DNA from: Stegostoma tigrinum
Taxonomy: Eukaryota
Reading direction: 5' to 3'
Assembly (NCBI RefSeq): GCF_030684315.1
Contig: NC_081387.1
Location: forward strand, 9,506,822 to 9,570,821
DNA length: 64,000 bases
A model generated the notes under the pieces. The model worked only from the letters and a program-made list of their open reading frames with translations. It had not been told where the DNA came from and did no database searches. Within the stretch, counting starts at the first letter, position 1. The number at the start of each line of letters is the position of its first letter. The position numbers were made by a program, and so were the translations under genes. Shown piece after piece: positions 1 to 64,000 of the stretch.

Positions 1-155
1 ACCAGAATATTTCCAATAATAGTCACTAGACTTAATGATCCCGTCATAATTATGATGAAGACTACTTTGATCATGGTATTATAAACACCACCTCCAATAT
101 CAAACAATCCAGATAGGTTACTGGGAGGGACATTTATCTCCGACGAGTTCCACAT
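1..155 (-). CDS. Muscarinic acetylcholine receptor M2-like, N-terminal 51 codons (continues beyond the left edge)
   Basis: Minus-strand translation from ATG at 155: MWNSSEINVPPSNLSGLFDIGGGVYNTMIKVVFIIIMTGSLSLVTIIGNIL(V). This matches CHRM2 TM1 (GSLSLVTIIGNILV) and has N-glycosylation sequons NSS and NLS. Whether the rest is intact cannot be seen. Confidence 0.88.
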   Translation of the reverse strand, partial: MWNSSEINVPPSNLSGLFDIGGGVYNTMIKVVFIIIMTGSLSLVTIIGNIL

Positions 156-321
156 CTTTTCATCTGGCTTCGCAGAATCCACACGGGTTATTTTTAAATT
201 CGGAAAAGAAACAAATAATTAGGATAATTGTCATACAACTGAGCGCTAATTGAAATTCTACCAACAAGAACTAAAGACAACTACTCCTAAAACGTTGATC
301 TTTCATTTTCCATTAAAAAAA

Positions 322-428
322 AACCTGCGGATGCTGTGAATCAGGAATAAAAACAAAGTTGCTGGAAAAGCTCAGCGGGTCTGTCTGAATCTTTTTGAGG
401 AACAAAAGACTGAGTTAACATTTCAAGT
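322..428. mobile_element. Short Penelope-terminus-derived repeat fragment
   Basis: aaagttgctggaaaagctcagcgggtctg...gagttaacatttc is homologous to 10718-10850 and 58870-59060. Confidence 0.6.
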
Positions 429-589
429 TAACGGTTAAATCTGTGATATCGAGCGTCTGTTTCCTACAGTCCCATATCCGTACAGTTCCATCTGTGGGAG
501 ACGAGGTTGAACATAACCTGAAGCTATAACTGTTATAGTTCATCCCCTTAGAATTTAAGGATTCGAGGAAATGGAACCCGGAACAGATC

Positions 590-3069
590 CAAGTGTTTGT
601 GCAGAAACCGACGAGCTTTAGCATGAATCCCATTTCTCGAACAAAATAAGGTATCCATACAGCTTTGTCCCCGAAGAATCACAACCTGACCCAGGTAAAA
701 TGTACGAAATATGTTGACCACAAAAGCATAAAATTCCCAAAGACACTGAACAGTAAAATGATCTATTTCCTTTGGCTCTGCACTTCTGAGTTCCCGGACA
801 TCTTACTGCTTTTACGATCATGGAATCTCGTGCTACTTCTACCAGAAAGTAATACATGCCCTATGATCAATGAAATTAGTAGTAGAATCAGAGCGATTGG
901 GACATCTGAGGCAATAATATAGTGAAAGAGTTTAACTCTTAACCATGCTGGTGAATCCATAACATTTCGTGATGCAAAACAAAACAAAGGAACATTCCAA
1001 CTTCTGCATTGATCTACCAGCGTAACATGTCGTGTGAAGTCTTTCAGGTGGTTCAGTGCAGTCACTGTTCCTGTCGTGATACTTGCTGCCTTCTCGGTGC
1101 AGTATTGACTCCTCAGCTTTTAGTTTAAAAAAAGCCACAGATCAATCATAAGTGAGAATGACGGTGTAACAGTCAGAACAATCTGGGGTAGCATGAGACA
1201 GATCAGCATGAATATTACATGCGGGGATGAAGTACTGTAAAGCAAACTGCTTCTAATAATAAAATAGAAGGTGTCTTATTATGAGGTGGGTAATGACAAA
1301 AAGATCTGTCAAAAGCATAGTCATTGCATAATGTGTAATACACTTGGAGAAACTGAGCTTTCCCTGAATTAAGGTCATAATTGACATAATGTTAACTGCG
1401 AAAATAAGACATAAAGAGTGACGTTTAATTTAGACTGAAATTGAACTGAACACTTTCATGGCGTACTTAGAAAATTTTAACATTTTATACAGATACGCAC
1501 GCTTGTATGGAGAGGTGTGTGTGTAAAAGTGTCCAACAAATTAATGCATCACACATATATATGCATATATTTGGTGTTGCATGAATGTGTTCGACACTTT
1601 CACTCCTACTGACGTACATTTTGCATTTTGTCGTTGAAGAAGCAAATGGTCATTTCGGAAACTCCTTAATCTATTTAGACTAAAAGCTAAGTGTGTACAT
1701 ATATCCAGAACGACTTGCATTTACTTATAAGGCTGCATAGACAAATAAAGGTTGGTTTTACCTCACGCTGACAAGAACATCTCCCCTCACTATCGGTATC
1801 AAGCCGAATCATTATGCTGGAAGATGCGGTGTGTTTTGTGACCATGTGTAGAGCAATGCTTCTTCAATGACGAAATGCAAAATGTATGTCAGTAGGAGTG
1901 AAAATGTGTTCTGTGCCGCTGGTCAGATTCAAAACCACATCAGAATAAAGTTATGAAATTTTGCATACTTTGATTGGTCATGACCTATGCTTTGGTATTA
2001 TATTCAGAGCATTAATGAACTTTCACAAGCTGACATTGATCAATTAACAAACGGAAATGAAAAAATAAAGTTATTTAGACACAAGCGGTGTTTTCTTTCT
2101 TACAAGTGCCGTATCCTCCACAATCTGTTGCCTGATTGTGATGCCTTTCCAACTCATACATGTCAAGATCGTATTCGTTTCTATGACGTCATCACGTGTA
2201 ACGACAATGTAATGAAGAGATACTTCAATTCTGGGGAAACACGTTAGCACTGATGAAACTTAGAAGCTGGATAGCTGACAATGTGGTATATCACATTAAA
2301 ATTAGGCAGTGTTAGGAGGTCGCCAATCTGATAAGCCAAGACAATGCCTGAGGTTCTGAATCACAAATATTGCAATGTAGATATGAAAATTATCAGCGCC
2401 AATTACTGCACAAAATTATCTCTAGCTGATGGATTTAATCATTTCATTTTGGTAGCTGTGGGCTGGAATCTCCAAACACTTATGACATGTGATTTTAGAA
2501 GTTCCAAAGCAGACATCAGCCATACAAGCAAGTCCAAAGCAGAAGTCAGCACACAGTAATGGCAAAGAAGATTTTAAAGTGTGATGTTCGAGGTACATTT
2601 GGCCCTTCCAGAACTCTCTTCCTCCATTAACCATGGGGCCAAGATTTTCAGCTGTCTTTGATAAAGCTTTAAGTTTCCTGTAATTAAACCATTCTAAATC
2701 ACTGTTGAAATGAGGATTTCATTATATGCAAACAGCTGATTTGGATTTCTGAATTCTGCTCTGACTTCACAAAGATTTTAATTTTCATCAGAAGCCTTTG
2801 GAGTGAATACATGGTGAAATAGAGGATTTTGAACTCAGACTTCACAATTTTTTTGTGCAAATCAAGTGTAATTGAAACATGAGTTCTTTTGAAACACCGT
2901 CAAAATATGGTAGTAGTTGAACGCCTCAATAAAATGATGAGAACAGTAATGTAGGGGTGCATAGTTCATAGCATAAAGAAAACTTACCAGGAATGTCGAT
3001 GGCAGTAAGCAGAGAATAGTATATCTTTTCAATATCAACAAAGAAGTGATGTGTCTGCCACTGATCCAT
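590..3069 (-). pseudogene. GPR139-like pseudogene A (exon 1 3069-2988, exon 2 1395-~590)
   Basis: Exon 1 reads MDQWQTHHFFVDIEKIYYSLLTAIDIP-G|gtaagt (phase 1). The acceptor tcttattttcgcag leads into VNIMSIMTLIQGKLSFSKCITHY...DCSDCYTVILTYD*...KLRSQYCTEK...NVPLFC...EVQSQRK*IILLFSVFGNFMLLW...GFMLKLVGFCTNTW, collinear with the intact gene. Stops at 1253-1255, 1142-1144 (Arg of the DR motif), 763-765 and 679-681; frameshift near 1130. Confidence 0.9.
1598..1903. repeat. 47-bp inverted repeat (arms 1598-1644 and 1857-1903)
   Basis: tttcactcctactgacgtacattttgcattttgtcgttgaagaagca versus the reverse complement of 1857-1903: 3 mismatches. Confidence 0.9.
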
Positions 3070-4139
3070 TCCTGTGAAGCCACTGATACCTGCTCGTGCC
3101 AGAGGTGCTGCTGCTGACACTGAGGGATAAAGCACATTGAATCAATCCCCTAATAAAAGAAGAAAATAAAGTCTCAAGAGACACAATTTGGGTCTATGGA
3201 GATTGATACTAGTTACAGTCGCTGAACAAATGCATTCATTTAGCCACGTTCAAAGCATCACCCCCTGTTATTCTGGCATAACTGTTAACCTGCGGGAAAT
3301 GTCGAGCATGCATGCATCCAACAAGTTCCAACTATAACTGAACATTTTACTTTTGGTTAACCCTTTGAGTCGTGAGGTACAGGATTTGCTGGTCTCTAAT
3401 TTCTCTAGATTCTCTTGTCAAACAGCTTCTTTTCAGTGTTCCCTCATCACTGCTAAACTGACTCGAAGCAGCATTGTCAAAAGTTGGACATTGTACCCCA
3501 CGTGTCAATATCTGTCATCTTCATATCTCACTTGCAGGTATTTATGCAGCACCTGGCTGGTTGTTAATCAATTTCTAACAAGTGGTGATTTTATGAAACA
3601 GGAAGGTTTTCAATACAATTACATCATTTGTCGTTGTCTTATCAATGAGCGTATGCTGTTACAATTCACACATTACAAGGCATCTGAGTTTCTGACTGGC
3701 ACTGACAAGAAATGTTAAGGACATACCTGAGACAGTAAAGTTGGCATTTTGTTCACTGTTTTCCTTGTCTGCCCTAAGTAGTTTAGGTGTCAACTCAAAA
3801 AAGAGTGCACTCCTTGTAGATTTGCGCTCTCATGTGCTCAGACAGGCAGCTGTTGCACCACAGTCTCTGTAACTGCAGATGCACCTACAGAATTTCCGAT
3901 GTGTGGAGATTTCAATGCCAATTGCGAGGTTGCATGGGCACTTGAATATATCAACATCCTCCAGCATCACATTGCTAAAGTGAACCGTTGGTGGAGTGTG
4001 GCACCGTCCAGAACTATTTCACTTGTTTCATGATAATGCTGGTAGGCCAAACACTTAATAATCCTGACAGTGTGCTTCAATTTGAAAGCGCTCATTGGTA
4101 TTTCATTTAATGTAGGATCAACAACTTCCAGAAATCTCT

Positions 4140-5812
4140 TTTTATATCTCTCTCAGGTTTGATGTCTCTTTTTACAACCTGGACAATTTTTTTTTATGGT
4201 TTGTCTTTGGTGGTCGTGTTTACACCATTCATCTTCCCTAAGAAGACATTGGGCCTCTTTACTGCCAGTAAACATCTGCTTGAGAATGTAACTAACCTTT
4301 TCACACTCATTTTTTGTTTGCCTTTCTAATTGTGCTTTCTCAGCAAAACATTACTAATTGCACTGTCTTAACAAAAGCATTAATTCAAATTCTTCTGATA
4401 AGAGCGAAATTCAATCACTTTACAGCTTTTCCAAGCCATTGAACAAAATTTGCTTAGACCCCCCAAACAACTCGGAGAGATGTTAACTTCAACAACAATT
4501 CAGTATATGTTAGGCATTTACTTTCAGGTCCAGTGTGTTAAAAAAAGACATCAGGACATTATATTAGGGTGTACAATACAAACAAAGAGAAGACAATGCT
4601 TCATTCTGTGGAGTACATTTTGCAAATTTACTTTCTGAGAAGAGAATCATGTTTAAAACATTCTCCGTGATACATAGTGGAGTAAATGTCCAATAAGTTT
4701 TACAGTTACAGAATCTGTGATTATTCTTCTACTGGGTTACAATACTTTAATCATGCTTATGATTAAACACTGAGAAATTCCTCCATCGGAGAAAGAACTT
4801 TCTCGATATCAACTTGTGTTTGATGATCGTATAGCTGTGTTACTTGGAGCGTTGGGATTGGTAAAATGCTACCTAGAGATAACTACCTAGCTCTGGCATG
4901 ACAAATGATAACCACCACTGCCTCTGACTTCATTTGACCCACATTCTTTGATACTGGACCTGTTGACTTTTCGATCACACTCTACATCACAGTGAGTTCT
5001 CTGCACCTGAAGGCAGTGAGGTAATTTGATGAAGTTATAGCAACAGTAATTGTTGCATGGGCCAGCAATCTGTTGAAAGTTAATCATGAGCATCCCCTAC
5101 TGCAAGTTGTAGTGGCCCACATTTAAGTCAACAAGATACCTGCTTGCAACTTTATCCACACAGCTAGGCTTGTACTTCTCCAAGTAGATAAGCTGAGATT
5201 CTCTGTCAGATGAAACATGAGGCAAGTTAATCAGGTTATTGTAAACAGGCAGTTGTAGGCATACAAAAATTCTAGTTATGGCATCTTTGTAAGGCATAAT
5301 TGAGCCACAGACTGAAATTTTATACTTAGTAAAAAGTAGAAAGAAAAGCCTGGTTCTACAGTATTCTGAGATGTGCAGGTAATTGTACAATTGGAAAGGC
5401 AAACAAAAAAAGACAGTGAAAAGGTTAGTTGCATTCTCGAGCAAATGTTTACTGGCAGTAAAGAGGGCCAAAGTCTTCTTAGGGAAGATTAATGGTGTAA
5501 ACAAGACCACCAAAGACAACCGGAAGAAAAATGTCCAGGTTGTAAAAAGAGACATCAAACCTGAGAGAGATAAAAAAAAGTTGAAACTTAATTGCAGATG
5601 TAGATGACTCAAACAATTTTTAATATCCAAAGGTCAAGGGAAGAGTGACAAAGACAGGTTGCAAAATATAAGGCGAAGATTTGGTTTTTGTCTCCTAGTT
5701 GTTTGTGGAATCAAAGCAAGTTTTGTTCAATGGCTTGGCAATATTGTAAAGTGACTGAACTTCGCTCTTAACAGAAGAATTTGAATCAATGCTTTTGTTG
5801 AGAAAGTACAAT
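4140..5812. repeat. Inverted, circularly permuted duplication of a ~300-430 bp segment
   Basis: 4140-4335 is the reverse complement of ~5385-5580, and ~4345-4455 is the reverse complement of ~5712-5812. Confidence 0.85.
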
Positions 5813-6954
5813 TCGTGATGGAAGATGTGTAAATTGCAATGATTTATTTATAAATGAAGTTTTAGTTCAAAATCCAATCATGGCATGTAAGTAACAGTTG
5901 TCGTAAAATGCAGTTGCAAATCTGAAAGGCTATTGGTTGATCTCTCAGGCTGATTCTTCTCAACTTGTCAGGTATGTTAAAGGAGCTTAACATTAGAGTT
6001 GATTTTGAAGACTTTATAATGATTCATAGAAATTAATATCTTTCCAATTCTTCCAAATTAAAGTTAGTACAGAATTTGGGGGATTCTTAGTGAAAAACAA
6101 TGATTTAGGTTACTAGTAAATGATGTGGTGCAGTTGTCAAATGAAGGATTAAACTTGTCAGAACCATTGCACGATCTCAAAGATAGATGATGGACATAGC
6201 TGCTAAACATCATAAGATTATAGGAAGGCCTAGGGCTGTCCACAAAATTGTCCATCAGTGATCCTATATTTACTAGATTGTACATAGATATTAGGGGAAT
6301 GTGGCTGACAGTGACATCAATGATGCATATAATTATTGTAACATGATGAGTAGAAAAATGTTGCAGTCTGTGATTGTCTCTGACATGTTCCACATATGGG
6401 ACAACAGAGCTCTGAAAAATGATCGCTTGTGCTAAGGTACATGGGCCTTGAGATTACTCTTTATATTTCTCTGACATTGAGTCAGAATTTTTCACACTCA
6501 TCTTTCTTATATTGGATGCAACAAAATCGCTTAACTTCTCTCAAATCAAACTGCAGTCCCTATCACTTGCCTAAAGTAACTGAGAAAGAGAGCTACAGAA
6601 CTTGAGCCATATTTTAGAACCTCCCTTTAAGTGATATTTTTAACTATTACAGTTATGTCTAGGCCTGCTAAACTGCAAAATTTTAATGAGATCCATTGTT
6701 TATGTCACCATTTATAGCTGCCTATCACAGGCATTTTAGACCCAGCATGTTGGCACTTAATTATGATGTATTCCTGATCATTGAACTTCATGACAAACTC
6801 TAATGTTCTTGTGGATGAGCCAAAACTAGTGCCCTACATAGCTGATCATTCAACTGGGTGAGTAACATTGAAAGCTGCAGCTGGCCCATAACATTTTATG
6901 GATTGCCACTCTTGTTCTGTTCAATTTGCTGAAAATATATTCCATTTAATGATT

Positions 6955-7460
6955 AAATGTAGAACATTGTACTTTACAGCACAGGAACATGACTTTTGTC
7001 CCATGATGCCTGAACCAGCCATGATGCCGCTCTAAACTAAAGCTAACTGTCTGTACATGGTCCATATACCTGTATGTCCTTCATGCTCATGTACCTGTCT
7101 AAATGCCTCATTTACTTAACATATCATCTGCTAAATTCTCCTCCTTGTGATACATTCCAGGCATATCCCAGCCTCTGTACATCTCCTTTTATCTCGTACC
7201 CCTCATCTTAAATCTATGCCCCTTGTATTTGACATTTTCACCCTGGAGAAAAAAAAAAGACTCCAACTATCTATCCTATTCATGCCTCTCATAACTTTAT
7301 ATGCTTCTGTTTGGTCGACCCTCAGCCTCCGAAAATCTTGTGAAAACATTTCAAATGTGCCCAATTTCTCCTTGTAACTGATATGCTGCAAATCACTATT
7401 GCTCCCTTTCCAAAGTCTCCACATCCTTCCTATATTGTGGTGACCAGGTTGCGCATAAAC
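6955..7460 (-). mobile_element. CR1-type LINE 3' fragment, degenerate
   Basis: RT C-terminal remnant (RRLRVDQTEAYKVMRGMNRID...SNTRG) and a CR1-like 3' tail. Confidence 0.75.
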
Positions 7461-8089
7461 ACTAGCCAGTTCATCCATCTTTACATTGTGATGTGCAATT
7501 GAGTTTTTTTTTGTTACCGTGTTAACATGAGATCTTGAGCCGTTGTGCATGAAACCAGTAGTTAAGTTGGATTTAGATCAAACATCAAGTTCTTCTGATT
7601 TCCTTGCACATAGCCTGAATTTAGCAGCTCCATATTTCATGACTTGAGTAGTCCAAATGATGGTGAAGATGTTAATATATTGTCAGTAAATGAGTTGGAA
7701 AACTCCACCCCAGATTTAACTAGACGTTCTTGAGCAATTTTGTATAAGTAGTTGTGTTTACTTTTTCAGGTGGCAAATACTGTGCCGCTTCAGCAGATGA
7801 CTTTTAACTAGATGGTCTGATTCGTCTCAAGTTCTGTTATTAACTGCATGGGCCCATGAAAGTAGGTGGTATTCCAATAGGTTTGTGCCCTGTAGATGTT
7901 ACACTGACTTTGAGTAGATTGGGTGGTGTATCGCTTGTTGCAAATTCCAAGCATTGGTCCACCTTTATCATCAGAATACTTAAATGCTGATCTGGTCAAA
8001 CAGAGGTATCATTCCATAGATTATAGGGCAGGTAGAAATGGTAATTACATCAAAAGCCTGGAGGGCATTCGATATGATGCCACACATAT

Positions 8090-9410
8090 TCACAATAATC
8101 TATTTCACAACATAAGTGTCCATATTGATAAACATAATATATTAGCTTATATGGAAGATTGGTCATCTGTTAGATAAGACAGAATTGTGACAATGGAGAA
8201 CTTTCAGGCTGGCAAACTGAAAATAGTGAATTGCCACATGTATCGGTTTTTGGGCCACAATTATATGAAATAAAAAAGAAAGTAAACTGAGATGCCAAGA
8301 ATGAAGCCAAATTGCAGTGAATCTACAGTGTAACATCAGTGTAGAAACAAAAAAACATGCTAGTTGGAAGACAATTTGGGAAAACATGACGTTATTCACT
8401 TCAGCAAGAAAAGGCACCACGCTGGCTGACTAAGTAACAACGTCACCTCCCGATGCCGCCAGTTTGGGTTCGATTCCACTCTCAGGTGGTTGGGAGCGTG
8501 AAGTGTGCACATTCTCCCTGTGTCTGCATGGATTCCTCTCACAGCACCAATATGTCCAGGTTAGATGGATTGACCATGCTAAATTGTGCAGATGGCTGAA
8601 CCATGGGAAATGCAATGTTATATGGGTAGATCTGGGTCAGAAGCTCTTTAGAGGGTCAGTGTGTTCTTGATTGGTTGAATGGCCTGATTTCACACAATAT
8701 GGATTCTATGGTAAAATGGATCTGACCATTTCTTTTTTAATGCAGTAGGCTGAAGCCAACATTGATGGGAGGTCCTCCTGCATGAGTTACAAAATTTAGT
8801 TACTTGTTCTGTAGATAATAGGAAAAGTAAATAGAATGCTGTCTTTTATTTCAAAATTGAAGTATGAATGTAGTCAGGGCTTATTTCAACTATGCAAGGC
8901 ACCAATCAGACTCCAACAAGAACATGGTGAATGGTTTTGTTATCCTAGTCGAAGGAAACAGTGACATTGGAAGCAGTCTACACAAGTTTGACTTGTATGA
9001 TCATAAGAATGCAGGAATATTCGTATTTCAGTTGTTTAGTATGCTGGGTTTGTGCTGATTAGAACTTCGAATTGTAAGTCTTTATTGAAACAGATAAGAT
9101 TCTTAGGGGGCTTGAAATTCTGAGAGGTCGTTTCCATTTGTGAGAGAGCCTGGTATTAAAGGTCATAATCATAAGGTACTGATTCACTGATTTAAGACAG
9201 AAATGAATAATTTCTTTCGTCAGAGGACAATGAATTTGTGGCATTCATTACTGCAAAGTGCCCTTGAGGCTGTCGTTATTAATAGTCAATATTGAGACAG
9301 CCACATTTTTTAAACAATAAACAAACAAACAAAAACGTAATGTAGAAAAGTCAGAATAGTTGATTTGAGAATGATTATATAAGCCATGATCTCATTGATT
9401 GATGGAGCTG
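8090..9410 (+). mobile_element. Old CR1 LINE RT/3' remnant interrupted by a SINE
   Basis: Degenerate CR1 RT nucleotide motifs (gaagattggtcatctgttagataagacaga; ggtattaaaggtcataatc; tgaatttgtgg). Confidence 0.6.
8412..8710 (+). mobile_element. HE1/V-SINE-type tRNA-derived SINE, degenerate
   Basis: B-box-like gggttcgattcc, V-domain-like tgcacattctccctgtgtctgcatgg, and a LINE-derived tail gaatggcctg...ggattctatg. Confidence 0.75.
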
Positions 9411-9965
9411 TCGGCAGTGGTGAAGGAACTGTGAGGAGTGTGGCAGTGGTTGTGGGCCCAGAGCGGTGAAAGTAAGAGGTCTGTTGCATGGAGCGGCTAT
9501 GGTTACAGAGCAGTGTGGGCTGGAAGTCCGGTGCGTGGATGCAACTGTGGTCCTGCGACCAACGTGGTAAGAGTGAGCCCGAAGGTTTGGTGATGGAGGC
9601 CCCTCCTTCATCTGCGACATGGACAGCAGGAAGCCTGAGGTTTCCTGGAGAACAGGTGAAAGCGGAGGACACCCAGCCCTTTTAAGAAAAAGTGTTGAAA
9701 ATTTAGTATTATTCCTTTATTTTTCCACTTAATACTGCGAAAAACTGCAATGTTAACTTTTAACTTTACTTCTTAATTTTTCTACTCATACCAAAAACAA
9801 CACTAATGCTCTAATTTTAACTTTGTTTCTCTTTATCGCTACTTGTAGCTAAGTTTTATACATAGCTACTTTTGTACCTGAGATAGCGCCATGTGCAGCA
9901 ACATTGTCTCCTTTTCACTATACTACTGTACTTCTACACTCGAGTACACCTGACATTAAAGCTAA
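9410..9965 (+). repeat. Unclassified interspersed repeat (related copy at 59275-59790)
   Basis: GC-rich 5' part and AT-rich 3' part with a shared tttgtacct...gagtacac(c/a)tgaca(t/a)taaa end. Confidence 0.5.
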
Positions 9966-10717
9966 AATGAAAAAAAACATTGTCTTACAGAAGGGTTACA
10001 CTGCCAGTTGCTGGAGATTTGTGGAATTACATTTTTGGAATGAGACGATGCTTGCCATTTAGCAATTTAGGTCTGTAATCTGTCTGCCTCATTTTTGTTA
10101 ACAAGAATGGTCTGATTCAGTATGAGACAAATTGTAAAAAGAGGTAATCACCTTTTGAAATCATGCTGAGGAAGAGGGATATTGGAGAATTAGATGTCAA
10201 ACATTGTAAGTATGGGCAATGCCCTAACTGAAGAATTTCCTGCTGCTTCACCGTTTACCTTCCTTACGTCATAAAGTTAGAAGTAGGTATCGTTAATGAC
10301 AAACTCACATAGGTTTAGGAAATGAAGAGTTAGGGTGAAGGAATTAACAGATGCACACGGAAATGAGAAGAAAATAATCATGATAATTCGTTGGAGTGGA
10401 AATAAATGAAATGGAGAAAAGTCAAGGGAGCAGCAGAAGAGACAAAGTAAAAAAAAGATCAAATGGAAACGGGAAAGTGAATTACATTTTTAAAGCTATA
10501 AAAGTCAGGATGCGAAAATAATAAAGGATAAATTACAAGACGGGCAAAGAAAGTGAAGAAGCTCCGTTGACAGAAACGAGGAGAAGTTGATGAAAAAGCA
10601 GCAGGAATTTGGAAAAATAAAATCATGAAAGAAGAGGTGCTTGGAGAACAACATATAGAGTGCATGTAAATATTGTGCACAAAGCTAAAGAAAATAGAAA
10701 AGTAAGTAGCAAGGAGC

Positions 10718-10850
10718 AAAAACGAAGTTGCTGGAAAAGCTCCGCAGGTCTGGCAGCACCTGTTCAGGAGAAAACAGAGTTAACGTTTCGGATCCGGTGA
10801 CCCTTCCTCAGAAGTGATTTACAGCATCAGCAGTTCTTCTGGTTTTCAGA
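10718..10850 (-). mobile_element. Short Penelope-derived element with a hammerhead-like core
   Basis: Minus strand 10811-10782: CTGAGGA-A-GGGTC-ACCG-GATCC-GAAACGTT, followed by the repeat body. Confidence 0.65.
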
Positions 10851-11129
10851 AAAGTTAGTAACGTTATTAAAACGTCCAATAAAACAAAAAAAGAAAGTTG
10901 AAGCAATGTGTTGAATCAGTAAATGAACGTGTAAAATACATGCCAGACTGATTGTTTTAAAATTAAGTTCAACCGTTGTGAACATTCGAGAACAAATAGA
11001 AATAGCATTGAATAAGCCGAGGAAAATATCTATTGGTAAAGAGTCATTTTGAGTTGAGTTGATTGTTTTACAAGAAATGTAGTAAATGTGAAATGAATCT
11101 TAAAGATCGTGCTCGTGGATTAAAGAACA

Positions 11130-11790
11130 AAACGTTACCAATTACTTCTCTCTGAACAGATGAGAAAGGAATTTTCATGACCAAATAAGTATAGTACACT
11201 TGGCAGCCCAGTCGGGCTCTGTGCTCATCGATGTACTTCAGGTTTACTTCCTTCTTCCATACTGCGTTGTGATTTGGACAATCTGAGTAGTTTGGCAAAT
11301 GCATGGCTGATGCGCTAAAATGTGGATACATATGAGGTTATTCATCTTGGTGACAACAACAGGAAGACTAATTGTTATTTTACTAGCAATAGATTGAGTG
11401 AAGACAATGTGCAATGAAATCTGGATGTCCTCATATGCTAGTCATTGAAGGTAAGCCTAAAAGTGCAGCAGGCACTAAGGAGGGGAAACTGTATGTCAGC
11501 CTTCATGGCGAGAGAATACGAGTGCACGAGGAGGGAGGTCTTGTTGCAATTCTACAGAGACATCTGAATACCCCGTGAAGGTTTGGTCTTATCATATGAG
11601 GAAAGATGTTCTGGCTATAGAGGCAGTACAGCTCAGGAAAACAGCAGCTTCACCCGTGAGAAGGGAGGATTTATGTGTGAGGAGAGGTTGAAAAAATATG
11701 ATTATGTTCAACAAAATTTAAGAAAGGAGATGGACTCATAGAAATGTATAAATTTCGAGACGGAATAGATAGACCAGATGCAATGAGGTA
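11130..11790 (+). mobile_element. Old CR1 LINE RT remnant
   Basis: Degenerate CR1 RT C-terminal nucleotide motifs (tgaggttattcatcttgg; gcagcaggcactaagg; gaggagaggttgaa). Confidence 0.6.
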
Positions 11791-11895
11791 ACTGTGCCAC
11801 AGTTGACACAGCGGTCACTTGCCTTATTCTGTGACTTAGCCATTTTTCTCAAAATAAATATCGCCTTGTTTCAGCGATACTTGTAAGTAAATAAA

Positions 11896-12726
11896 GCAAA
11901 TTAACATTCTACCTAAAATGTACACTGGAGAAAAAATCTCCATGGGAAAATAACGTGCCTGGGAAAGCGTCAATCAGATATGCAAACAACATGCATATGC
12001 AATTTTTTGATTCTGAAAATTTGAATTTATATTTCCTATCAACTCTAGAGATTCCCTTTCTCAGACATTTTGGAACTTAGCCTATGTGTTCGAGATAAAG
12101 ATTGGCATCTAGGCTTTACTGAGACACCTTAAAAATAAAATACCTGCTGGTCTGTCCTTGCAATTCAGTTATATCCATGTAACACATACACAGATTAGTT
12201 TTTCACTCTAAGTACAAAATTGACTAATATGTGCTTACTTCTGGATTATCATCAGCTCCTCAAGCAAAATTCCTCATTAAAAGTAGAACCAACATTTAGT
12301 GATCAATGTAAAAGCACAGCATTGAAAAATGCGTGAGAAAATGAACAAAAGATTTGGAATACATCTACCCAGGAAACAATTACAAATACATTATTCATAT
12401 TTTTTAAACTGAGCATAGTTAACATTGATCACCATAGAATATCATATATGCTTGCGTATGTAGAGTGAAACATAAATCACGTTTATCACCTTCACGCATT
12501 ACCCCATATTCCTCGTTATTTCGTTAAATGCTGAAGTCAATGTGCGATGTGTTGTACTGACTCATCATTGATGAATCAAAGTGGACTTGAGAATATAGTG
12601 TATATCTCTTTGTGGTCTTTGCATTTATATTTCATCTAAGATTATTTTCCATTCCTTTCCCAGGCACGTTATTTTCCCATGGAGATTTTTTCTCCAGTGT
12701 ACCTTTTAGGTAGAATGTTACTTTGC
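11896..12726. repeat. 72-bp near-perfect inverted repeat (arms 11896-11967 and 12655-12726)
   Basis: gcaaattaacattctacctaaaatgtacactggagaaaaaatctccatgggaaaataacgtgcctgggaaag versus the reverse complement of the second arm: 2 mismatches, 687-bp spacer. Confidence 0.92.
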
Positions 12727-13087
12727 ATATTGCAATCCTTCTATCCATGCCATTTCTAAAACAACATATTTCTCTGTTTATACCTCATTTGCCAGCTACC
12801 TTCTCACTCCACGAACTTGTCAATGACCTTTTGGATTTCTACACTGTTCTCTCACAGTTTATGATGCTTTCAAGTTTTGTATCATCTCGTAATTTACACT
12901 GTGCAGAGAAATTTAAATAATTAAATGTTCGTTGGGAAATTAACACCTCCCAATTCTGAGCTCTGCAGAAATCCACTACATGTGTTCATTTGACTTGAAA
13001 AGTTATTCATTAGCTATTAATGTCAGTGTCCTACCAATCAACCAATACAGCTTCCACTTTACGAGTAGTTAAACTATGGATACTTAC

Positions 13088-13172
13088 CAAGAATAGCAAC
13101 AGTAGCAAGGAGAGAACAGTAAATCTTTTCTATACCAACAACTAATCAACTAAGCCTCTTTGGCTGGAGCTT
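13088..13172 (-). pseudogene. Orphan GPR139-like exon 1 (pseudogene B)
   Basis: KLQPKRLS*LVVGIEKIYCSLLATVAIL-G|gtaagt, with the same phase-1 donor as the other copies. No ATG and an in-frame stop; no matching exon 2 found. Confidence 0.75.
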
Positions 13173-13436
13173 GTGATCCTTCTTTATTCTCCTACTGCCA
13201 GGAAGAAAGTGAAAATAACTGAAATGAGTCGATTGTTAAAAGCCGAGGTAAAATGTCCAGTGACGTAGTTTAGTTCGAAGGAGACCAGCATTCATGGTAG
13301 TCGCTGAACCAACAGGGCCAGTTGACCCTCTTTCCAAACAATATGTGCACTGTCAAAACATGCTAACGCTTCCATATCCATGAAAAGGATCTGGCGGCCA
13401 TTGGTTAGACTGATAATGTTTAAATCATTGTTAGTT

Positions 13437-13714
13437 GACACGGTGTCTCAGTGATTTGCACAGCTGCCTCACAGCGCCAGGTACCCAGGTACAATTGCAG
13501 CCTTGGGTAACTGTCTGTGGAGTTTGTACATTCTTCTCATGTCTGCGTGGGTTTCCTTCGGCAGTGTAGGTGGATTGGCCATATTGTCCAGGGACGTTTG
13601 GGTCAGACATGGAAAATCAAGAGTAGGATAATGGTTCTGGGTGGGGAGCTCTTCAGAGAAGCGCTGTCGACGTATTAGGCCAAATGGCCTGTTTGCACAC
13701 TGTGGGTAATCTAT
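13437..13714 (+). mobile_element. HE1/V-SINE-type SINE
   Basis: tRNA-like head (cacggtgtctcagtg...gctgcctcacagcgccagg), V-domain gagtttgtacattcttctcatgtctgcgtgggtttcc, and tail ggccaaatggcctgttt...ctatg. Confidence 0.85.
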
Positions 13715-16510
13715 GCTAAATTTATTCAATTTCTAGGCCACTTACTCATACCGGTAAGAGTGCACTACACTGCTGTGTTTCTAGAACCAGGAAGTAACAG
13801 CTAAATATGACAAATGTTTTTTCTTAAAGAACATTCCTGAGAGAGTCGATTATTTTGATGATATTCCGCACAAATAAAATAATTTACTCATCTGTTTTGT
13901 GGCACTGTGTGAAATACATTTTGTAATTCTATGAACTCCGAACGAATAACATTGTTATTATCAACGCACTTAGTTTCTATGCAAAAACAATATAAACGGG
14001 TTAAATACACTATCCCTTTTAAAACAATCTTGCTGATGAAGAACGATTTGAATGTTGTATTAACACTGTGCTTTCGTCCAGGCCAATAATATTAGACTTT
14101 CTTCAGCAGGTTGTGCAGTTTGTAACATTAAATTGGCAAGATCAGAGATCATGCTAAAATTATGTCTTTCCACAACATCTCATTAGTCAGTGGAACCATT
14201 TAATCATACTTATTCAGTGAGTTTGTTTCATTTTCGGTATGATGTTGCTTTTATTTCTCCTGATTTTATTATTATGGAAATGTCCATGCAAAGAATGGCA
14301 GATTCTAAAGTTCAGCCTTTCTCATAGCTGCCATTTTCCCCTTCATAGTAAGAGAGTACTATAATAGCAACCTATGCTTATAGTACAAAAATCTATTTGG
14401 GGCGGTGATGGTGTTGTTGATACATTTAAAAATGCAAAGTTTGTAAGACCTATATGCGGGGATAATCTCAAACATTTTGGAACAGTACTCAGCATCCAGT
14501 TGTCACCTTTTAGATTTTGCATTGTTGATGCGATTCTATAGCTGAATGGCATCTTCTGTGCTCTTTGACTCCGTGACGATAATTTAACATTTTGCCCTGT
14601 GACTCTGATTCTCAACAGCAATTCATTTCATAAATGGCTTTATAAGGAACATCAGTAAAACTAAATTGATTTATTGCATTGCCCTTCAGTCGATCCCATT
14701 CGAATACTTTTTAACAGTATTAAGGTTTGGATTGATTATCAGTGCGAAGGAATCCCGATTACACAATCAAACAGATGATTTTCCACCAGGTTGCCATAGC
14801 TATGCAAACATGCAAGTATGCAAATATTCCTTGTTGTGTTTACTAATTGCGAAAACACAACTATTTTCAATGTAACATGAAAGAAACTGGCAGAGCGACA
14901 GTAACATGCAGCCTACCATTGAGGAACTGCGAGCCGACGTTTGTTTGTCATTTAGCTCAGTTGATTCAATGGTTGGATTGCAACGCATAACAACACTGAC
15001 AGCCTGGCACACCAGCTGAAGTTCCCAAGACACACCTCCCCTGAAGTGTGGTGAGCTTCAGGCTAAGCCACTACTCGGCATTTCCTCACAGCACCGTGAT
15101 ATAAGCAATATTGTCTTTCTAATCCTCATGCATTAGTGCATCAGGAGTCGTAACTTTAATTTAATGTCTGCTATCATTGTCTGGTAGACAGAGTCCTCTG
15201 TAGATAACACAGTTAGGAGACAATGCTACGCAGATTTTGAAATTGGTTTGAATGAAATATAAATGACAGCTTTTTTTTTCAATCAATGTCAGATAGGTTC
15301 ATTAGTTTACTTCTTTGCTCGTGTAACATGCCAATCCTTGAAAGGTGGTATCTGGCTTTAAGTTACGTTCTTAACTTGGCCCTTGTGGAATCATTGCTAC
15401 TAAAGTTTTTTTTATTATTATTATTTTGTCCAGCTGGTGTCTGCTTGAAAGCGCCAAACCACATCTCATCAACGTGCAAAATTCATGGACATGGTTGCTG
15501 TTGCCGTTTGAAGGAATCACACAGCAATGTTTTCGTTTTCTGGTGATTGATGTTAAAGATTTTTCACAGATTTTTGATAACATTGTCTTATGAGGTTTGT
15601 GCACTCTCTGATTTCTTGACACAAGCTATGAAGTCATATCGCACAGCTTTGGTCACGTGCTATTTTCTACCCTGTGAATCAGCCCGAGACGTCACTGCCT
15701 TATTTTGTGGGTTAGTGGTTTTGTATCCTGGAAGGACAGTTTGATCAATTATTTTGACTTAGAGTGGGATATAAATGAAAGTCCACACAGGTTAGAGTTG
15801 GAATTTCCAGATCCTTTATAGTTTACAGGAGCATGTTGCCTAGGCTTCACTGCCTTAGCCAACTGCTGATGCTACGGCAATTCAAAGGAATTATCATGAT
15901 ATTACAGTTAGTTTTTCGTGCGGTCATTTGTGGTTTCTTCACCAGCTGCATCTCCAACATGCCTTAGTAATGCATGTTTTCAATTCAGGGTTATGAGGCA
16001 AGTGACCTGTTATTAAATTACAAGTTTACAGATGTCCTTGATATTTCCAACAGACAATTATTGAGTCCCGTCATAGCCAAAGACACTATAGTTTGATCAA
16101 TAGCGACAGTTTTCTGGAGAGTACTGATGAACGACAGCAAGCCAGTTTCTAGAGCCCGATAATGCATAATCATTGCATAGCTGTTCTTCTTTCTTTGCAA
16201 GCAATGGTACATCATCAGCACAGAAGAGTTCTTTGATCTCGAATTATTACACTTTCGTATTTGCTTTTAATTTCATCACGATATCAACCTATTGTGGACT
16301 TATTGTTGACCTGCACTGTGGTTTGTGGTCCCCAGGGAAACTTAGGTTATTTGCACCAAAAGAAAAATGACAAAGCAATTGTACTTTTATTTCACTATAT
16401 ATCTCTGGATGAAGTAATAATATTTTGGTATCTCTTAAGATACCGCAAATTTGCCGATATTCGATCGCCAGTCTGAATTATCTTTTCATTTTTAACAATC
16501 TTACACACAG

Positions 16511-16880
16511 TTAACATCATGACCGTTATGGTATTATATCAGGAAGGTGTAATTTCTCCAGATGTGTTCCACACTACCTGGTGGTCATGGCAGCCTCAGA
16601 TATACCTGCTGCTATTATTGGCTTGAAAATGAGGCGTATTTCCCATGGTTTACCTGAAAAACAAGCAGTTTCGTTTACTCCACCCTATCATGTAATGTCT
16701 GTGCTATTCAATTTTACGCTACTACAGAGGGTTCTTCATGGCTCAATAGCACTTCTGCCTTTGATCGATTTGTGATTCTGTGTTCCCACAGAGTTAGACA
16801 TTGTACAGGAGAACTACAGCTGTGTCTCTGCGGAGTAACTGCACTGAGCTTTTTAAAGGATATCACATGGGGTCTTTATG
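16511..16880 (+). pseudogene. GPR139-like exon 2 remnant (pseudogene C)
   Basis: Acceptor cttacacacag then VNIMTVMVLYQ..HYLVVMAASD...; after a frameshift YATTEGSSWLNSTSAFDRFVILC (gat cga ttt at 16763-16771)...LKDITW. Confidence 0.82.
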
Positions 16881-19800
16881 AAAAGCGATCGAATGTTCAG
16901 GGTCACAGGCAAACTGCTCAACAGCACAACTAGATTGTATATATAAGCTCAATTGAAGAGTAGCTCTGAGTTGGTTGTGATAACTATGAGAAATTATTGA
17001 GTGAAGTGGAGTAGTAAATACCCACAACGAAAATAAAACAAATTACACAATATAGCCTACACATTTTTAGTGAGGAACTTTCATGTTTAAGACATCACTC
17101 ATTATTAAAGTTACCAATGAGATCCCATAGTACATACACTTAAAGCAGCTTCTTACAAAATACAGTGCAAGTGGTGTTTTTAGGTTTTGTATTCGCTATT
17201 GCAAGTTTTTCTATCCTCTCTGATTTAGTGTCTGAGATACTATCTCATTCAGTATATGGAAATACACACTTGAGACAAAAACAACTAATTTTCATTTCAA
17301 GCAGAACGTATTTCCTGATAATTCACATAATTTTATCCAGACTATTGTCAATGGAACAAATTCATTCATCCAAAGAATTTCCTTTTCTTAAAAAACTTCA
17401 GGCAGCATTACAACTTAACAATAAGCACAACAACATTGTGTTTGGTGTTCACCAAATAAAACTATGTCCTTCTATTTACATAAATTGATATTATGGAATG
17501 TACAACTGGGACACAGCCTGATACAAATGAATCATGTAATTCGAAAAAAAAGTCACAAGATCCAAAATGTATGCCTGTGACTTTTTTCCATGTCTCCAAC
17601 TCTCCATCTTGTTCTCAGATTCATTTCATTCGTCTGCATTCAGCTGTGCTCAGGAGGGAGCAGAAAGCATTACCACCTGACATTGGGATTACTCCCGAAT
17701 CACGGTATTTTGAGGTACTTGACGAAAACAATACGTCATAATGCTGAACAAAATGTAATAACTAAACAGCAACCAAGTGGAAATACGTGATACATTAAAC
17801 GTTGGGATCTTTTGTGGAGCAGTAATTGGACTCAAAAACAAGAGATTACAATAAAGTTGAAAATACAATGATGAAATTATTAAAATAAGAATCAATCAAA
17901 ATACACTTTTCCAACTCAGAGTTGATGTGTTTGCAAGGAAAGGAAATACCATGTCAGCAGCTTGACAAAATGCATCAGCTGCAGGATCCAATCTTATTTT
18001 CAACAGATTATTTCCAGTCCACACTATCCTTCTTTATTATATCATTATCCACTGGAGTTCTTTCAATAACTCCAATAATGTATTTGCCTATTTTCGCTTT
18101 GGAGGTTGAATAACGATCTTGTACACCTCAAAGTCATTTGAGGCTTCTAGAACGCACAGTTATAATTCTTTTCCAGATGTTGTATGAGCAGAAATTTCTG
18201 TCCTTGGCAATGACATTTGGATATCTCAGGTATAAATCACAAATGGGCTATGTTAAATTGGAGTTGAATTAGCAACAGATACGGCACCTTTTGCAATCCT
18301 CTCCCTGCTCTAATTAAATGCTTCAACTTTCTCTTGGCCCATTATAAAATTCATCTCCTGAATTTATCCTCTATAATACAATATGCATATCCTTCTTCCT
18401 GATTATCGGACGCAAAACTCCCCATATGCTTTCCTCAATAAATCCCCACAACAATTTCCCTGCTCACATTCTTCCCTCTTCTTTTCCCATCCATGATTTT
18501 TCCCACTCTCATTTACAATTCTTCAACCACTTCTCCACAATCTCCTCCAATTCTATGAGCACTGCTCCCGTTTCCCCATAGTTAGAATCACTCCAGTGCA
18601 GAAAAAGACAATTTGGCCCATCGAGTATGCACCAACCCTCCGAAGATCATTCCACCTCACATTAACTAAGGATAATCTATCTAAGATGCAATTCAGTTCG
18701 ATATTTTATCCTCTCAATCGCATTCCCATCTCATCTAACATTTCTTCCTCCTCCAATTCTCACTCAATTGCCTCTCCCTCTCAACATCCCATTTTACAAC
18801 TCCATTTCCCAATGCTATTCCTCGGATCCCTCTTCCCTATGCTGCTGCTCTTTCCCAGTCTGCAATCTTCACAATCATTAATACTCTTACTGCACCAGCT
18901 CACCCCCACATCACGTTTCTTCTCGCATTCGAATCTGGCTCATTCTTCCTTCTACCCTTCGGCTTGCACTCAATGATCCACGCTCCTTTCACCCATTTCT
19001 CCAATTCTGTTTCATAACTAGCAGATCATTCTTCCCTTTAAACCCTCCTTTGTTTCTGTTACCCATAACATACACTCCATACCCTTTCTCGTAGACAACT
19101 CTCACAATGCTATTACTCTCAATTCTCGCTTCAGTGACGCCCCCATATTCCCATTCCTTTTCTCCCCTACCCCATACCTTCGAAGAAACTCTTCTGGAAC
19201 TCGTTCTCACTTTTTGTTTGAAGTTTTGACTCTTCTCATTTAGATCTTGTGTTGAAACACTCATACCATTCTTTCTGTATTATCTTTGTCTGTTACCTTC
19301 TCCCGGTAGTTTTGCATGTGCATTAGGAGAAGGATCTGCTTTTGTTCCTGCTTTTCCTGTATATCTTGCTCCTTATCAGAAATCCTTGGGAAACATGTAT
19401 TCACTGTTCCCAATGAGTGGTGAAGACAAAAAGTACAGAGAAGCGTGAATTCCAAGTTGTGAGTTGATCTCCAAGAATTTTGTTTTAAAAATGTGCCCAG
19501 TGATAAAAGGAAGGTATCCAAAGGCAAAAAGAACTAAGCAACAGCTGCTCTCCTGGATATGGGCATTGATTTTGCATTTCAGCATTTGGGCTCTTTGCAG
19601 TCTCTCAGTTTCATGAAAAAAACACTCCAACCCTGTTCTCTCAGTTTTTCTATCGTAGTGAAATCCATCAAACTAGGGAACCTCTGTTGATTACAGGTGT
19701 TTAGTTAACTTTTCAGCTCACCGATAATTTTATTGTCAATTACAATCCTGTTAGCTCCATCCACATCTGTAAAAATGCCTGCGTTAATACATAATGGTGG

Positions 19801-20699
19801 CGATGTGCTACATGATTCCTGACTGCTACCAATGCTCAGGGCTTCAAGCTCATCATGCACCCAAACACAGTTTCTCATGGCAGTTAAAACGTTGTTCAAT
19901 GTATCCCTCAAGAGCGGGACCAAGGGTAATTTCCTACAATATCTTTACATATACAACCAATACTTTCTCATTGAAGATATAATGGCTTATCATACTTTTA
20001 AAATCAAATTCGGTAAAGTATTAATCAAGCATTTAGTCTCCAGCAATAGACAACAAGTTGCTTCTGAAATATATTTCATCATGTCTCATAACTTGCACGA
20101 CTGAGATGAATTAATTGTGACTGCCTCAATCATTCCATGTAAAAAAAAACTTTTATAACGGTCTCAGGGGAGATTAGTCATTAATCACAAGTTTTTTTTG
20201 AAGATGATTTATTCATTTTGGTTTGGGTTGTAAATTGATTCTGTAATTCACTCCTGAATTAGAAGCTCACAAGTACCTTTTGCATTGATTTTTTTTCAGC
20301 ACTGAAAGTAATTGCTGGTCACATATTTTGTTATATAATTGCATATTTTCAAATCCCACCCCCATTATAACTCAGCACGCCGCCGCACTCCTTATCTTGT
20401 ATGATAGAATGCAAGTTTAGTCTTGACAACATGTCCGTACAGTTCGACCCTTGAATCCCTGGCGGTTTATCATTTGCCCTCGAGGATTATGGATAAATTG
20501 CTGGAACCAACAGCTTGTCCACGTGCTGCGAAATGATTGCAGCAGAGCTATTTGGAGCCGTTGAAATTAATGGTGTCTCTTGATTTGAAGCTTCTTAAGT
20601 CAATGTACTTGTACTCAATCCTTAAACTGACTGGTCAAAATTAAACAAGGCAACGAGATGCCAGGATTCAATAGGAGACAACTCAGGGGCTCTTTTAGC

Positions 20700-20805
20700 A
20701 CACTGATTATGTCCCTACTTCTGAGCCAGGAAGCATGGGTTTAAGTTCTACCTACTCTGGAGGGGTTTAACGAAATGTCGGAATAAGTTGGCTAGGAAAA
20801 TATTG
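20700..20805 (+). mobile_element. Short tRNA-like SINE fragment (related copy on the minus strand at 59058-59165)
   Basis: tgtccctacttctgagccagg...gggtttaagttc...ggaaaatat. Confidence 0.45.
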
Positions 20806-21103
20806 AAGAGACCCGAGGAAGCACTCTTTAGGTGAAAGTTTATTGATAAGTGAATGTAACAGAGTGTTTATCAGAAAATAATGAAATTATAGACATAGTT
20901 TGAATGGCTCATGAAATTTCTGGGAAGTTATAGTTTCCTTTTGCTAATTGATGTCAGAAAAAAGTCTATCACGATTCTTAAAATTTCCCCTCTGTTCTAA
21001 ATGTTGCCCATTGAAACGAGGCTGTGATAACTTGTTTATGCATTTTCCACTAAATTAAACTGAACAGCTGCACTGTCAATATCCCTGAGGAGATCCCATG
21101 CGG

Positions 21104-21111
21104 TATAAATA
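21104..21111 (+). promoter_or_regulatory. Candidate TATA box of the intact GPR139-like gene
   Basis: TATAAATA starting 87 bp upstream of the exon 1 ATG. Confidence 0.5.
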
Positions 21112-21190
21112 GAATCCTCTGTCAATGTAGCTTCACGCAGAGAACTTGTCATTAAAGGGAGAGCAGACCACAAAAATTACACAGAAATTA

Positions 21191-21254
21191 ATGGAATTTT
21201 TTCACAGCATCAGCAAAATATATTACACGATTATTGCTGTCGTCGGTGTGCCTG
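21191..21254 (+). CDS. GPR139-like receptor, coding exon 1
   Basis: MEFFHSISKIYYTIIAVVGVP-G|gtaagt (64 nt, phase 1). Splices in frame to 22524 and completes TM1 (GVPVNL). Confidence 0.9.
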
Positions 21255-21534
21255 GTAAGTAGCTATGACTATGCAAGTTTTGCAAAACTGTGTGTCATAT
21301 GGTTACTGTTTTTGTTCTGTGCCTATCAAAGCTACATGGTGATCTGAAGGCGATCCCCAGAAAGACGTTTGCTCTGTGATACCTTGTCTTGCCCAAAAGT
21401 GATGAAATACTTAAACGGTGAGATCCTATCTTCTCAACGGATAACAGACATAATTGCAAGTCAAAGGCTCATTGAATTGCATAGTCAGTGCACTTTGTAG
21501 AATATTGTGCTCAGCTGAATCAAAAACAATGCAG

Positions 21535-22219
21535 GCAATAAACAACTGCACCTCCCAGTCGCAAACCATTTCCACTCCCCCTCCCATTCTTTAGATGACA
21601 TGTCCATCATGGGCCTCCTGCAGTGCCACAATGATGCCACCCGAAGGTTGCAGGAACAGCAACTCATATTCCGTTTGGGAACCCTGCAGCCCAATGGTAT
21701 CAATGTGGACTTCACCAGCTTCAAAATCTCCCCTTCCCCCACTGCATCCCAAAACCAGCCCAGTTCGTCCCCTCCCCCCACTGCACCACACAACCAGCCC
21801 AGCTCTTCCCCTCCACCCACTGCATCCCAAAACCAGTCCAACCTGTCTCTGCCTCCCTAACCTGTTCTTCCTCTCACCCATCCCTTCCTCCCACCCCAAG
21901 CTGCACCTCCATCTCCTACCTACTAACCTCATCCCACCTCCTTGACCTGTCCATCTTCCCTGGACTGACCTATCCCCACCCCACCTCCCCACCTATACGC
22001 TCCTCTCCACCTATCTTCTTTTCTCTCCATCTTCGATCCGCCTCCCCTCTCTCCCTATTTATTCCAGAACCCTCACCCCATCCCCCTCTCTGATGAAGGG
22101 CCTATGCCCGAAACGTCAGCTTTTGTGCTCCTGAGATGCTGCTGGGCCTGCTGTGTTCATCCAGCCTCACATTTTATTATCTTGGATTCGACAGCATCTG
22201 CAGTTCCCATTATCTCTGA
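21535..22219 (+). mobile_element. Penelope-like element 3' fragment in the GPR139-like intron
   Basis: Nearly identical to ~42990-43670: GIY-YIG C-terminus (RRLQEQQLIFRLGTLQPNGIN), 39-bp internal repeats, a C-rich tract and the terminal region. Confidence 0.9.
22088..22119 (+). ncRNA. Minimal type I hammerhead ribozyme-like motif (Penelope-associated)
   Basis: CTGATGA-A-GGGC-CTAT-GCCC-GAAA-CG-TC-AG: core, 4-bp stem II and palindromic ACGT stem III, but only 2 contiguous bp of stem I. Confidence 0.6.
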
Positions 22220-22523
22220 TAGCTCATGATATTACTTTGGGTTGCAGTAGAGTCTGGCAGTCTCCACAGCACTTTTTTTTTCAGTGCGAAATTCACTCTA
22301 TGTGGAAGCATCGCTTATTCATGAAAGAAAAAAAAATTATGTGCATGAACTGTTTAGCATCTAGTATTTACAAATTAATCACACTGCAACTATTTTTTAA
22401 AAAATAGTTCATCCTCTTATTTTGCCTACAAATCTACATATAGAGAAACCTTACCTTGTCTACCTGAATCCTGTAATATGTCATCAGTAAATTTCAGCCT
22501 TTTTTTTCTTGTCCCTCTTACAG

Positions 22524-23434
22524 TTAATTTAGTTGCAATTTTAATCTTATCCCGGGGAAAGTGCGGCCTTTCGAAATGCACGACGTACTACCTCGTCGCT
22601 ATGGCAACCACGGATCTACTGGTCATTACCACTGCAGTCATATTTGAGAAGATAAATACTTATTATTTTCCAGGATCATTCCTGGATATCACTCCCATAT
22701 GCAGTGTTATCTTCGTCCTTTGCTATGTAGCCACAGACTGTTCTGTTTGGTTCACTGTCACTTTCTCCTTTGATCGATTTGTGGCCATCTGTTGCCAGAA
22801 GCTGAAAGGAAAATATTGCTCAGAGAAAACAGTCACCGTGGTTCTTGCAACAACCTGCATTTTGCTCTGTTTAAAAAATATCCCCTGGTACTTTGCAGTT
22901 GAATCAAAAGAGTTAATTGACAATATACCTTTTTTCTGCAATATAAAACCAAGCTATTATACTGATCCAGGCTGGGTGGGGTATAATTGTGTTGATAAGG
23001 CATTAACTCCATTGCTCCCATATATTTTTATTCTGTTATTCAATGCTCTTACAGTAAGACACATATTCGTTACTAGTCGCGTCCGTAAGAACCTCAGGAG
23101 CCAAAGAAAATGTGACAATCACAGTGATCCAGAGATGGAAAGCAGAAGGAAATCTGTGATCTTACTGTTCACCATATCTGGTAGCTTCGTACTCTTGTGG
23201 CTGTTATACCTTGTGGAATTCTTTCTGTATATCATTACTGGAATGAATCCCGAGTATTACAATCATTCTTTATGTATATTTGCAAATGTTGCAATTATGA
23301 CGCTGAATTTAAACTGCTGTACAAACGCATTTATTTATGGGGTAACTCAGTCCAGGTTCAGAGAGCAATTCAAAAGTGCTGTTAAATATCCTGTCATATT
23401 AATTATTCGAAATCTTAATAAACACAACAACTGA
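22524..23434 (+). CDS. GPR139-like class A GPCR, coding exon 2 (spliced product 324 aa)
   Basis: Polypyrimidine acceptor ...ctcttacag; open 7TM frame with YYLVAMATTDLL, FDRFVAIC, LLPYIFILLFN, SVILLFTISGSF and CTNAFIYG; stop at 23432-23434. Confidence 0.93.
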
Positions 23435-24699
23435 GACAGCTTCAAACAGGCAATCTATTGGTTTTCATGGCTGTGGGTCTCCTGGAGTGGCAATAATCTC
23501 AAAATTTTTCCTGGCTAATACTGTTCGAAATTTTACTTTTTCTGAAGCTATCTTCAACAATATGGATGGCTGAGCTAATCTGGTAACTGGATATAGTTGG
23601 TGAGATCAGAGTATGACTGATACGGAAGCATATTGTTTGAGGTGACAAGAGGTTGTGATGGTACGTTATCAGGTGTTGTAGCAGTTGTACAGGCTGGTGG
23701 ATTTCTAGGTGGTTGATGCTCTCAGAGGGAGGCAGGTGGGTGAACTTTGAGAACGGCAACCTGGTACGTGTGTCAGATAGCTTCTGATCCAGGTGACAGC
23801 TGGATCAGTCGTCAGATGTTGCGTTTGTACAAAGCTGGAATGTTAGGTTCCCGAGTGAGTTGGTGAGTCAAGTGGACGATATTTGAATTTGTAGTCTGAT
23901 GAGATGGAGATTGGTCGATGTTATCAGATGGCAACTCAATAGGACGGCTGCTGGTTTAACTACCTGCTAATTGGCAGTAATTATACTTTTCCTTAATCTC
24001 TAAATTTGAATTTATTCTAATTTTACCAGAATAATTCCCAATTTGTACTAAATTTCTTTGTGTGCAATCGGCTTCTCTCTGTTTGTCTTTAGCAAGGTCG
24101 CACTGAAAAGACTGAGGGCAGCGTGGATCTTTCAGCTGCTCCTGAGATTTAGTCTTATAACTAGATTTCCTTCCAAATCTCTTACAGCCATTATATTTCA
24201 CTGTAATAAGGTTTTTAGCTAAGTACATGAACACGACATCTTTGGAGGGATTTGGGCTATGCTCAGGCAGGTGAAACTTACTTAATTTCGGAATTCGGTC
24301 AGCAGGGACGGGTTGGATCCAAGGATTCGTTTCCGTGCCGTACGACTGTCCCCCTCTATGAGTGAAACTGCTTCTTTTCTTAACCCGAGCGCACGTTCAG
24401 GGGTATGTTCAAGGCATTGTAGAAAACAGCGAGTTTCAAGTTTGATCGGTTGTTTATCAGGATGGATCACACGGCTTTCATAATGGATGCGATACTGACA
24501 GTGCTAAAGGAGGAACAGACAGGGTCTGATGTCAGAGAACAGAAATATTAGCAATCACAATCACAACCTGTGATTTGGAGTCTCTGTGAGGCTGAATCGC
24601 TGGAGTTTATGAACTGCTGTGATGACCAGAACACTGCTGCTTCACACTGGATCGATTATCGCTGTACCCATGATAATTGGATGAATATACAGCCGTACT

Positions 24700-26940
24700 G
24701 CAAGGAGGCAAAGGGCATGGTGTGAAATGGAAAGTTTTAGTCAAATTCCTAGTCTCTGCTGTCAGGAACAAGTCCTTCAACACTTCCAATTTGTTGCAAT
24801 GTGGCACCATATCCAATGCTTTCTGTACAACATCGACGGCACAAACCATATCCACTGCATGTGCCACTTTGCCAAACAGCTCAATCAAATTTGTAAGACG
24901 TGAAAACCTCTTGACAAATCCATGTTGATTGTCCAATATTTACCTATTTTCCCCCTGTGTGATTACCTCTATCTATTTTCCCACTATTGATGTCAAGCTG
25001 AAATGCTTGTAGCTTCCTGGTTATCCTTTCCCCAACAACAGTGTCACATTTGCAATCTCTCTGTTCCCCCAGAAGTAATTCTATGTTGAGAGAAACCTGG
25101 AAAATTTCCGTCACCAGCTTTGCAATTTGTTCCCTAACCATTCTCAGCAGTCTAGGATTAATCCCAAAAAGCCTGGTGACTTCTCTATCTGGAATGCTGT
25201 CACCCTCTTTAGCATCTCTTCTTTATCTATCATTATACTGCTCAGTTGCTTAACACTTACGTTTTCAGCTCGACCACTGCCAGCATCTTCTAATTTAGTA
25301 AAAACTGCGGCAAAATATTAAGTTTGTACATTTATCATATTATTTTCTTCAGTGAGCAGCCTACCCTGTTTGTCCCCAATGGGCCAATCTATCATAGATT
25401 CGTAGAGCCATAGAGCATGGAAACAGACTCTTCGTTCCTATAGTCTATCTTGACCATGTTCACAAACTAAACTAGGGCCCGCATCTCCCCAAATCTTTCT
25501 TTATCATGTACGTATCCAAGAGTCTTTTAAATGTTGTAACTGTACCTGCAAAAATCAGCTCCTCTGGCGGATTATTCCACACACTAACCAAACTCTATGT
25601 GTAACAAAAGTTTCTGCTCATGTCTTTTTAAATCTTCCTCCTCTCACATTAAATGAAGTCCCCGAGCCTTGCACATTAGATAAAAGACTTGTGCTATTAA
25701 TCTTAACTGTGCCTCTCATGATTTTACAAAACATCTATAAGAATGCCCTTCAACATCCAACATTCCGGTGAAATTAAGTCCCAGTCTATCCAGCCGATTT
25801 TTATAACACAAACCCTTCATTCGCAGCAACATCCTGGTAAATCTTTTCAGTGCCCTATGTAGTTCCATAATATCCCTCCTATAACAGGATGATGAGAACT
25901 GCACACTATACCTCAGAAGAGGTCTCACCAAAAACCTGTACAACCTTAACATGGCATCTCCAGTCCTATAATCAAAGGTCTGAGCAATGAGGGCAAGCAT
26001 GTAAAAAGTCTTCTTATCTACCTTGTCTACTTATGACACAAATTTCAAAGAATGATGGTGCGGTCTCTCTGATCATCAATTCTACCCAGGGTCATACCAT
26101 TCGTTCTTCATTATCCTTCACTAATCTTTAATTATTAATGTTTGAAGAACAGTTTTTTTGTTTATTTCAGAGCAGTCTGCCATGCTTTCATTGTGTTTCT
26201 CCTTAGCCTTCATCATTCCAGCCTCCATCTCGACCTCCATTTGATATACTTTTTTTTGACGTGGATTGCTATTAGTATTCTGGTATGGATAAAATGCCTC
26301 TTTTTTCATACTTATTTTCTCACCAGTACAGTTGGGCATCCTGGGTGCACTGTTATTTAGTATCAAGTTTTGCATGGGTATGTACCTAACTTGCCCTCTA
26401 TTCCATTTATTTTAGGAAATTCCCCTATTTTACATTCACTGTTTTTCAAACAAAAACCATGTTCAATTGACGTGCTACAGTTCACTTTTAATTCCCTAAA
26501 ATTTGTCTCTTTCCAATCTGGGTTATTAATCATTGACTGATTTTTATTTTTTTAACTTATTCCAACTTAAATGTTAAACCTAGCTATATTATGACCACTT
26601 TTTCTCAAATGCTCCCGCACTTCCATATTGTCCTATTCCCTGCCTTATTTCCTATGACCAGATTCTACACAACTCCCTCCCCGATAGAAGTGGAAATGTA
26701 CTGTCCTAGGAAATCCACCTGCAAAATTTGCAGGAATTTCTCCCCTTCAAATTTCTGCCTTTTTTACTCTATGGTAATTGAAATCACCAACGGTTGCAAA
26801 CCGACTTAGCTTGCAGATTTCTATAATCTGCCTACTCATGAAATCTTCTACTTCTGCCCCACTATTTGGGTATCTAGAATAAATACACAGAAAAGTGATT
26901 GTTCCCTTCATTTTTCTCACCTCTATTCATGTCGACTCTA
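24700..26940 (-). mobile_element. Patchwork of old CR1 LINE fragments
   Basis: NQHGFVK..RLTNLIELF..KALDMVPH and LYRFLVRPLLRYSVQFSS..FTRML remnants, with a CR1 3' tail near 25395. Confidence 0.75.
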
Positions 26941-26959
26941 ATTCAGTAACTACAGTATG

Positions 26960-28005
26960 TTCAAGGACAATAATATCATGCAAGTGGTAGTGTTGGACAA
27001 GCGAATGGAGCTAAAGAAGACCAAATCTCCTGGCTCCGATGGGATGCATCCCAGGGCACTAAAAGAGATAGTGAGAGAAATAGCAAATGAGCTTGAGGTA
27101 ATTTTTCAAAGTTCCTTGGACTGTGGGGCAGTTCCAGCAGACTGGAGACAGTAAATATGACATAGAGATAACACGGTGTTGAGCTGGATGAATACAGCAG
27201 ACCAAGCAGCATCAGGGGAGCAGGAAAACTGACATTTCAGATCTGGGCTTCTTCTGAAGGAGGGTCCAGATCCAAAACATTAGCTTTCCTGCTCCTCTGA
27301 TGCAGCTTGGCCTGCTGTGTTCATCCAGCTCTAGACCTTGTCATCTCAGATTCTCCAGCATCGGTAGTTCCTACTATCTCTGAAGCAAGTGTGATGCCAC
27401 TGTTTTAAAACATAAGTTAGTTAAAAGGATGGAGAGTTATAGACTGGATAGTTTAAAATATGTAGTAGGGAAAATGCCTGAATCTGCCATCAAGGAAGAA
27501 ATAACAAGACATCGAGACACAAATTGTGCCATTGGGAAGATGCAACATGGGTTTGGGAAGGGCATATCATGTTTACATAGTTTAGGAAAATTTTGCGAAG
27601 ACATTATGAACATGGTGTAAAACGGGGTAAAACGGAGATGTGGTAAATCAAGATTTCCGAAAGATATTCAAAAAGTTGTTACACAAAGGGCTGTTGTATC
27701 AGTTAATAGTGTACAGCGTTACAAGCAATTTATTAGCATGGACAGATGATTGGTGAACTAACAGAATGCAAAGAGTGGGGATAAGTGATCAGTGACTAGT
27801 GGCGTGCCTCAGCGATCACTTTTGAGCCAACAATTGTTCACAATTTGCATAAATGACTTGGAGTTGGAGACTATGTGTAGTGTGTGAAACTTTACAGATG
27901 ACGCTAAGATGAGTCATGGACCAAAGTGTGCAGAGGACTATGGAAGTTTGCACAGGGAAATAGATTATTTCAGTGAATGAGCAAATGACTGACAGATGTG
28001 GATAA
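26960..28005 (+). mobile_element. Old CR1 RT fragment hosting two later insertions
   Basis: KSPGSDGMHPRALKE..VPADWR and QHGF remnants; continues at ~31863 (tattttggtagg). Confidence 0.75.
27163..27382. mobile_element. Palindromic Penelope-terminus-derived element
   Basis: Inverted arms ~27165-27250 and ~27255-27347, homologous to the Penelope terminus at 22090-22219; decayed hammerhead core in the centre. Confidence 0.75.
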
Positions 28006-31000
28006 ATAGAACATAGAACATAGAACATTACAGCACAGTACAGGCCCTTCGGCCCTCGATGTTGTGCCGACCTGTCATACTGATCTCAAGCCCATCTAAC
28101 CTCCACTATTCCATGTAGGTCCATATGCTTGTCCAATGATGACTTAAATGTACCTAAAGTTGGATAATCTACTACGGTTGCAGGCAAAGAGTTCCATTCC
28201 CTTACGACTGTCTGAGTAAAGAAGCTACCTCTGACATCTCTCCTATATCTTTCGCCACTCAATTTAAAGCTATGCCCCCTTGTGCTCGCCATCACCATCC
28301 TAGGAAAAAGGCTCTCCCTATCCACCCTATCTAACCATCTGATTATTTTATATGTTTCAATTAAGTCACCTCTCAACCTTCTTCTCTCCAATGAAAACAG
28401 CCTCAAGTCCCTCAGTCTTTCCTCGTAAGACTTTCCCTCCATACCAGGCGACATCCTAGTAAATCTCCTCTGCACCCTTTCCAAAGCTTCCACATCTTTC
28501 TTATAATGCGGTGACCAGAACTGTACGCAATACTCCAAGTGCGGCCGCACCAGAGTTTTGTACAGCTTCACCATAACCTCTTGGTTCTGGAACTCGATCT
28601 CTCTATTAATAAAAACTAAAACACTGTACACCTTCTTAACAGCCCTGTCAACCTGGGTGGCAACTTTCAAGGATCTGTGTACATGGACACCGAGATCTCT
28701 CTGCTCATCTACACTGCTAAGAATCTTACAATTAGCCCTGTACTTTGCCTTCCGGTTACTCCTACCAAACTGCATCACCTCACACTTGTCTGCATTAAAC
28801 TCCACTTGCCAACTCTCAGCCCAGCTCTGCAGCTTATCTATGTCTCTCTGCAACTTACAGCAGCCTTCGTCACTATCCACAACTCCACCGACCTTAGTGT
28901 CATCTGCAAATTTACTAACCCATCCTTCTACGCCCTCATCCAGGTCATTTATAAAAATGACAAACAGCAGTGGACCCAACACCGACCCTTGCGGTACACC
29001 ACTAGTAACTGGTCTCCAGGATGAACATTTCCCATCAACTACCACCCTCTGTCTTCTTTCAGCAAGCCAATTTCCGATCCAAACTGCTATATCTCCCACA
29101 ATTCCATTCCTCCGCATTTTGGACAATAGCCTACTGTGGGGAACCTTATCGAACGCCTTGCTGAAACCCATATACACCACATCAACCGGTTTACTCTCAT
29201 CTACCTGTTTTGTCACCTTCTCAAAGAACTCAATAAGGTTAGTGAGGCCCTTCCCTTCACAAAACCGTGCTGACTATTCCCAATCAATTTATTCTTTTCT
29301 AGATGAAGATAAATCCTATGTCTTATAACCTTTTCCAACACTTTACCAACAACTGAGGTAAGGCTCACTGGTCTATAATTACCAGGGTTGTCTCTACTCC
29401 CCTTCTTGAACAGGGGAACCACATTTGCTATCCTCCAGTCATCTGGCACTATTCCTGTAGACAATGATGAGTTAAAGATCAATGCCAAAGGCTCGGCAAT
29501 CTCCGCCCTGGCTTCCCAGAGGATCCGAGGATAAATCCCATCTGGCCCAGGGGACTTATCTATCTTCACCCTCTGAAAGATTTCTAATACCTCTTCTGTG
29601 CGAACCTCAATCCCACCTAGTCTAGTAGCCTGTATCTCAGTATTCTCCTCGACAACATTGTCACTTTCTAGAGTGAATACTGTTGAAAAATATTCATTTA
29701 GCAATTTCCCTATCTCATCTGACTCCACACACAACTTACCACTACTATCCTTGATTGGGCCTAATCTTACTTTCGTCATTCTTTTATTCCTTAAATACCT
29801 ATAGAAAGCCTTAGGGTTTACCCTGATCCTATCCACCAACAACTTCTCATGTTTCCTCCTGGCTCTTCTGAGCTCTCTCTTTAGGTCTTTCCGGGCTACC
29901 TCGTAGCCCTCAAGTGCCCTAACTGAGCCTTCACATCTCATCCTAACATAAGCCTTCTTCTTCCTCTTGACCAGCGATTCCAGCTCCTTAGTAAACCATG
30001 TCTCCCGCGCTCTACATCTTCCTCCCTGCCTGACAGGTACACATTTATCTAGGACACACAGGAGCTTTTCCCTGAATAAGCTCCACATTTCTAATGTGCC
30101 CATCCCCTGCAGTTTCCTTCCCCATTCTATGCTCCCTAAATCTTGCCTAATCTCATCATAATTGCCTTTCCCCCAGCTATAACTCTTGCCCAGTGGTATA
30201 CACCTATCCCTTTCCATTACTAAAGTAAACATAACAGAATTGTGATTGCTATCACCAAAGTGCTCACCTACTTCCAAATCTAACACCTGGCCAGGCTCAT
30301 TACCCAGTACCAAATCTAATGTGACTTCGCCCCTTGTTGGCCTATCTACATACTGTGTCAGGAAGTCCTCCTGTACGCTCTGGACAAAAACTGACCCATC
30401 TATAGCACTCGAACTATAGTGTTCCCAGTCAATATCTGGAAAGTTGAAGGCCCCCATGACAACTACCCTGCTTCTCTCACTCCTATCGAGAATCATCTTT
30501 GCTATCCTTTCCTCTACATCTCTGGAACTATTCAGAGGCCGATAGAAAACTCCCAACAGGGTGACCTCTCCTTTCCTGTTTCTAACCTCAGCCCATACTA
30601 CCTCAGTTGACGAGTCCCCAAACATCCTTTCTGCAACTGTAATACTGTCCTTGACCAACAATGCCACACCTCCACCCCTTTTACCATCTTCTCTGTTCTT
30701 ACTGAAACATCTAAATTCCGGAACCTGCAACAACCATTCCTGTCCCTGCTCTATCCATGTCTCCGAAATGGCCACAACATCAAAGTCCCAGGTACCAACC
30801 CATGCTGCACGTTCACCCACCTTATTCCGGATGCTCCTGGCTTTGAAGTAGACACACTTCAATCCAACTTCTTGCTTGCCGGTGCCATCTTGCTTCCCTG
30901 AAACTTTATTTCAAACCACCCTACTCTCAACATTTTCTACAGTTGAACTACAATGTTGGTGCCCATCCCCCTGCTGAATTAATTTAATCCCACCCGAACT

Positions 31001-31862
31001 GCTTTAGCAAATTCCCCCCCCCCCCCCCCCCCACGATATTGGTACCCCTCTGGTTCAGGTGAAGACCATCTTGCTTGTAGAGGTCCCACCTACCCCAGAA
31101 ACAGCCCCAATTATCCAAGAATCCAAAACCCTCCCTCCTGCACCATCCCTGTAGCCACGTGTTCAACTCCTCTCTCTCCCTATTCCTCACCTCACTCGCA
31201 CGTGGCACGGGCAACAAACCAGAGACAACAACTCTTTTCATCCTAGCTCTCAGCTTCCATCCTAGCTCCCTGAATTTCTGCCTTAAGTCCCCGTCTCTCT
31301 TCCCACCTATGTCATTGGTGCCAATATGGACCACGACTTGGGGCTGCTCCCCGTCCCCCTTCAGGATCCCAAAACACGATCAGAGACATCATGCACCCTG
31401 GCACCTGGGAGGCAACACACCAACCGTGAGTCTTTCTCGTCCCCACAGAACCTCCTATCTGTCCCCCTAACTATGGAGTCCCCAATGACTAATGCTCTGC
31501 TCCTCTTTCCCCTTTCCTTCTGAGCAGCAGGGACAGACTGTGTGCCAGAGACTTGTGCCCCACTGCTTTCCACGGTAAGTTGTCCCCCTCCAACAGTATC
31601 CAAAACGGTATACTTATTGTTGAGGGGAATGGCCACAGGGGATCCCTGCACTGATTGCCGGTTCCCTTTCCATCCCCTGACCGTAACCCATCTGCCTTTT
31701 TCCTGTACTTGAGGAGTGACTACCTCCTGTAACTCCTCTCAATAACCCCCTCTGCCTCCCAAATGATCCGAAGTTCATCCAGCTCCAGCTCCAGTTCCCT
31801 AACGCGGTTTTCAAGGAGCTGGAGTTGGGTGCACTTCCCGCAGATGTAGTCAGCAGGGACAC
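28006..31862 (-). mobile_element. Young, near full-length CR1 (HER1-type) LINE: ORF1 zinc finger/leucine zipper plus SGNH esterase; ORF2 APE endonuclease plus RT
   Basis: ORF1 pieces YICGKC..LELEL, VIGDS, HIGTND, DGLHLN. ORF2 30862->28086 with [20 protein letters not shown], broken by a 4-nt deletion near 29248 relative to the 54.3 kb copy. (GTTCTAT)n tail at 28006. Confidence 0.95.
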
Positions 31863-32104
31863 TATTTTGGTAGGAATACAAAAGAAAATGATGAATATTT
31901 GAGTGAGGGAAAGTGCAAGTCGGCGAGCAAGGAAGGGGAATTGAGAGTATTTCAGTAAGGGAGAAGGAAAATTCTGGAAGTGAGAGGTAGAGTGAAAGTT
32001 ATTGAGTGAGGAAGGAGTGAGAGTCAGTGACTGATGGCGTGGACTGAGAGTTTCTCACTCTCTCTCTCGATTCCTGCACTGACGGCTCTTCCTCTCTCCC
32101 TCAG

Positions 32105-32364
32105 ATGCTCCTCTTGTGTCCTTTAGCCATCTGGGTAATCCTAACTGGCTCTCCTTTCCCGTCGCTTGTTTATCCTCAAGTTATTGAAGTGATTCTGTGC
32201 AGGGGCAAATATTGATTGATGGGAGTCTGTTTATTGGGATTTTACCTAATCATGACAGGACCTACCAGATTCGGAAATAGATAGAGTTTGATTCAAAGCA
32301 TCAGCCAAGTATTCCTCTCAGTTTGAGCACAGCAGCCTGGATGTGCAGGTGGTGGTGATTTATG
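32105..32364 (+). pseudogene. MHC class I alpha3 (Ig C1) exon, pseudogenised
   Basis: Acceptor ctctctccctcag then, across frameshifts, APLVSFSHLGNPNWLSF..YPQVIEVIL..LIDGSLFIGILPNHDRTYQIRK*IEFD..KYSSQFEHSSL..VVIY. PNxDxTYQ and YxCxxEHSSL are class I alpha3 signatures. Both Cys are lost and the donor is GT>AT. Confidence 0.88.
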
Positions 32365-32559
32365 ATAACACTCTTTCTCACTGTCAGAGAGGAAACCAGA
32401 CTCAAACCTGGATCGTGGACCAGTGCTGAGCTGATTCACCAGAAAATGTTAAGGATGGAAATAGAGGAGAGAAATAGATGTTACTGTTCAGTATGTCATA
32501 GTTGTCACAATGTTCCTGGAGGAATATGATCAAAAAAGATTTATGCTATGATGCTATGA

Positions 32560-33003
32560 CATGACAATATCTAATATAGCCTTGGAATTTAACATCCAGG
32601 ACCTGGTATGTCCTCAGATGCTGCAGTATGAACGAATATAATATGCAGAGGAATGTCTCAGAACATTATGGCACATATATCATGGCGTGTTGGGTTATGT
32701 CAGGACCCAGTTTACTCCAGGCTATTGTGTTACATTACCTTGCGGAACCTGGGATATCAAAATATGACAGGGCACAGTGTCACTTGAACTTATATATTAC
32801 AATTTCAACCTGGGAGGTCAGAATATGAATCGACCCAGTGTAGCCTGCAATATTACGTTATGACAGTACTTGATGTAACCTGGAATATTAGTGAATGACA
32901 GGACCTCATTGTAGCTTGGAACATTTTTCGTTATGACAATACTGAGTGTTACCTTAGATATAACAGCATGATAGTACAATTGTAGCTTGGAATATTACTA
33001 TAC
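32560..33003. repeat. Degenerate ~35-bp minisatellite
   Basis: Recurrent atgacag...tgtagc(c/t)tggaatatta units. Confidence 0.55.
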
Positions 33004-33221
33004 AGCAGTTAGCAGCACCACAACAGACTACAGAATAGATAAATCATTGACAAATCAACTTCCCACACAAACAAATGTGACACAGTGCAATTTGGCAGGA
33101 AAAACAGAGAAGCCACTCCTTCGCTTCAGGAAGGTGTTGCGTTGGTAGGTCAGAAACAAAAAGATTTCAAAGTACAAAGGGATTAACCATTTAAAATTGT
33201 ATAAAATCCAGATCATACATC

Positions 33222-34915
33222 GACCATGGAACTGTACAGAACAATACAAACCCTTTGGTTCACGATGTTGTGCCGACATGTAATCTTATGAAGATCAAAC
33301 TACCCTGTACACATTACATTATACTATCATCAATATGCCAATCTAAGAGTCGCTTAACTGTCTCTAAAGTATCTGACTCCACCACCACTGACAGTAGAGC
33401 ACTCCACACACCCACCAATATTTGTGTGAAGAAACTACCTCTGACAACTCCCCTACACCTTCCTAAAATCATCTTAAAATTATTAACCCTAAGAATAATC
33501 GTTTCCGCCCTGGGAAAAATGTCTCTGGCTATCCACTCTATCTATGCCTCTCATCATCTTGTACAACTCTTTCAAGTCATCTCTCATCATTCTTCGCTCC
33601 AATGAAGAAATCCCGAGCTTCCTCACCTTTTCCTTGTAAGACCTGCCCTCCAGTACAGGCGCCATCCTGGTAAATCTCTCTGCACACTTGCTGAAGCTTT
33701 CACATCCTTCCTACAATGAGGTGACCAGAACTGAACACAATATTCCTAGTGAGGTCTAACCAGGGTTTAATAGAGCTGAAGCATATCCTCATGGCTCTTA
33801 AACTCAATTCCCCTACAAATGGAAGCCTACACAACAAGCACCTTATTTACAACCTTATCAACTTGGGTAGCAACTTTGAGGGATCTATGGATGTGGACCC
33901 CATGTTTCCTCTGTTCCTCAACACTGCCAAGAATCCTGCTATTAACCCTGTATTCTGCATTCAAATTCGACCTAACAAAATGAATCACTTCACACTTTTA
34001 TGGGTTGAATTACATCTGCGACTTCTTTGCTTAACTCTGCATCCTATCAATGTGCCATTGCAAACTACAACAGCACTCCACTCTATTCAAAACTCCATCA
34101 ACATTTGTGCCATCAGCAAATGTAATAACCCACGCTTCTACTAACTCTTTCAAACATTTATAAAGATCACAAAGAGCAGATGCCCCAGCACAGGTCCCTG
34201 TGGAACACCACTCATCACCAAGCTCTAGCACTGAATGCGTTCCATCTACTACGATCCTCTGTCTTCCAGTGGATGGCCAGTTTTGTATCCAGACAGCCAA
34301 ATTTCCCTGAATCTCATGCCTCCTTACTTTATGAATTATCCTACTATGGGGAACCTTATCAAATGCCTTGCTAAAATCTACACACTCCACATCCACTGCT
34401 ATGCTTTCATCATTGTGTTTTGTCACATTCTCAAAGAATTCAATGAGGCTTTGTGAGGCATGACCTGCCCCTCACAAAGCCATACTGACTGTTCATAATC
34501 AGACTGTGCATATCCAAATAATCATAATCACTATCTCTCAGGATCCTCTCCAATGTTTTGACCACTGCAGAAATAAGGCTGACTTGTCTGCAATTCCCAA
34601 GATTTCCCTATTCCCTTTCTTGAACAAGAAAATGGCAGTTTCCACCCTCCATTCATCTGGTATTACTCCAGTGGACAGCGAGGACACGAAGATCATCATC
34701 AAAGGGGCAGCAGTCTCTTCCTTCACTCCCCGTAGAAACCTTGGGTTTATCATGTTTGGTCTCAGGGGCTTGTCTATCCTCATGATCTTCTTCAAAATTT
34801 CTAGCATATCCTCCTTCCTGATATCAACCTGTTCTAGCATATCTTTCTATTTCATACTGGCCTCACAAACACCAGGCCCCTCTCATTGGTGAATACTGAA
34901 ACAAAGTATTCATTA
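33222..34915 (-). mobile_element. CR1 LINE 3' part, intermediate age
   Basis: VDFSKAFDKVPH..FADG and IPDEWRVE..FKKGNR remnants, with a 3' tail at ~33222. Confidence 0.88.
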
Positions 34916-34919
34916 ATCA

Positions 34920-35470
34920 CAACATAGTGTGGAAAATCAATTACTGAATCCTATTTCTAGAGCAATAGAATTGTAAACCATGGACAGTTATGTTCGGCCT
35001 GTATGAAACCTTTGTTAAATAACATTTGGAGCGCTGATTATTTCTGGTCACTGATTTATCAAAATGTTTTTGCAGGCAGTGAAGAAGTGCAAGGAGGATT
35101 CATGAAGGTCATCTAGAAATAATTGGATTGCATATGCGATATGTTTGACAGACTGGGCCTCATTTTTCTCTCAGAAAAGAACGGTAGAAAAGATGATCTA
35201 AGATAGATCAGGAATGTTATGGAGGTTTGGAGAAAGTGGTACAAGGAAACAATTTCATCTTTGTGGAGAAGAGCATGACTAGAGACCATCAATATCAGAT
35301 AGTGACCAAGAAATGCATAAGGGAATTCAGGGGGATCTTATTCACTTCAAATTTGGCACAAATGTGGAAGTCATCAAAGCAGAGGAGTGGTTGAAGAGAA
35401 ACTGTAGAGATTAAAGGTATATGGAAACACTAGTTGTGCTAAATGGTCTGTTTCTGTGCAATGTATTTTC
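34920..35470 (+). mobile_element. Old CR1 3' fragment
   Basis: Degenerate RT C-terminus and tail aaatggtctgtttctgtgc. Confidence 0.55.
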
Positions 35471-35519
35471 TACAGTCCATGTTATTTCAGTCTCTCTATA
35501 TCTTGCTCCCTCATTTTCT

Positions 35520-36200
35520 TTTGTTTGTTCATGTGCTATGGTTGCTGCTGGGACAACTTTCACTGCCCACCCATAGCTGCCATTGACAATGTGCTAGTGA
35601 GCTACCATCTTGCAACACTGCAGGGCGTATGGTGTAGAGGAGCTCCAGCCTTTGAATGCACCCAAATTGAAGGAGCAGTGATGTATCAATGGTTTGAAGG
35701 GCAACTTGCAGGTGGTGGTATTCTTATGTATTTCTTCCTTTGTCATTTTACATGACTGTGGTTGTGGATTTAATTTTCTATGGAGTCTTAGAGAAATTCT
35801 GTAGTACATCTTTTAGATAGTACACACTGCTGCAAGTGAGTTTCGGTGGTTGAGGGAATGGATGCTTGTTGACATTTTGCCAGTGAAGCAGGATGCTTTG
35901 ACCTGGATGTCAAGCTTATTGAGAATTGTTGGAGCTGCACCAGAAAAATCGAGAGGCAGTCCATCACACATCTGGGTTACATTGTGGACAGTTTTTGAAG
36001 AACCAGGGTGTGAGTTATTCAGTGCTGAATTCTGAGCCTCTGATTTTGCTCTTTCCCCCAATGTATCTACCTGTTTGTTCATTTAGTTCAGTTTCTGATT
36101 AATGGCATAGTCAAGAATGTTGATAATGGAAGATTCAATAATGAAAATAAAATTGAGTATCAAGAAGTGATGTTCAGACTCTCTCTTGTTGGAGGTGGTC
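35520..36200 (-). mobile_element. LINE fragment of the same family as 45725-48057
   Basis: PLDFSGAAPTILNKLDIQVKA resembles PLAWICVASTTLKKLDTVQDK at 47.6 kb. Confidence 0.7.
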
Positions 36201-36438
36201 CTTACATGGTCCTTTTTCTCACAATCTGTCCTTCTTTATGTCATTCTTCGTTGTCTTTCTCATTGTCACTGTATCTTGTAAAGTCTCTCCTCTCTCCTTC
36301 TCTTGCTTTGAGTCTCCATCACCCTCTTGATATGATTATTTCATTCTTATTTACTCTCTCTCCCTTTCTCTCTTTTGATCTCATTCTCTTGTTTTCGCTT
36401 TCTCCTTCATTCTCTTTCTGGCTATCTATCTTTATCTG

Positions 36439-36520
36439 CCTCTCTCTCTCTCTCTCTCTCTCTCACTCACACACACACAAACACACACACACACACTCAC
36501 TCATTCACTCACTCACTCTT
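36439..36520. repeat. (CT)n(CA)n(CACT)n compound microsatellite
   Basis: Directly visible. Confidence 0.9.
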
Positions 36521-36528
36521 CACAACAG

Positions 36529-38364
36529 ATCAGATGTCTTACTCACAGATTGTTGTCTACATTGGATCGTTCTCGGGATCGTTGTGTTCATAACTCCCAG
36601 CATTGTGGCTCTCAGAATCTGCACCAAGAATTGTACAAACTGGTATGGAAAATAGTCGCTCCAAAGGGGATGTCAGGATTTGGGTAGGAGCCAGGGACCT
36701 AGCCCAAAATGAGGGGAACAGCTGGGTACATTTGTGGAGTGACTCTAAGTGAGGGTGAAACTCAATGCTTTTGGGGAAGGATCTGAGTTTGTGGAAGAAT
36801 ACTGAAGAAAGGGTATTCATCTCGGTCAGGTGCTGAGTGTCAGGGTATGGGTGTCGGGCGCCAGGTTAGCTAGGGAACACACAGAACGAGTCGAATTGTG
36901 TACCGAGGCTTCATGGTGGACCTACAGATTACCAGATTTGGGAAAGGCTCAGACTTGGGGGCTGGGGGGGGGGGGTGCGTTAGCAATGGGTTGAGAGGTT
37001 CAGGTCCGGCTAAGGATGCGGATTTTGAGGTTCATCAGGAACATCTCAGTGGAGTGCTTTTTCCGCTTTTTACTCGCACTTCCAGCCTCCATTCTTCTTG
37101 ATTCAGTCAGTCTCTCGTCACTCATTGAACTTTTTTTTCCTTTCACAGTGAAAGGGAACAGCAGCAACAATCCCGCAAACCGTAAGCTGATCATCAATTG
37201 AAGACATATGTTTCAACATGTGAATCATTGTTCATTCTGTAAAGGGGCTTGTGTGATTGCGTTTTTACGTCTGTGCGTGTCTCTCTTTTCTGTCTTGTTA
37301 TGTCCATCCGTCTCTGCAACAGCATTTTTCTTTCGTCTCCTTTCTCCATTTCTCTCTCACTTCCTCTGTCTGACTTTGTGCTTCATGTTCTGCCTCTGTC
37401 TCTGTCTGATCAAGCACAGTCTTTTGATGCATCTCTTTCCGATATCAGCTTCTGACAAAGAGGAATGCTCAGGGTCTGAGTTACGAGTAGTGTTGATTCG
37501 CAATGGATGCAAATCGTTCTGATGGGTGTGGTGTAATTTTCTTTATTGTACAATCTGGCAGAGTTAATATGTGCTCATTGTAGGATGCTCCTTGCGTAGA
37601 ACTTTGAAATCAGCTCATGAAATTCCACACCCAATTTTAAAACTGGCAGTCAGGAGATGGTTATTCCTCGCCTGAGAATTGCCTTGCTTCATCGGGTTGT
37701 TTGTGAGATGTTCATCCCTGCTGTTGCCGAAATCTTCGCAAAAGTTAGAGTTTTTTTTAAAAAATGATTTGAAAGATGCAATTTTCAGACACAGATTAAC
37801 GAGGGGGGCGGGAAGGGGGGAGAAACGAAGCAGGTTTCTGTAGTTAATAAGAAATTGCTATTTGTGACAGGTCATTATATTCTAACTACAGGCAGTCAGT
37901 TGGACTGAATTGAGTACACCCTACAAATTTAACCTGTAAACCCCGATAAAGATTCCCTATACACACAGACAGATATACAAACATAAACGGGGGTTGGGCC
38001 TGGGCGGTGGGAGGAAGACGCCCATGGAAGTAATGAAAACCGGAAAAAAACAGCTCTTTTTCCCAAGACCTGTTAGGGTGTTTTTTTTTGCCGAGCTTTG
38101 ATCCAATGATTCTTGTCCAGCTTCCTTTCTCAGAGTGCTTCCACCGGGTGGAAGAGGGACAAAGTGGTGTTTTCACTTATCCAATCAAAGTTACAACTTG
38201 TAACATCTGCTGGAAGAAACATGAACTTTTTTCAGCTTTAATTTGGCTTACTACAGGGAGCAGAGAGAGAGAGAGAGAGTTCTTGGCTGCTAAATTGCTG
38301 CTCTGGTCTGACTAGTTTCTCTGTCTTATTTACAGCCCAAGATATTCACCCACCTAATAACTAG
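36529..38364 (+). pseudogene. MHC class I-like TM exon (36529-36642), 33-nt cytoplasmic exon (37149-37181), next cytoplasmic exon (37449-~37472) and possible last exon (38336-38364)
   Basis: AG/GT-bounded TM exon QIVVYIG/IVLGIVVFITPSIVALRIC (frameshifted); ttttcctttcacag|..KGNSSNNPAN|gtaagc; ccgatatcag|..SDKEECS. Exon order and phase fit class I gene architecture. The last exon is weakly supported. Confidence 0.7.
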
Positions 38365-39639
38365 TCGCACATTTGTTGGCAGGCAGAGGATAGTTGGCAT
38401 TGAAAAATGGCCACCCATCCATACCAGTCCGCTTGACCTGTAAACTTTGTCTGCACTCCTGTTTAAACATATGGCAGGCACACGCACTTTATCAGAGCCA
38501 AAATGCCTCCCTGAAACTTTAGACGAGCAGGACCCTGTTAGGGCAAATGCCCTTTATCTGCAAATACAATGTGAAATGTTATTGATCGTCCTGCAGTCAT
38601 GGAAAGATTCGTACTCTGAAAAGCGAGCTCCCTGAGTCATGACCTTTATTATTCTCCCTGTCAACCTCTTCACCCTCTCCCCCACTGGTTCTGTTCATGT
38701 AAGGCTGGGATTGAAATCAAGTTCTCCAATCAGGTTTCAGATCACCCATCGTCATATCTCCTTAAGTGCCTTGTCAATGTTTTAAATTTATAAACGATGT
38801 CGTGCACCTTGGAATGTTCCAAATGTATTAGGTAACTGGAAATTAAAACGTTAAGAAATAGGAAGTTGAGCAATCCATTTTGCTACTTGGACCCGAATTA
38901 TATTGGTTGTTGTGATTATTTTCTCAGGTAGACTTTATTTTCCTATTCTGTTCCCATGTTTATCGTTCTCCTGAGTACATCCCTGGAAGTCGTGAAACGG
39001 GAAGGGTCGTGAGAATTAATTTCTTAAGGAGAATGGCAATGTGGCCAGATTTAAAGGAGAGAGAGGGGAAAAAAGATAGAAAACGAGGAGAGAGGGAGAA
39101 GCATGAACCAGAAAAAAAATTGTTATGGGTACGTGGAGCGCCTAAGGCATATTCATCTTAGCAGTCACCATTCTGAGGGACTGGACTTGTTATGTGTTGT
39201 TTAGAACATCTTGGCTATGCCATTCATCATCAATCTACTATCTCCGATGGCGGACGTAAAGACGCCACTCACGCTAAAACCGTTCACCTCCTTTAAATTG
39301 TGAACTGCATTAGGGTTGAAAGGTGGACCAACTTGGAATATAATGACCAAAAGAAAAATAATTGTTAAAATAAAATTTCGTCATCGTTTACATGTTTTTT
39401 TTTTGCTCTAGTCAGTACTTTAATTTCTGGGCAGGTGTGAATAGCCAAGAATCGAACCATTGGAATTGGGGGAGAGATTGTGTGGCTGCTGCTCCCCTTT
39501 GTAACATCTTGCGGGTGTGATTATCCTCCTCCAACTATACTACCTATCTTCCATCTCTCCATTCCTGCAGAAATTTCTGGACATTAAGCAATTTATGGTG
39601 CCGCTCTGCTGCTGGAGATCTGGAGGTAATTATAAAATC

Positions 39640-40464
39640 AACGAAGTGGAAACGCTGGTAATATCTCTTCCCGTTGACTTGCTTTGAAAAATTGGAGAGT
39701 CATTCCATGTAAAATGTATTTGAACAGCAGTGTAACTATATCGCGACAACTGCGCCTCATCCGGAAATGTGTGGAGAATCATTGAAATATTCAGGCTTAA
39801 TTCCTGTCGTGATATGACATAAAATCCGAAAGCAACAGGAACGTGAAGCTGCCGGATGTAGTGGAGACTACATTTACAGACATCCTTCTGCTCTCCATCT
39901 TTGTTCTGACGCCTGAGTCCCTTATGGACTGAAAAGGTCCCAAAAAAATGTGAATGATAGAGCTGGCAGCAACTGAATTAAAGCATGGGAAATAGTGATA
40001 TTGAAATCTTATTAAAGCAATGAAAAGCCAACCATGCAGAATTTATATAATAAATGTGACTTGAAATTACAGAACAAGTGAATAGTATAAAATAATTTCT
40101 CTGCATTCAGTTGTAATTTAAACGATCTTTCAAACTAAGCAGAATGCTTTATCACTTGAACGCACAGTTTCAGTGGGCTTGCTGAAAAGTTTTACTTTCA
40201 GCTTGTTGGAATGAATTGCTATGAAATGATGAAATGAGAAATGATAGAGAACCAGTAAGATGTTATAAGGCTGCATATTGTAGTCCAAAGGGATCACTAG
40301 GCCCTGGTACGATGTTCATTTAAGATACTGGGAAGTACTGAGGACAGCTCTGATTCAGTAAAACCGCAGAACACGTGGACAGTATATATGCTGTTACCAT
40401 ATGGTGAAGAACATCTAGTGCCCATTGAAACGTGTTTTTGCAAAACATAAGAATTGAATGCATC
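39640..40464 (-). pseudogene. GPR139-like exon 2 remnant (pseudogene D)
   Basis: Minus-strand pieces SFHHFIAIHSNKLKVK, LFCNFKS..SAWLAFHCFNK, MESRRMSV..TSGSF and TGIKPEYFNDS..LHCCSNTF are collinear with the intact gene; many stops and frameshifts. Confidence 0.82.
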
Positions 40465-41346
40465 TGAGATTAGAGACCACAGGGTTTTTTAAATATAAAG
40501 CTTTTGAAGTACAGTGGGAAATATGACGGTCATCGAGGCAAGCAACTGCCTCGTGAACTTTATCTAGCAGGAAAAGAAAATCATTCTCAGTATACGGATA
40601 TCACAGCACCGAATATCATCAGAGAGATGAATCGGTTAACTGGATAAGAGACACGCTAAAAACGCTCCTAGAATCCGGTTTCTATCAGAAGACAAAGAGA
40701 CAGTTAAAAATGCCAAAGGCCAATAAATATCTACATCTCAGTATGGTAATGTGCTTCACAATCAGCGCTAAAATAGCATATACATAGGCCATGCTACGCT
40801 GTAAATCACTGTCTTGAGTTTATCGCTACAGTTCACTTGCTTACGTAGCGAACTTGTTCTGGCCCTGTTTCATCAAAATTCCCTCCAAATTAAACATTAT
40901 TGCAAATCTATTTTCAAAAACAAGAGCTTTAAAACGGAAAACCTGTCCACAATATTGCAAAGAATGGACCTTGGCACATGAAACAAAATGTATCATTCAG
41001 CTGGATGAATGTATTATCTGGTGAAGCATGATACAGCATAGGCTGATGTTCCTGAGAAGGGAAGGACATATTGAACAAGGTTAACTCAGAGTGAAGATTG
41101 TTAGTCACAAAGTAAGCGTGTTGGGATAAATCCTGAAGCCATTGAATACAGCTGAGTATTGTCAAGCACAAGAAAAATACAATGGTTAATTTTCCAAAAA
41201 GAAAGTTATTTGCAGTTCCAGTCTGCACCATGAAGCTACAGAGACATAATCCTGCAAGGAGCTAGAAACAAGGACTCACTGGTGAGTGCTGTACAAGTGG
41301 CCTTTTATGCTATCATAGAAGAAATGTTTTAGGTACAGTAAAAAAA

Positions 41347-43670
41347 GCAGTGCCCTCCGCTCCCTCCGCTCCAATCCCAACCTCACCAACAAACCCGCAG
41401 ACAAGGGTGGCACAGTGGTAGTATGGTGCACTGACGTCTACATCGCCGAGGCCAAACGCCAACTCTCCGACACCACCTCCTACCGCCCCCTCGTTCATGA
41501 CCCCACACCCGAGCACCAAACCATCATCTTCAACCCCATTCATGACATCATCACCTCAGGGGACCTCCCACCCACAGCCTCCAACCTCATTGTTCCCCAA
41601 CCCCGCACGGCCCGTTTCTATCTCCTTGCCAAAATCCACAAACCTGCCTGCTCTGGTCGACCCATCGTCTCAGCCTGCTCCTGCCCCACCGAACATATCT
41701 CCACCTATCTGGACTCCATTTTCTCCCCTTTGGTCCAGGAACTCCCTACCTACGTTCGTGATACCACCCATGCCCTCCACCTCCTCCAGGACTTCCAATT
41801 CCCTGGCCCCCAACACCTCATTTTCACCATGGATGTCCAGTACCTGTACACCTGTATTCTGCATGCAGATGGCCTCAAGGCCCTCCGCTTCTTCCTGTCC
41901 CGCAGGCCCGACCAGTCCCGCTCCACCGACACCCTCATCCGCCTAGCTGAACTCGTCCTCACACTCAACAACTTCTCTTTCGATTCCTCCCACTTCCTAC
42001 AAACCAAGGGGGTGGCCATGGGCACCGGCATGGGCCCCAGCTATGCTTGCCTCTTTGTAGGTTACGTGGAACAGTCCCTCTTCCGCACCTACACGGGCCC
42101 CAAACCCCACTTCTTCCTCCGTTACATTGATGACTGTATCGGCGCCGCCTCTTGCTCCCCAGAGGAGCTCGAACAGTTCATCCACTTCACCAACACCTTA
42201 CACCCCAACCTTCAGTTCACCTGGGCCATCTCCAGCCCATCCCTCACCTTCCTGGACCCCTCAGTCTCCATCTCAGGCAACCAGCTTGTAACTGATGTCC
42301 ATTTCAAGCCCACCGACTCCCACAGCTACCTAGAATACACCTCCTCCCACCCACCCTCCTGCAAAAATTCCATCTCCTATTCTCAATTCCTCCGCCTCCG
42401 CCGCATCTGCTCCCGTGATGAGGCATTCCATTCCCGCACATCCCAGATGTCCAAGTTCTTCAAGGACTGCAACTTGCCCCCCACAGTGGTCGAGAACGAC
42501 CTTGACCGCGTCTCCCGCATTTCCCGCAACACATCCTTCACACCCCACCCCCGCCACAACCGCCCAAAGAGGATCCCCCTCATTCTCACACACCACCCCA
42601 CCAACCTCCGGATACAACGCATCATCCTCCGATACTTCCGCCATCTACAATCCGACCCCACCACCCAAGACATTTTTCCATCCCCACCCGTGTTTGCTTT
42701 CCGGAGAGACCACTCTCTCTGTGAGTCCCTTGTTCGCTCGACACTGCCCTCCAACCCCACCACACCCGGAACCTTCCCCTGCAACCACAGGAAATGCTAC
42801 ACTTGCCCCCACACCTCCTCCCTCACCCCTATCCCAGGCCCCAAGATGACTTTCCACATTAAGCAGAGGTTCACCTGCACATCTGCCAATGTGGTATACT
42901 GCATCCACTGTACCCGGTGTGGCTTCCTCTACATTAGTGAAACCAAACGGAGGCTTGGGAACCACTTTGCAGAACGCCTCTGCTCAGTTCGCAATAAACA
43001 ACTGCACCTCCCAGTCGCAAACCATTTCCACTCCCCCTCCCATCTTTAGATGACATGTCCATCATGGGCCTCCTGCAGTGCCACAATGATGCCACCCGAA
43101 GGTTGCAGGAACAGCAACTCATATTCTGCTTGGGAACCCTGCAGCCCAATGGTATCAATGTGGACTTCACCAGCTTCAAAATCTCCCCTTCCCCCACCGC
43201 ATCCCCAAACCAGCCCAGTTCGTCCCCTCCCCCCACTGCACCACACAACCAGCCCAGCTCTTCCCCTCCACCCACTGCATCCCAAAACCAGTCCAACCTG
43301 TCTCTGCCTCCCTAACCTGTTCTTCCTCTCACCCATCCCTTCCTCCCACCCCAAGCCGCACCTCCATCTCCTACCTACTAACCTCATCCCACCTCCTTGA
43401 CCTGTCCGTCTTCCCTGGACTGACCTAGCCCCTCCCCACCTCCCCACCTATACTCTCCTCTCCACCTATCTTCTTTTCTCTCCATCTTCGGTCCGCCTCC
43501 CCCTCTCTCCCTATTTATTCCACAACCCTCACCCCATCCCCCTCTCTGATGAAGGGTCTGGGCCTGAAACGTCAGCTTTTGTGCTCCTGAGATGCTGCTT
43601 GGTCTGCTGTGTTCATCCAGCCTCACATTTCGTTATCTTGGATTCTCCAGCATCTGCATTTCCCATTATC
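41347..43670 (+). mobile_element. Penelope-like retroelement, 5'-truncated: RT plus GIY-YIG endonuclease plus terminal region
   Basis: KPADKG, KIHK..GRPIVS, QTKGVAMG, RYIDD (42120-42134), VVY..YIS (GIY-YIG); 1-nt deletion at ~43043; hammerhead-like core at 43546-43573. Confidence 0.95.
43544..43575 (+). ncRNA. Minimal hammerhead-like motif in the Penelope terminus
   Basis: CTGATGA-A-GGGT-CTGG-GCCT-GAAA-CG-TC-AG; stem II contains G-U pairs. Confidence 0.5.
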
Positions 43671-45724
43671 AGTGTTTTTGTTTGTTTGGTTTTTTTTCTA
43701 AAACTGTAAATTGGTATTATGGGATTACTGGGTTTACAGAATGTGGAAAAAAATTTTGTTTTAATGCTATAGTTGCATTTGATGTATTCTATTTTATATT
43801 AATATCTTCTGTTAAGAAACGTTTGCTCCATCATTATGGAAATATCTGGTGCATTGTCTGTTCATGATTGAGTAAGAGACCACATTGTTGAAAGCAAAAA
43901 TCTCAAAACATCAATGAGGGATAATCACAGTAATGGAACTAATTCCATTCAAACCCATTTCCAAACTCAATCGCAAACCTTTCCACAATGACAAATCAAC
44001 TCAGAACATTGCTGGATAAAGTACTAAAGATAGGTCACCTATTGATGACTGGTGTTGTCACGTCTCTGCTACGCATTAATCTTTAAACATTATTGGATAT
44101 AGTATACTCCATTCATTTTCTTTTAAATGAAGTTAGCTTTTGCTAATCAGCTGATATCTGACTGTGTTCCATTTTAGGTAACTCACTTAATATCGCTTGT
44201 CACTTGCCCATCAGAGAAGGATGACCAATAGGTGCATAATTATCTACATGATACTTCCTCAACTAATTTTCTTTTCTCGTGTTTGGAGATGCTAATAAAC
44301 ACCACCGGACTTATTTTTTTAACCAGCACCAAATCACTCACAATGCTGTCTTTCTAAAGCTTTTCCTACACATGTTAAACTCATTTTGAAAATCTTACAA
44401 TCCACCCTGAATTCATTCCTGAATTGTGAAAACTTTTACATTCATGATGCAGCTTGTCAAATTGACAGTGAGTGAAAAGATTGTGAGTGATGTGTGAGTT
44501 TGGCTTAGTGTGATCATTTCAGAAATTTAGGCTTCAATAATTTTATTGACTTGGTTTTTAATTTTCCACCCCTTCCCTATCTTCACTTTGTTAATCTCAG
44601 GCTCTTCAGTTTTGTTCATTAATGTCTCAGCTTCTATTTCTGGAAATAGGACAGCAACTGATATTCATTGCAAACCTCCCAACTCTGTCACCTCAGTTGA
44701 TTACACTTCATGACACGCTGTTTCTTTAAAGCATGCTGTTTTATTCCCCCACGTAGTTTATCCCATCTGTTCAGATGAAGCAAATCTCCAATTCTTGCAC
44801 CTGCTACAATTTCCCTTCTTGAGAAATGAGAAATAGGCCCTTTCATTGTGCCCAATCCTTTCAGGTCTGCTGTCATCAATTCCCCGCATTCCCAGAAAAA
44901 TAATTAGGTTCCATGTGTGTGTGGATCATTCTCTTTCACTGCTGCCATCTCCAGCATTGACTTCTGAAGGATGCCTAACTCAACCTGAAGCTTTAATCCT
45001 AATTTCACAATTGCTGAGTATTCCCAGCATTTTCTCCTTTTCATATGTCTCAAACCATAGCTTCTTCATAATTACACTTCACTATCCCTTCCCCGTTCAC
45101 TTTTCCAACCCACAATCCTTCATCTTATTCCTCTTCCCCATCTGCCAAAATCCCCAATTCCCAATTTCACATCAGAATTTCCCCTCAACAAACTTCTTCC
45201 CCATCTGCCATATCTGTTTGTTCCCCTTCCCTGTGCTCTATTCTTCTTCCTAATATCTCTACCCATTTCATTCCCATCTCACGTTTCTAACACGCCCATT
45301 CCTCCATTCACATTCTTCTTCTTTATTTTGTTGCTCCATTGCTCATTCCTCCTCCTCCCCCTTCCCCTGTCTTCCTTCCTCCTAAAATAGCATTGGATAT
45401 GACTTCTGCAAAGAATTACCCTGCTCCCTTCCTGGTTTCATGAATTAAGTTAGTTGAGATGGGTTCAGAGACTGGGCCTGAAAAATCTTGCAAAGCTATG
45501 TATGGATTTTTTTTTCTATTCTGTCAGAAATAAGAATTCCTGCCCAGATAGGAAGATTTTGGCCGTTTCGTTTACTGGGAATTTTATTTTTCAAGTGTCA
45601 CTGTCTTCATTCTTGAAGATATTGAGCAAGTCCATAATAATAGGTTAACATTCACAGTTGTGTTAAACAGGATTGCAATTGTATCAATTCCCTACAACAT
45701 ATTCATTCTCCTTAAAGCTGTGTA

Positions 45725-48057
45725 AGGGTAGGCAATGTCCAAGTGGTATTATTGAAGAGATTATTAGTCCACAAACTCAGCTAAGGTTCTCGGGACCCGA
45801 TTTTGAATTCTGCGACCACAAGTGATAGAATTTGAATTCAATAAATAAAAGGCTAGAATTGGAATCTACTTATTACCATTAACTTATTGTCCATTATCAA
45901 AAAAATTTTAAAAAACAAACCACTTAGGTCACTAATATCTTAGGAAAGGAAAAATCTGCCTTCCTCACTTGGCCTGACCTACATGTGACTCCAGACCAAC
46001 TGCAATGTGGTTGACTCTCAATTGCCCTCTGAAATAGGCTATCAAGCTATTCAGCTGTACCAAATGCTACAAAGTCTCAAAAAATTGAAACCAGATGGAT
46101 CACCTGACATTTACCTCGGCACCAGAAAAGATAATGTCAGAAACAACCCCGTTGACCCTGCAAAGTCCTGCTCACTAATATCTGGGGGCTGGTGCCAAAA
46201 TTAGGAGAGCTGTCTCGCAGGCTAGTAAACAACACCATGACATATTTCGACTCACAGAATCATATATTACAGACAATGTCACAACCACTATCACAATCAC
46301 TGGATATGCCCTGCCTCGCAGGCAATGCAGATCCAACAGAACTGGTGACACAGTGGTATATGATCAGGGGGGAGTTGCTTTGTGAGTCCTCAATGTTGAC
46401 TCCAGATCAAATGAAATCTCATTGCTTACGGGAAAGGAAACCTCCTGCTGATTACCAAAAACTGTCCTCCCTCAGCTGATGAATCAGTTCTCTTCCATGT
46501 TGAACAACACTTGGCGAAAGCACTCAGGGTGGCAATAAATGATTGGAGACACTGGATATTCCAAACCCTTTGGGCCATGACAACCCTCTGGCAAGAGTAC
46601 TGAAGACTGGTGATTCAAAACCTGCTGCTCCCCTAGACAAGAAGGGCAGTAACAACACTGGTATCTACCTGACAATGCAGAAAATGTGCAAGTATGTCCT
46701 GAATATATAAAGCAGGATAAATCCAAACTGAGTAATTACTGTCCCATCAGTCGACTTGTGATTATCAGTAAAGTGATGGAAGATGTTATCAGTAGTGCTA
46801 TCAGGCAGCACCCTGCTCAGCAATAACTGCTCAGTGGCGCCCAGTTTGGATTCTGCTAGGGTCACTCAGTTCCTGACCACTTTAGAGCCTTGGTTCAAAT
46901 ATGGACTAAAGAGCAAATTTCCAGACATGAAGTGAGAGAGAAGGCATTGATATCAAGGCTGCATTTGACCAGGTTTGGTATCAAGGAACCAGAGCAAAAC
47001 TGGAATCAGAGGGTATCGGGGCAAACTCTCCAATAGCTGGAGCTAACCCTGACACATAGTAAGATGGCCATGGTTGTTGCAGTTCAATCATCTCAGCTCT
47101 AGGACATGTCTGCAGGAGTTCCTCAGGGTAGTCTCTTTGGCCCAACCATCTTCAGCTGTTAATCATAAGGTAAAAGTAAGCATGTTTGTCATTGAATGCA
47201 CACTGTTCAGCACTGTTTGCTACACCTCAGACACTGAAACAGTCCACACTCAAATGCAACGAGGTCTGGACCATATTTTTGCTTGTGCTGAAAGGTGTCA
47301 AGTAACATTCACAAAACACAAATGCGAGGCTGTGATCACGAATAGGAGACAATCTAAATATTCTCCTTGGCATTCATGGTGTTACCATAATTGAATACCC
47401 CACTATCAACATATTGATGATTAACATCAACCAGAAACTCGACTGGATGCACCACATAAACAAAGTGGCTACAAGAACAGCTCAGAAACCAGGAATACTG
47501 TGGTGAGTAACTTGCACCTTGACTCCTCAAAGCCTGCCCACTATTAACAAGGCACAAGTCAGGTATATGCTGGAATATTCCCCACTTGCCTGGATTTGTG
47601 TGGCATCAACAACACTTAAGAAGCTTGATACTGTACAGGACAAAAGTAGATTGCTTGATTGGCAGTATACCCACGAACATCAACTCTATCTACTACCGAC
47701 ACTTAGCCGAAGCAGTGTGTATTATCCTCAAGGTGCACTGCAGAAATTCACCAAAGACCCTCAGGCACCACCTTCAAAACCCATGACTATGTCCATTTAG
47801 TCGGTCAAGGGCTGCAGATATATGAGAACACCACCTTCAAGCTCCCCTTCAAACTGCTCACCATCCTGATGTGGAAAGATGTTGCCATTCCTTCAAGTTG
47901 ATGGGCTATAACTCCTTCCCTAATGGCATTGGGGTCAACCCACAGCAAGTGGACTGCACTAGTTCAAGCTGTTCACCAACACCTTTTCAGGGGCAGCTAG
48001 GATTGGGCAATAAATGCTCGTCATCCAGTGAAGCTCACATCTCACAAATGAATAATA
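45725..48057 (+). mobile_element. Degenerate, internally deleted CR1/L2-group LINE with a tRNA/SINE-like 5' head
   Basis: RT remnants (gatatcaaggctgcatttgacc; gttcctcagggtagt; KAQVRYMLEYSPLAW) and tail gggcaataaatgct...cacatctc. Confidence 0.7.
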
Positions 48058-48884
48058 CCAAAATAAAACCTTCAGATTTCAATAAAGAGTGTTTACTTGC
48101 ACAAGAGACTTGAAGAACAGCTGGTCAGTCTTTCCAACTGTGATCTAAGACTAAAAGGCACCACATTCTCAGAAATTCCGTTTATGCCATCAATATTGCA
48201 TGAACAAACGGAACCATTGCCTTGACAGTGGAAGGTTTATTTGGATCATCAGCATCTGGAATTTAAATGTCAAGTCCAGCATTTTGCTGCATCAATATCT
48301 GTCAGAATCAATGAGGTGAACCAAGGCATCGTTGATAGTTTCATGTATTTCAGCTCTTCATCGTCATCTGCAGAAATCTATCACTGAAAGGACAAATCAA
48401 CATAATCATTTCTTTGGCTGCAGGCTCAGTGACAGAGTGCAAAACAACCTCAATTTCCCGAAAACTTTCCACTGTCGGACTATTAAGCCTTTCCTTCACA
48501 GTGTGAGATCTGAAAAAAATTATCTGCTGAGCAGGAGAAAAGGCTAAACTATTTCTATCTTAGCTGTCTGAGACATATCGTCTACATCTTTTGGCATGAC
48601 AATCGCACTTATTTTGGAATCTGCTATTTCCGTGAAAATATAGTCATTATTAAACCAATGTCATTGCATTGTATTTGTACTTTATGCAGATGATGGGCCT
48701 GTGCTAAACGAAATTTTGTAAAGTTACCTTGCAACTGGGCTGCAATCTGTTTGATGTTCATGCCTCCAATGCATAAGATACGTGTGAATAAGATATAAAA
48801 ATAATTGATGTTGATAGAATCAGAGCCAAATGGCCATCAACACTCGAAGTTGACTACATAGGGAAGCGCTTAGGGGAACATCAA

Positions 48885-49150
48885 AACATGCGCTCTCGGA
48901 ACAGGAGTAGTCCATTCAGTCCCTTGGACATTCTCGGTATTTAATATGGTCATTCTGATCTCATCTTGGCCTCAACTCTACTTTCCTGTCAACTGTCCAC
49001 AGCCCTTCTGCCTGTTAATTATTAAAAATCAGTTATCGGCTCTTTTAGTGTTCATAATGTCTTTGACATCCATTGCACTCTAGCGAATAAATTAGACAGA
49101 TTCACAAGCTTTTGAGAGCAGTAATTTTTCCTCATCTCCATTTTAAAACA
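48885..49150 (-). mobile_element. Old CR1 3' tail fragment
   Basis: ggaacaggagtagtccattcagtccctt...gatctcatcttggcctcaactc is the inverse of the tail at ~57440-57535. Confidence 0.55.
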
Positions 49151-49614
49151 GCTGTCCCTTAACCTGAAAAAAAAGTGCTATTCAGATTGGATAAATTATA
49201 AGGCTGAAATCAACAAGTAGAGTTCCCAGTGTAAACAAACACACCACGTAATCCTATTAATTTTCAGCCCACTTCCTTCATCAATGGCTAGATGCAATAG
49301 AAACTGCCATGCCAGTTTAATAGGATTTGGAGAACATTTAATCTGAGCGTGCAATGTTTGGTTCAAGCGTTATATGTTGTTCACAATACGGAAATGGTCA
49401 AACATGTATTCTGACAATAAAAGTGTTTGATTACAAATGGTTAATGAATCTGCTTGTTTAGTAGCTGTAATTAATGTCAGTCTCCATGCAATTGAACTGT
49501 ACCACTGGAGTATTTGGTCTCTATTAAAAAGGGAAGCTACTCAATAAGTTATAGTTCTCATTGTGCAGGAGTTTTGTATCCAGCACTAAGAAAAGGATGA
49601 GCAGTTTTATAGAT

Positions 49615-51095
49615 ATGGACCAGTGGATAGTAAATAATTTCATTGTTAACTTTGAAAGGTATACTATACTATGCTTGCTCTTATCGGTATTTCTGGTAAG
49701 TCTTCAAGTCGAATTATTAATTCCACAGACTTTATTTAAATGCATTAATGTTTTTGACATTAAGCCAGTTACAATATTAGTTGAATGTCTGTCATGCTTG
49801 GTGTCATGTTAAAACAAGTTCATCATGGCCAGAGGTCCAATCTCATATTGGTTTTAGGATAAGACTCATCTGACTTTGAAAAATAAACAAATAAGCACTG
49901 TAATGTGAGAAATCTGCTGAGGTCAGTTGAAACAATCTGCCGTACTTTGTTTGATGGAAGAACAAGTCAATTCTGGAAAAGCAAAGCCTGCCGCTAGAGA
50001 CAGTGAGTACTTTGATCCTTATGTTTTTGTTTGGAATATCTCTGCCATGCCTGCGTTACAGTGAATGCATTTTCATCTTAAAACCACAAGTTGTGGTGGT
50101 AGCAAACGCCTGATCACAGGTGGGGTCATGACCTATATTAACCATCAGCCAGAGAGTACTGGTTCCAAGTGTGAGTTTGAGGGTTGTCATATCCTTTGTG
50201 ACAATAAGCCTCTGGTCAATTCATCTGGTCACTTTGCACAACTTTCTTCACTATGTCATTGGGGATGCAACATCTTCCATCATCTGTGCACGTCCAGCCC
50301 CAGAAAGACTTTATTAATGGTTTATCAACAAGATCCTAGGTTTATGCCTTGATTATTTTGTCCTTTAAATGGCAAGGGTATCTGTAGGTTTTGGAATTGT
50401 ATGTTGTTGAACATTTGCTATTGGCGGTTACAAGTTGTGTAACCTTAGTTGCCATTCACCAAAGCACAAAACATATAGATCAGACTGTGGACATAAATAT
50501 TGGCTATCTATGTACTAATATGTTTATTTTTCTTTGTCGATTTCATTAGTCAGCCAACGTTCATGCATGACATTTTTTGTCGTGATGAGGTAAATAGGCT
50601 GGCAACAGACTCTTTTTCTGTCACCATTTTTCCAATGTAGTGGAATGTACAGTCTGCTGACAATCATGTGTTGTTGAGTATTGATACGTAGAAACATATA
50701 AATCTTTCCTCTCATAACAACATTCTGTAAACTGTTTCTGAAGGTGTACATGGCAGACACCTGACATAGATTATCCATGAGCATGTTGAAGTAATCTTCT
50801 GACTGTGTAAATAGGGTACCACATCATTAACATACAGACATTCCTTTAAAAGAATACATAATTTTCAGCCTTTATTGCTAGAAGATTTTCTCATCTAATC
50901 GTGCCTCCAGGTACATTCCCTCCATGTCAACATTGTTAGTCTAGTCAGTATCACCAACGTAAATAAACCATACAAAACATAGGCAAAGCAAAATATCACT
51001 GAATATCAAATAACTGTTTGGCATTTATTGATAATTCATAACAGAACATTAAATACGATTCCCTATATATATATATATATGCATGTATGTATGTA

Positions 51096-51130
<35 letters not shown>

Positions 51131-51530
51131 CAGTCAATCTAGTGACAACTCTGATGCTATCACATGGAAAATGTATTGAATCCAAATGATTTGGTTTTGT
51201 TTCTGATTTATAGCGTTCGCAGTTCTTTGGGTTTTTATTAATGATCTGCTGATTGTTATCATCAACCTGATAATGATGGACATTCCAGTCACTCATTATA
51301 AACAAGGTATTACTGTGTTGTCCATTCCCCACATGCATTATTGATCCACATCCTGTTCACAGTCACCTTCATCACGATAACTCAGAGAAAACTTCATCTG
51401 TGGCTCTGCAAACAGTGACTGTACTACCATGTTTATTGTAAATGAGGTGGCATTTAATGCTTATGGATCAGTATTGCCTGTGGAATGTCCCCTTACATTT
51501 CCACATTGTGAAGCTGTAATAGGGCATCAT
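49615..51530 (+). pseudogene. GPR139-like pseudogene E (exon 1 49615-49695, exon 2 from 51134)
   Basis: MDQWIVNNFIVNFER/YYTMLALIGIS-G|gtaagt with a 1-nt deletion; exon 2 NLVTTLMLSHGKCIESK*..DLLIVIINL..LFTVTF..SEKTSSVALQTVTVL..DQYCLWNVPL. Confidence 0.85.
51064..51130. repeat. (AT)n/(GTAT)n/(GT)n microsatellite
   Basis: Directly visible; abuts the exon 2 acceptor of pseudogene E. Confidence 0.9.
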
Positions 51531-51759
51531 GATTCAGGTTAACAATTGAGTACAATGCTGAAGATAATGCAATGAAAATTCCCAAGGATATCATCAGAAA
51601 ATCATGGGTATTTGTATCGGAAAATGATTAGAAGGTTGGGGCTCTTATCTTTCAAAATTAAGATGGCTTAAAAAGTGATCCAAACATGGGTCTTAAATGA
51701 TGGAAAATTGCCTTACTATTGACAGAGAGGTAATATTTCTTCTGTTGAGAAAAACTGTA

Positions 51760-54700
51760 AGAGAGGACGTCACTGAAGGGAGGAGTCGGAGGGTGGAGCA
51801 GTAGCACAGTGTATTTATAAATGTATCTGAGTTTCGGGCACATTATGGCTGCGAAAAAAAAAAGACTGACTTACAGGGAAGCTGTGGCCTGAATGGCTGT
51901 AGGAAATTTGCACTAAATTTGAAAAGAAAGAACGCGGCAAAGGAGCACTAATACATTAATTTACTCATGAATAACTTTGTATAAAGAATAAGTTGATTAA
52001 TTATGTAGAGACAGTTGGACAGGTAATGTGCTGTAACTGTATGAAGTGAGAGCTGGCAGTTCCTATTGTGAACTGCAGTGACCACATCTGCAGTAAGTAT
52101 TGGTTGCTAGAACTATCGCTCAGGGTTTATGAGTATGAATCTGAGCTTCAAACACTGCCTTACAATTTGGGAGGGGGAGAAGTACCTAGACACTTTGCTT
52201 CTGGATGTGGTTATGCCTGTATGAGACACTTACTCCCTGTGAGGATGAGGAAGAGAGCTATTGGGAAGATGAGATGGCTGACCACTGCACCGAGGTACAG
52301 GGGGCCAGTCAAGGAGGGGGCAACAAGGACAGTTGTAGGGGACTCTCTAATTAAGGGCATTGATAGCATCCTTTGTAAGCAGGAACAAAAGTCTCATGGT
52401 GTCTTGCCTGCCCATTACCAGGGTGAGGGACATTCTGACCTGCTTAAAAGAATGTTGGATTAGAAGGTTGAGGATGCAGTTATTGTGAACAACGTTTGTT
52501 AAAGCAACATTTGCAGAGCTAGAAAGGAGGAAATGTTTGGGGGTTATCAAGCATTATGAATGAAATGAGGGAACAGGACCTCAAGGGTTAAAATACCCGG
52601 AGCACTACCCGGGCCATGTGCAAATTGACTTAAGGATAAGTAAATATGGGAACTGAACACGTGGCAAAAAGTTTGGTTGCAGGAAAGAGGGGTTCCATTT
52701 CATGGGGCATAAGCAACAGTTTTAGAACAGGAGGCAACCATACCTTTGGGATGGTCACCACCTGAAATTATTTGGAACCAGTGTTCTAGTGAAAAGGATA
52801 AATAGGGTGGTCACTAGGATTTTGATGCCAGAATTTTTAAAAAAAGAACAAGTTATTAAAAAAAAACAAGTATGAAGGCACTTTACCCAAATGTTGGGAG
52901 CATTCCAAAAAATGTAGATTAGTGAATGGCACAAATTACTGTGAATGAGTATGATTTAGTAGCCATTAGGGAAACATGACTGCAGGATGGTCACAACTGG
53001 GACTTAAATTTCTTAGGGGATCAGTCTATACAGAAGAACACACAGGAAGGTAAGTGGGGTGGTGTAGCTTTGATATTTAAGGATGAAATCAGGGTGGTAG
53101 TGTGAGTTGATATAGGTTACATGCAGAATAATGTTGAATCAATTTGGGTCAAAATTAGAAATTCTAAAAAGAAAAAGCCACTGATAGGCATATTCTTGAG
53201 GTCACCAAGTAGTAGCATCACATTGGGGTGGGCAATAAACAAACACATAGCTCATGTCTATAAACATGGCATGTTAATTATCATGGGGGACTGTCATATC
53301 AATTGGTTGGACCAGGTCTGTCAAGGCAGCCTTGGGGAGCTGTTAATTGAATGCATTGATGATAGTTTTCTTGAATACTATGGAACAGACCTGACAAGGG
53401 AGGAAAATATTCCAGATCTGGTCCAGTGTAATGAGACATAAATGATTACTGATCTCATGGTTAGGAATCCTCTTGAAAGGTGCAATCATAGTTTCGTTGA
53501 ATGTAGAATGCAGATTGGAATGTGAAAAGATAAAAGACACTACCAAGTCCCTGAGCTTGAGAACGGAGAATGCAGTAGAAAGAGGGAGGAATTTGCAAAA
53601 GTGAACTGGAAACAGAGACTTTATGGTGGGACAGTTGAGGAACAATGGAGTGCTTATAAATCAAGTTTTCAAAGTGCTCAGCAAAAGAATGTTCCAGGAT
53701 GTAACTAGAGGTACCAAGGGGTAATTAGCCATGGATATCTAAGAAAATAAGAGAGGCGATCAAATTGAAAGATAAGGCATACTAAGGAATAAAAGAATGA
53801 TGCAAGTAAGATTAGGCCCAATCAAGGATAGTAGTGGTAAGTTGTGTGTGGAGTCAGATGAGATAGGGGAAGCGCTAAATGAATATTTTTCAACAGTATT
53901 CACTCTAGAAAATGACAATGTTGTCAAGAAGAATACTGAGATACAGGCTACTAGACTAGGTGGGATTGAGGTTCACAAGGAAGAGGTATTAGAAATCCTA
54001 CAGAGGGTGAAGATAGATAGGTCCCCTGGGCCGGATGGGATTTATCCTCAGATCCTCTGGGAAGCCAGGGAGGAGATTGCCGAGCCTTTGGCATTGATCT
54101 TTAACTTGTCTTTGTCTACAGTAATAGTGCCAGATGACTGGAGGATAACAAATGTGGTTCCCCTGTTCAAGAAGGGGAGTAGAGACAACCTTGGAAATTA
54201 TAGACCAGTGAGCCTTACCTCAGTTGTTGGTAAAGTGTTGGAAAAGGTTATAAGGGATAGGATTTATCTTCATCTAGAAAAGAATAAATTGATTGGGGAT
54301 AGTCGGCACGGTTTTGTGAAGGGAAGGTCGTGCCTCACAAATCTTATTGAGGTCTTTGAGAAGGTGACCAAACAGGTCGATTAGAGTAAACCAGTTGATG
54401 TGGTGTATATGGATTTCAGCAAGGCGTTTGATAAGGTTGCCCACAGTAGGCTATTGTACAAAATGTGGAGGAATGGAATTGTGGGAGATTTGGCATTTTG
54501 GATTGGAAATTAGCTTGCTGAAAGAAGACAGAGGGTGGTAGTTGATGGGAAATGTTCATCCTGGAGACCAGTTACTAGTGGTGTACCGCAAGGGTCGGTG
54601 TTGGGTCCACTGCTGTTTGTCAGTATTTTATAAATGACCTGGATGAGGGCGTAGAAGGATGGGTTAGAAAATTTGCAGACGACACTAAGGTCGGTGGAGT

Positions 54701-57540
54701 TGTGGATAGTGACGAAGGATGTTGTAGGTTACAAAGAGACATAGATAAGCTGCAGAGCTGGGCTGAGAGGTGGCAAATGGAGTTTAATGCGGACAAGCGT
54801 GAGGTGATCCACTTTGGTAGGAGTAACCGGAAGGCAAAGTACAGGGCTAATGGTAAGATTCTTGGTAGTGTAGATGGGCAGAGAGACCTCGGTGTCCATG
54901 TACACAGATCCTTGAAAGTTGCCACCCAGGTTGACAGCGCTGTTAAGAAGGCATACAGTGTTTTAGCTTTTATTAATAGAGAGATCGAGTTCCAGAACCA
55001 AGAGGTTATGGTGAAGCTGTACAAAACTCTGGTGTGGCCGCACTTGGAGTATTGTGTACAGTTCTGGTCACCGCACTATAAGAAGGATGTGGAAGCTTTG
55101 GAAAAGGTGCAGAGGAGATTTACAAGGATGTTGCCTGGTATGGAGGGAAGGTCTTACGAGGAAAGGCTGAGGGACTTGAGACTGTTTTCATTGGAGAGAA
55201 GAAGGTTGAGAGGTGACTTAATTGAGACATATAAAATAAACAGAGGGTTAGATAGGGTGGATAGGGAGAGTCATTTTCCTAGGATGGTGATGGCGAGCAT
55301 GAGGGGGCATAGCTTTAAATTGAGGGGTGAAAGATATGGGACAGATGCCAGAGGTAGTTTCTTTACTCAGAGATTAGTAAGGGAATGGAACGCTTTGCCT
55401 GCAACCGTGGTAGATTCGCCAACTTTAGGTACATTTAAGTCGTCATTGGACAAGCATATGGACGTACATGGAATAGTGCAGGTTAGATGGGCTTGAGATC
55501 GGTATGACAGGTCGGCACAACATCGAGGGCCGAAGGGCCTGTACTGTGCTGTAATGTTCTATGTTCTATGTTCTAAAGTTGTTAAGACCAGTCGGAAATT
55601 AGAAGATAGGGAAACAAATTACAGGTCAACAGAAACCCACAAAAAAAATCTGTAAAGAAAAGCAAGATAGATAATGAGATTAAACTAGCTCAGAATATAA
55701 AGACCTGTAACACAAGTTTCTACAAATACATAAAATGTAAATGAGTGGCAAAGGTAAGTGTTAGTCCTTCAGAGGATTAGAACAGGGATTAATAATGTGA
55801 TATGAGGAAATAGCCGAGGCATTGAACAGATATTTTGCATTGGTTTTCACAGTGGAGGACAGGAATAACATGCTAGTAATTGATGACAAGGAAACTAAGA
55901 TAGCTGAAGAGCCAGAAATGATCACTATCACAAAATAAGTGGTGCTGGGAAAGCTAATGGAGCTGAAGGTGGACAAGTCTCCTAGCCCTGATGGAATACA
56001 TCCCAGGGTACCTAAAGAGGTGACAGGAGAAATAGCAAATGCACCCTCTGTAATTTTCTCTGGGGCAATTCCAGTAGATTAGAGAACAGAAAATGTGACA
56101 TCACTGTTTAGTAAAAGGAGGTAGACAAAAAATGGGGAATTATAGGCTGGTTAGTTTAACTTTTGTAGGTGGAAAATGCTTGAAACTGTCATCAGGGAAG
56201 AAAAGAAAAACAATACATCTGGACAGAAATTGTCCCATTCAGCAGCTGCAGCATGGTTTCGTAAGGGGCCGATCATATTTGACTAATTTGCTGGAATTCT
56301 ATGAAGCCATTTTGAACACAGCCGACAACAAGGAGCCAGTACATGTGGTGTATCTGGTTTTCCAAAAGGCATTCATCAAAGTACCGCACAAAAGGCTGCT
56401 GCATTCTATAAATGTGCATGGCATTACAGGCAATACATTAGCATGGATAGAGGATTGGTTAACTAACAGAAAACAAAGAGTGGGGATAACTGAATGCTTC
56501 CCCGGTTGGTAATCAGTGTCAATGGGTGTGGCTCAGGGATCAGTGTTGAGACCACATCTGTTTACAATTTACATAGATGCTTTGGAGCTGATGACCATGT
56601 GTAGTATGTGAAAGTTTGTGATGACACTAAGATAAATGGTGGAACAAAGTGTGCAGAAGACTCTGAAATATTGGATAGGGGTATTGATCATTTCAGCGAA
56701 AGGACAAGCGTTTGGGAGATGCATTACAATTTTGACAAAATATGAAGTCAATCATGTTGGTCGGGACTACAGTGAAAAGGACTATTATTTGAATGGTTAA
56801 AAAAGATGCATCATGCCACTGTGCAGAGGCATCTTGTTGTCCTTGTTCACAAATCACAGAAAGTTGGTTTGCACGTGCAACAGATAATTAAGAAGGCATT
56901 TGGAAGTTTGTCCTTAATTGCTAGAGGGATTGAGATTAAAATCAGGAAGGTTATGTTAAGCTATATAGGGTGTTGGTGTGGCTACCTGGAGTACTGTGTG
57001 CAGTTTTGGTCTCCTTACACTTGAAAAAGGATGTATTGACACTGGAGGGGATGCAGAGGTGCATCGCGAGGTTGCTTCCAGAGTGGAGGGGTTTGGATAA
57101 CGCGGAGAAACTGAGTAAACTGAAGTTATATTCATTGAAATTTAGAAGCATGAGGGAGGATCTTACGAAAGCATTTAAAATTATGAAGGGGATAACATGG
57201 AAGCAGGGTAGATGTTTCCACTGGTGTGTTAAACTAGAACAAGAGGGCATAGTCTCAAAATTATGGAGAGAAAATTTAAGGTTGAATAGAGGAGGATATT
57301 CTTCACTCAGAGTGTTATGAATTTGTGGAATTCCCATCTCAGTGAAGTCGCTTAACCTTCCTCATTGAATATTTTTGTAGATAAGACAGATAATTTTAGA
57401 GCCGTGATTGAACTGAGGGTTCTGGTGAAAGGGTGAGTAAATGGAGCTGAGGCCATGAAAAGATCAGCTAGGGTCGTATTGAATGGCAGAGCAGGCTCAA
57501 AGGGCTAGATGGCCTGTCTCTGCTCCTGTTTCTTATGTAC
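51760..57540 (+). mobile_element. Old, near full-length CR1 LINE (ORF1 zinc finger/esterase, APE and RT remnants) hosting a younger CR1
   Basis: CSDHICSK, VVGDSLIKG, VESIWVKIRN, GNYRLVSLT, QHGFVRGRSYLTNL; 3' tail at ~57530. Confidence 0.85.
53783..55575 (+). mobile_element. Young 5'-truncated CR1 LINE, same family as 28006-31862
   Basis: RT ORF pieces 53797-54384 and 54702-55496 are nearly identical to the 28-30 kb copy; (GTTCTAT)n tail. Confidence 0.95.
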
Positions 57541-57589
57541 TATATTTGCCACTACAATGCGAACAAGATATCGTTTGAGGAAATGAAAA

Positions 57590-58730
57590 GAAAGCACTTG
57601 AAGACCATTAAGAATATGGAACTTACTAGTACAAGTCTGATTCGAATGACTACTGCAGATACATTCAGGTTGGATGTAAACAAACATTTGAGGCGGCATG
57701 GAATAAATGGTTCTTATGATATTTTTATGGAAAGAACAACGTGGAAGGGCAAATAAAATATTGGCATCTGAATGGTCTCATTGGGCCAAGCCATATTCTC
57801 TGCATCGTAAAACTAATTTAAATTTGGCTGAACAATAACAACTATTGTGTACGTCAGTGCAGTAAATATAATTTAAATTTGTAAACTATTGCAGTGGTGA
57901 TCAGTTAAAATGTTTGTGGCACACATTGTCTGAAATGATTACAGAAATAAAATGCCCATCAAGACCATTGGCAAAGATGGAATTATTTCTGTGTATATTA
58001 CTCAAATTCTGTACAGCTTGTTATGAATTAAAATGGTCATTGGGAATGCTTTTGCTGAATCTCTTTACAAAGATCACAGGAGGACTCAATTATTTAGAAA
58101 ATGTAAAAAAAATGTTTTCGTATATGTTAAGAATATGGAATTTGCCAGCATGAGAACTGATTGCAATGAATACTATAGGTGCATTCAAAATGGCTACAGA
58201 CAAGTGTGAGGTGGAAGGATATAAATGTTAAGAAATGACATGGAAGGGCAAATAAAACACAGGCAGCAGAATGGCCTCATCGTATCAATGAATTTCATTC
58301 ATATGGTGTGTAATGTAAATTATTACTGAAATATGCTGTCACTCGATGTGTGTCAAGAAATTGGAACTTGTTAGCACTACGAATGGTTGCAATGAACACT
58401 ATGGATGCATTCAAAATGCGTATAGGCAAAAATATGATTGATTGGAATGATTACTATGGATGCATTCAAAATGGATACAGGCAAAAATATGACTTATTGG
58501 AATGAATAGGATGGACTAATTGGAATGACTTGTTTGGATGCACTCAAAATAGAAAAAGGCAAAGATATGACATGGAAGGAACTGGGTGCTTATGGCAATA
58601 TATTTATATGAGCAAAAATTGGAACAAATAGTATAGATGAACATGTGAGGCGGAATAGAATAAATGCTTTGGTCTCAAGGGTCAAGCCATTTTCTTTGTG
58701 TCAGATATCTAATTTAAATTATTACTCAAC
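57590..58730 (+). repeat. Degenerate tandem duplications (~220-bp units with nested ~54-bp units)
   Basis: Repeated aagaatatggaa..aatga..actat(g)gatgcattcaaaatg..ggcaaaaatatga and ggaagggcaaataaaa..gaatgg.ctcat. Confidence 0.7.
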
Positions 58731-58869
58731 ATCAAGAAATACTTTGTAAAATTGGCAAAGAAAATATGTCAAGCAATTTTATCTGCATTGTATTTCTACC
58801 AGAAATTATTACGCACTAACAATGTTAACGAACACCCAGACTTCAGTCTCCTGCAGATAATTTCCAATG

Positions 58870-59060
58870 GAAACAAACAAAAAAAACCACTAGGAATCAG
58901 AAACAAAAATAGAAGTGATCGAAGAGCTGGGCATATTTGACAGAATCAGTGGAGAGGGAAAACAGAGTTAAAATTTTAGGTCCAGGGGCTCCTCTTCTGA
59001 AAAAGGAATGCTGCCTGACTGGCTGAGCTTTGCAAGCAATTTCTGTTTTCATTTCTGATA
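58870..59060. mobile_element. Decayed palindromic Penelope-derived element
   Basis: Inverted arms homologous to 322-428 and 10718-10850. Confidence 0.55.
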
Positions 59061-59274
59061 TTTTCTCATGAACCTGTTCAGAGATGTTAACATACAGCTT
59101 CGGAGCAGGAGGAACTTGAACTCAGGCTTCTTAGCTCAGAAATAGCACATTGAGCCAGAAGGGCCCATATCAGTTTCCAGGATTCGAGAGATTCATTGAG
59201 AACCCTTGGTCAGCTCACAGGCTTTGTAATTGCACAGTGAAATCAGATGATATTTAGGGAGAAATCAGGAATAG

Positions 59275-59790
59275 AATCAAGGTGGCAGTAGAGTAGGACT
59301 CTTCAGCGGAGCTCGTAGGCTCTGTCTATTTCTGTGCTTATTTTTCCTCCCATGTTTTTTAAAAAATTCTTTCTTCCTACTTCCCATCCTTGGCCAGTAT
59401 TGGCAATACCCAGTGTAAAGCTAAGTGTGTCTCCAGGCCTCGAGAGCCTCATTATCAAACCAGACCTATGTGGTCTGGGTGCCAGAGTGCACTCGTCTGC
59501 TCTATCTTCTCTGCTTGAAATGATTTTATTTCTGAAGTTTTTATTTCTTTATTCTTCAAAATTACTGCTATGATTTTGTACCTGGGTACTTTTCATACTG
59601 AGGATGGCATGAAGTTCTGCAATGCTGAACTTCTGTTTTAAATATATTTTTCTAAATTCTTCCGGAGAGTCTGTACCAAGATACTTTTGGATCTGCCTGG
59701 GCTTCTTAAAAGATGACTTTGTAAATGTTTTGCTGTGCTCGTGTGAGTACATGTGACAATAAATATAGGTCTAATTCTAATTCAAATTCA
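59275..59790 (+). repeat. Unclassified interspersed repeat related to 9410-9965
   Basis: Ends in gagtacatgtgacaataaa followed by (aattc)-like short repeats. Confidence 0.5.
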
Positions 59791-60564
59791 ATGTGAAGGT
59801 AAATGAGGATTGTCATACCAAGGGTCAGATGTGACACAAAAGGGAAGTCAAACCTCAGGACAGTTAAAAAGTATTTTCAGCCAAAGTTGTCAAAATATAT
59901 AGGTTTCATTTTGCAGTATGAGCTTCAGAGAATATTCTTGTACTATAAAAATCCTGCTATACATTATCAACTTGTATTTCATCATAAGCAAAACTATCTT
60001 TGCATTAGTTACTTTTAGCATAGTTTTCATAGATCATGCAAACTACATAATTACAGAAATAGCTTAAAAATGACTTAATACCCCCAATCATATCAGTGCT
60101 CCCGTCCCCACATATCCAATTTAAAAATGCATAAAATCAATGTCAAATGACTTAGACTAATTCCTGTCTTCCAGAGGTGAAGCTGCATCGTGCTTCACAA
60201 CCGCCTTTGGCTGATAGAAGATTGAAGGCTTTCATCTTCAAAGGAGTAGTAATGCTGGAGTCTTGTAGAACCTTCTTAGGTACTTCGGATTTGCAGAATT
60301 TGCATTAATTACTGTTCTCAGTATGTGAGCTGAAAGGAAACAGAGAAACAAAATTAGTCTTCTCTTCCCAATTAACTATTTGAAAAACACAAAGATGAAC
60401 TACATTGGATAGCCAAACACTAAAAACTTAGTGATGTGTTTACAATGCCATTCATCAGCATCTTCATTCAAATCAACAAAGTAATTAACTATTAAAACAT
60501 AACTAAATGCACCAATGAGATCATTCATAATTAAAAGTGAACATTATCGGAGCGATGTGATAAC

Positions 60565-61460
60565 ACTAGAAAGCGTGTAGACGAGATTTACCGGGATGTT
60601 GCCTGAGCTGGAAAGTCTTAATTTTGGAGAGCAAGATTGCTGCTGATTTCCTTGCAGCACAGGAGGCTGGGTGGGTCATGACTAAAATATATAAAGCTAG
60701 AAGGATCAAGGGTAGAATCAAAGATTCACACAGCACGGAAACAGGCCTTTCCTCCATCCTTCTTCCATTCCCATATGAAACTAATCTGATTTGCCAGCGT
60801 TTTTCCTATATCGCTCTGAACTTTTCCTATTCATGTACTTATCCAAATATCTTTTACATGTTGCAATTGTGCCTGTATCTGCCAATTCCTCTGAAAATTC
60901 ATTCTAAAAGCCATCTGCCCTCTGTGCAAAACAATTGCCTTCCACACCCGTTTAAACCATTCTCTTCTCACCTTAAAATTATGCTCTTTCATTTTTAAAC
61001 GCACCACCCTAGGGAAAGGACCATTGGTGTTTACCGAATCTCTGCCTCTCACGATTTCATAAACATCCATAAGGTTACCCCTCAACCTTCAAAGCTTCAT
61101 TGAAAAGCGACCCAGCCTAACCAGCCTCTTGCAGGAAGGAATATTTCCCTTTAGCAGAGGGGGGGGGGGGGGGGGAATGACCAGAAGGTTGATTATAAGG
61201 AGCAGGAGGCTTAGAGATGACTTTTTTTTCTTCAGCCTGAGGGTGACATGAATATGCATCTCACTGTGTGCATGGTGGTAAAATTACAAATCCTCATATC
61301 TGTAAGAAGTGTTGTGCTCTTATGCTACCGAGGCATAATCGATTTTGCACCAGTGCGGGAAAGTTGGATTACAAGAGTGAGGCAGTACTTTCTTTGAATA
61401 TCACAGGCTCAGTAGACTGAGGCACACTTTTTTTTTTGTGCTGCACATTCCTGTTACTGT
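60565..61460. mobile_element. Nested CR1 3' fragments in both orientations
   Basis: Minus-strand RGNLMDVYEIVRG..HNFKVR (60715-61130) lies inside a plus-strand remnant. Confidence 0.65.
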
Positions 61461-61589
61461 AACTCTGAGAACTGTCACAAACATTATGAAGTGTTTGTAA
61501 CACATTCGTTCCTTTACAACCTGGATGGCAGCAGCTCACTGAGCCATGAGTTGCCTTTTGGCTCCAAAATGTCTGGATTTTTAATTCTA

Positions 61590-61613
61590 AAGTATTCTTT
61601 CCTTCTTTGCTAG
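61590..61613 (+). promoter_or_regulatory. Splice acceptor preceding the muscarinic coding exon
   Basis: ttctttccttctttgctag; vertebrate CHRM genes typically have non-coding 5' exons spliced to one coding exon. Confidence 0.7.
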
Positions 61614-61649
61614 GCCTCGTCAGTGCCAGCTGTACATCACAATGAATTG

Positions 61650-63044
61650 ATGGTGAAATTAATTGCGATGAATGAGACTTTCAGTCAGAGAACAGACACG
61701 CTTACTTCTGAAAGAGGCAGTTTTTACCGATCTGTCAAAATGGTCACTATTGCGATTGTGACAGGATCTTTAAGTTTGGTGACCATTATTGGAAACATTC
61801 TAGTCCTGCTTTCTGTGCAAGTAAACAGACATTTACGAACTATTAACAACTATTTTATTTGCAGCTTGGCTTGCGCTGATTTGATTCTCGGGGCATTTTC
61901 CATGAATCTATATACAATATACACTGTGACTGGGTATTGGCCATTGAGTCCATTGGTGTGTGAGTTCTGGCTTGCTGTCGATCACATTGCTACTACCGCG
62001 TCTGGAATGAACCTCCTTCTCATCAGCTTTGACCGTTATTTCTGCGTAACAAGACCCTTCAGTTACCCAATGAAAAGAACAAAAAAAATGTCAGGGATCA
62101 TGATTACAGCAGCGTGGGGGCTGTCTGTTGTCGTATGGTGTCCCGTTATTCTCGCCTGGCAGTTCACCGTTGGTGGCTGGGCAGTTAACGAGGGCGAGTG
62201 TTACGCACAATTCTTCTCAGATCCAGTCGTTTCTTTTGGCATTTCAATAGCCGCCTTCTTTCTCCCCGTTGCCATCATGGTGGGTTTATATGTGCGCATA
62301 TCTCAAGCCAGCAGGAATCCAATGAAGGATGATGAAACAGAATATAAAACAAGCAAAGGCACGACTCCTCCCAGTTCAGCGAGAGACAAAGTCGTGGACC
62401 CGAAATGTAACAAAATCTTAAACAATTCTCGCGGGCTGATCCACATCGGAAAGCAAAGTGGTAAAATACCTTTTGAAATAACAGTCGCGAAGGAGTTTTC
62501 AGATGATTTAACTTCACTCAACCTGTCCCCTACAAACCAAATTAAGGAAGGGAAAATACAAGGAGGAACTGTGCTCCCTGGTATACGATGCACAACAGAC
62601 AATGACAATCTCTCTGACTTCAAGGTAATTAGTTTGTCTCAAAAATGTGACAACTGTGATCACACATTAGTTTGCAAGCAAGGCGGTGTTGACCAGAATG
62701 GCGATGAAAATCTTATCAGAGGCGTTCGTGGGATCATTGAAATGACCAAGGCTATTGCTAAAAAGAAGAGGGGAACTGTAACGCGCAAAAAGGCAGTGAC
62801 TAGGACTGTCCTGGCCATTCTGTTAGCATTTATCATCACCTGGATCCCATATAGTTTCATGGTCCTCACAAACACTTTCTGTCCAATCTGTATCCCCAAC
62901 ACAGCCTGGACAATTGCATATTGGATCTGTTACATCAACAGCACTATCAATCCAGCCTGCTACGCCCTGTGTAATCAAACCTTCAAGAAAACGTTCAAGA
63001 ATCTTCTTGTCTGTCAGTGCAAGAATATTAGAGCATCGAGATAA
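61650..63044 (+). CDS. chrm2-like: Muscarinic acetylcholine receptor M2-like, divergent paralog (intronless CDS; ATG at 61650 or 61668)
   Basis: GSLSLVTIIGNILV, NNYFICSLACADL, SFDRYFCVTRP, ECYAQFFS (M2-type Phe in ECL2), VTRTVLAIL, CYINSTINPACY, and a C-terminus KNIRASR like M2 KNIGATR. Confidence 0.95.
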   Translation: MVKLIAMNETFSQRTDTLTSERGSFYRSVKMVTIAIVTGSLSLVTIIGNILVLLSVQVNRHLRTINNYFICSLACADLILGAFSMNLYTIYTVTGYWPLSPLVCEFWLAVDHIATTASGMNLLLISFDRYFCVTRPFSYPMKRTKKMSGIMITAAWGLSVVVWCPVILAWQFTVGGWAVNEGECYAQFFSDPVVSFGISIAAFFLPVAIMVGLYVRISQASRNPMKDDETEYKTSKGTTPPSSARDKVVDPKCNKILNNSRGLIHIGKQSGKIPFEITVAKEFSDDLTSLNLSPTNQIKEGKIQGGTVLPGIRCTTDNDNLSDFKVISLSQKCDNCDHTLVCKQGGVDQNGDENLIRGVRGIIEMTKAIAKKKRGTVTRKKAVTRTVLAILLAFIITWIPYSFMVLTNTFCPICIPNTAWTIAYWICYINSTINPACYALCNQTFKKTFKNLLVCQCKNIRASR

Positions 63045-64000
63045 GAACAGAAGCTCCACTCACACATTAATCCATACCTCAGATGTAGCAATTATGTTCA
63101 CTTTGTTATGTTCACGCTAAATTAAAACGAACATGTTAATTGCTTCAGATTAAATGGCTATTGGTGTGTTTTCAGAAGCAAATGTGAACTGTGTCCAATG
63201 CAATTATTATGATTGTTATTTCTGAAGTGCATCCTTTTTAATTAGAATATATTCATGAGTGAACCAGAACGTGGAATTGTCCAAAGTTCATACAATATAA
63301 AATTGAGTATACTTCTGTAAATTTAAAATATTTAATTTACTGTATAGTCCTAATTAAAAGCTATCGGTAAATTCGGACTTTGTCTTGGGCAATAGTGACT
63401 GTACCCTGGAAATACAATGATTGTGTTGATTCTTGTGTGTGCATTATCACTCGGTAATTTACATCACTGCCTTTTGAATTGATTATCTAATATTATGAAC
63501 ACTGCAGTTGAAGAAAGGCAGTATTTTCCACTGACTTTCTAATAATTCATACCCATTAGACCCAGTTTGGTGCTGACAAATTAAGTCTAGTACTATGGTG
63601 AAAGCCTGATTTTAACTGCATGAATTTCTGCCCTCAACTTTCGAAAGAAAAGAAAATACTCATACATATAGGTTCTTTGATTTCAGTTGTCAGTGAACAA
63701 CAGTAAAAAAAACTCTATGAATGTAACTTGAGTCTAGATCTGTAGAATCTTGACATTTCTGTACCGATGGAATGGAGGTTAGACCAATATAAGTAATTAG
63801 TCAAACTGTTTCGCAAAAATCCGAAATGAATATTTGTGAAATTCTGTTGTGTACTTACAGCATCCAAGGTAATTCATTTTCTCCCCATAGCTGAAAATAT
63901 CAGCTGAGAACAAAACTCCCTCCCGTCTGACAATAGAATCACAGTTTCATTATACAATAGGGAATATGTGCTGTTATACTGTTGTTTGTAAAATGATAAA

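Follow-up and report, generated by a model that had tools for sequence, protein, structure and literature searches.

The 64,000-nt stretch of zebra shark DNA analysed here (the window) contains one intact class A GPCR gene and five decayed relatives, labelled A to E (Table 1). Pfam assigns the intact protein to 7tm_1 (E-value 2e-22) and to nothing else at E≤0.001, and its structure model (pLDDT 86) has the 7TM fold, with ECL2 predicted as a β-hairpin. The protein carries D2.50, C3.25, DRF, P5.50, W6.48, N7.49 and Y7.53; P6.50 and P7.50 are missing. The 7tm_1 match, the seven helices, D2.50, the (D/E)R(Y/F) motif and the N..Y of TM7 place it in class A (rhodopsin-like).

Table 1. Receptor genes, remnants and candidate promoter sites, with positions in the window.
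Feature	Position	Strand	Description
Intact gene	21191..23434	+	two exons, 324 aa, without stop
Intact gene, exon 1	21191..21254	+	64 nt (21 codons + 1 nt), phase 1; N-terminus and first half of TM1; donor G/GTAAGT
Intact gene, intron	21255..22523	+	1269 nt, phase 1, in TM1
Intact gene, exon 2	22524..23434	+	remainder of TM1, then TM2-TM7 and helix 8
Candidate core promoter, intact gene	21082..21109	+	TATAAA 87 nt upstream of ATG; the positions also span the EBF/Olf1-like site of the next row
EBF/Olf1-like site, intact gene			one mismatch; 109 nt upstream of ATG
Pseudogene A, exon 1	2988..3069	-	27 codons + 1 nt, open; donor kept
Pseudogene A, exon 2	586..1395	-	TM1-TM7; aligners differ on the lesions, giving 1-3 frameshifts and 3-4 stops
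Remnant B	13088..13172	-	lone A/E-type exon 1 without a start codon; donor kept
Remnant C	16511..16880	+	acceptor and 5' part of exon 2 (TM1 to TM4)
Remnant D	39640..40474	-	exon 2 with 7-11 frameshifts; neither acceptor nor exon 1 remains
Pseudogene E, exon 1	49615..49695	+	1-nt deletion; donor kept
Pseudogene E, exon 2	51134..51521	+	5' part, heavily decayed; weakest remnant

Exon 1 of the intact gene is 100% identical to the RefSeq-named P0001. The RefSeq model XP_048419850.2 has extra exons at ~9499, 15414 and 17619 and an altered C-terminus, and is probably mis-joined, because a TATA of its own precedes the two-exon form, which also matches relatives of 324-325 aa. As a core promoter, the TATA and EBF/Olf1-like sites are a weak lead only: they were picked out post hoc (a 400-nt stretch holds 0.22 and 0.1 of them by background), the latter by the EBF consensus, and such sites were not found in the flanks of A, B and E. 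Neither AATAAA nor ATTAAA occurs within 1.1 kb downstream of the stop, and the 26-bp upstream satellite of another genome was not seen here. LINE and Penelope-like pieces are abundant throughout the window; a 680-nt retroelement piece in the intron of the intact gene (21535-22214) is 96.5% identical to 42991-43670.

Recognition of the remnants

With a profile built from 67 family proteins, and with the reversed window as null (best score 3.8 bits), remnant scores reached 107 bits for A, 37 for D and 25 for C, and the start of exon 2 of E scored 7.9. A frameshift-aware scan (best null 25.7) gave 156 for A, 67 for D and 60 for C; exon 2 of E, at 20, is not significant by that test alone. We nevertheless accept E because its exon 1 matches that of A (70% over 110 nt, E-value 3e-13), its exon 2 scores 109.5 against the intact exon 2 (maximum of 200 nulls, 81.5), and a DNA profile built without it recovers it at E-values of 0.005 and 0.05. 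Exon 1 of B is 78% identical to that of A over 60 nt (E-value 2e-10). All five remnants placed by an earlier note were therefore recovered by profile and DNA tests, E being the weakest.

The same note's phase-1 TM1 intron, shared wherever exon boundaries survive, is also borne out by the junctions of the intact gene, A, B, C and E. The donor G/GTAAGT is present in all four exon-1 copies (intact, A, B, E); the acceptor is CAG/TTAA in the intact gene, A and C, and CAG/TCAA in E, where a TA microsatellite stands in place of the pyrimidine tract. D has no recognisable acceptor. The exon-1 profile finds exactly four copies within the window, and the exon-1 and exon-2 DNA profiles give nothing else above the null there.

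Both exons survive only in A and E among the five. C has 2-3 frameshifts and the remainder of its exon 2 is missing; no exon 1 for it was found on its strand, nor an exon 2 for B on B's strand. B and C may be one gene whose first exon (B) became inverted, and the five remnants therefore represent four or five dead genes. Thus, the earlier count of one intact gene and at least five dead copies stands for the intact gene and for the number of remnants, but not for the number of dead genes. As to possible breakpoints of such an inversion, no inverted repeat brackets B and the intron sequences are too decayed to align. Overlapping independent DNA contigs (two samples from one study, possibly the assembly's own source) tile 13000-21562, each departing from the window by 0-1 letters, and exon 2 is matched in the same manner. 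An assembly artefact is ruled out by these contigs for 13000-24500, a stretch without A, D and E, and since they agree, neither the opposite orientation of B and C nor the lesions of C are assembly errors.

Age and mode of duplication

DNA identity of the remnants to the intact exon 2 is about 60% at most (D, 58-64%). They fall into two subfamilies: exon 2 of A (support 100/100) and C group in the "RHIP" subfamily, which skates also have, while D groups with the intact gene (100/99) on a long branch. B and E probably belong with A and C; the best protein matches of E are A-type, and the flanks of E and B are homologues of ~200 nt lying 5' of A exon 1. Their age and their split between two subfamilies show that the remnants did not arise by recent copying of the intact gene, and the earlier view of them as its dead copies fails for A and C, only D sharing its subfamily. 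A retrocopy origin is ruled out because intron and 5' flank are retained.

Duplication proceeded as whole DNA units, with intron and 5' flank carried along; members of two ancient subfamilies are interleaved on both strands, and one gene is intact. Frameshifts, deletions and possibly an inversion have disabled most of the copies. The proposed birth-and-death clustering thus holds: paralogues are clustered, pseudogenes are present and the two subfamilies are mixed. The window almost certainly holds a small, old, mostly dead cluster of a large elasmobranch class A GPCR family.

A family of sharks and rays

A family search returned 2020 matches at E≤0.001 among 3139 candidates. The best 120 of the 2020 are all from sharks and, by hand count, include 70 distinct proteins of Heterodontus francisci, 26 of them on one 74-Mb sequence. 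In zebra shark, paralogues are spread over at least 4 sequences, and named members of the family occur also in skates and rays. In each of the DNA runs of the animal, a paralogue-type letter (FS>FT) stands at 22766 in 43-49 further contigs. Their summed depth exceeds that of unique contigs (7-23) by a factor of thousands, a qualitative figure that was not converted to copy number because overlapping short contigs inflate depth.

In trees built without true GPR139 and GPR142, 28 shark and ray sequences fall into a single clade (97/93), whose sister (98/98) is an amphibian/sturgeon orphan listed once per species; a coelacanth-type orphan is the next relative. A separate single-copy relative is also retained in sharks. 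The repertoire is lineage-restricted, as had been suggested, the elasmobranch clade being seen here only in sharks and rays. Subfamilies are common to sharks and skates, and therefore this diversity has been retained over a very long period.

Databases name these genes automatically "probable GPR139". We found no description of the family in the literature within reach, which excluded subscription journals, bioRxiv supplements and the catshark supplement. Of four papers that mention both GPR139 and sharks, one is PMC8514136 and the other three, going by title, do not deal with shark genomes. Term searches of the available text of PMC10620051, PMC11979771, PMC10869828, PMC12208981 and PMC11886862 gave no relevant mention, nor did those of the available parts of eight supplements of PMC13188829 or of PMC8455134 with 24 supplements, apart from one orthogroup line for GPR142.

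Relation to GPR139

Among receptors with solved structures, the human receptor nearest to the intact protein is GPR139, which comes first whether the query is the single sequence, the profile or either of the sister orphans. NTSR1 follows in the PDB ranking, and the nearest solved structures are peptide receptors. The match to GPR139 (PDB 7VUG) reaches 35 bits with the single sequence and 104 bits with the profile, at ~21% identity; the protein is far closer to other orphans (E-values 1e-27 to 1e-28). No true GPR139 or GPR142 was recognised among the search results by a motif check. By generic numbering from the sequence alignment, one of 14 GPR139 agonist contacts is kept, W6.48, which is invariant in 87 of 87 family proteins. 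At the agonist pocket residues F3x33, H5x43, W6x48, N7x38 and R6x51 of GPR139 (PMC5430874; PMC8807744; available text), the intact protein has Y, D, W, I and Y. On alignment and tree, the shark receptors are a separate clade of the GPR139/142 branch and not GPR139 orthologues. The earlier label of a GPR139-like array is therefore right as to the branch and wrong if read as an expansion of GPR139 itself, the clade being separate and the agonist contacts gone.

Diversification of the binding pocket

Across 52 Heterodontus paralogues, mean entropy is 1.57 bits at pocket sites, 0.87 at other sites of the extracellular half and 0.34 in the intracellular half (p 0.001), and 1.69 at the 14 published GPR139 agonist contacts (p 0.001); these p values are optimistic because sequences and pairs are not independent. 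The generic pocket sites were chosen after conservation had been viewed, whereas the published contact list is independent of that. The corresponding values are 0.05/0.37/0.38 for amphibian orthologues and 0.74/1.06/0.74 for Latimeria-type orthologues. At matched identity (70-82%), paralogues differ at 49% of pocket sites and 12% of intracellular sites, compared to 1.4% and 14% of pocket sites in the two orthologue sets. The 52 paralogues have 51 different seven-site pocket signatures. The hypervariable positions lie in TM2, TM3 and TM7, the pocket sites of TM5 and TM6 are fairly conserved, and the intracellular, G-protein-facing half is nearly fixed. Thus, against two orthologue controls, the pocket is hypervariable relative to the rest of the receptor, as in chemoreceptors. 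Positive selection or relaxed constraint may explain this alike, and such diversity, taken as a sequence pattern, is equally compatible with sensory, immune or reproductive use.

Possible roles

The family is probably a diversified ligand-detection repertoire. Each paralogue would bind a different small polar or peptide-like ligand, and all would feed into a common G-protein pathway, which from the example of GPR139 may be Gq or Gi/o. Least certain is that the ligands would be external chemical cues met in the nose, in taste or solitary chemosensory cells, or in the gut. Chemosensation is the most likely role, at slightly under even chances. The best explanation as a whole, a cluster from a diversified repertoire by which sensory cells read external cues, has about an even chance of being right. 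Known olfactory receptor genes in cartilaginous fishes average only 43.8 (PMC10869828, available text), and it is a tentative suggestion that the family is an unrecognised chemosensory one, derived from the GPR139/142 peptide-receptor branch, larger than all known elasmobranch olfactory families together and sparsely expressed in olfactory or other sensory cells. Against a chemosensory role, catshark olfactory neurons are microvillous and V2R-dominated (PMC10116579, available text), and a brain-plus-nose library has no GPCR in its top 50 genes (PMC11979771, available text).

A repertoire of immune or barrier receptors is unlikely but deserves weight. Leukocytes, mast cells or epithelia would use it to detect microbial or damage peptides, as the FPR and MRGPR families do; those families show birth and death, a variable pocket and a fixed intracellular face, the pattern seen here, and the nearest solved structures are those of peptide receptors. 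MAS1 and its relatives are absent from cartilaginous fishes according to the available text of the whale shark paper (PMC8455134), which also favours an immune use. However, there is no sequence kinship with the chemoattractant or MRGPR branch (GPR139 and then NTSR1 lead the PDB matches), no immune gene was found in the window, and the mammalian relative is expressed mostly in the CNS (PMC8514136, available text).

It is distinctly unlikely that the receptors form an internal peptide or identity code, whose ligands in brain, gonad or sperm would be a diversified set of peptides, endogenous or linked to mating. The modelled β-hairpin of ECL2 and C3.25 resemble those of peptide receptors, but endocrine pairs do not usually show such heavy pseudogene turnover, the role would better suit the single-copy relatives, whose pockets are fixed, and we know of no matching large peptide family in sharks. 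The kinship of the branch does speak for such a code: GPR139/142 share their origin with protostome MIP (sex-peptide), FMRFamide, proctolin and myosuppressin receptors (PMC8514136, available text).

Mostly neutral amplification in retroelement-rich regions, with pockets freed of ligand constraint and receptors constitutively active or redundant while most copies decay, is improbable. It would suit the window, where four or five of five or six genes are dead, LINE and Penelope-like pieces fill the sequence and P6.50 is lost in the intact gene's subfamily; but across dozens of paralogues the pocket varies more than adjacent non-pocket sites while intracellular sites stay nearly fixed, and the sharing of subfamilies by sharks and skates speaks of diversity long kept. 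That the copies are amplified GPR139, sensing L-Trp and L-Phe like the mammalian receptor, is hardly credible despite the best match among solved structures and the database name, given a score of only 35 bits, the loss of 13 of 14 contacts (H5x43, R6x51 and N7x38 replaced, the one kept being the invariant W6.48) and a shark clade nested among other orphans.

Whether sensory or immune, the family gives the sister group of bony vertebrates a large and unstudied repertoire for recognition. Its representatives in the window are few and mostly dead, a modest sample. Surveys count ~44 olfactory receptor genes per cartilaginous fish and ascribe the keen nose to sensitivity rather than discrimination (PMC10869828; PMC10116579; available text). 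They mined known families only, and this one was hidden behind its automatic label. If the chemosensory reading is true, it would overturn the view that cartilaginous fishes traded odour discrimination for sensitivity and add a further, independently evolved class of vertebrate chemoreceptors.

Comparison with known receptor systems

GPR139 has the same 7TM fold, and NxxxY without proline in TM7 is common to both. Human GPR139, however, aligns Asp where the shark family has C3.25, and it is one conserved gene, whereas the shark receptors form multigene clusters with a replaced agonist pocket. GPR210A/B and a third set (Rinne et al. 2019, PMC6504862, in which the term "shark" does not occur) belong to the same branch. 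The GPR139-like orphans outside mammals are listed about once per species and have fixed pockets, unlike the multigene shark family with its variable ones.

At the genome level, the family resembles OR, TAAR, V1R, V2R and T2R in its clusters on several chromosomes and its pseudogenes, and also in its variable pocket with a fixed signalling face. It differs in being an unrelated class A branch with two coding exons and a TM1 intron; membership in any of these families is rejected, 7tm_1 being the only assignment at E≤0.001 and none of them being among the PDB matches listed. The rodent vomeronasal FPRs are a further chemoreceptor expansion of this kind. Nematode srw chemoreceptors arose from peptide-type rhodopsin receptors (PMC3963977, available text), and srw-labelled clusters are among the nearest feature matches to the shark receptor; these and other invertebrate expansions from peptide-receptor branches are independent of that of the shark family.

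Receptor array and dead copies

Our sequence comparisons indicate that the array in this repeat-rich vertebrate DNA is real, and that it represents a clustered, pocket-diversified receptor repertoire from the GPR139/142 branch. The intact gene encodes a class A GPCR (Pfam; confident structure model, pLDDT 86). The best protein match for the window, a zebra shark RefSeq model from a 31.9-Mb sequence, maps exon by exon with up to 100% identity, which marks the window as zebra shark or something near-identical. Contigs from DNA runs reproduce 13000–21562 and intact exon 2 with 0–1 differences per piece (two samples, one study). A TATA box and an EBF-like site with one mismatch lie upstream of the gene, a weak hint, noticed post hoc, at the tissue of expression.

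Features of the window
Feature	Position	Strand	Remarks
Intact gene, exon 1	21191–21254	+	gene model from sequence
Intact gene, intron		+	1269 nt, phase 1, between exons 1 and 2
Intact gene, exon 2	22524–23434	+	spliced product with exon 1, 324 aa
Remnant A	3069–586	-	dead homologue
Remnant B	13172–13088	-	dead homologue
Remnant C	16511–16880	+	dead homologue
Remnant D	40474–39640	-	dead homologue
Remnant E	49615–51521	+	dead homologue
Retroelement	41319–43670	+	576-aa RT-like ORF; weak RVT_1, E 3e-4
3' retroelement piece	21535–22214	+	680 nt, 96.5% identical to the 41319–43670 element
LINE copy	28007–32054	-	endonuclease and RT domains
LINE copy	53776–55575	+	endonuclease and RT domains
LINE copy	33217–34919	-	endonuclease and RT domains
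Muscarinic M2-like ORF	61614–63044	+	intronless, intact; 504 bits to M2

The earlier note had placed five dead homologues near the intact gene, and all five were recovered at those positions. In both a profile search and a frameshift-aware scan, remnants A, C and D clear the reversed-window nulls by a wide margin. The evidence for B and E is mainly their exon 1, with 78% (E 2e-10) and 70% (E 3e-13) identity, respectively, to exon 1 of A; exon 2 of E is weak, falling below the null in the frameshift-aware scan and above it in three other comparisons. The phase-1 junction proposed as common to the copies is likewise borne out, with the donor G/GTAAGT in 4/4 exon-1 copies and the acceptor kept in 4/5 exon-2 copies.

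Only A and E retain both exons. B consists of an A-type exon 1 in minus orientation. C lies 3.3 kb from it in plus orientation and consists of an A-type exon 2 that lacks an exon 1; a single gene broken by inversion would explain both. An inversion breakpoint was sought in the window sequence and none was found. A 72-nt inverted repeat (11896–11967/12655–12726; arms 97% identical, ~690 nt apart), possibly a small DNA transposon, sits 360 nt beyond the donor of B.

Remnants were placed by ranking against 106 proteins and by a tree. A and C group with genes of skate, horn shark and sawshark and with further zebra shark genes (support 100/100), and D, on a long branch, joins the intact gene (100/99). 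The best-matching protein guided the read-throughs, a procedure that can favor such placements; the ranking agrees with the tree. The best protein matches of E are A-type. The placements, a DNA identity to intact exon 2 of ~56–64% over the longer matches, and ~200 nt of 5' flank common to A, B and E (scores 65, 45 and 38; null maxima 30–33) show that the cluster expanded as whole genes of two old subfamilies were duplicated at the DNA level, and that its decay has gone on for a long time.

Neighboring elements

The retroelement at 41319–43670 is presumably Penelope-like. The 680-nt piece takes up half of the intron of the intact gene, and its abundance across the genome is extremely high. Two of the LINE copies, which face opposite ways, share 94% identity over 1.8 kb. 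The M2-like ORF lies 10 kb from remnant E, and its exact stretch is absent from the protein collection searched. It keeps D3.32 and has His at 3.33 and Ser at 6.52, where muscarinic receptors have Tyr and Asn, and is possibly a paralogue that has diverged and binds a different ligand.

Family size and relatives

The exon-2 protein search matched 2020 of 3139 candidates. The best 120 matches all come from sharks (10 species), with 56–73% identity, self match excepted; 118 are labeled probable or putative GPR139, and 70, by hand count, belong to Heterodontus francisci, 26 of these from one chromosome-scale sequence. A search without word index gave 111 clusters at 50% identity (E≤1e-30). Skates and one stingray are among the members named in the protein searches, and no chimaera was seen there. 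Zebra shark paralogues spread over at least four sequences, and DNA runs of the same animal contain dozens of other contigs over the TM3 region with the family-majority FT, not FS.

Public annotations already contain the family genes, under a name assigned automatically; the literature searched yielded no account of the expansion, though supplements may hold mentions. Many RefSeq models (e.g. P0001, P0002, P0081, P0184) are mis-joined, with doubled TM1-4 or LINE-derived ends, and some are misnamed “vasopressin V2 receptor-like” or “capa receptor-like”; such models help to hide the family.

In a tree of 48 proteins, from which true GPR139 and GPR142 were absent, the 28 shark/ray sequences form one clade (97/93). 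Its sister (98/98) is a gene whose listed matches are confined to sturgeon and 20 amphibians, one entry for each species (P0234, P0404–P0423), with a nearly invariant basic pocket (R2.61, K6.51, K6.55, R7.35) and Asn at 2.50; this gene is a good starting point toward the ancestral ligand. A second conserved GPR139-like orphan (P0230, P0286, P0289, P0293 and relatives; Ser/Cys at 6.48, Thr at 6.50) ranges from coelacanth and teleosts through amphibians to turtles and squamates, and three sharks have their own orthologue of it; the best 120 of 145 matches included none from birds or mammals. Some of its models are wrongly merged with TMEM183A. In Rinne et al. 2019, bony-fish orphans of this kind are named GPR210 (PMC6504862).

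Pocket diversity

Near-full-length proteins were kept (87/119 shark, 52/70 Heterodontus, 91/119 coelacanth-type, 20/20 amphibian). Four site classes were compared: 27 generic class A pocket sites, 14 published contacts, 35 other extracellular-half and 81 intracellular-half sites. Mean entropies in this order are 1.57, 1.69, 0.87 and 0.34 bits for Heterodontus paralogues, 0.05, 0.11, 0.37 and 0.38 for amphibian orthologues, and 0.74, 0.64, 1.06 and 0.74 for coelacanth-type orthologues. When pairs are matched at 70–82% identity, those of paralogues differ at 49% of pocket versus 12% of intracellular sites, and for the two orthologue sets the pocket figures are 1.4% and 14%. Seven signature sites, picked for variability in sharks, give distinct signatures in 51/52 paralogues versus 2 signatures among 20 amphibians. 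The p values (0.001–0.01) are optimistic because the sequences are related, and relaxed constraint may contribute to the differences.

Most of the variation falls in TM2, TM3 and TM7, and D5.39, D5.42, Y6.51, F6.55 and Y6.58 of TM5/6 are kept in most paralogues, which suggests a shared polar anchor beside a variable sub-pocket. The pattern is the one expected of many receptors, each with its own ligand, that feed one signaling route.

Possible role

An immune role for the family is unlikely, and a code of internal peptides is a rather improbable reading. We give little credence to neutral amplification.

The GPR139-like label of the earlier note holds insofar as the closest match among solved structures is human GPR139, though at just 35 bits with a single sequence (104 bits in a profile search, NTSR1 next at 86), and fails as to GPR139 itself, since W6.48 alone is kept among the 14 TM agonist contacts described in the cryo-EM paper (PMC8807744). 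Agonist activation at the Trp/Phe site needs defined pocket residues in GPR139 (PMC5430874); the remaining activation residues are Tyr, Asp and Ile in the intact gene. Trp/Phe pharmacology should not be transferred to the shark family, for which such sensing is very improbable.

Chemosensation is our best, if tentative, guess because of chemoreceptor-like genomic behavior, the small olfactory receptor repertoire known in cartilaginous fishes (mean 43.8; PMC10869828) and the precedent of nematode srw chemoreceptors, which arose from peptide-type receptors (PMC3963977). It is weakened by the catshark nose, described as V2R-dominated (PMC10116579; PMC11979771).

What the first reader, a model, noticed from the sequence alone, without database searches (positions are those of the whole stretch)
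32105..38364. Decapitated MHC class I pseudogene embedded in the GPCR cluster
Seen: an alpha3-like exon (ILPNHDRTYQIRK, EHSSL), a TM exon, a 33-nt phase 1-1 cytoplasmic exon and an SDKEE exon, in the correct order, none evident from the ORF track. No convincing leader, alpha1 or alpha2 exons were found; CR1 insertions occupy the upstream region. Known: class I genes have this exon layout, including a 33-nt cytoplasmic exon, and mammalian extended class I regions are linked to olfactory receptor clusters. Inference: this locus may be MHC-linked or a dispersed class I cluster, which would be a shark parallel of MHC-chemoreceptor linkage.
Basis: partly seen in the sequence, partly recalled or inferred. 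Interest (0 to 1): 0.74.

Follow-up and report, generated by a model that had tools for sequence, protein, structure and literature searches.

The report
Dead shark MHC gene among receptors
This is the broken back half of a known shark immune-display (MHC class I) gene lying on the shark's MHC chromosome, which is ordinary; its neighbours are not smell receptors of the known kind, but include a run of 17 altered acetylcholine-receptor copies whose changed binding pockets would suit other, untested ligands.

Summary
Observation confirmed. Four class I exons (alpha3 32105-32364, TM 36529-36632, 33-nt cytoplasmic 37149-37181, last coding exon 37449-37480) match four intact paralogues 1.1-1.6 Mb away; leader, alpha1 and alpha2 are absent from 464 kb scanned. 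It is a long-dead relic of the nonclassical UBA lineage (75% DNA identity to UBA-type genes, 61% to UAA) on the zebra shark MHC contig (UAA, TAP-like, PSMB, class II beta, B2M, UDA, UEA, C4-like). MHC linkage of shark class Ib genes is already published. The young CR1 did not kill it: it is nested in an older CR1 that is cut and joined to intron 3, which points to a deletion. The olfactory-receptor parallel fails as stated: neighbours are GPR139-like genes spread over at least 20 contigs, and CHRM2-derived genes. By-product worth follow-up: 17 full-length CHRM2-like copies (16 open) at 9.38-10.96 Mb, interleaved with UBA genes, keep the amine-binding aspartate but change pocket residues twice as often as other invariant sites; seven other sharks carry such copies on their class I chromosome. 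I found no paper on this array. The scan earlier noted the GPR139-like family many times, and an M2-like neighbour in another shark.

The parts
32105..32364 (+). Relic alpha3 (C1-set) exon of a UBA-lineage class I gene: 260 nt against 264; three frameshifting deletions, a TAG stop at 32278, both Ig cysteines lost, donor GT changed to AT
36529..36632 (+). Relic connecting-peptide/TM exon: 104 nt against 105 (frameshift), weak donor GTACAA
   Evidence: (E 2.8e-15)
37149..37181 (+). 33-nt phase 1-1 cytoplasmic exon, AG and GTAAGC splice sites intact
   Evidence: (E 1.1e-11)
37449..37480 (+). Relic last coding exon (SDKEE): 32 nt against 39, original stop out of frame, donor GT changed to TT; similarity runs on to about 37650
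   Evidence: (E 9.3e-6)
31903..32104 (+). Remnant of the intron between alpha2 and alpha3 (purine-rich, low complexity), joined directly to the cut end of the old CR1; inferred deletion breakpoint near 31903
   Evidence: scores 53-82 against introns of 3 of 4 paralogues, 0 of 300 shuffles reach each; the fourth not significant
28008..31864 (-). Young, 5'-truncated CR1 LINE, 95-96% identical to 39 other scored copies; inserted into the older CR1 with loss of about 13 target bases
27400..31903 (+). Older CR1 fragment (27400 or earlier to 28007, resuming 31865-31903), about 71% identical to kin, lacking its 3' end
22478..23434 (+). Open GPR139-like class A GPCR (main coding exon), member of a large dispersed shark family
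61650..63044 (+). Open CHRM2-derived receptor, one of 17 full-length copies on this contig; 7 of 15 orthosteric pocket residues changed, D3.32 kept

Best explanation
The locus is a dead, unprocessed 3' half (alpha3, TM, two cytoplasmic exons) of a nonclassical MHC class I gene of the shark UBA type on the MHC chromosome, likely a stray duplicate whose leader, alpha1 and alpha2 exons were likely removed by a deletion ending in intron 3. Shown: the exons, their lesions, the absence of 5' exons in 464 kb, the MHC context, and the nesting of a young CR1 in an older one. Inferred: (1) birth by duplication from the UBA cluster 1.1-1.6 Mb away; (2) long neutral decay, since first and second codon positions differ from intact paralogues at about 20% each; (3) a deletion with one end inside the old CR1 (about 31903) and the other in intron 3; (4) later insertion of the young CR1, which played no part in the gene's death. 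It makes no class I protein: no groove exons, no open frame, no Ig disulfide. It sits among GPCR genes because this part of the shark MHC holds several families that duplicate and decay side by side, not because class I and receptor genes were copied as one unit.
For: Lineage: relic alpha3 differs from the four intact paralogues at 64-65 of 260 sites (75% identity) against 159 of 260 identical (61%) to the contig's UAA gene. The paralogue alpha3 finds only class I proteins of sharks and rays (72 of 72 hits), among them AAC60347, which PMC10751288's supplement labels Gcirratum_UBA. The read-through (X at breaks) falls among carpet-shark UBA-type sequences in a 52-row tree, on a long branch and without starred support. 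Death: differences by codon position 17/16-19/28-31 against 1-4/1-6/3-17 between intact paralogues; no frame stays open when the four exons are read as they stand. Context: 36 of 36 MHC_I groove hits of the genome lie on this contig; UAA 1.09 Mb, TAP-like exons 1.17 and 1.22 Mb, proteasome-beta exons 1.24 and 1.27 Mb, class II beta 5.05 Mb, B2M 5.45 Mb, UEA/UDA/UFA/UGA types 5.5-7.1 Mb, intact UBA types 10.67-11.15 Mb, thioester-domain (C4-like) exons 11.44 and 12.02 Mb. Deletion: the flanks of the young CR1 join up as one older CR1, which stops at about 31903 and gives way to intron-3-like DNA. No cassette: the window's GPR139-like gene is not sister to those beside the nearest intact UBA gene.
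Against: The alpha3 tree does not hold the relic in any starred clade, and UBA versus a lost UAA-derived side lineage cannot be told without alpha1/alpha2. The intron-3 match is in low-complexity purine-rich DNA and was not significant for 1 of 4 paralogues. The continuation of the old CR1 across the young one was clear for 1 of 4 kin copies (0 of 200 shuffles), marginal for one (7 of 200), not significant for two; BLAST found 0 of 11 hits spanning the joint. Intron similarity does not single out one parent gene. A partial duplication that never carried the 5' exons would leave the same junction. The interval 9.77-10.61 Mb was not scanned with the DNA exon profiles.
Confidence: 0.88

Rival explanations
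1. The relic was born headless: a partial (3'-half) segmental duplication or transposition from the UBA cluster landed in or next to an old CR1, so no deletion happened in place.
For: The junction near 31903 joins unrelated DNA; near-neutral divergence fits a copy dead from birth; the site is 1.1 Mb from the nearest intact gene.
Against: Third positions still differ more (28-31) than first and second (16-19), which fits some time under selection, although part of that excess lies on the paralogue branches. A second class I relic 107 kb downstream keeps a leader and last exon, suggesting whole genes once lay here.
Confidence: 0.3
2. The young CR1 (28008-31864) decapitated the gene when it inserted.
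For: It lies only 240 bases upstream of alpha3.
Against: Both its flanks belong to one older CR1 with only about 13 bases lost; it is 4-5% from its sister copies whereas the relic is about 20% off at replacement sites.
Confidence: 0.04
3. The remnant is used: a truncated membrane peptide or regulatory RNA is spliced from the surviving exons.
For: All four acceptors and the 33-nt exon's donor are intact.
Against: Alpha3 donor and last-exon donor are destroyed, every frame is interrupted, both cysteines are gone.
Confidence: 0.04
4. The class I relic marks a true shark counterpart of the mammalian MHC-linked olfactory receptor cluster, with the surrounding GPCRs acting as chemoreceptors.
For: GPCR arrays do interleave with class Ib genes here and in the sawfish MHC (10 consecutive GPR139-like genes between two class Ib groups). 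The CHRM2-derived array is MHC-centred (18 of 23 hits) with changed pockets.
Against: No OR, TAAR, V1R or V2R family match for the two open receptors; GPR139-like genes are spread over at least 20 contigs; the shark olfactory repertoire is reported as V2R-dominated (PMC6368271 abstract); no expression data were seen; the families are not homologous to mammalian ORs beyond class A.
Confidence: 0.15

Closest known systems
Shark nonclassical class I lineage UBA (nurse shark AAC60347; multicopy cluster described in PMC10751288)
   Same: Exon sizes and phases (264/105/33/39 nt in intact copies), alpha3 sequence (NHDRTYQIRK, F/I-EFD motif region), place on the MHC chromosome near C4-like genes and away from the class Ia region.
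   Different: No leader, alpha1 or alpha2; all remaining coding exons but one are damaged; lies 1.1 Mb from the intact UBA cluster.
Truncated class I gene fragments of vertebrate MHCs (e.g. HLA fragment pseudogenes; recalled, not from a call)
   Same: Birth-and-death debris, unprocessed, retroelement-rich, within the MHC.
   Different: Shark UBA lineage; neighbours are GPCR arrays.
MHC-linked olfactory receptor clusters of the mammalian extended class I region (recalled)
   Same: A multicopy class A GPCR array with pseudogenes interleaved with class Ib genes.
   Different: Receptors are GPR139-like and CHRM2-derived, not OR family; chemosensory expression untested; independent origin.
Muscarinic receptor M2 (CHRM2; PDB 6U1N, 4MQS)
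   Same: Best solved-structure match of the window's 61650-63044 gene (E 4e-150); intronless core; D3.32, Y6.51, Y7.43 kept in 17 of 17 array copies.
   Different: 17 copies in tandem on the MHC contig besides the ordinary copy on C22; 1-8 of 15 pocket residues changed per copy, where the 14 canonical M2 rows and the C20 gene change none.

Membership tests
MHC class I heavy-chain gene | C1-set alpha3 exon homologous to class I rather than to class II, B2M or Ig | tested here: met
   75% DNA identity to intact class I alpha3 exons; their protein hits class I only (72 of 72), best PDB match 6LUP
MHC class I heavy-chain gene | Downstream TM, 33-nt and last cytoplasmic exons in order | tested here: met
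MHC class I heavy-chain gene | Leader, alpha1 and alpha2 (groove) exons | tested here: not met
   none for this gene in 464 kb; spike-ins found 33 of 33
MHC class I heavy-chain gene | Open frame and Ig-domain disulfide | tested here: not met
   frameshifts, stop, both cysteines lost: a relic, not a working member
Shark UBA lineage | alpha3 closer to UBA than to UAA, UDA, UEA, UFA, UGA | tested here: met
   75% against 61% for UAA; DNA search finds only the four UBA-type paralogues; tree placement among UBA types without starred support
Shark UBA lineage | Groove residues that separate UBA from classical UAA | not testable with these tools
   the exons are missing
Shark UBA lineage | On the MHC chromosome, apart from the class Ia region and the UDA/UEA cluster, near C4 | tested here: met
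   against PMC10751288; RXRB not searched; C4 identity rests on a thioester-domain profile only
Processed pseudogene | Introns absent | tested here: not met
   three introns with splice sites and intron similarity to paralogues
MHC-linked olfactory receptor cluster | Receptors belong to the OR family | tested here: not met
   Pfam 7tm_1 only (plus Srsx, which ordinary M2 proteins also carry); names and PDB matches are GPR139 and CHRM2
MHC-linked olfactory receptor cluster | Expression in olfactory neurons | not testable with these tools
   no expression data reached; catshark sensory-organ supplement unreadable
Muscarinic acetylcholine receptor (for the array) | Invariant orthosteric pocket (15 sites, list recalled) | tested here: not met
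   0 of 17 array copies keep all 15; window copy changes 7
Muscarinic acetylcholine receptor (for the array) | Activation by acetylcholine, Gi/o coupling | not testable with these tools
   needs an assay

The most novel reading that the evidence does not exclude
The class Ib region of galeomorph sharks carries an undescribed receptor family derived from CHRM2 that kept the cation-binding half of the pocket (D3.32, Y6.51, Y7.43 in 17 of 17) and rebuilt the acyl-facing half (A5.43 kept in 0, T5.42 in 4, N6.52 in 7 of 17), so that it senses other amines (for example choline, betaine, carnitine, TMAO-type osmolytes or biogenic amines) in a chemosensory or immune tissue: an independently evolved, MHC-linked amine-receptor array, with the class I relic as a marker of its shared history with UBA genes.
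Probability: 0.2. Interest if true: 0.75.

Novelty: new member of a known kind. Interest (0 to 1): 0.36.

Why it matters
The relic itself matters little: it extends the UBA region by about 1.1 Mb and agrees with the published rule that elasmobranch class I genes stay on the MHC chromosome. What would matter is its setting. Muscarinic receptors are a small, conserved family in the vertebrates studied (PMC6298421, abstract and passages; no cartilaginous fish term in its text), and sharks are described as poor in GPCR expansions (PMC8455134, passages). A 17-copy, mostly open, pocket-diversified CHRM2 offshoot inside the MHC class Ib region, seen on the class I chromosome of several shark orders, would be a new, directly testable case of a neurotransmitter receptor turned into a repertoire, and would show whether receptor arrays linked to the MHC arose more than once.

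Tried and rejected
1) Last bases of alpha2 at 31865-31900: looked plausible by eye, but the alpha2 exon alone scored at chance (56-70 of 300 shuffles reach it) and the stretch is the continuation of the older CR1. 2) An exon at 38336-38364: lies in a dispersed repeat. 3) alpha1/alpha2 at 23.5-28 kb: tblastn with 80 class I proteins and DNA profiles found nothing. 4) Class II beta1 profile PF00969 found nothing in the genome (0 of 7 candidates), which is uninformative; class II beta was recognised from its C1 exon instead. 5) Co-duplicated UBA + GPCR cassette: not supported by a quick 30-row tree. 6) Expression: no RNA holder listed; this is no evidence either way. The TM/cytoplasmic part was not checked against public runs. 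7) Monophyly of the CHRM2-like array: the careful tree did not finish; the quick tree leaves the base open. 8) Literature: searches for GPR139 with shark terms and for muscarinic/CHRM with shark terms listed no paper on either array; term look-ups in PMC10751288 main text, PMC10620051, PMC11979771, PMC8455134, PMC7677710 gave 0 for muscarinic or GPR139 where asked. Subscription papers are not searched, Almeida 2020/2021 and Bartl 1997 were not read, PMC10116579 did not load, and the supplement of PMC11979771, which may hold organ expression for these genes, could not be read.
Full report
Where it is. The window is G000:C44:9506822-9570821 on a 31,945,831-base contig. Proteins identical to genes on this contig are annotated as Stegostoma tigrinum, zebra shark.

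The observation. The alpha3-like exon is real: a DNA search of the genome returns the window and four paralogues at 10.69, 11.06, 11.11 and 11.15 Mb (75-77% identity; 5 of 5 candidates), each with an open alpha3 frame. These four are complete class I genes with leader, alpha1, alpha2, alpha3, TM and cytoplasmic exons. Profiles made from their exons find in the window alpha3 (E 1.4e-70), TM (2.8e-15), the 33-nt exon (1.1e-11) and the last coding exon (9.3e-6), in order on the + strand. Lesions: alpha3 has 260 instead of 264 bases (three frameshifts), a stop at 32278, no cysteines and an AT donor; the TM exon has 104 instead of 105 bases; the 33-nt exon is whole; the last coding exon has 32 instead of 39 bases and a TT donor. 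Leader, alpha1 and alpha2 were not found for this gene in the window, 200 kb upstream or 200 kb downstream; spiked decayed exons were recovered 33 of 33 times, and the leader profile found the leader of the one paralogue it was not built from (E 1e-17). The stretch 31835-33150 stands unchanged in contigs of 4 of 4 runs from at most 2 samples of 1 study.

Which lineage. The paralogue alpha3 retrieves 72 proteins, all class I of sharks and rays, including AAC60347 at 82%, labelled Gcirratum_UBA in the supplement of PMC10751288. The relic is 75% identical to the four UBA-type genes and 61% to the contig's UAA gene. In a 52-row alpha3 tree it falls among carpet-shark UBA-type rows on a long branch, in no starred clade. 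Lineage labels for the other genes on the contig were set by eye against the supplement's reference sequences; the set I call UEA matches the row that the supplement labels Gcirratum_UCA.

Is it MHC-linked. Yes. All 36 groove-domain hits in the genome are on C44. The contig has UAA at 1.09 Mb, TAP-like exons at 1.17 and 1.22 Mb (2 of 5 hits), proteasome-beta exons at 1.24 and 1.27 Mb, class II beta at 5.05 Mb, B2M at 5.45 Mb, the large class Ib cluster at 5.5-7.1 Mb, intact UBA-type genes at 10.67-11.15 Mb and thioester-domain exons at 11.44 and 12.02 Mb. This is the layout reported in PMC10751288: all class Ib genes on the MHC chromosome, with a UBA cluster apart from the UDA/UEA cluster and flanked by c4 (I read parts 1-3 of 7 of the main text and parts 1, 18 and 97 of 98 of the supplement). 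PMC12562908 (passages) describes UBA as an expanded family derived from UAA.

How it lost its head. The CR1 at 28008-31864 is 5'-truncated and 95-96% identical to 39 other scored copies. Its two flanks belong to one older CR1: a kin copy aligns across the insertion point with about 13 bases missing (0 of 200 shuffles for the best copy; 7, 35 and 110 of 200 for three others), though BLAST found no hit spanning the joint (0 of 11). The old CR1 stops near 31903 without its 3' end and is followed by DNA like intron 3 of three of four paralogues. LINE copies normally keep their 3' end (general knowledge), so I infer a deletion from inside the old CR1 to intron 3; a headless duplication landing there is the main rival. 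The relic differs from intact genes at 17, 16-19 and 28-31 sites in codon positions 1, 2, 3, against 1-4, 1-6 and 3-17 among the intact genes: it has decayed almost neutrally for far longer than the young CR1 has existed.

The neighbours. The open gene at 22478-23434 belongs to a family annotated as probable GPR139 (1900 hits; the listed ones from sharks and rays), with human GPR139 as best but weak PDB match (E 6e-9). Of 125 scored genomic hits, 30 are on C44 and the rest on 19 other contigs, so it is not an MHC-specific family. The sawfish MHC gene list has ten such genes in a row between two class Ib groups, so the interleaving is shared with a ray; the paper's main text does not mention it (0 hits for G-protein, GPR139, olfactory). 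The window's copy is not sister to the two copies beside the nearest intact UBA gene, which argues against a copied cassette. Neither open receptor matches an olfactory family in Pfam; the catshark repertoire is reported as V2R-dominated with 5-8 ORs, ORAs and TAARs (PMC6368271, abstract).

The by-product. The open gene at 61650-63044 is CHRM2-derived. Of 23 genomic hits, 18 lie on C44 between 9.38 and 10.96 Mb, 17 full-length and 16 of these without a stop; seven lie between intact UBA genes (10.74-10.96 Mb). At 15 orthosteric sites (list recalled, placed by motif) the 14 canonical M2 rows, including the zebra shark's own C22 copy, and the C20 gene show no change, while the array copies show 1-8 changes each. 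Among 193 sites invariant in those 15 rows, pocket cells changed in 88 of 255 against 550 of 3026 elsewhere; with 8 lineage representatives 36 of 120 against 230 of 1424 (Fisher p 3.5e-4; cells are not independent); per site, Mann-Whitney p 0.019. D3.32, Y6.51 and Y7.43 are kept in 17 of 17. Sawfish M2-like hits are on other contigs, and muscarinic does not occur in its MHC list; stingrays show a separate pocket-changed expansion on small scaffolds. The quick tree does not resolve the array as one clade. Four literature searches listed no paper on it. Tissue and ligands are unknown.

Verdict. The finding proper is an ordinary new pseudogene of a known lineage in its known region (about 0.15 on its own). 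The olfactory parallel is not supported as stated. The CHRM2-derived array lifts the overall score to 0.36; if it proves to be an amine-sensing repertoire (probability about 0.2) it would deserve about 0.75.

Noticed in passing
G000:C44:9380378-10963451 (window 61650-63044 is one member; another starts at window 89 on the - strand): Array of 17 full-length CHRM2-derived receptors, 16 open, with diversified orthosteric pockets, interleaved with GPR139-like and UBA genes; similar copies on the class I chromosome of seven other sharks by contig-length proxy.
   Followed up: partly
G000:C44:9646311-9646533 and 9654986-9655139 (107 kb beyond the relic, + strand): Second, hollowed-out class I-like relic: an apparently intact leader exon (E 0.0014) and a last coding exon (E 4e-9) 8.4 kb apart, with repeats but no alpha1-TM between.
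   Followed up: partly
window 736-1396 (-) and 39658-40409 (-): Decayed GPCR fragments, 26-38% identical to the GPR139-like protein.
   Followed up: no
L052 (G000:C44:7297107-7297241): Another frameshifted class I alpha3 exon, resembling the UAA-2-like genes at 1.4-1.7 Mb.
   Followed up: no
G000:C44:11128717-11128860 (between L016 and L017 region, + strand): Isolated UBA-type TM exon between two intact UBA genes, without a matching alpha3.
   Followed up: no
L056 (G000:C45:718626-718754): 3' part of a UAA-like alpha3 exon on a different contig (C45), the only class I-like C1 piece seen off C44; bears on the claim that no class I DNA lies outside the MHC chromosome, or on the assembly.
   Followed up: no
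L057, L058 (G000:C257): [quoted passage not shown]
   Followed up: no
genome-wide: One thioester-domain exon (profile positions 251-300) recurs at about 110 places, mostly small contigs and contig ends: an alpha-2-macroglobulin/complement-like exon carried in a repeat or a large gene family.
   Followed up: no
P0214, P0215, P0219, P0292, P0221, P0251, P0281: Stingrays (Hemitrygon, Hypanus) have a separate expansion from canonical CHRM2 with pocket changes at some of the same sites (N3.37, A5.43, N6.52): 24 of 105 pocket cells against 47 of 1243.
   Followed up: partly
L006-L008 (G000:C44:10672557-10690771): The UBA-type gene P0009 has an 18-kb intron between alpha1 and alpha2, against 0.2-0.6 kb in the other three, and a divergent groove.
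   Followed up: no
   Followed up: partly

Follow-up and report, generated by a model that had tools for sequence, protein, structure and literature searches.

An intact M2-like receptor of Stegostoma tigrinum with an altered ligand pocket, one of a CHRM2-derived cluster with putative GPR139-like promoters

Background

What does a muscarinic receptor recognize when part of its acetylcholine (ACh) pocket has been replaced and the receptor is otherwise intact? This question is raised by a window of 64,000 nucleotides of Stegostoma tigrinum DNA (the whole stretch analysed here), in which the first-pass annotation had identified an M2-like reading frame with substitutions at orthosteric positions and had proposed neofunctionalisation toward another cationic amine. 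In vertebrates, Pedersen et al. 2018 described five muscarinic genes together with teleost duplicates, with six ACh-binding residues conserved across all of their vertebrate sequences, and the accessible part of that text contains neither the word 'cartilaginous' nor the word 'tandem' (PMC6298421). Literature coverage, which leaves out most subscription journals, returned no report of a shark CHRM2 expansion or of a GPR139-like array, and the available portions of this vertebrate muscarinic survey (PMC6298421), of a class A GPCR survey (PMC6504862) and of the whale shark genome paper (PMC8455134) make no mention of such an expansion. RefSeq carries the M2-like genes under automatic names.

The reading that we prefer, at a probability of roughly 0.5, places the receptor in the window, intact and under purifying selection, in a family of 18 copies that descends from CHRM2. 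Its transcription is predicted to start at a GPR139-like promoter and first exon captured by the family, and it likely couples to Gi/o and senses a small cationic amine, either instead of ACh or in addition to it. The paralog cluster and the captured promoter, neither of which appears in the first-pass annotation, are the stronger findings.

Results and Discussion

The receptor frame and its pocket

The forward-strand frame at 61650-63044 is open over 464 aa in a single exon and its closest relative with a solved structure is human M2 (E 4.3e-150), in agreement with its original description as an intact M2-like receptor. The database protein identical to it is named 'muscarinic acetylcholine receptor M2-like [Stegostoma tigrinum]', and it is 57% identical to the canonical CHRM2 of the same species, onto which its residues were mapped for numbering. 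The parts of this gene are as follows.

61650..63044, forward strand: M2-like receptor frame, 464 aa, in an exon that starts at 61614
61980..62006, forward strand: TM3 pocket, with D3.32 kept and Y3.33H, S3.36T, N3.37T and V3.40G
62232..62255, forward strand: TM5 pocket, with T5.39S, T5.42I and A5.43S, and A5.46 kept
62787..62855, forward strand: TM6, with E6.30K, V6.33-T6.34-V6.37-L6.38 (M2/M4-type), W6.48 and Y6.51 kept, and N6.52S
62919..62963, forward strand: TM7, with Y7.39, C7.42, Y7.43 and NPxxY kept

Every residue given in the first-pass annotation was found at its coordinates by this map. D3.32 (61980-61982), W6.48 (62841), Y6.51 (62850), Y7.39 (62919) and Y7.43 (62931) are retained, and the substitutions comprise Y3.33H (61983-61985), S3.36T (61992) and N3.37T (61995) in TM3, T5.39S (62232), T5.42I (62241) and A5.43S (62244) in TM5, and N6.52S (62853-62855). 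To these we add V3.40G (62004), A4.58C, V45.52A and E6.30K (62787), so that the altered pocket spells H-T-T-G-S-I-S-S; A5.46 is unchanged. The class A activation motifs are intact (D2.50, DRY, P5.50, Y5.58, the CWxP-type W6.48/P6.50 and NPxxY), and the disulfide cysteine of ECL2, C45.50, is present. Assembly error was rejected as the cause of this sequence because short-read contigs (run X2), which may come from the assembly's own sample, span the complete frame with 0 differences; they exclude nothing beyond that. Four sequence runs cover introns and repeats as DNA would; no joint between exon 1 and exon 2 occurs in them, which speaks neither for nor against splicing.

Pocket positions were scored with our own list of 22 muscarinic sites. 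All 22 are identical among the five canonical CHRM1-5 genes of S. tigrinum; the focal receptor does not match this invariant pocket, differing at 8 of the 22 sites. Relative to a background of 134 core positions invariant in the five canonical genes, changes fall on 8/22 pocket sites and on 14/112 other core sites (p 0.011). When the pocket is limited to 10 sites named in the literature, the proportions are 4/10 and 18/124 (p 0.059). The earlier claim that changes cluster in the pocket is thus upheld with the longer list and loses force with the shorter one; the clustering is beyond chance but modest.

A cluster of M2-like genes derived from CHRM2

The genome contains 18 intact M2-like frames on one contig (C44, 9.38-10.96 Mb) in addition to the five canonical genes CHRM1-5, which lie on five other contigs with intact pockets; this gene set was recovered identically by two independent queries against the species' own genome. 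Genome searches also returned one broken M2-like copy on C44, and mapping of the cluster added a second pseudogene and one fragment, giving 18 intact copies, 2 pseudogenes and 1 fragment. The mapping covered 1.16 Mb of the 1.7-Mb cluster region, with 9.74-10.14 and 10.51-10.65 Mb (~0.54 Mb) outside it, and the two genome searches found no M2-like frames within these two intervals. Seven copies with 84-98% identity form a recent burst. That the focal gene is itself the CHRM2 ortholog was rejected, as the canonical CHRM2, with an intact pocket and a short branch, lies on another contig (C22).

The pockets of these paralogs are diverse. D3.32, Y6.51 and Y7.43 are retained in all 18, N6.52 in 7, and V3.40 and A5.43 in 1 of 18 each; there are 16 distinct pockets among the 18 copies and none is canonical. 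Changes elsewhere in the cluster include N3.37Y, W6.48G/A and Y7.39N/Q, and N6.52 is replaced by F, D, H, I, V, S or Y. Two copies (L018 and L019) carry damaged DRY motifs. Some cluster relatives in other sharks (P0006, P0094) have a canonical pocket at 18 labelled sites.

The first-pass annotation had called for a phylogeny of CHRM2-like paralogs, and trees were built from hand-picked rows, 86 proteins for a quick tree (most tetrapod M2 matches omitted) and 29 for a careful maximum-likelihood tree whose bootstrap had not settled completely. In the 29-row tree, one clade (99/99) unites the cluster genes of three shark orders (carpet, mackerel and ground sharks), the focal gene included, and is sister to the canonical CHRM2 of S. 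tigrinum (96/93). The focal gene groups with CHRM2 and not with CHRM4 or CHRM1/3/5, and has the longest branch of the M2-like family. No ortholog of it occurs among the best 120 of 1480 and 1620 matches, in which the next best protein is 58% identical. The M2-like copies of stingrays, which carry N3.37Y/S, A5.43G and N6.52S, have an origin of their own; one shared with the shark cluster was rejected, since a common clade has p-AU 1.5e-56.

The distance in synonymous sites (dS) from the M2-like paralogs to canonical CHRM2 is 0.55-0.84 (0.84 for the focal gene), while CHRM2-CHRM4 is saturated, and both the intron end and the 3' flank of the M2-like exon are homologous to those of canonical CHRM2. 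Taken together, these observations favour a DNA-level duplication of CHRM2 within sharks as the probable origin of the cluster. A retrocopy was rejected because the intron end and acceptor, homologous to those of canonical CHRM2, were carried along. A third M2/M4 ohnolog, for which the cluster would be placed outside all canonical CHRM2, was not rejected by the tree test (23.8 log units worse, p-AU 0.07), although the unsaturated dS and the homologous flanks speak against it.

Ligand and signalling

The ACh-bound M2 structure provides a frame of reference, in which D3.32 and the lid of Y3.33, Y6.51 and Y7.39 hold the ammonium group and N6.52 is hydrogen-bonded to ACh through water (PMC9870890, from the part available). 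A review separates an amine pocket (3.32, 3.36, 6.48, 6.51, 7.39, 7.43) from a major pocket (3.33, 3.37, 4.57, 5.46, 6.52) (PMC10938299, likewise in part). The focal receptor retains 5/6 of the amine-pocket and 2/5 of the major-pocket residues, and its S3.36T is conservative. Judged from these residues, the pocket fits an amine ligand with another tail, which does not imply that ACh has been lost.

The original case for such a loss drew on the designer receptors known as DREADDs (hM2D/hM4D), with which the focal receptor shares the replacement of Y3.33 on a muscarinic scaffold. DREADDs use Y3.33C with A5.46G, A5.46 being the second DREADD position; the focal receptor differs in that it has His at 3.33 and keeps A5.46. 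The argument is weakened by the retained A5.46 and by a natural receptor with Y3.33H that answers ACh. In copies of other sharks (P0014, P0076, P0100) A5.46G is present with Y3.33 intact.

The natural receptor is Ir-mAChR-B of ticks, a muscarinic receptor of the protostome B type. We take M1 positions 106, 109, 193 and 382 to correspond to 3.33, 3.36, 5.43 and 6.52. In the sections available of its description, this receptor carries Y106H, S109C, A193I and N382H in M1 numbers, is activated by ACh (EC50 0.68 uM) and is atropine-insensitive, and an A-type receptor given the four B-type changes keeps its ACh response and loses atropine block (PMC13022164). The shark and tick receptors thus coincide in four altered positions, 3.33 (where each has His), 3.36, 5.43 and 6.52. 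They differ in that the tick receptor has a separate origin, is a single gene and has other residues at three of the four sites, that the shark receptor has four more pocket changes, and that ACh activation is known for the tick receptor only. This precedent weakens the proposal that ACh has been lost, and by analogy the safest prediction for the focal receptor is the loss of classical antagonist binding.

The strongest competing explanation follows from the same precedent. The copies might still be ACh receptors with B-type-like pharmacology (lower affinity, atropine-insensitive) that the captured promoter has brought into a new cell type, with pocket changes that tune sensitivity or kinetics rather than ligand identity. 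This is consistent with the tick receptor and the modified A-type receptor, with the near-complete amine pocket of the focal receptor and with the canonical pockets of P0006 and P0094. However, 16 pockets in 18 copies, fixed across species, exceed the needs of one ligand; the paralog changes extend to N3.37, W6.48 and Y7.39 and to seven different replacements of the ACh-contacting N6.52, and the focal receptor additionally lacks N3.37, V3.40, T5.39 and T5.42. We consider this explanation unlikely, if still a serious competitor. A single ligand does not readily account for 16 different pockets that have been conserved; a shifted best ligand is for this reason our leading guess, and we lean slightly toward a best ligand of the focal receptor other than ACh.

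For signalling, the relevant positions are 5.62, 6.33, 6.34, 6.37 and 6.38, where we take S, V, T, I and L to be the M2/M4-type Gi/o face. The focal receptor has S, V, T, V and L (M2/M4-type residues at 5.62, 6.33, 6.34 and 6.38) and the M1/M3/M5 genes of the same genome have Y, A, A, L and S. Since this intracellular face is kept, coupling to Gi/o is likely. E6.30K may, by analogy, raise basal activity.

Selection and timing of pocket change

Codon models (F3x4, own script) were fitted to 274 core codons of 19 sequences, with deep nodes weakly supported. On the branch of the focal gene dN/dS is 0.25, which differs from 1 at p 1.6e-10, and this branch is under purifying selection. A young neutral pseudogene, for which the first-pass annotation had expected dN/dS near 1 along the whole frame, was accordingly rejected on the open frame and the branch value. 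Family-wide, dN/dS of the pocket is 0.35, above the 0.16 of other invariant sites (p 6e-7) and no different from the 0.30 of all other core sites (p 0.26). Within the pocket, dN/dS is 0.20 at head-side and 0.46 at tail-side sites, and sites 3.40, 5.43 and 6.52 fit dN/dS near 1. Positive selection was undetected in the 19 sequences, a sample weak for episodic bursts, as model M2a fits no better than M1a and at no site is dN/dS significantly greater than 1. The site-wise analysis that had been suggested thus reveals a pocket freed from its former constraint, with positive selection unproven. The original proposal of neofunctionalisation is supported in part, by a gene that is intact and constrained, by a pocket with its amine side kept and its other side changed, and by pockets that were altered early in the paralog family and stable afterwards.

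The timing of change was examined in six ortholog pairs of S. tigrinum paralogs with Chiloscyllium or Hemiscyllium (bamboo/epaulette sharks), in which 31 pocket sites are shared-derived and 4 differ, as opposed to 221 and 238 at other core sites (p 2e-6). Adding a seventh, doubtful pair gives 36:9 for the pocket and 267:282 for the other core sites (p 4e-5); the pairs are partly dependent, as some shared states date from deeper nodes. The pockets of these paralogs, which do not include the focal gene, changed early and were static later, as new functions predict.

It is also conceivable that the family is functional and the focal gene is decaying, with recently relaxed constraint and pocket changes that mark lost ligand binding in a birth-and-death array. 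The focal gene has the longest branch and lacks a whale, bamboo or epaulette shark ortholog among the matches listed, the cluster also contains two pseudogenes and one fragment of M2-like type, L018 and L019 have damaged DRY motifs, and three pocket sites fit dN/dS near 1. Nevertheless, the branch value of 0.25 was reached at dS 0.84 from the canonical gene (an average compatible with very recent loss), and the open frame, activation motifs, promoter, donor and acceptor of the focal gene are all intact. We regard decay as improbable.

A putative promoter and first exon from a GPR139-like array

The RefSeq model of the focal gene (P0002) is 39 residues longer than the 464-aa frame, giving 503 aa with exon 1, and 27 of these residues are encoded at 49615-49695, a letter-for-letter match to the P0002 N-terminus. 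This exon ends in the consensus donor CTG/GTAAGT (the slash marks the junction), 11.9 kb upstream of the M2-like exon. The hydrophobic 39-residue extension might serve as a signal peptide. The corresponding features of the window are listed below.

49378..49749, forward strand: GPR139-like promoter and exon 1 cassette before the focal gene (profile match E 3e-74, homologous copies genome-wide, alignment; promoter putative)
49522-49533, forward strand: TATA-like TATTAAAAAGGG in this cassette (putative promoter)
49615..49695, forward strand: coding part of exon 1, 27 codons, with the donor (P0002 N-terminus, frame analysis)
49696..61613, forward strand: predicted 11.9-kb intron, without GPR139-like exon 2
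61612-61613, forward strand: AG of the focal acceptor, with a pyrimidine tract, homologous to the canonical CHRM2 acceptor
1..155, reverse strand: start of the neighbouring M2-like paralog L003, which continues beyond the window
583..1450, reverse strand: broken GPR139-like exon 2, between cassette and L003
2944..3301, reverse strand: promoter and exon 1 cassette upstream of L003
13034..13381, reverse strand: extra cassette without a receptor exon of its own
22478..23434, forward strand: open GPR139-like exon 2, 318 aa from an internal ATG
39658..40409, reverse strand: broken GPR139-like exon 2

Exon 1 and ~200 preceding bases recur genome-wide. They head the genes of a two-exon receptor family, named 'probable G-protein coupled receptor 139' in RefSeq, as its putative promoter and first exon. 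This assignment rests on position, as cassettes on C44 sit 0.3-5 kb upstream of GPR139-like second exons, and on translation, which matches the N-termini of the family. A first look at the genome gave 4613 candidates for the family, of which 125 were scored, each at E <1e-100; among 1901 protein matches the 120 best are all from sharks or rays, and similarity to human GPR139 is distant (E 2e-13). Within the 1.16 Mb mapped, 42 exon 2 matches were scored and 25 have an open frame of at least 290 aa. The M2-like paralogs are embedded in a giant GPR139-like array, which surrounds the cluster and donates its putative promoter and exon 1; its coding exon is unrelated to the M2-like exon.

Upstream of each of the 18 intact M2-like genes, which lie in both orientations, the closest cassette is complete and shares the strand of the gene, at 2.9-16.3 kb, an arrangement found at 16% of 20,000 random points; the chance probability stays small when nine lineages rather than 18 genes are counted. 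Because all 18 descend from one or few insertions, this association reflects one conserved unit rather than 18 separate captures. An intact donor is present in 17/18 of the linked cassettes and in 2/5 of the others (p 0.02), the exception being that of L018, whose DRY motif is also damaged. Around canonical CHRM2, no cassette was found in the 60 kb before the gene or in the 10 kb after it.

The exon 1 of the focal gene is one base shorter than the 82-nt exon of the family, and this loss places it in frame with the M2-like exon. In a simple acceptor scan, exon 1 is in frame through a shifted acceptor in L013, L014, L015 and L019, and no acceptor was found for L003 and L008; with predicted acceptors, the remaining units yield a short upstream frame whose stop precedes the main start. 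The ATG of exon 1 is missing from L005. A join between exon 1 and the M2-like exon is made by RefSeq models in S. tigrinum (P0002, P0244, P0246, P0248), with L013 and L014 joined as in the focal gene and L017 in a related manner, and also in Hemiscyllium (P0260) and Chiloscyllium (P0261); a further Chiloscyllium model (P0253) has the order cassette, GPR139-like exon, M2-like exon. These joins are gene-model predictions, many other RefSeq M2-like models have no exon-1 extension, and the cross-species support for the cassette consists of such protein models. The closest copy of the focal cassette lies on another contig (C58, 78% over 507 bp) and has the same 1-nt loss, with no GPR139-like or M2-like exon in 49 kb downstream.

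From this anatomy we judge it highly probable that the M2-like exon is spliced from the GPR139-like cassette. The cassettes could instead be passengers, the first CHRM2 copy having landed beside an array gene with which it was co-duplicated, so that the M2-like exon would use another promoter or be barely transcribed and the RefSeq joins would be gene-finder artefacts. Such an account gains from the common descent of the 18 cases, which are not independent, from the 3/18 units with an open GPR139-like exon 2 after the cassette (in 3 it is broken and in 12 absent) and from the short upstream frame, with no fusion, in most units. It is nonetheless a poor prospect, because the 12 units without an array exon 2 have kept promoter motifs and donor, donors are lost mainly where an intact M2-like exon is missing downstream, the frame was restored in two ways (1-nt loss and shifted acceptor), and the upstream frames predicted from the exon-1 ATG all stay clear of the main start.

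Capture of the putative promoter, as we prefer to read the locus, would have proceeded by steps. As the homologous flanks show, the exon that encodes CHRM2 was copied into the GPR139-like array together with the end of its intron and its acceptor. There an upstream array cassette would splice onto the CHRM2-type acceptor, so that an M2-like receptor would be made in whichever cells use the array promoter. Cassette and exon were multiplied as a unit, inversions included, and the pocket of each lineage was altered early and then kept, as observed for paralogs other than the focal gene. In the focal receptor D3.32, W6.48, Y6.51, Y7.39 and Y7.43 would still hold the ammonium head, and H3.33, T3.37, G3.40, I5.42, S5.43 and S6.52 would reshape the side of the ester tail; poor binding of classical antagonists would follow, as would a preference for some other choline-like or alkyl amine, with ACh as a weaker agonist. 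Output would be via Gi/o, with a chemosensory role plausible.

Possible sensory role and comparison with known systems

The focal receptor resembles CHRM2 in its single coding exon, acceptor, D3.32 with aromatic cage, DRY and NPxxY motifs and M2/M4-type G-protein face. It differs in its pocket (8/22 changed), in being one of 18 tandem copies on another contig and in an upstream exon derived from an unrelated receptor family. With their altered pockets, the 18 copies likely form an undescribed amine-sensor family, which ACh may still activate.

A parallel for the family may be the trace amine-associated receptors (TAAR) and lamprey TARL, in which a brain aminergic receptor gave rise to a tandem, single-exon birth-and-death family that kept D3.32 and varied the rest of the pocket (PMC8890504, in the portion available). 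That family has a 5-HT4-like ancestor, demonstrated olfactory expression and amine ligands (PMC8890504), whereas the shark family has a CHRM2 parent and a putative promoter-capture route.

Two chemoreceptor-like traits are found in the M2-like genes, namely a tandem multigene cluster with birth and death and diversified pockets on a conserved scaffold (16/18 distinct). In catshark, the available sections of one study state that olfactory neurons all express Go and that shark OR, TAAR and V1R families have 6-13, 3-5 and 2-4 genes only (PMC10116579). The tandem birth and death, the TAAR precedent, Go and the small OR, TAAR and V1R families give circumstantial support to a sensory role. Caution is advised by catshark V2R genes, which are expressed also in testis and rectal gland (PMC11979771, in part). 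No muscarinic or GPR139 entry turned up in four supplementary files of a shark immune single-cell study (PMC11372145), a result of little weight since genes may be listed there by id. On analogy with known chemoreceptor families, we hold a chemosensory role of the M2-like family to be possible but tentative.

A bolder proposal, which we consider doubtful, is that galeomorph sharks built a new chemoreceptor family by placing an M2 exon under the promoter of an array of sensory receptors that is itself giant and undescribed. Each of the 18 copies, which outnumber the shark OR, TAAR or V1R repertoires, would then sense an amine or quaternary ammonium compound of its own, signalling through Go in the sensory cells of the array, and stingrays would have reshaped the same pocket positions independently.

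Muscarinic pockets have been described as invariant in vertebrates and sharks as chemoreceptor-poor, and here 23 muscarinic-type genes occur in one shark, 18 of them with remodelled pockets. Capture of a promoter and exon would be a visible mechanism by which a neurotransmitter receptor could join a receptor repertoire. With few, well-defined genes on a scaffold that is well understood, amine detection in sharks becomes open to direct tests. The M2-like cluster also gives access to the question of which cells use the GPR139-like array, and it supplies natural pocket variants at positions studied in drug and chemogenetic work.

The composite Lhx2/Ebf site of mouse olfactory promoters tolerates little change in spacing (PMC5608512, in the part available). 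In the consensus of the cassette promoters, a TAAT core lies a few bases from a CTCC-N-GGA motif.

Cassettes and receptor exons

The cassette predicted to splice onto the M2-like exon of the query, which comprises the promoter and first exon of a two-exon GPR139-like receptor, has its closest copy on contig C58 of the S. tigrinum genome (L031:875-1378, 78% over 507 bp), and this copy shares the 1-nt loss in exon 1 of the query cassette. A search of the 49 kb downstream of the C58 copy did not find a receptor exon. On C44, the contig that carries the M2-like paralogs, an open GPR139-like exon 2 is present in the units of paralogs L017, L008 and L014:

C44 9445874, open GPR139-like exon 2 (L046)
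C44 10187059, open GPR139-like exon 2 (L055)
C44 10226619, open GPR139-like exon 2 (L059)

These exons lie downstream of the cassette and ahead of the M2-like exon of the same unit, and a single promoter may drive two different receptors at these loci via alternative splicing.

Divergent M2-like receptors

The following M2-like copies on C44 are considered here:

C44 10.73-10.97 Mb, tandem duplicates L006, L007, L009, L011, L012, L016 and L018
C44 9596773-9597720, intact paralog L010

The seven tandem duplicates are recent (84-98% identity) and replace the toggle residue W6.48 with Gly or Ala, along with N3.37Y and A5.46S, a pattern also found in whale shark (protein model P0243) and Chiloscyllium (P0261). 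Intracellular loop 3 is almost entirely missing from paralog L010, through an in-frame loss that leaves an open frame of 349 aa, and the paralog also carries Y7.39Q and C7.42F. The DRY motif has become DHY in L018, whose cassette has lost its donor, and DWY in L019; both are likely copies in decay.

An expansion of CHRM2 independent of that in sharks is found in the stingrays Hemitrygon and Hypanus (P0012, P0013, P0017, P0019, P0050, P0079, P0090), with copies showing N3.37Y/S, A5.43G, F6.44C and N6.52S.

The GPR139-like family and reverse transcriptase remnants

The following features of the window are considered here:

22478-23434, GPR139-like family member
28086-30625, reverse transcriptase remnant
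41497-43400, reverse transcriptase remnant
53797-55496, reverse transcriptase remnant, within the predicted query intron

From their translations, we take the remnants to be of LINE and Penelope-like type. The two-exon GPR139-like family is giant in S. tigrinum (4613 first-look candidates), with at least two promoter types and arrays on C44, C47, C53, C55, C56, C59, C60, C64, C25 and other contigs; a literature search for such a family found no publication. Some GPR139-like first exons (L036:1127-1861, L038) contain an in-frame 42-bp tandem repeat, a 14-residue unit in approximately ten copies.
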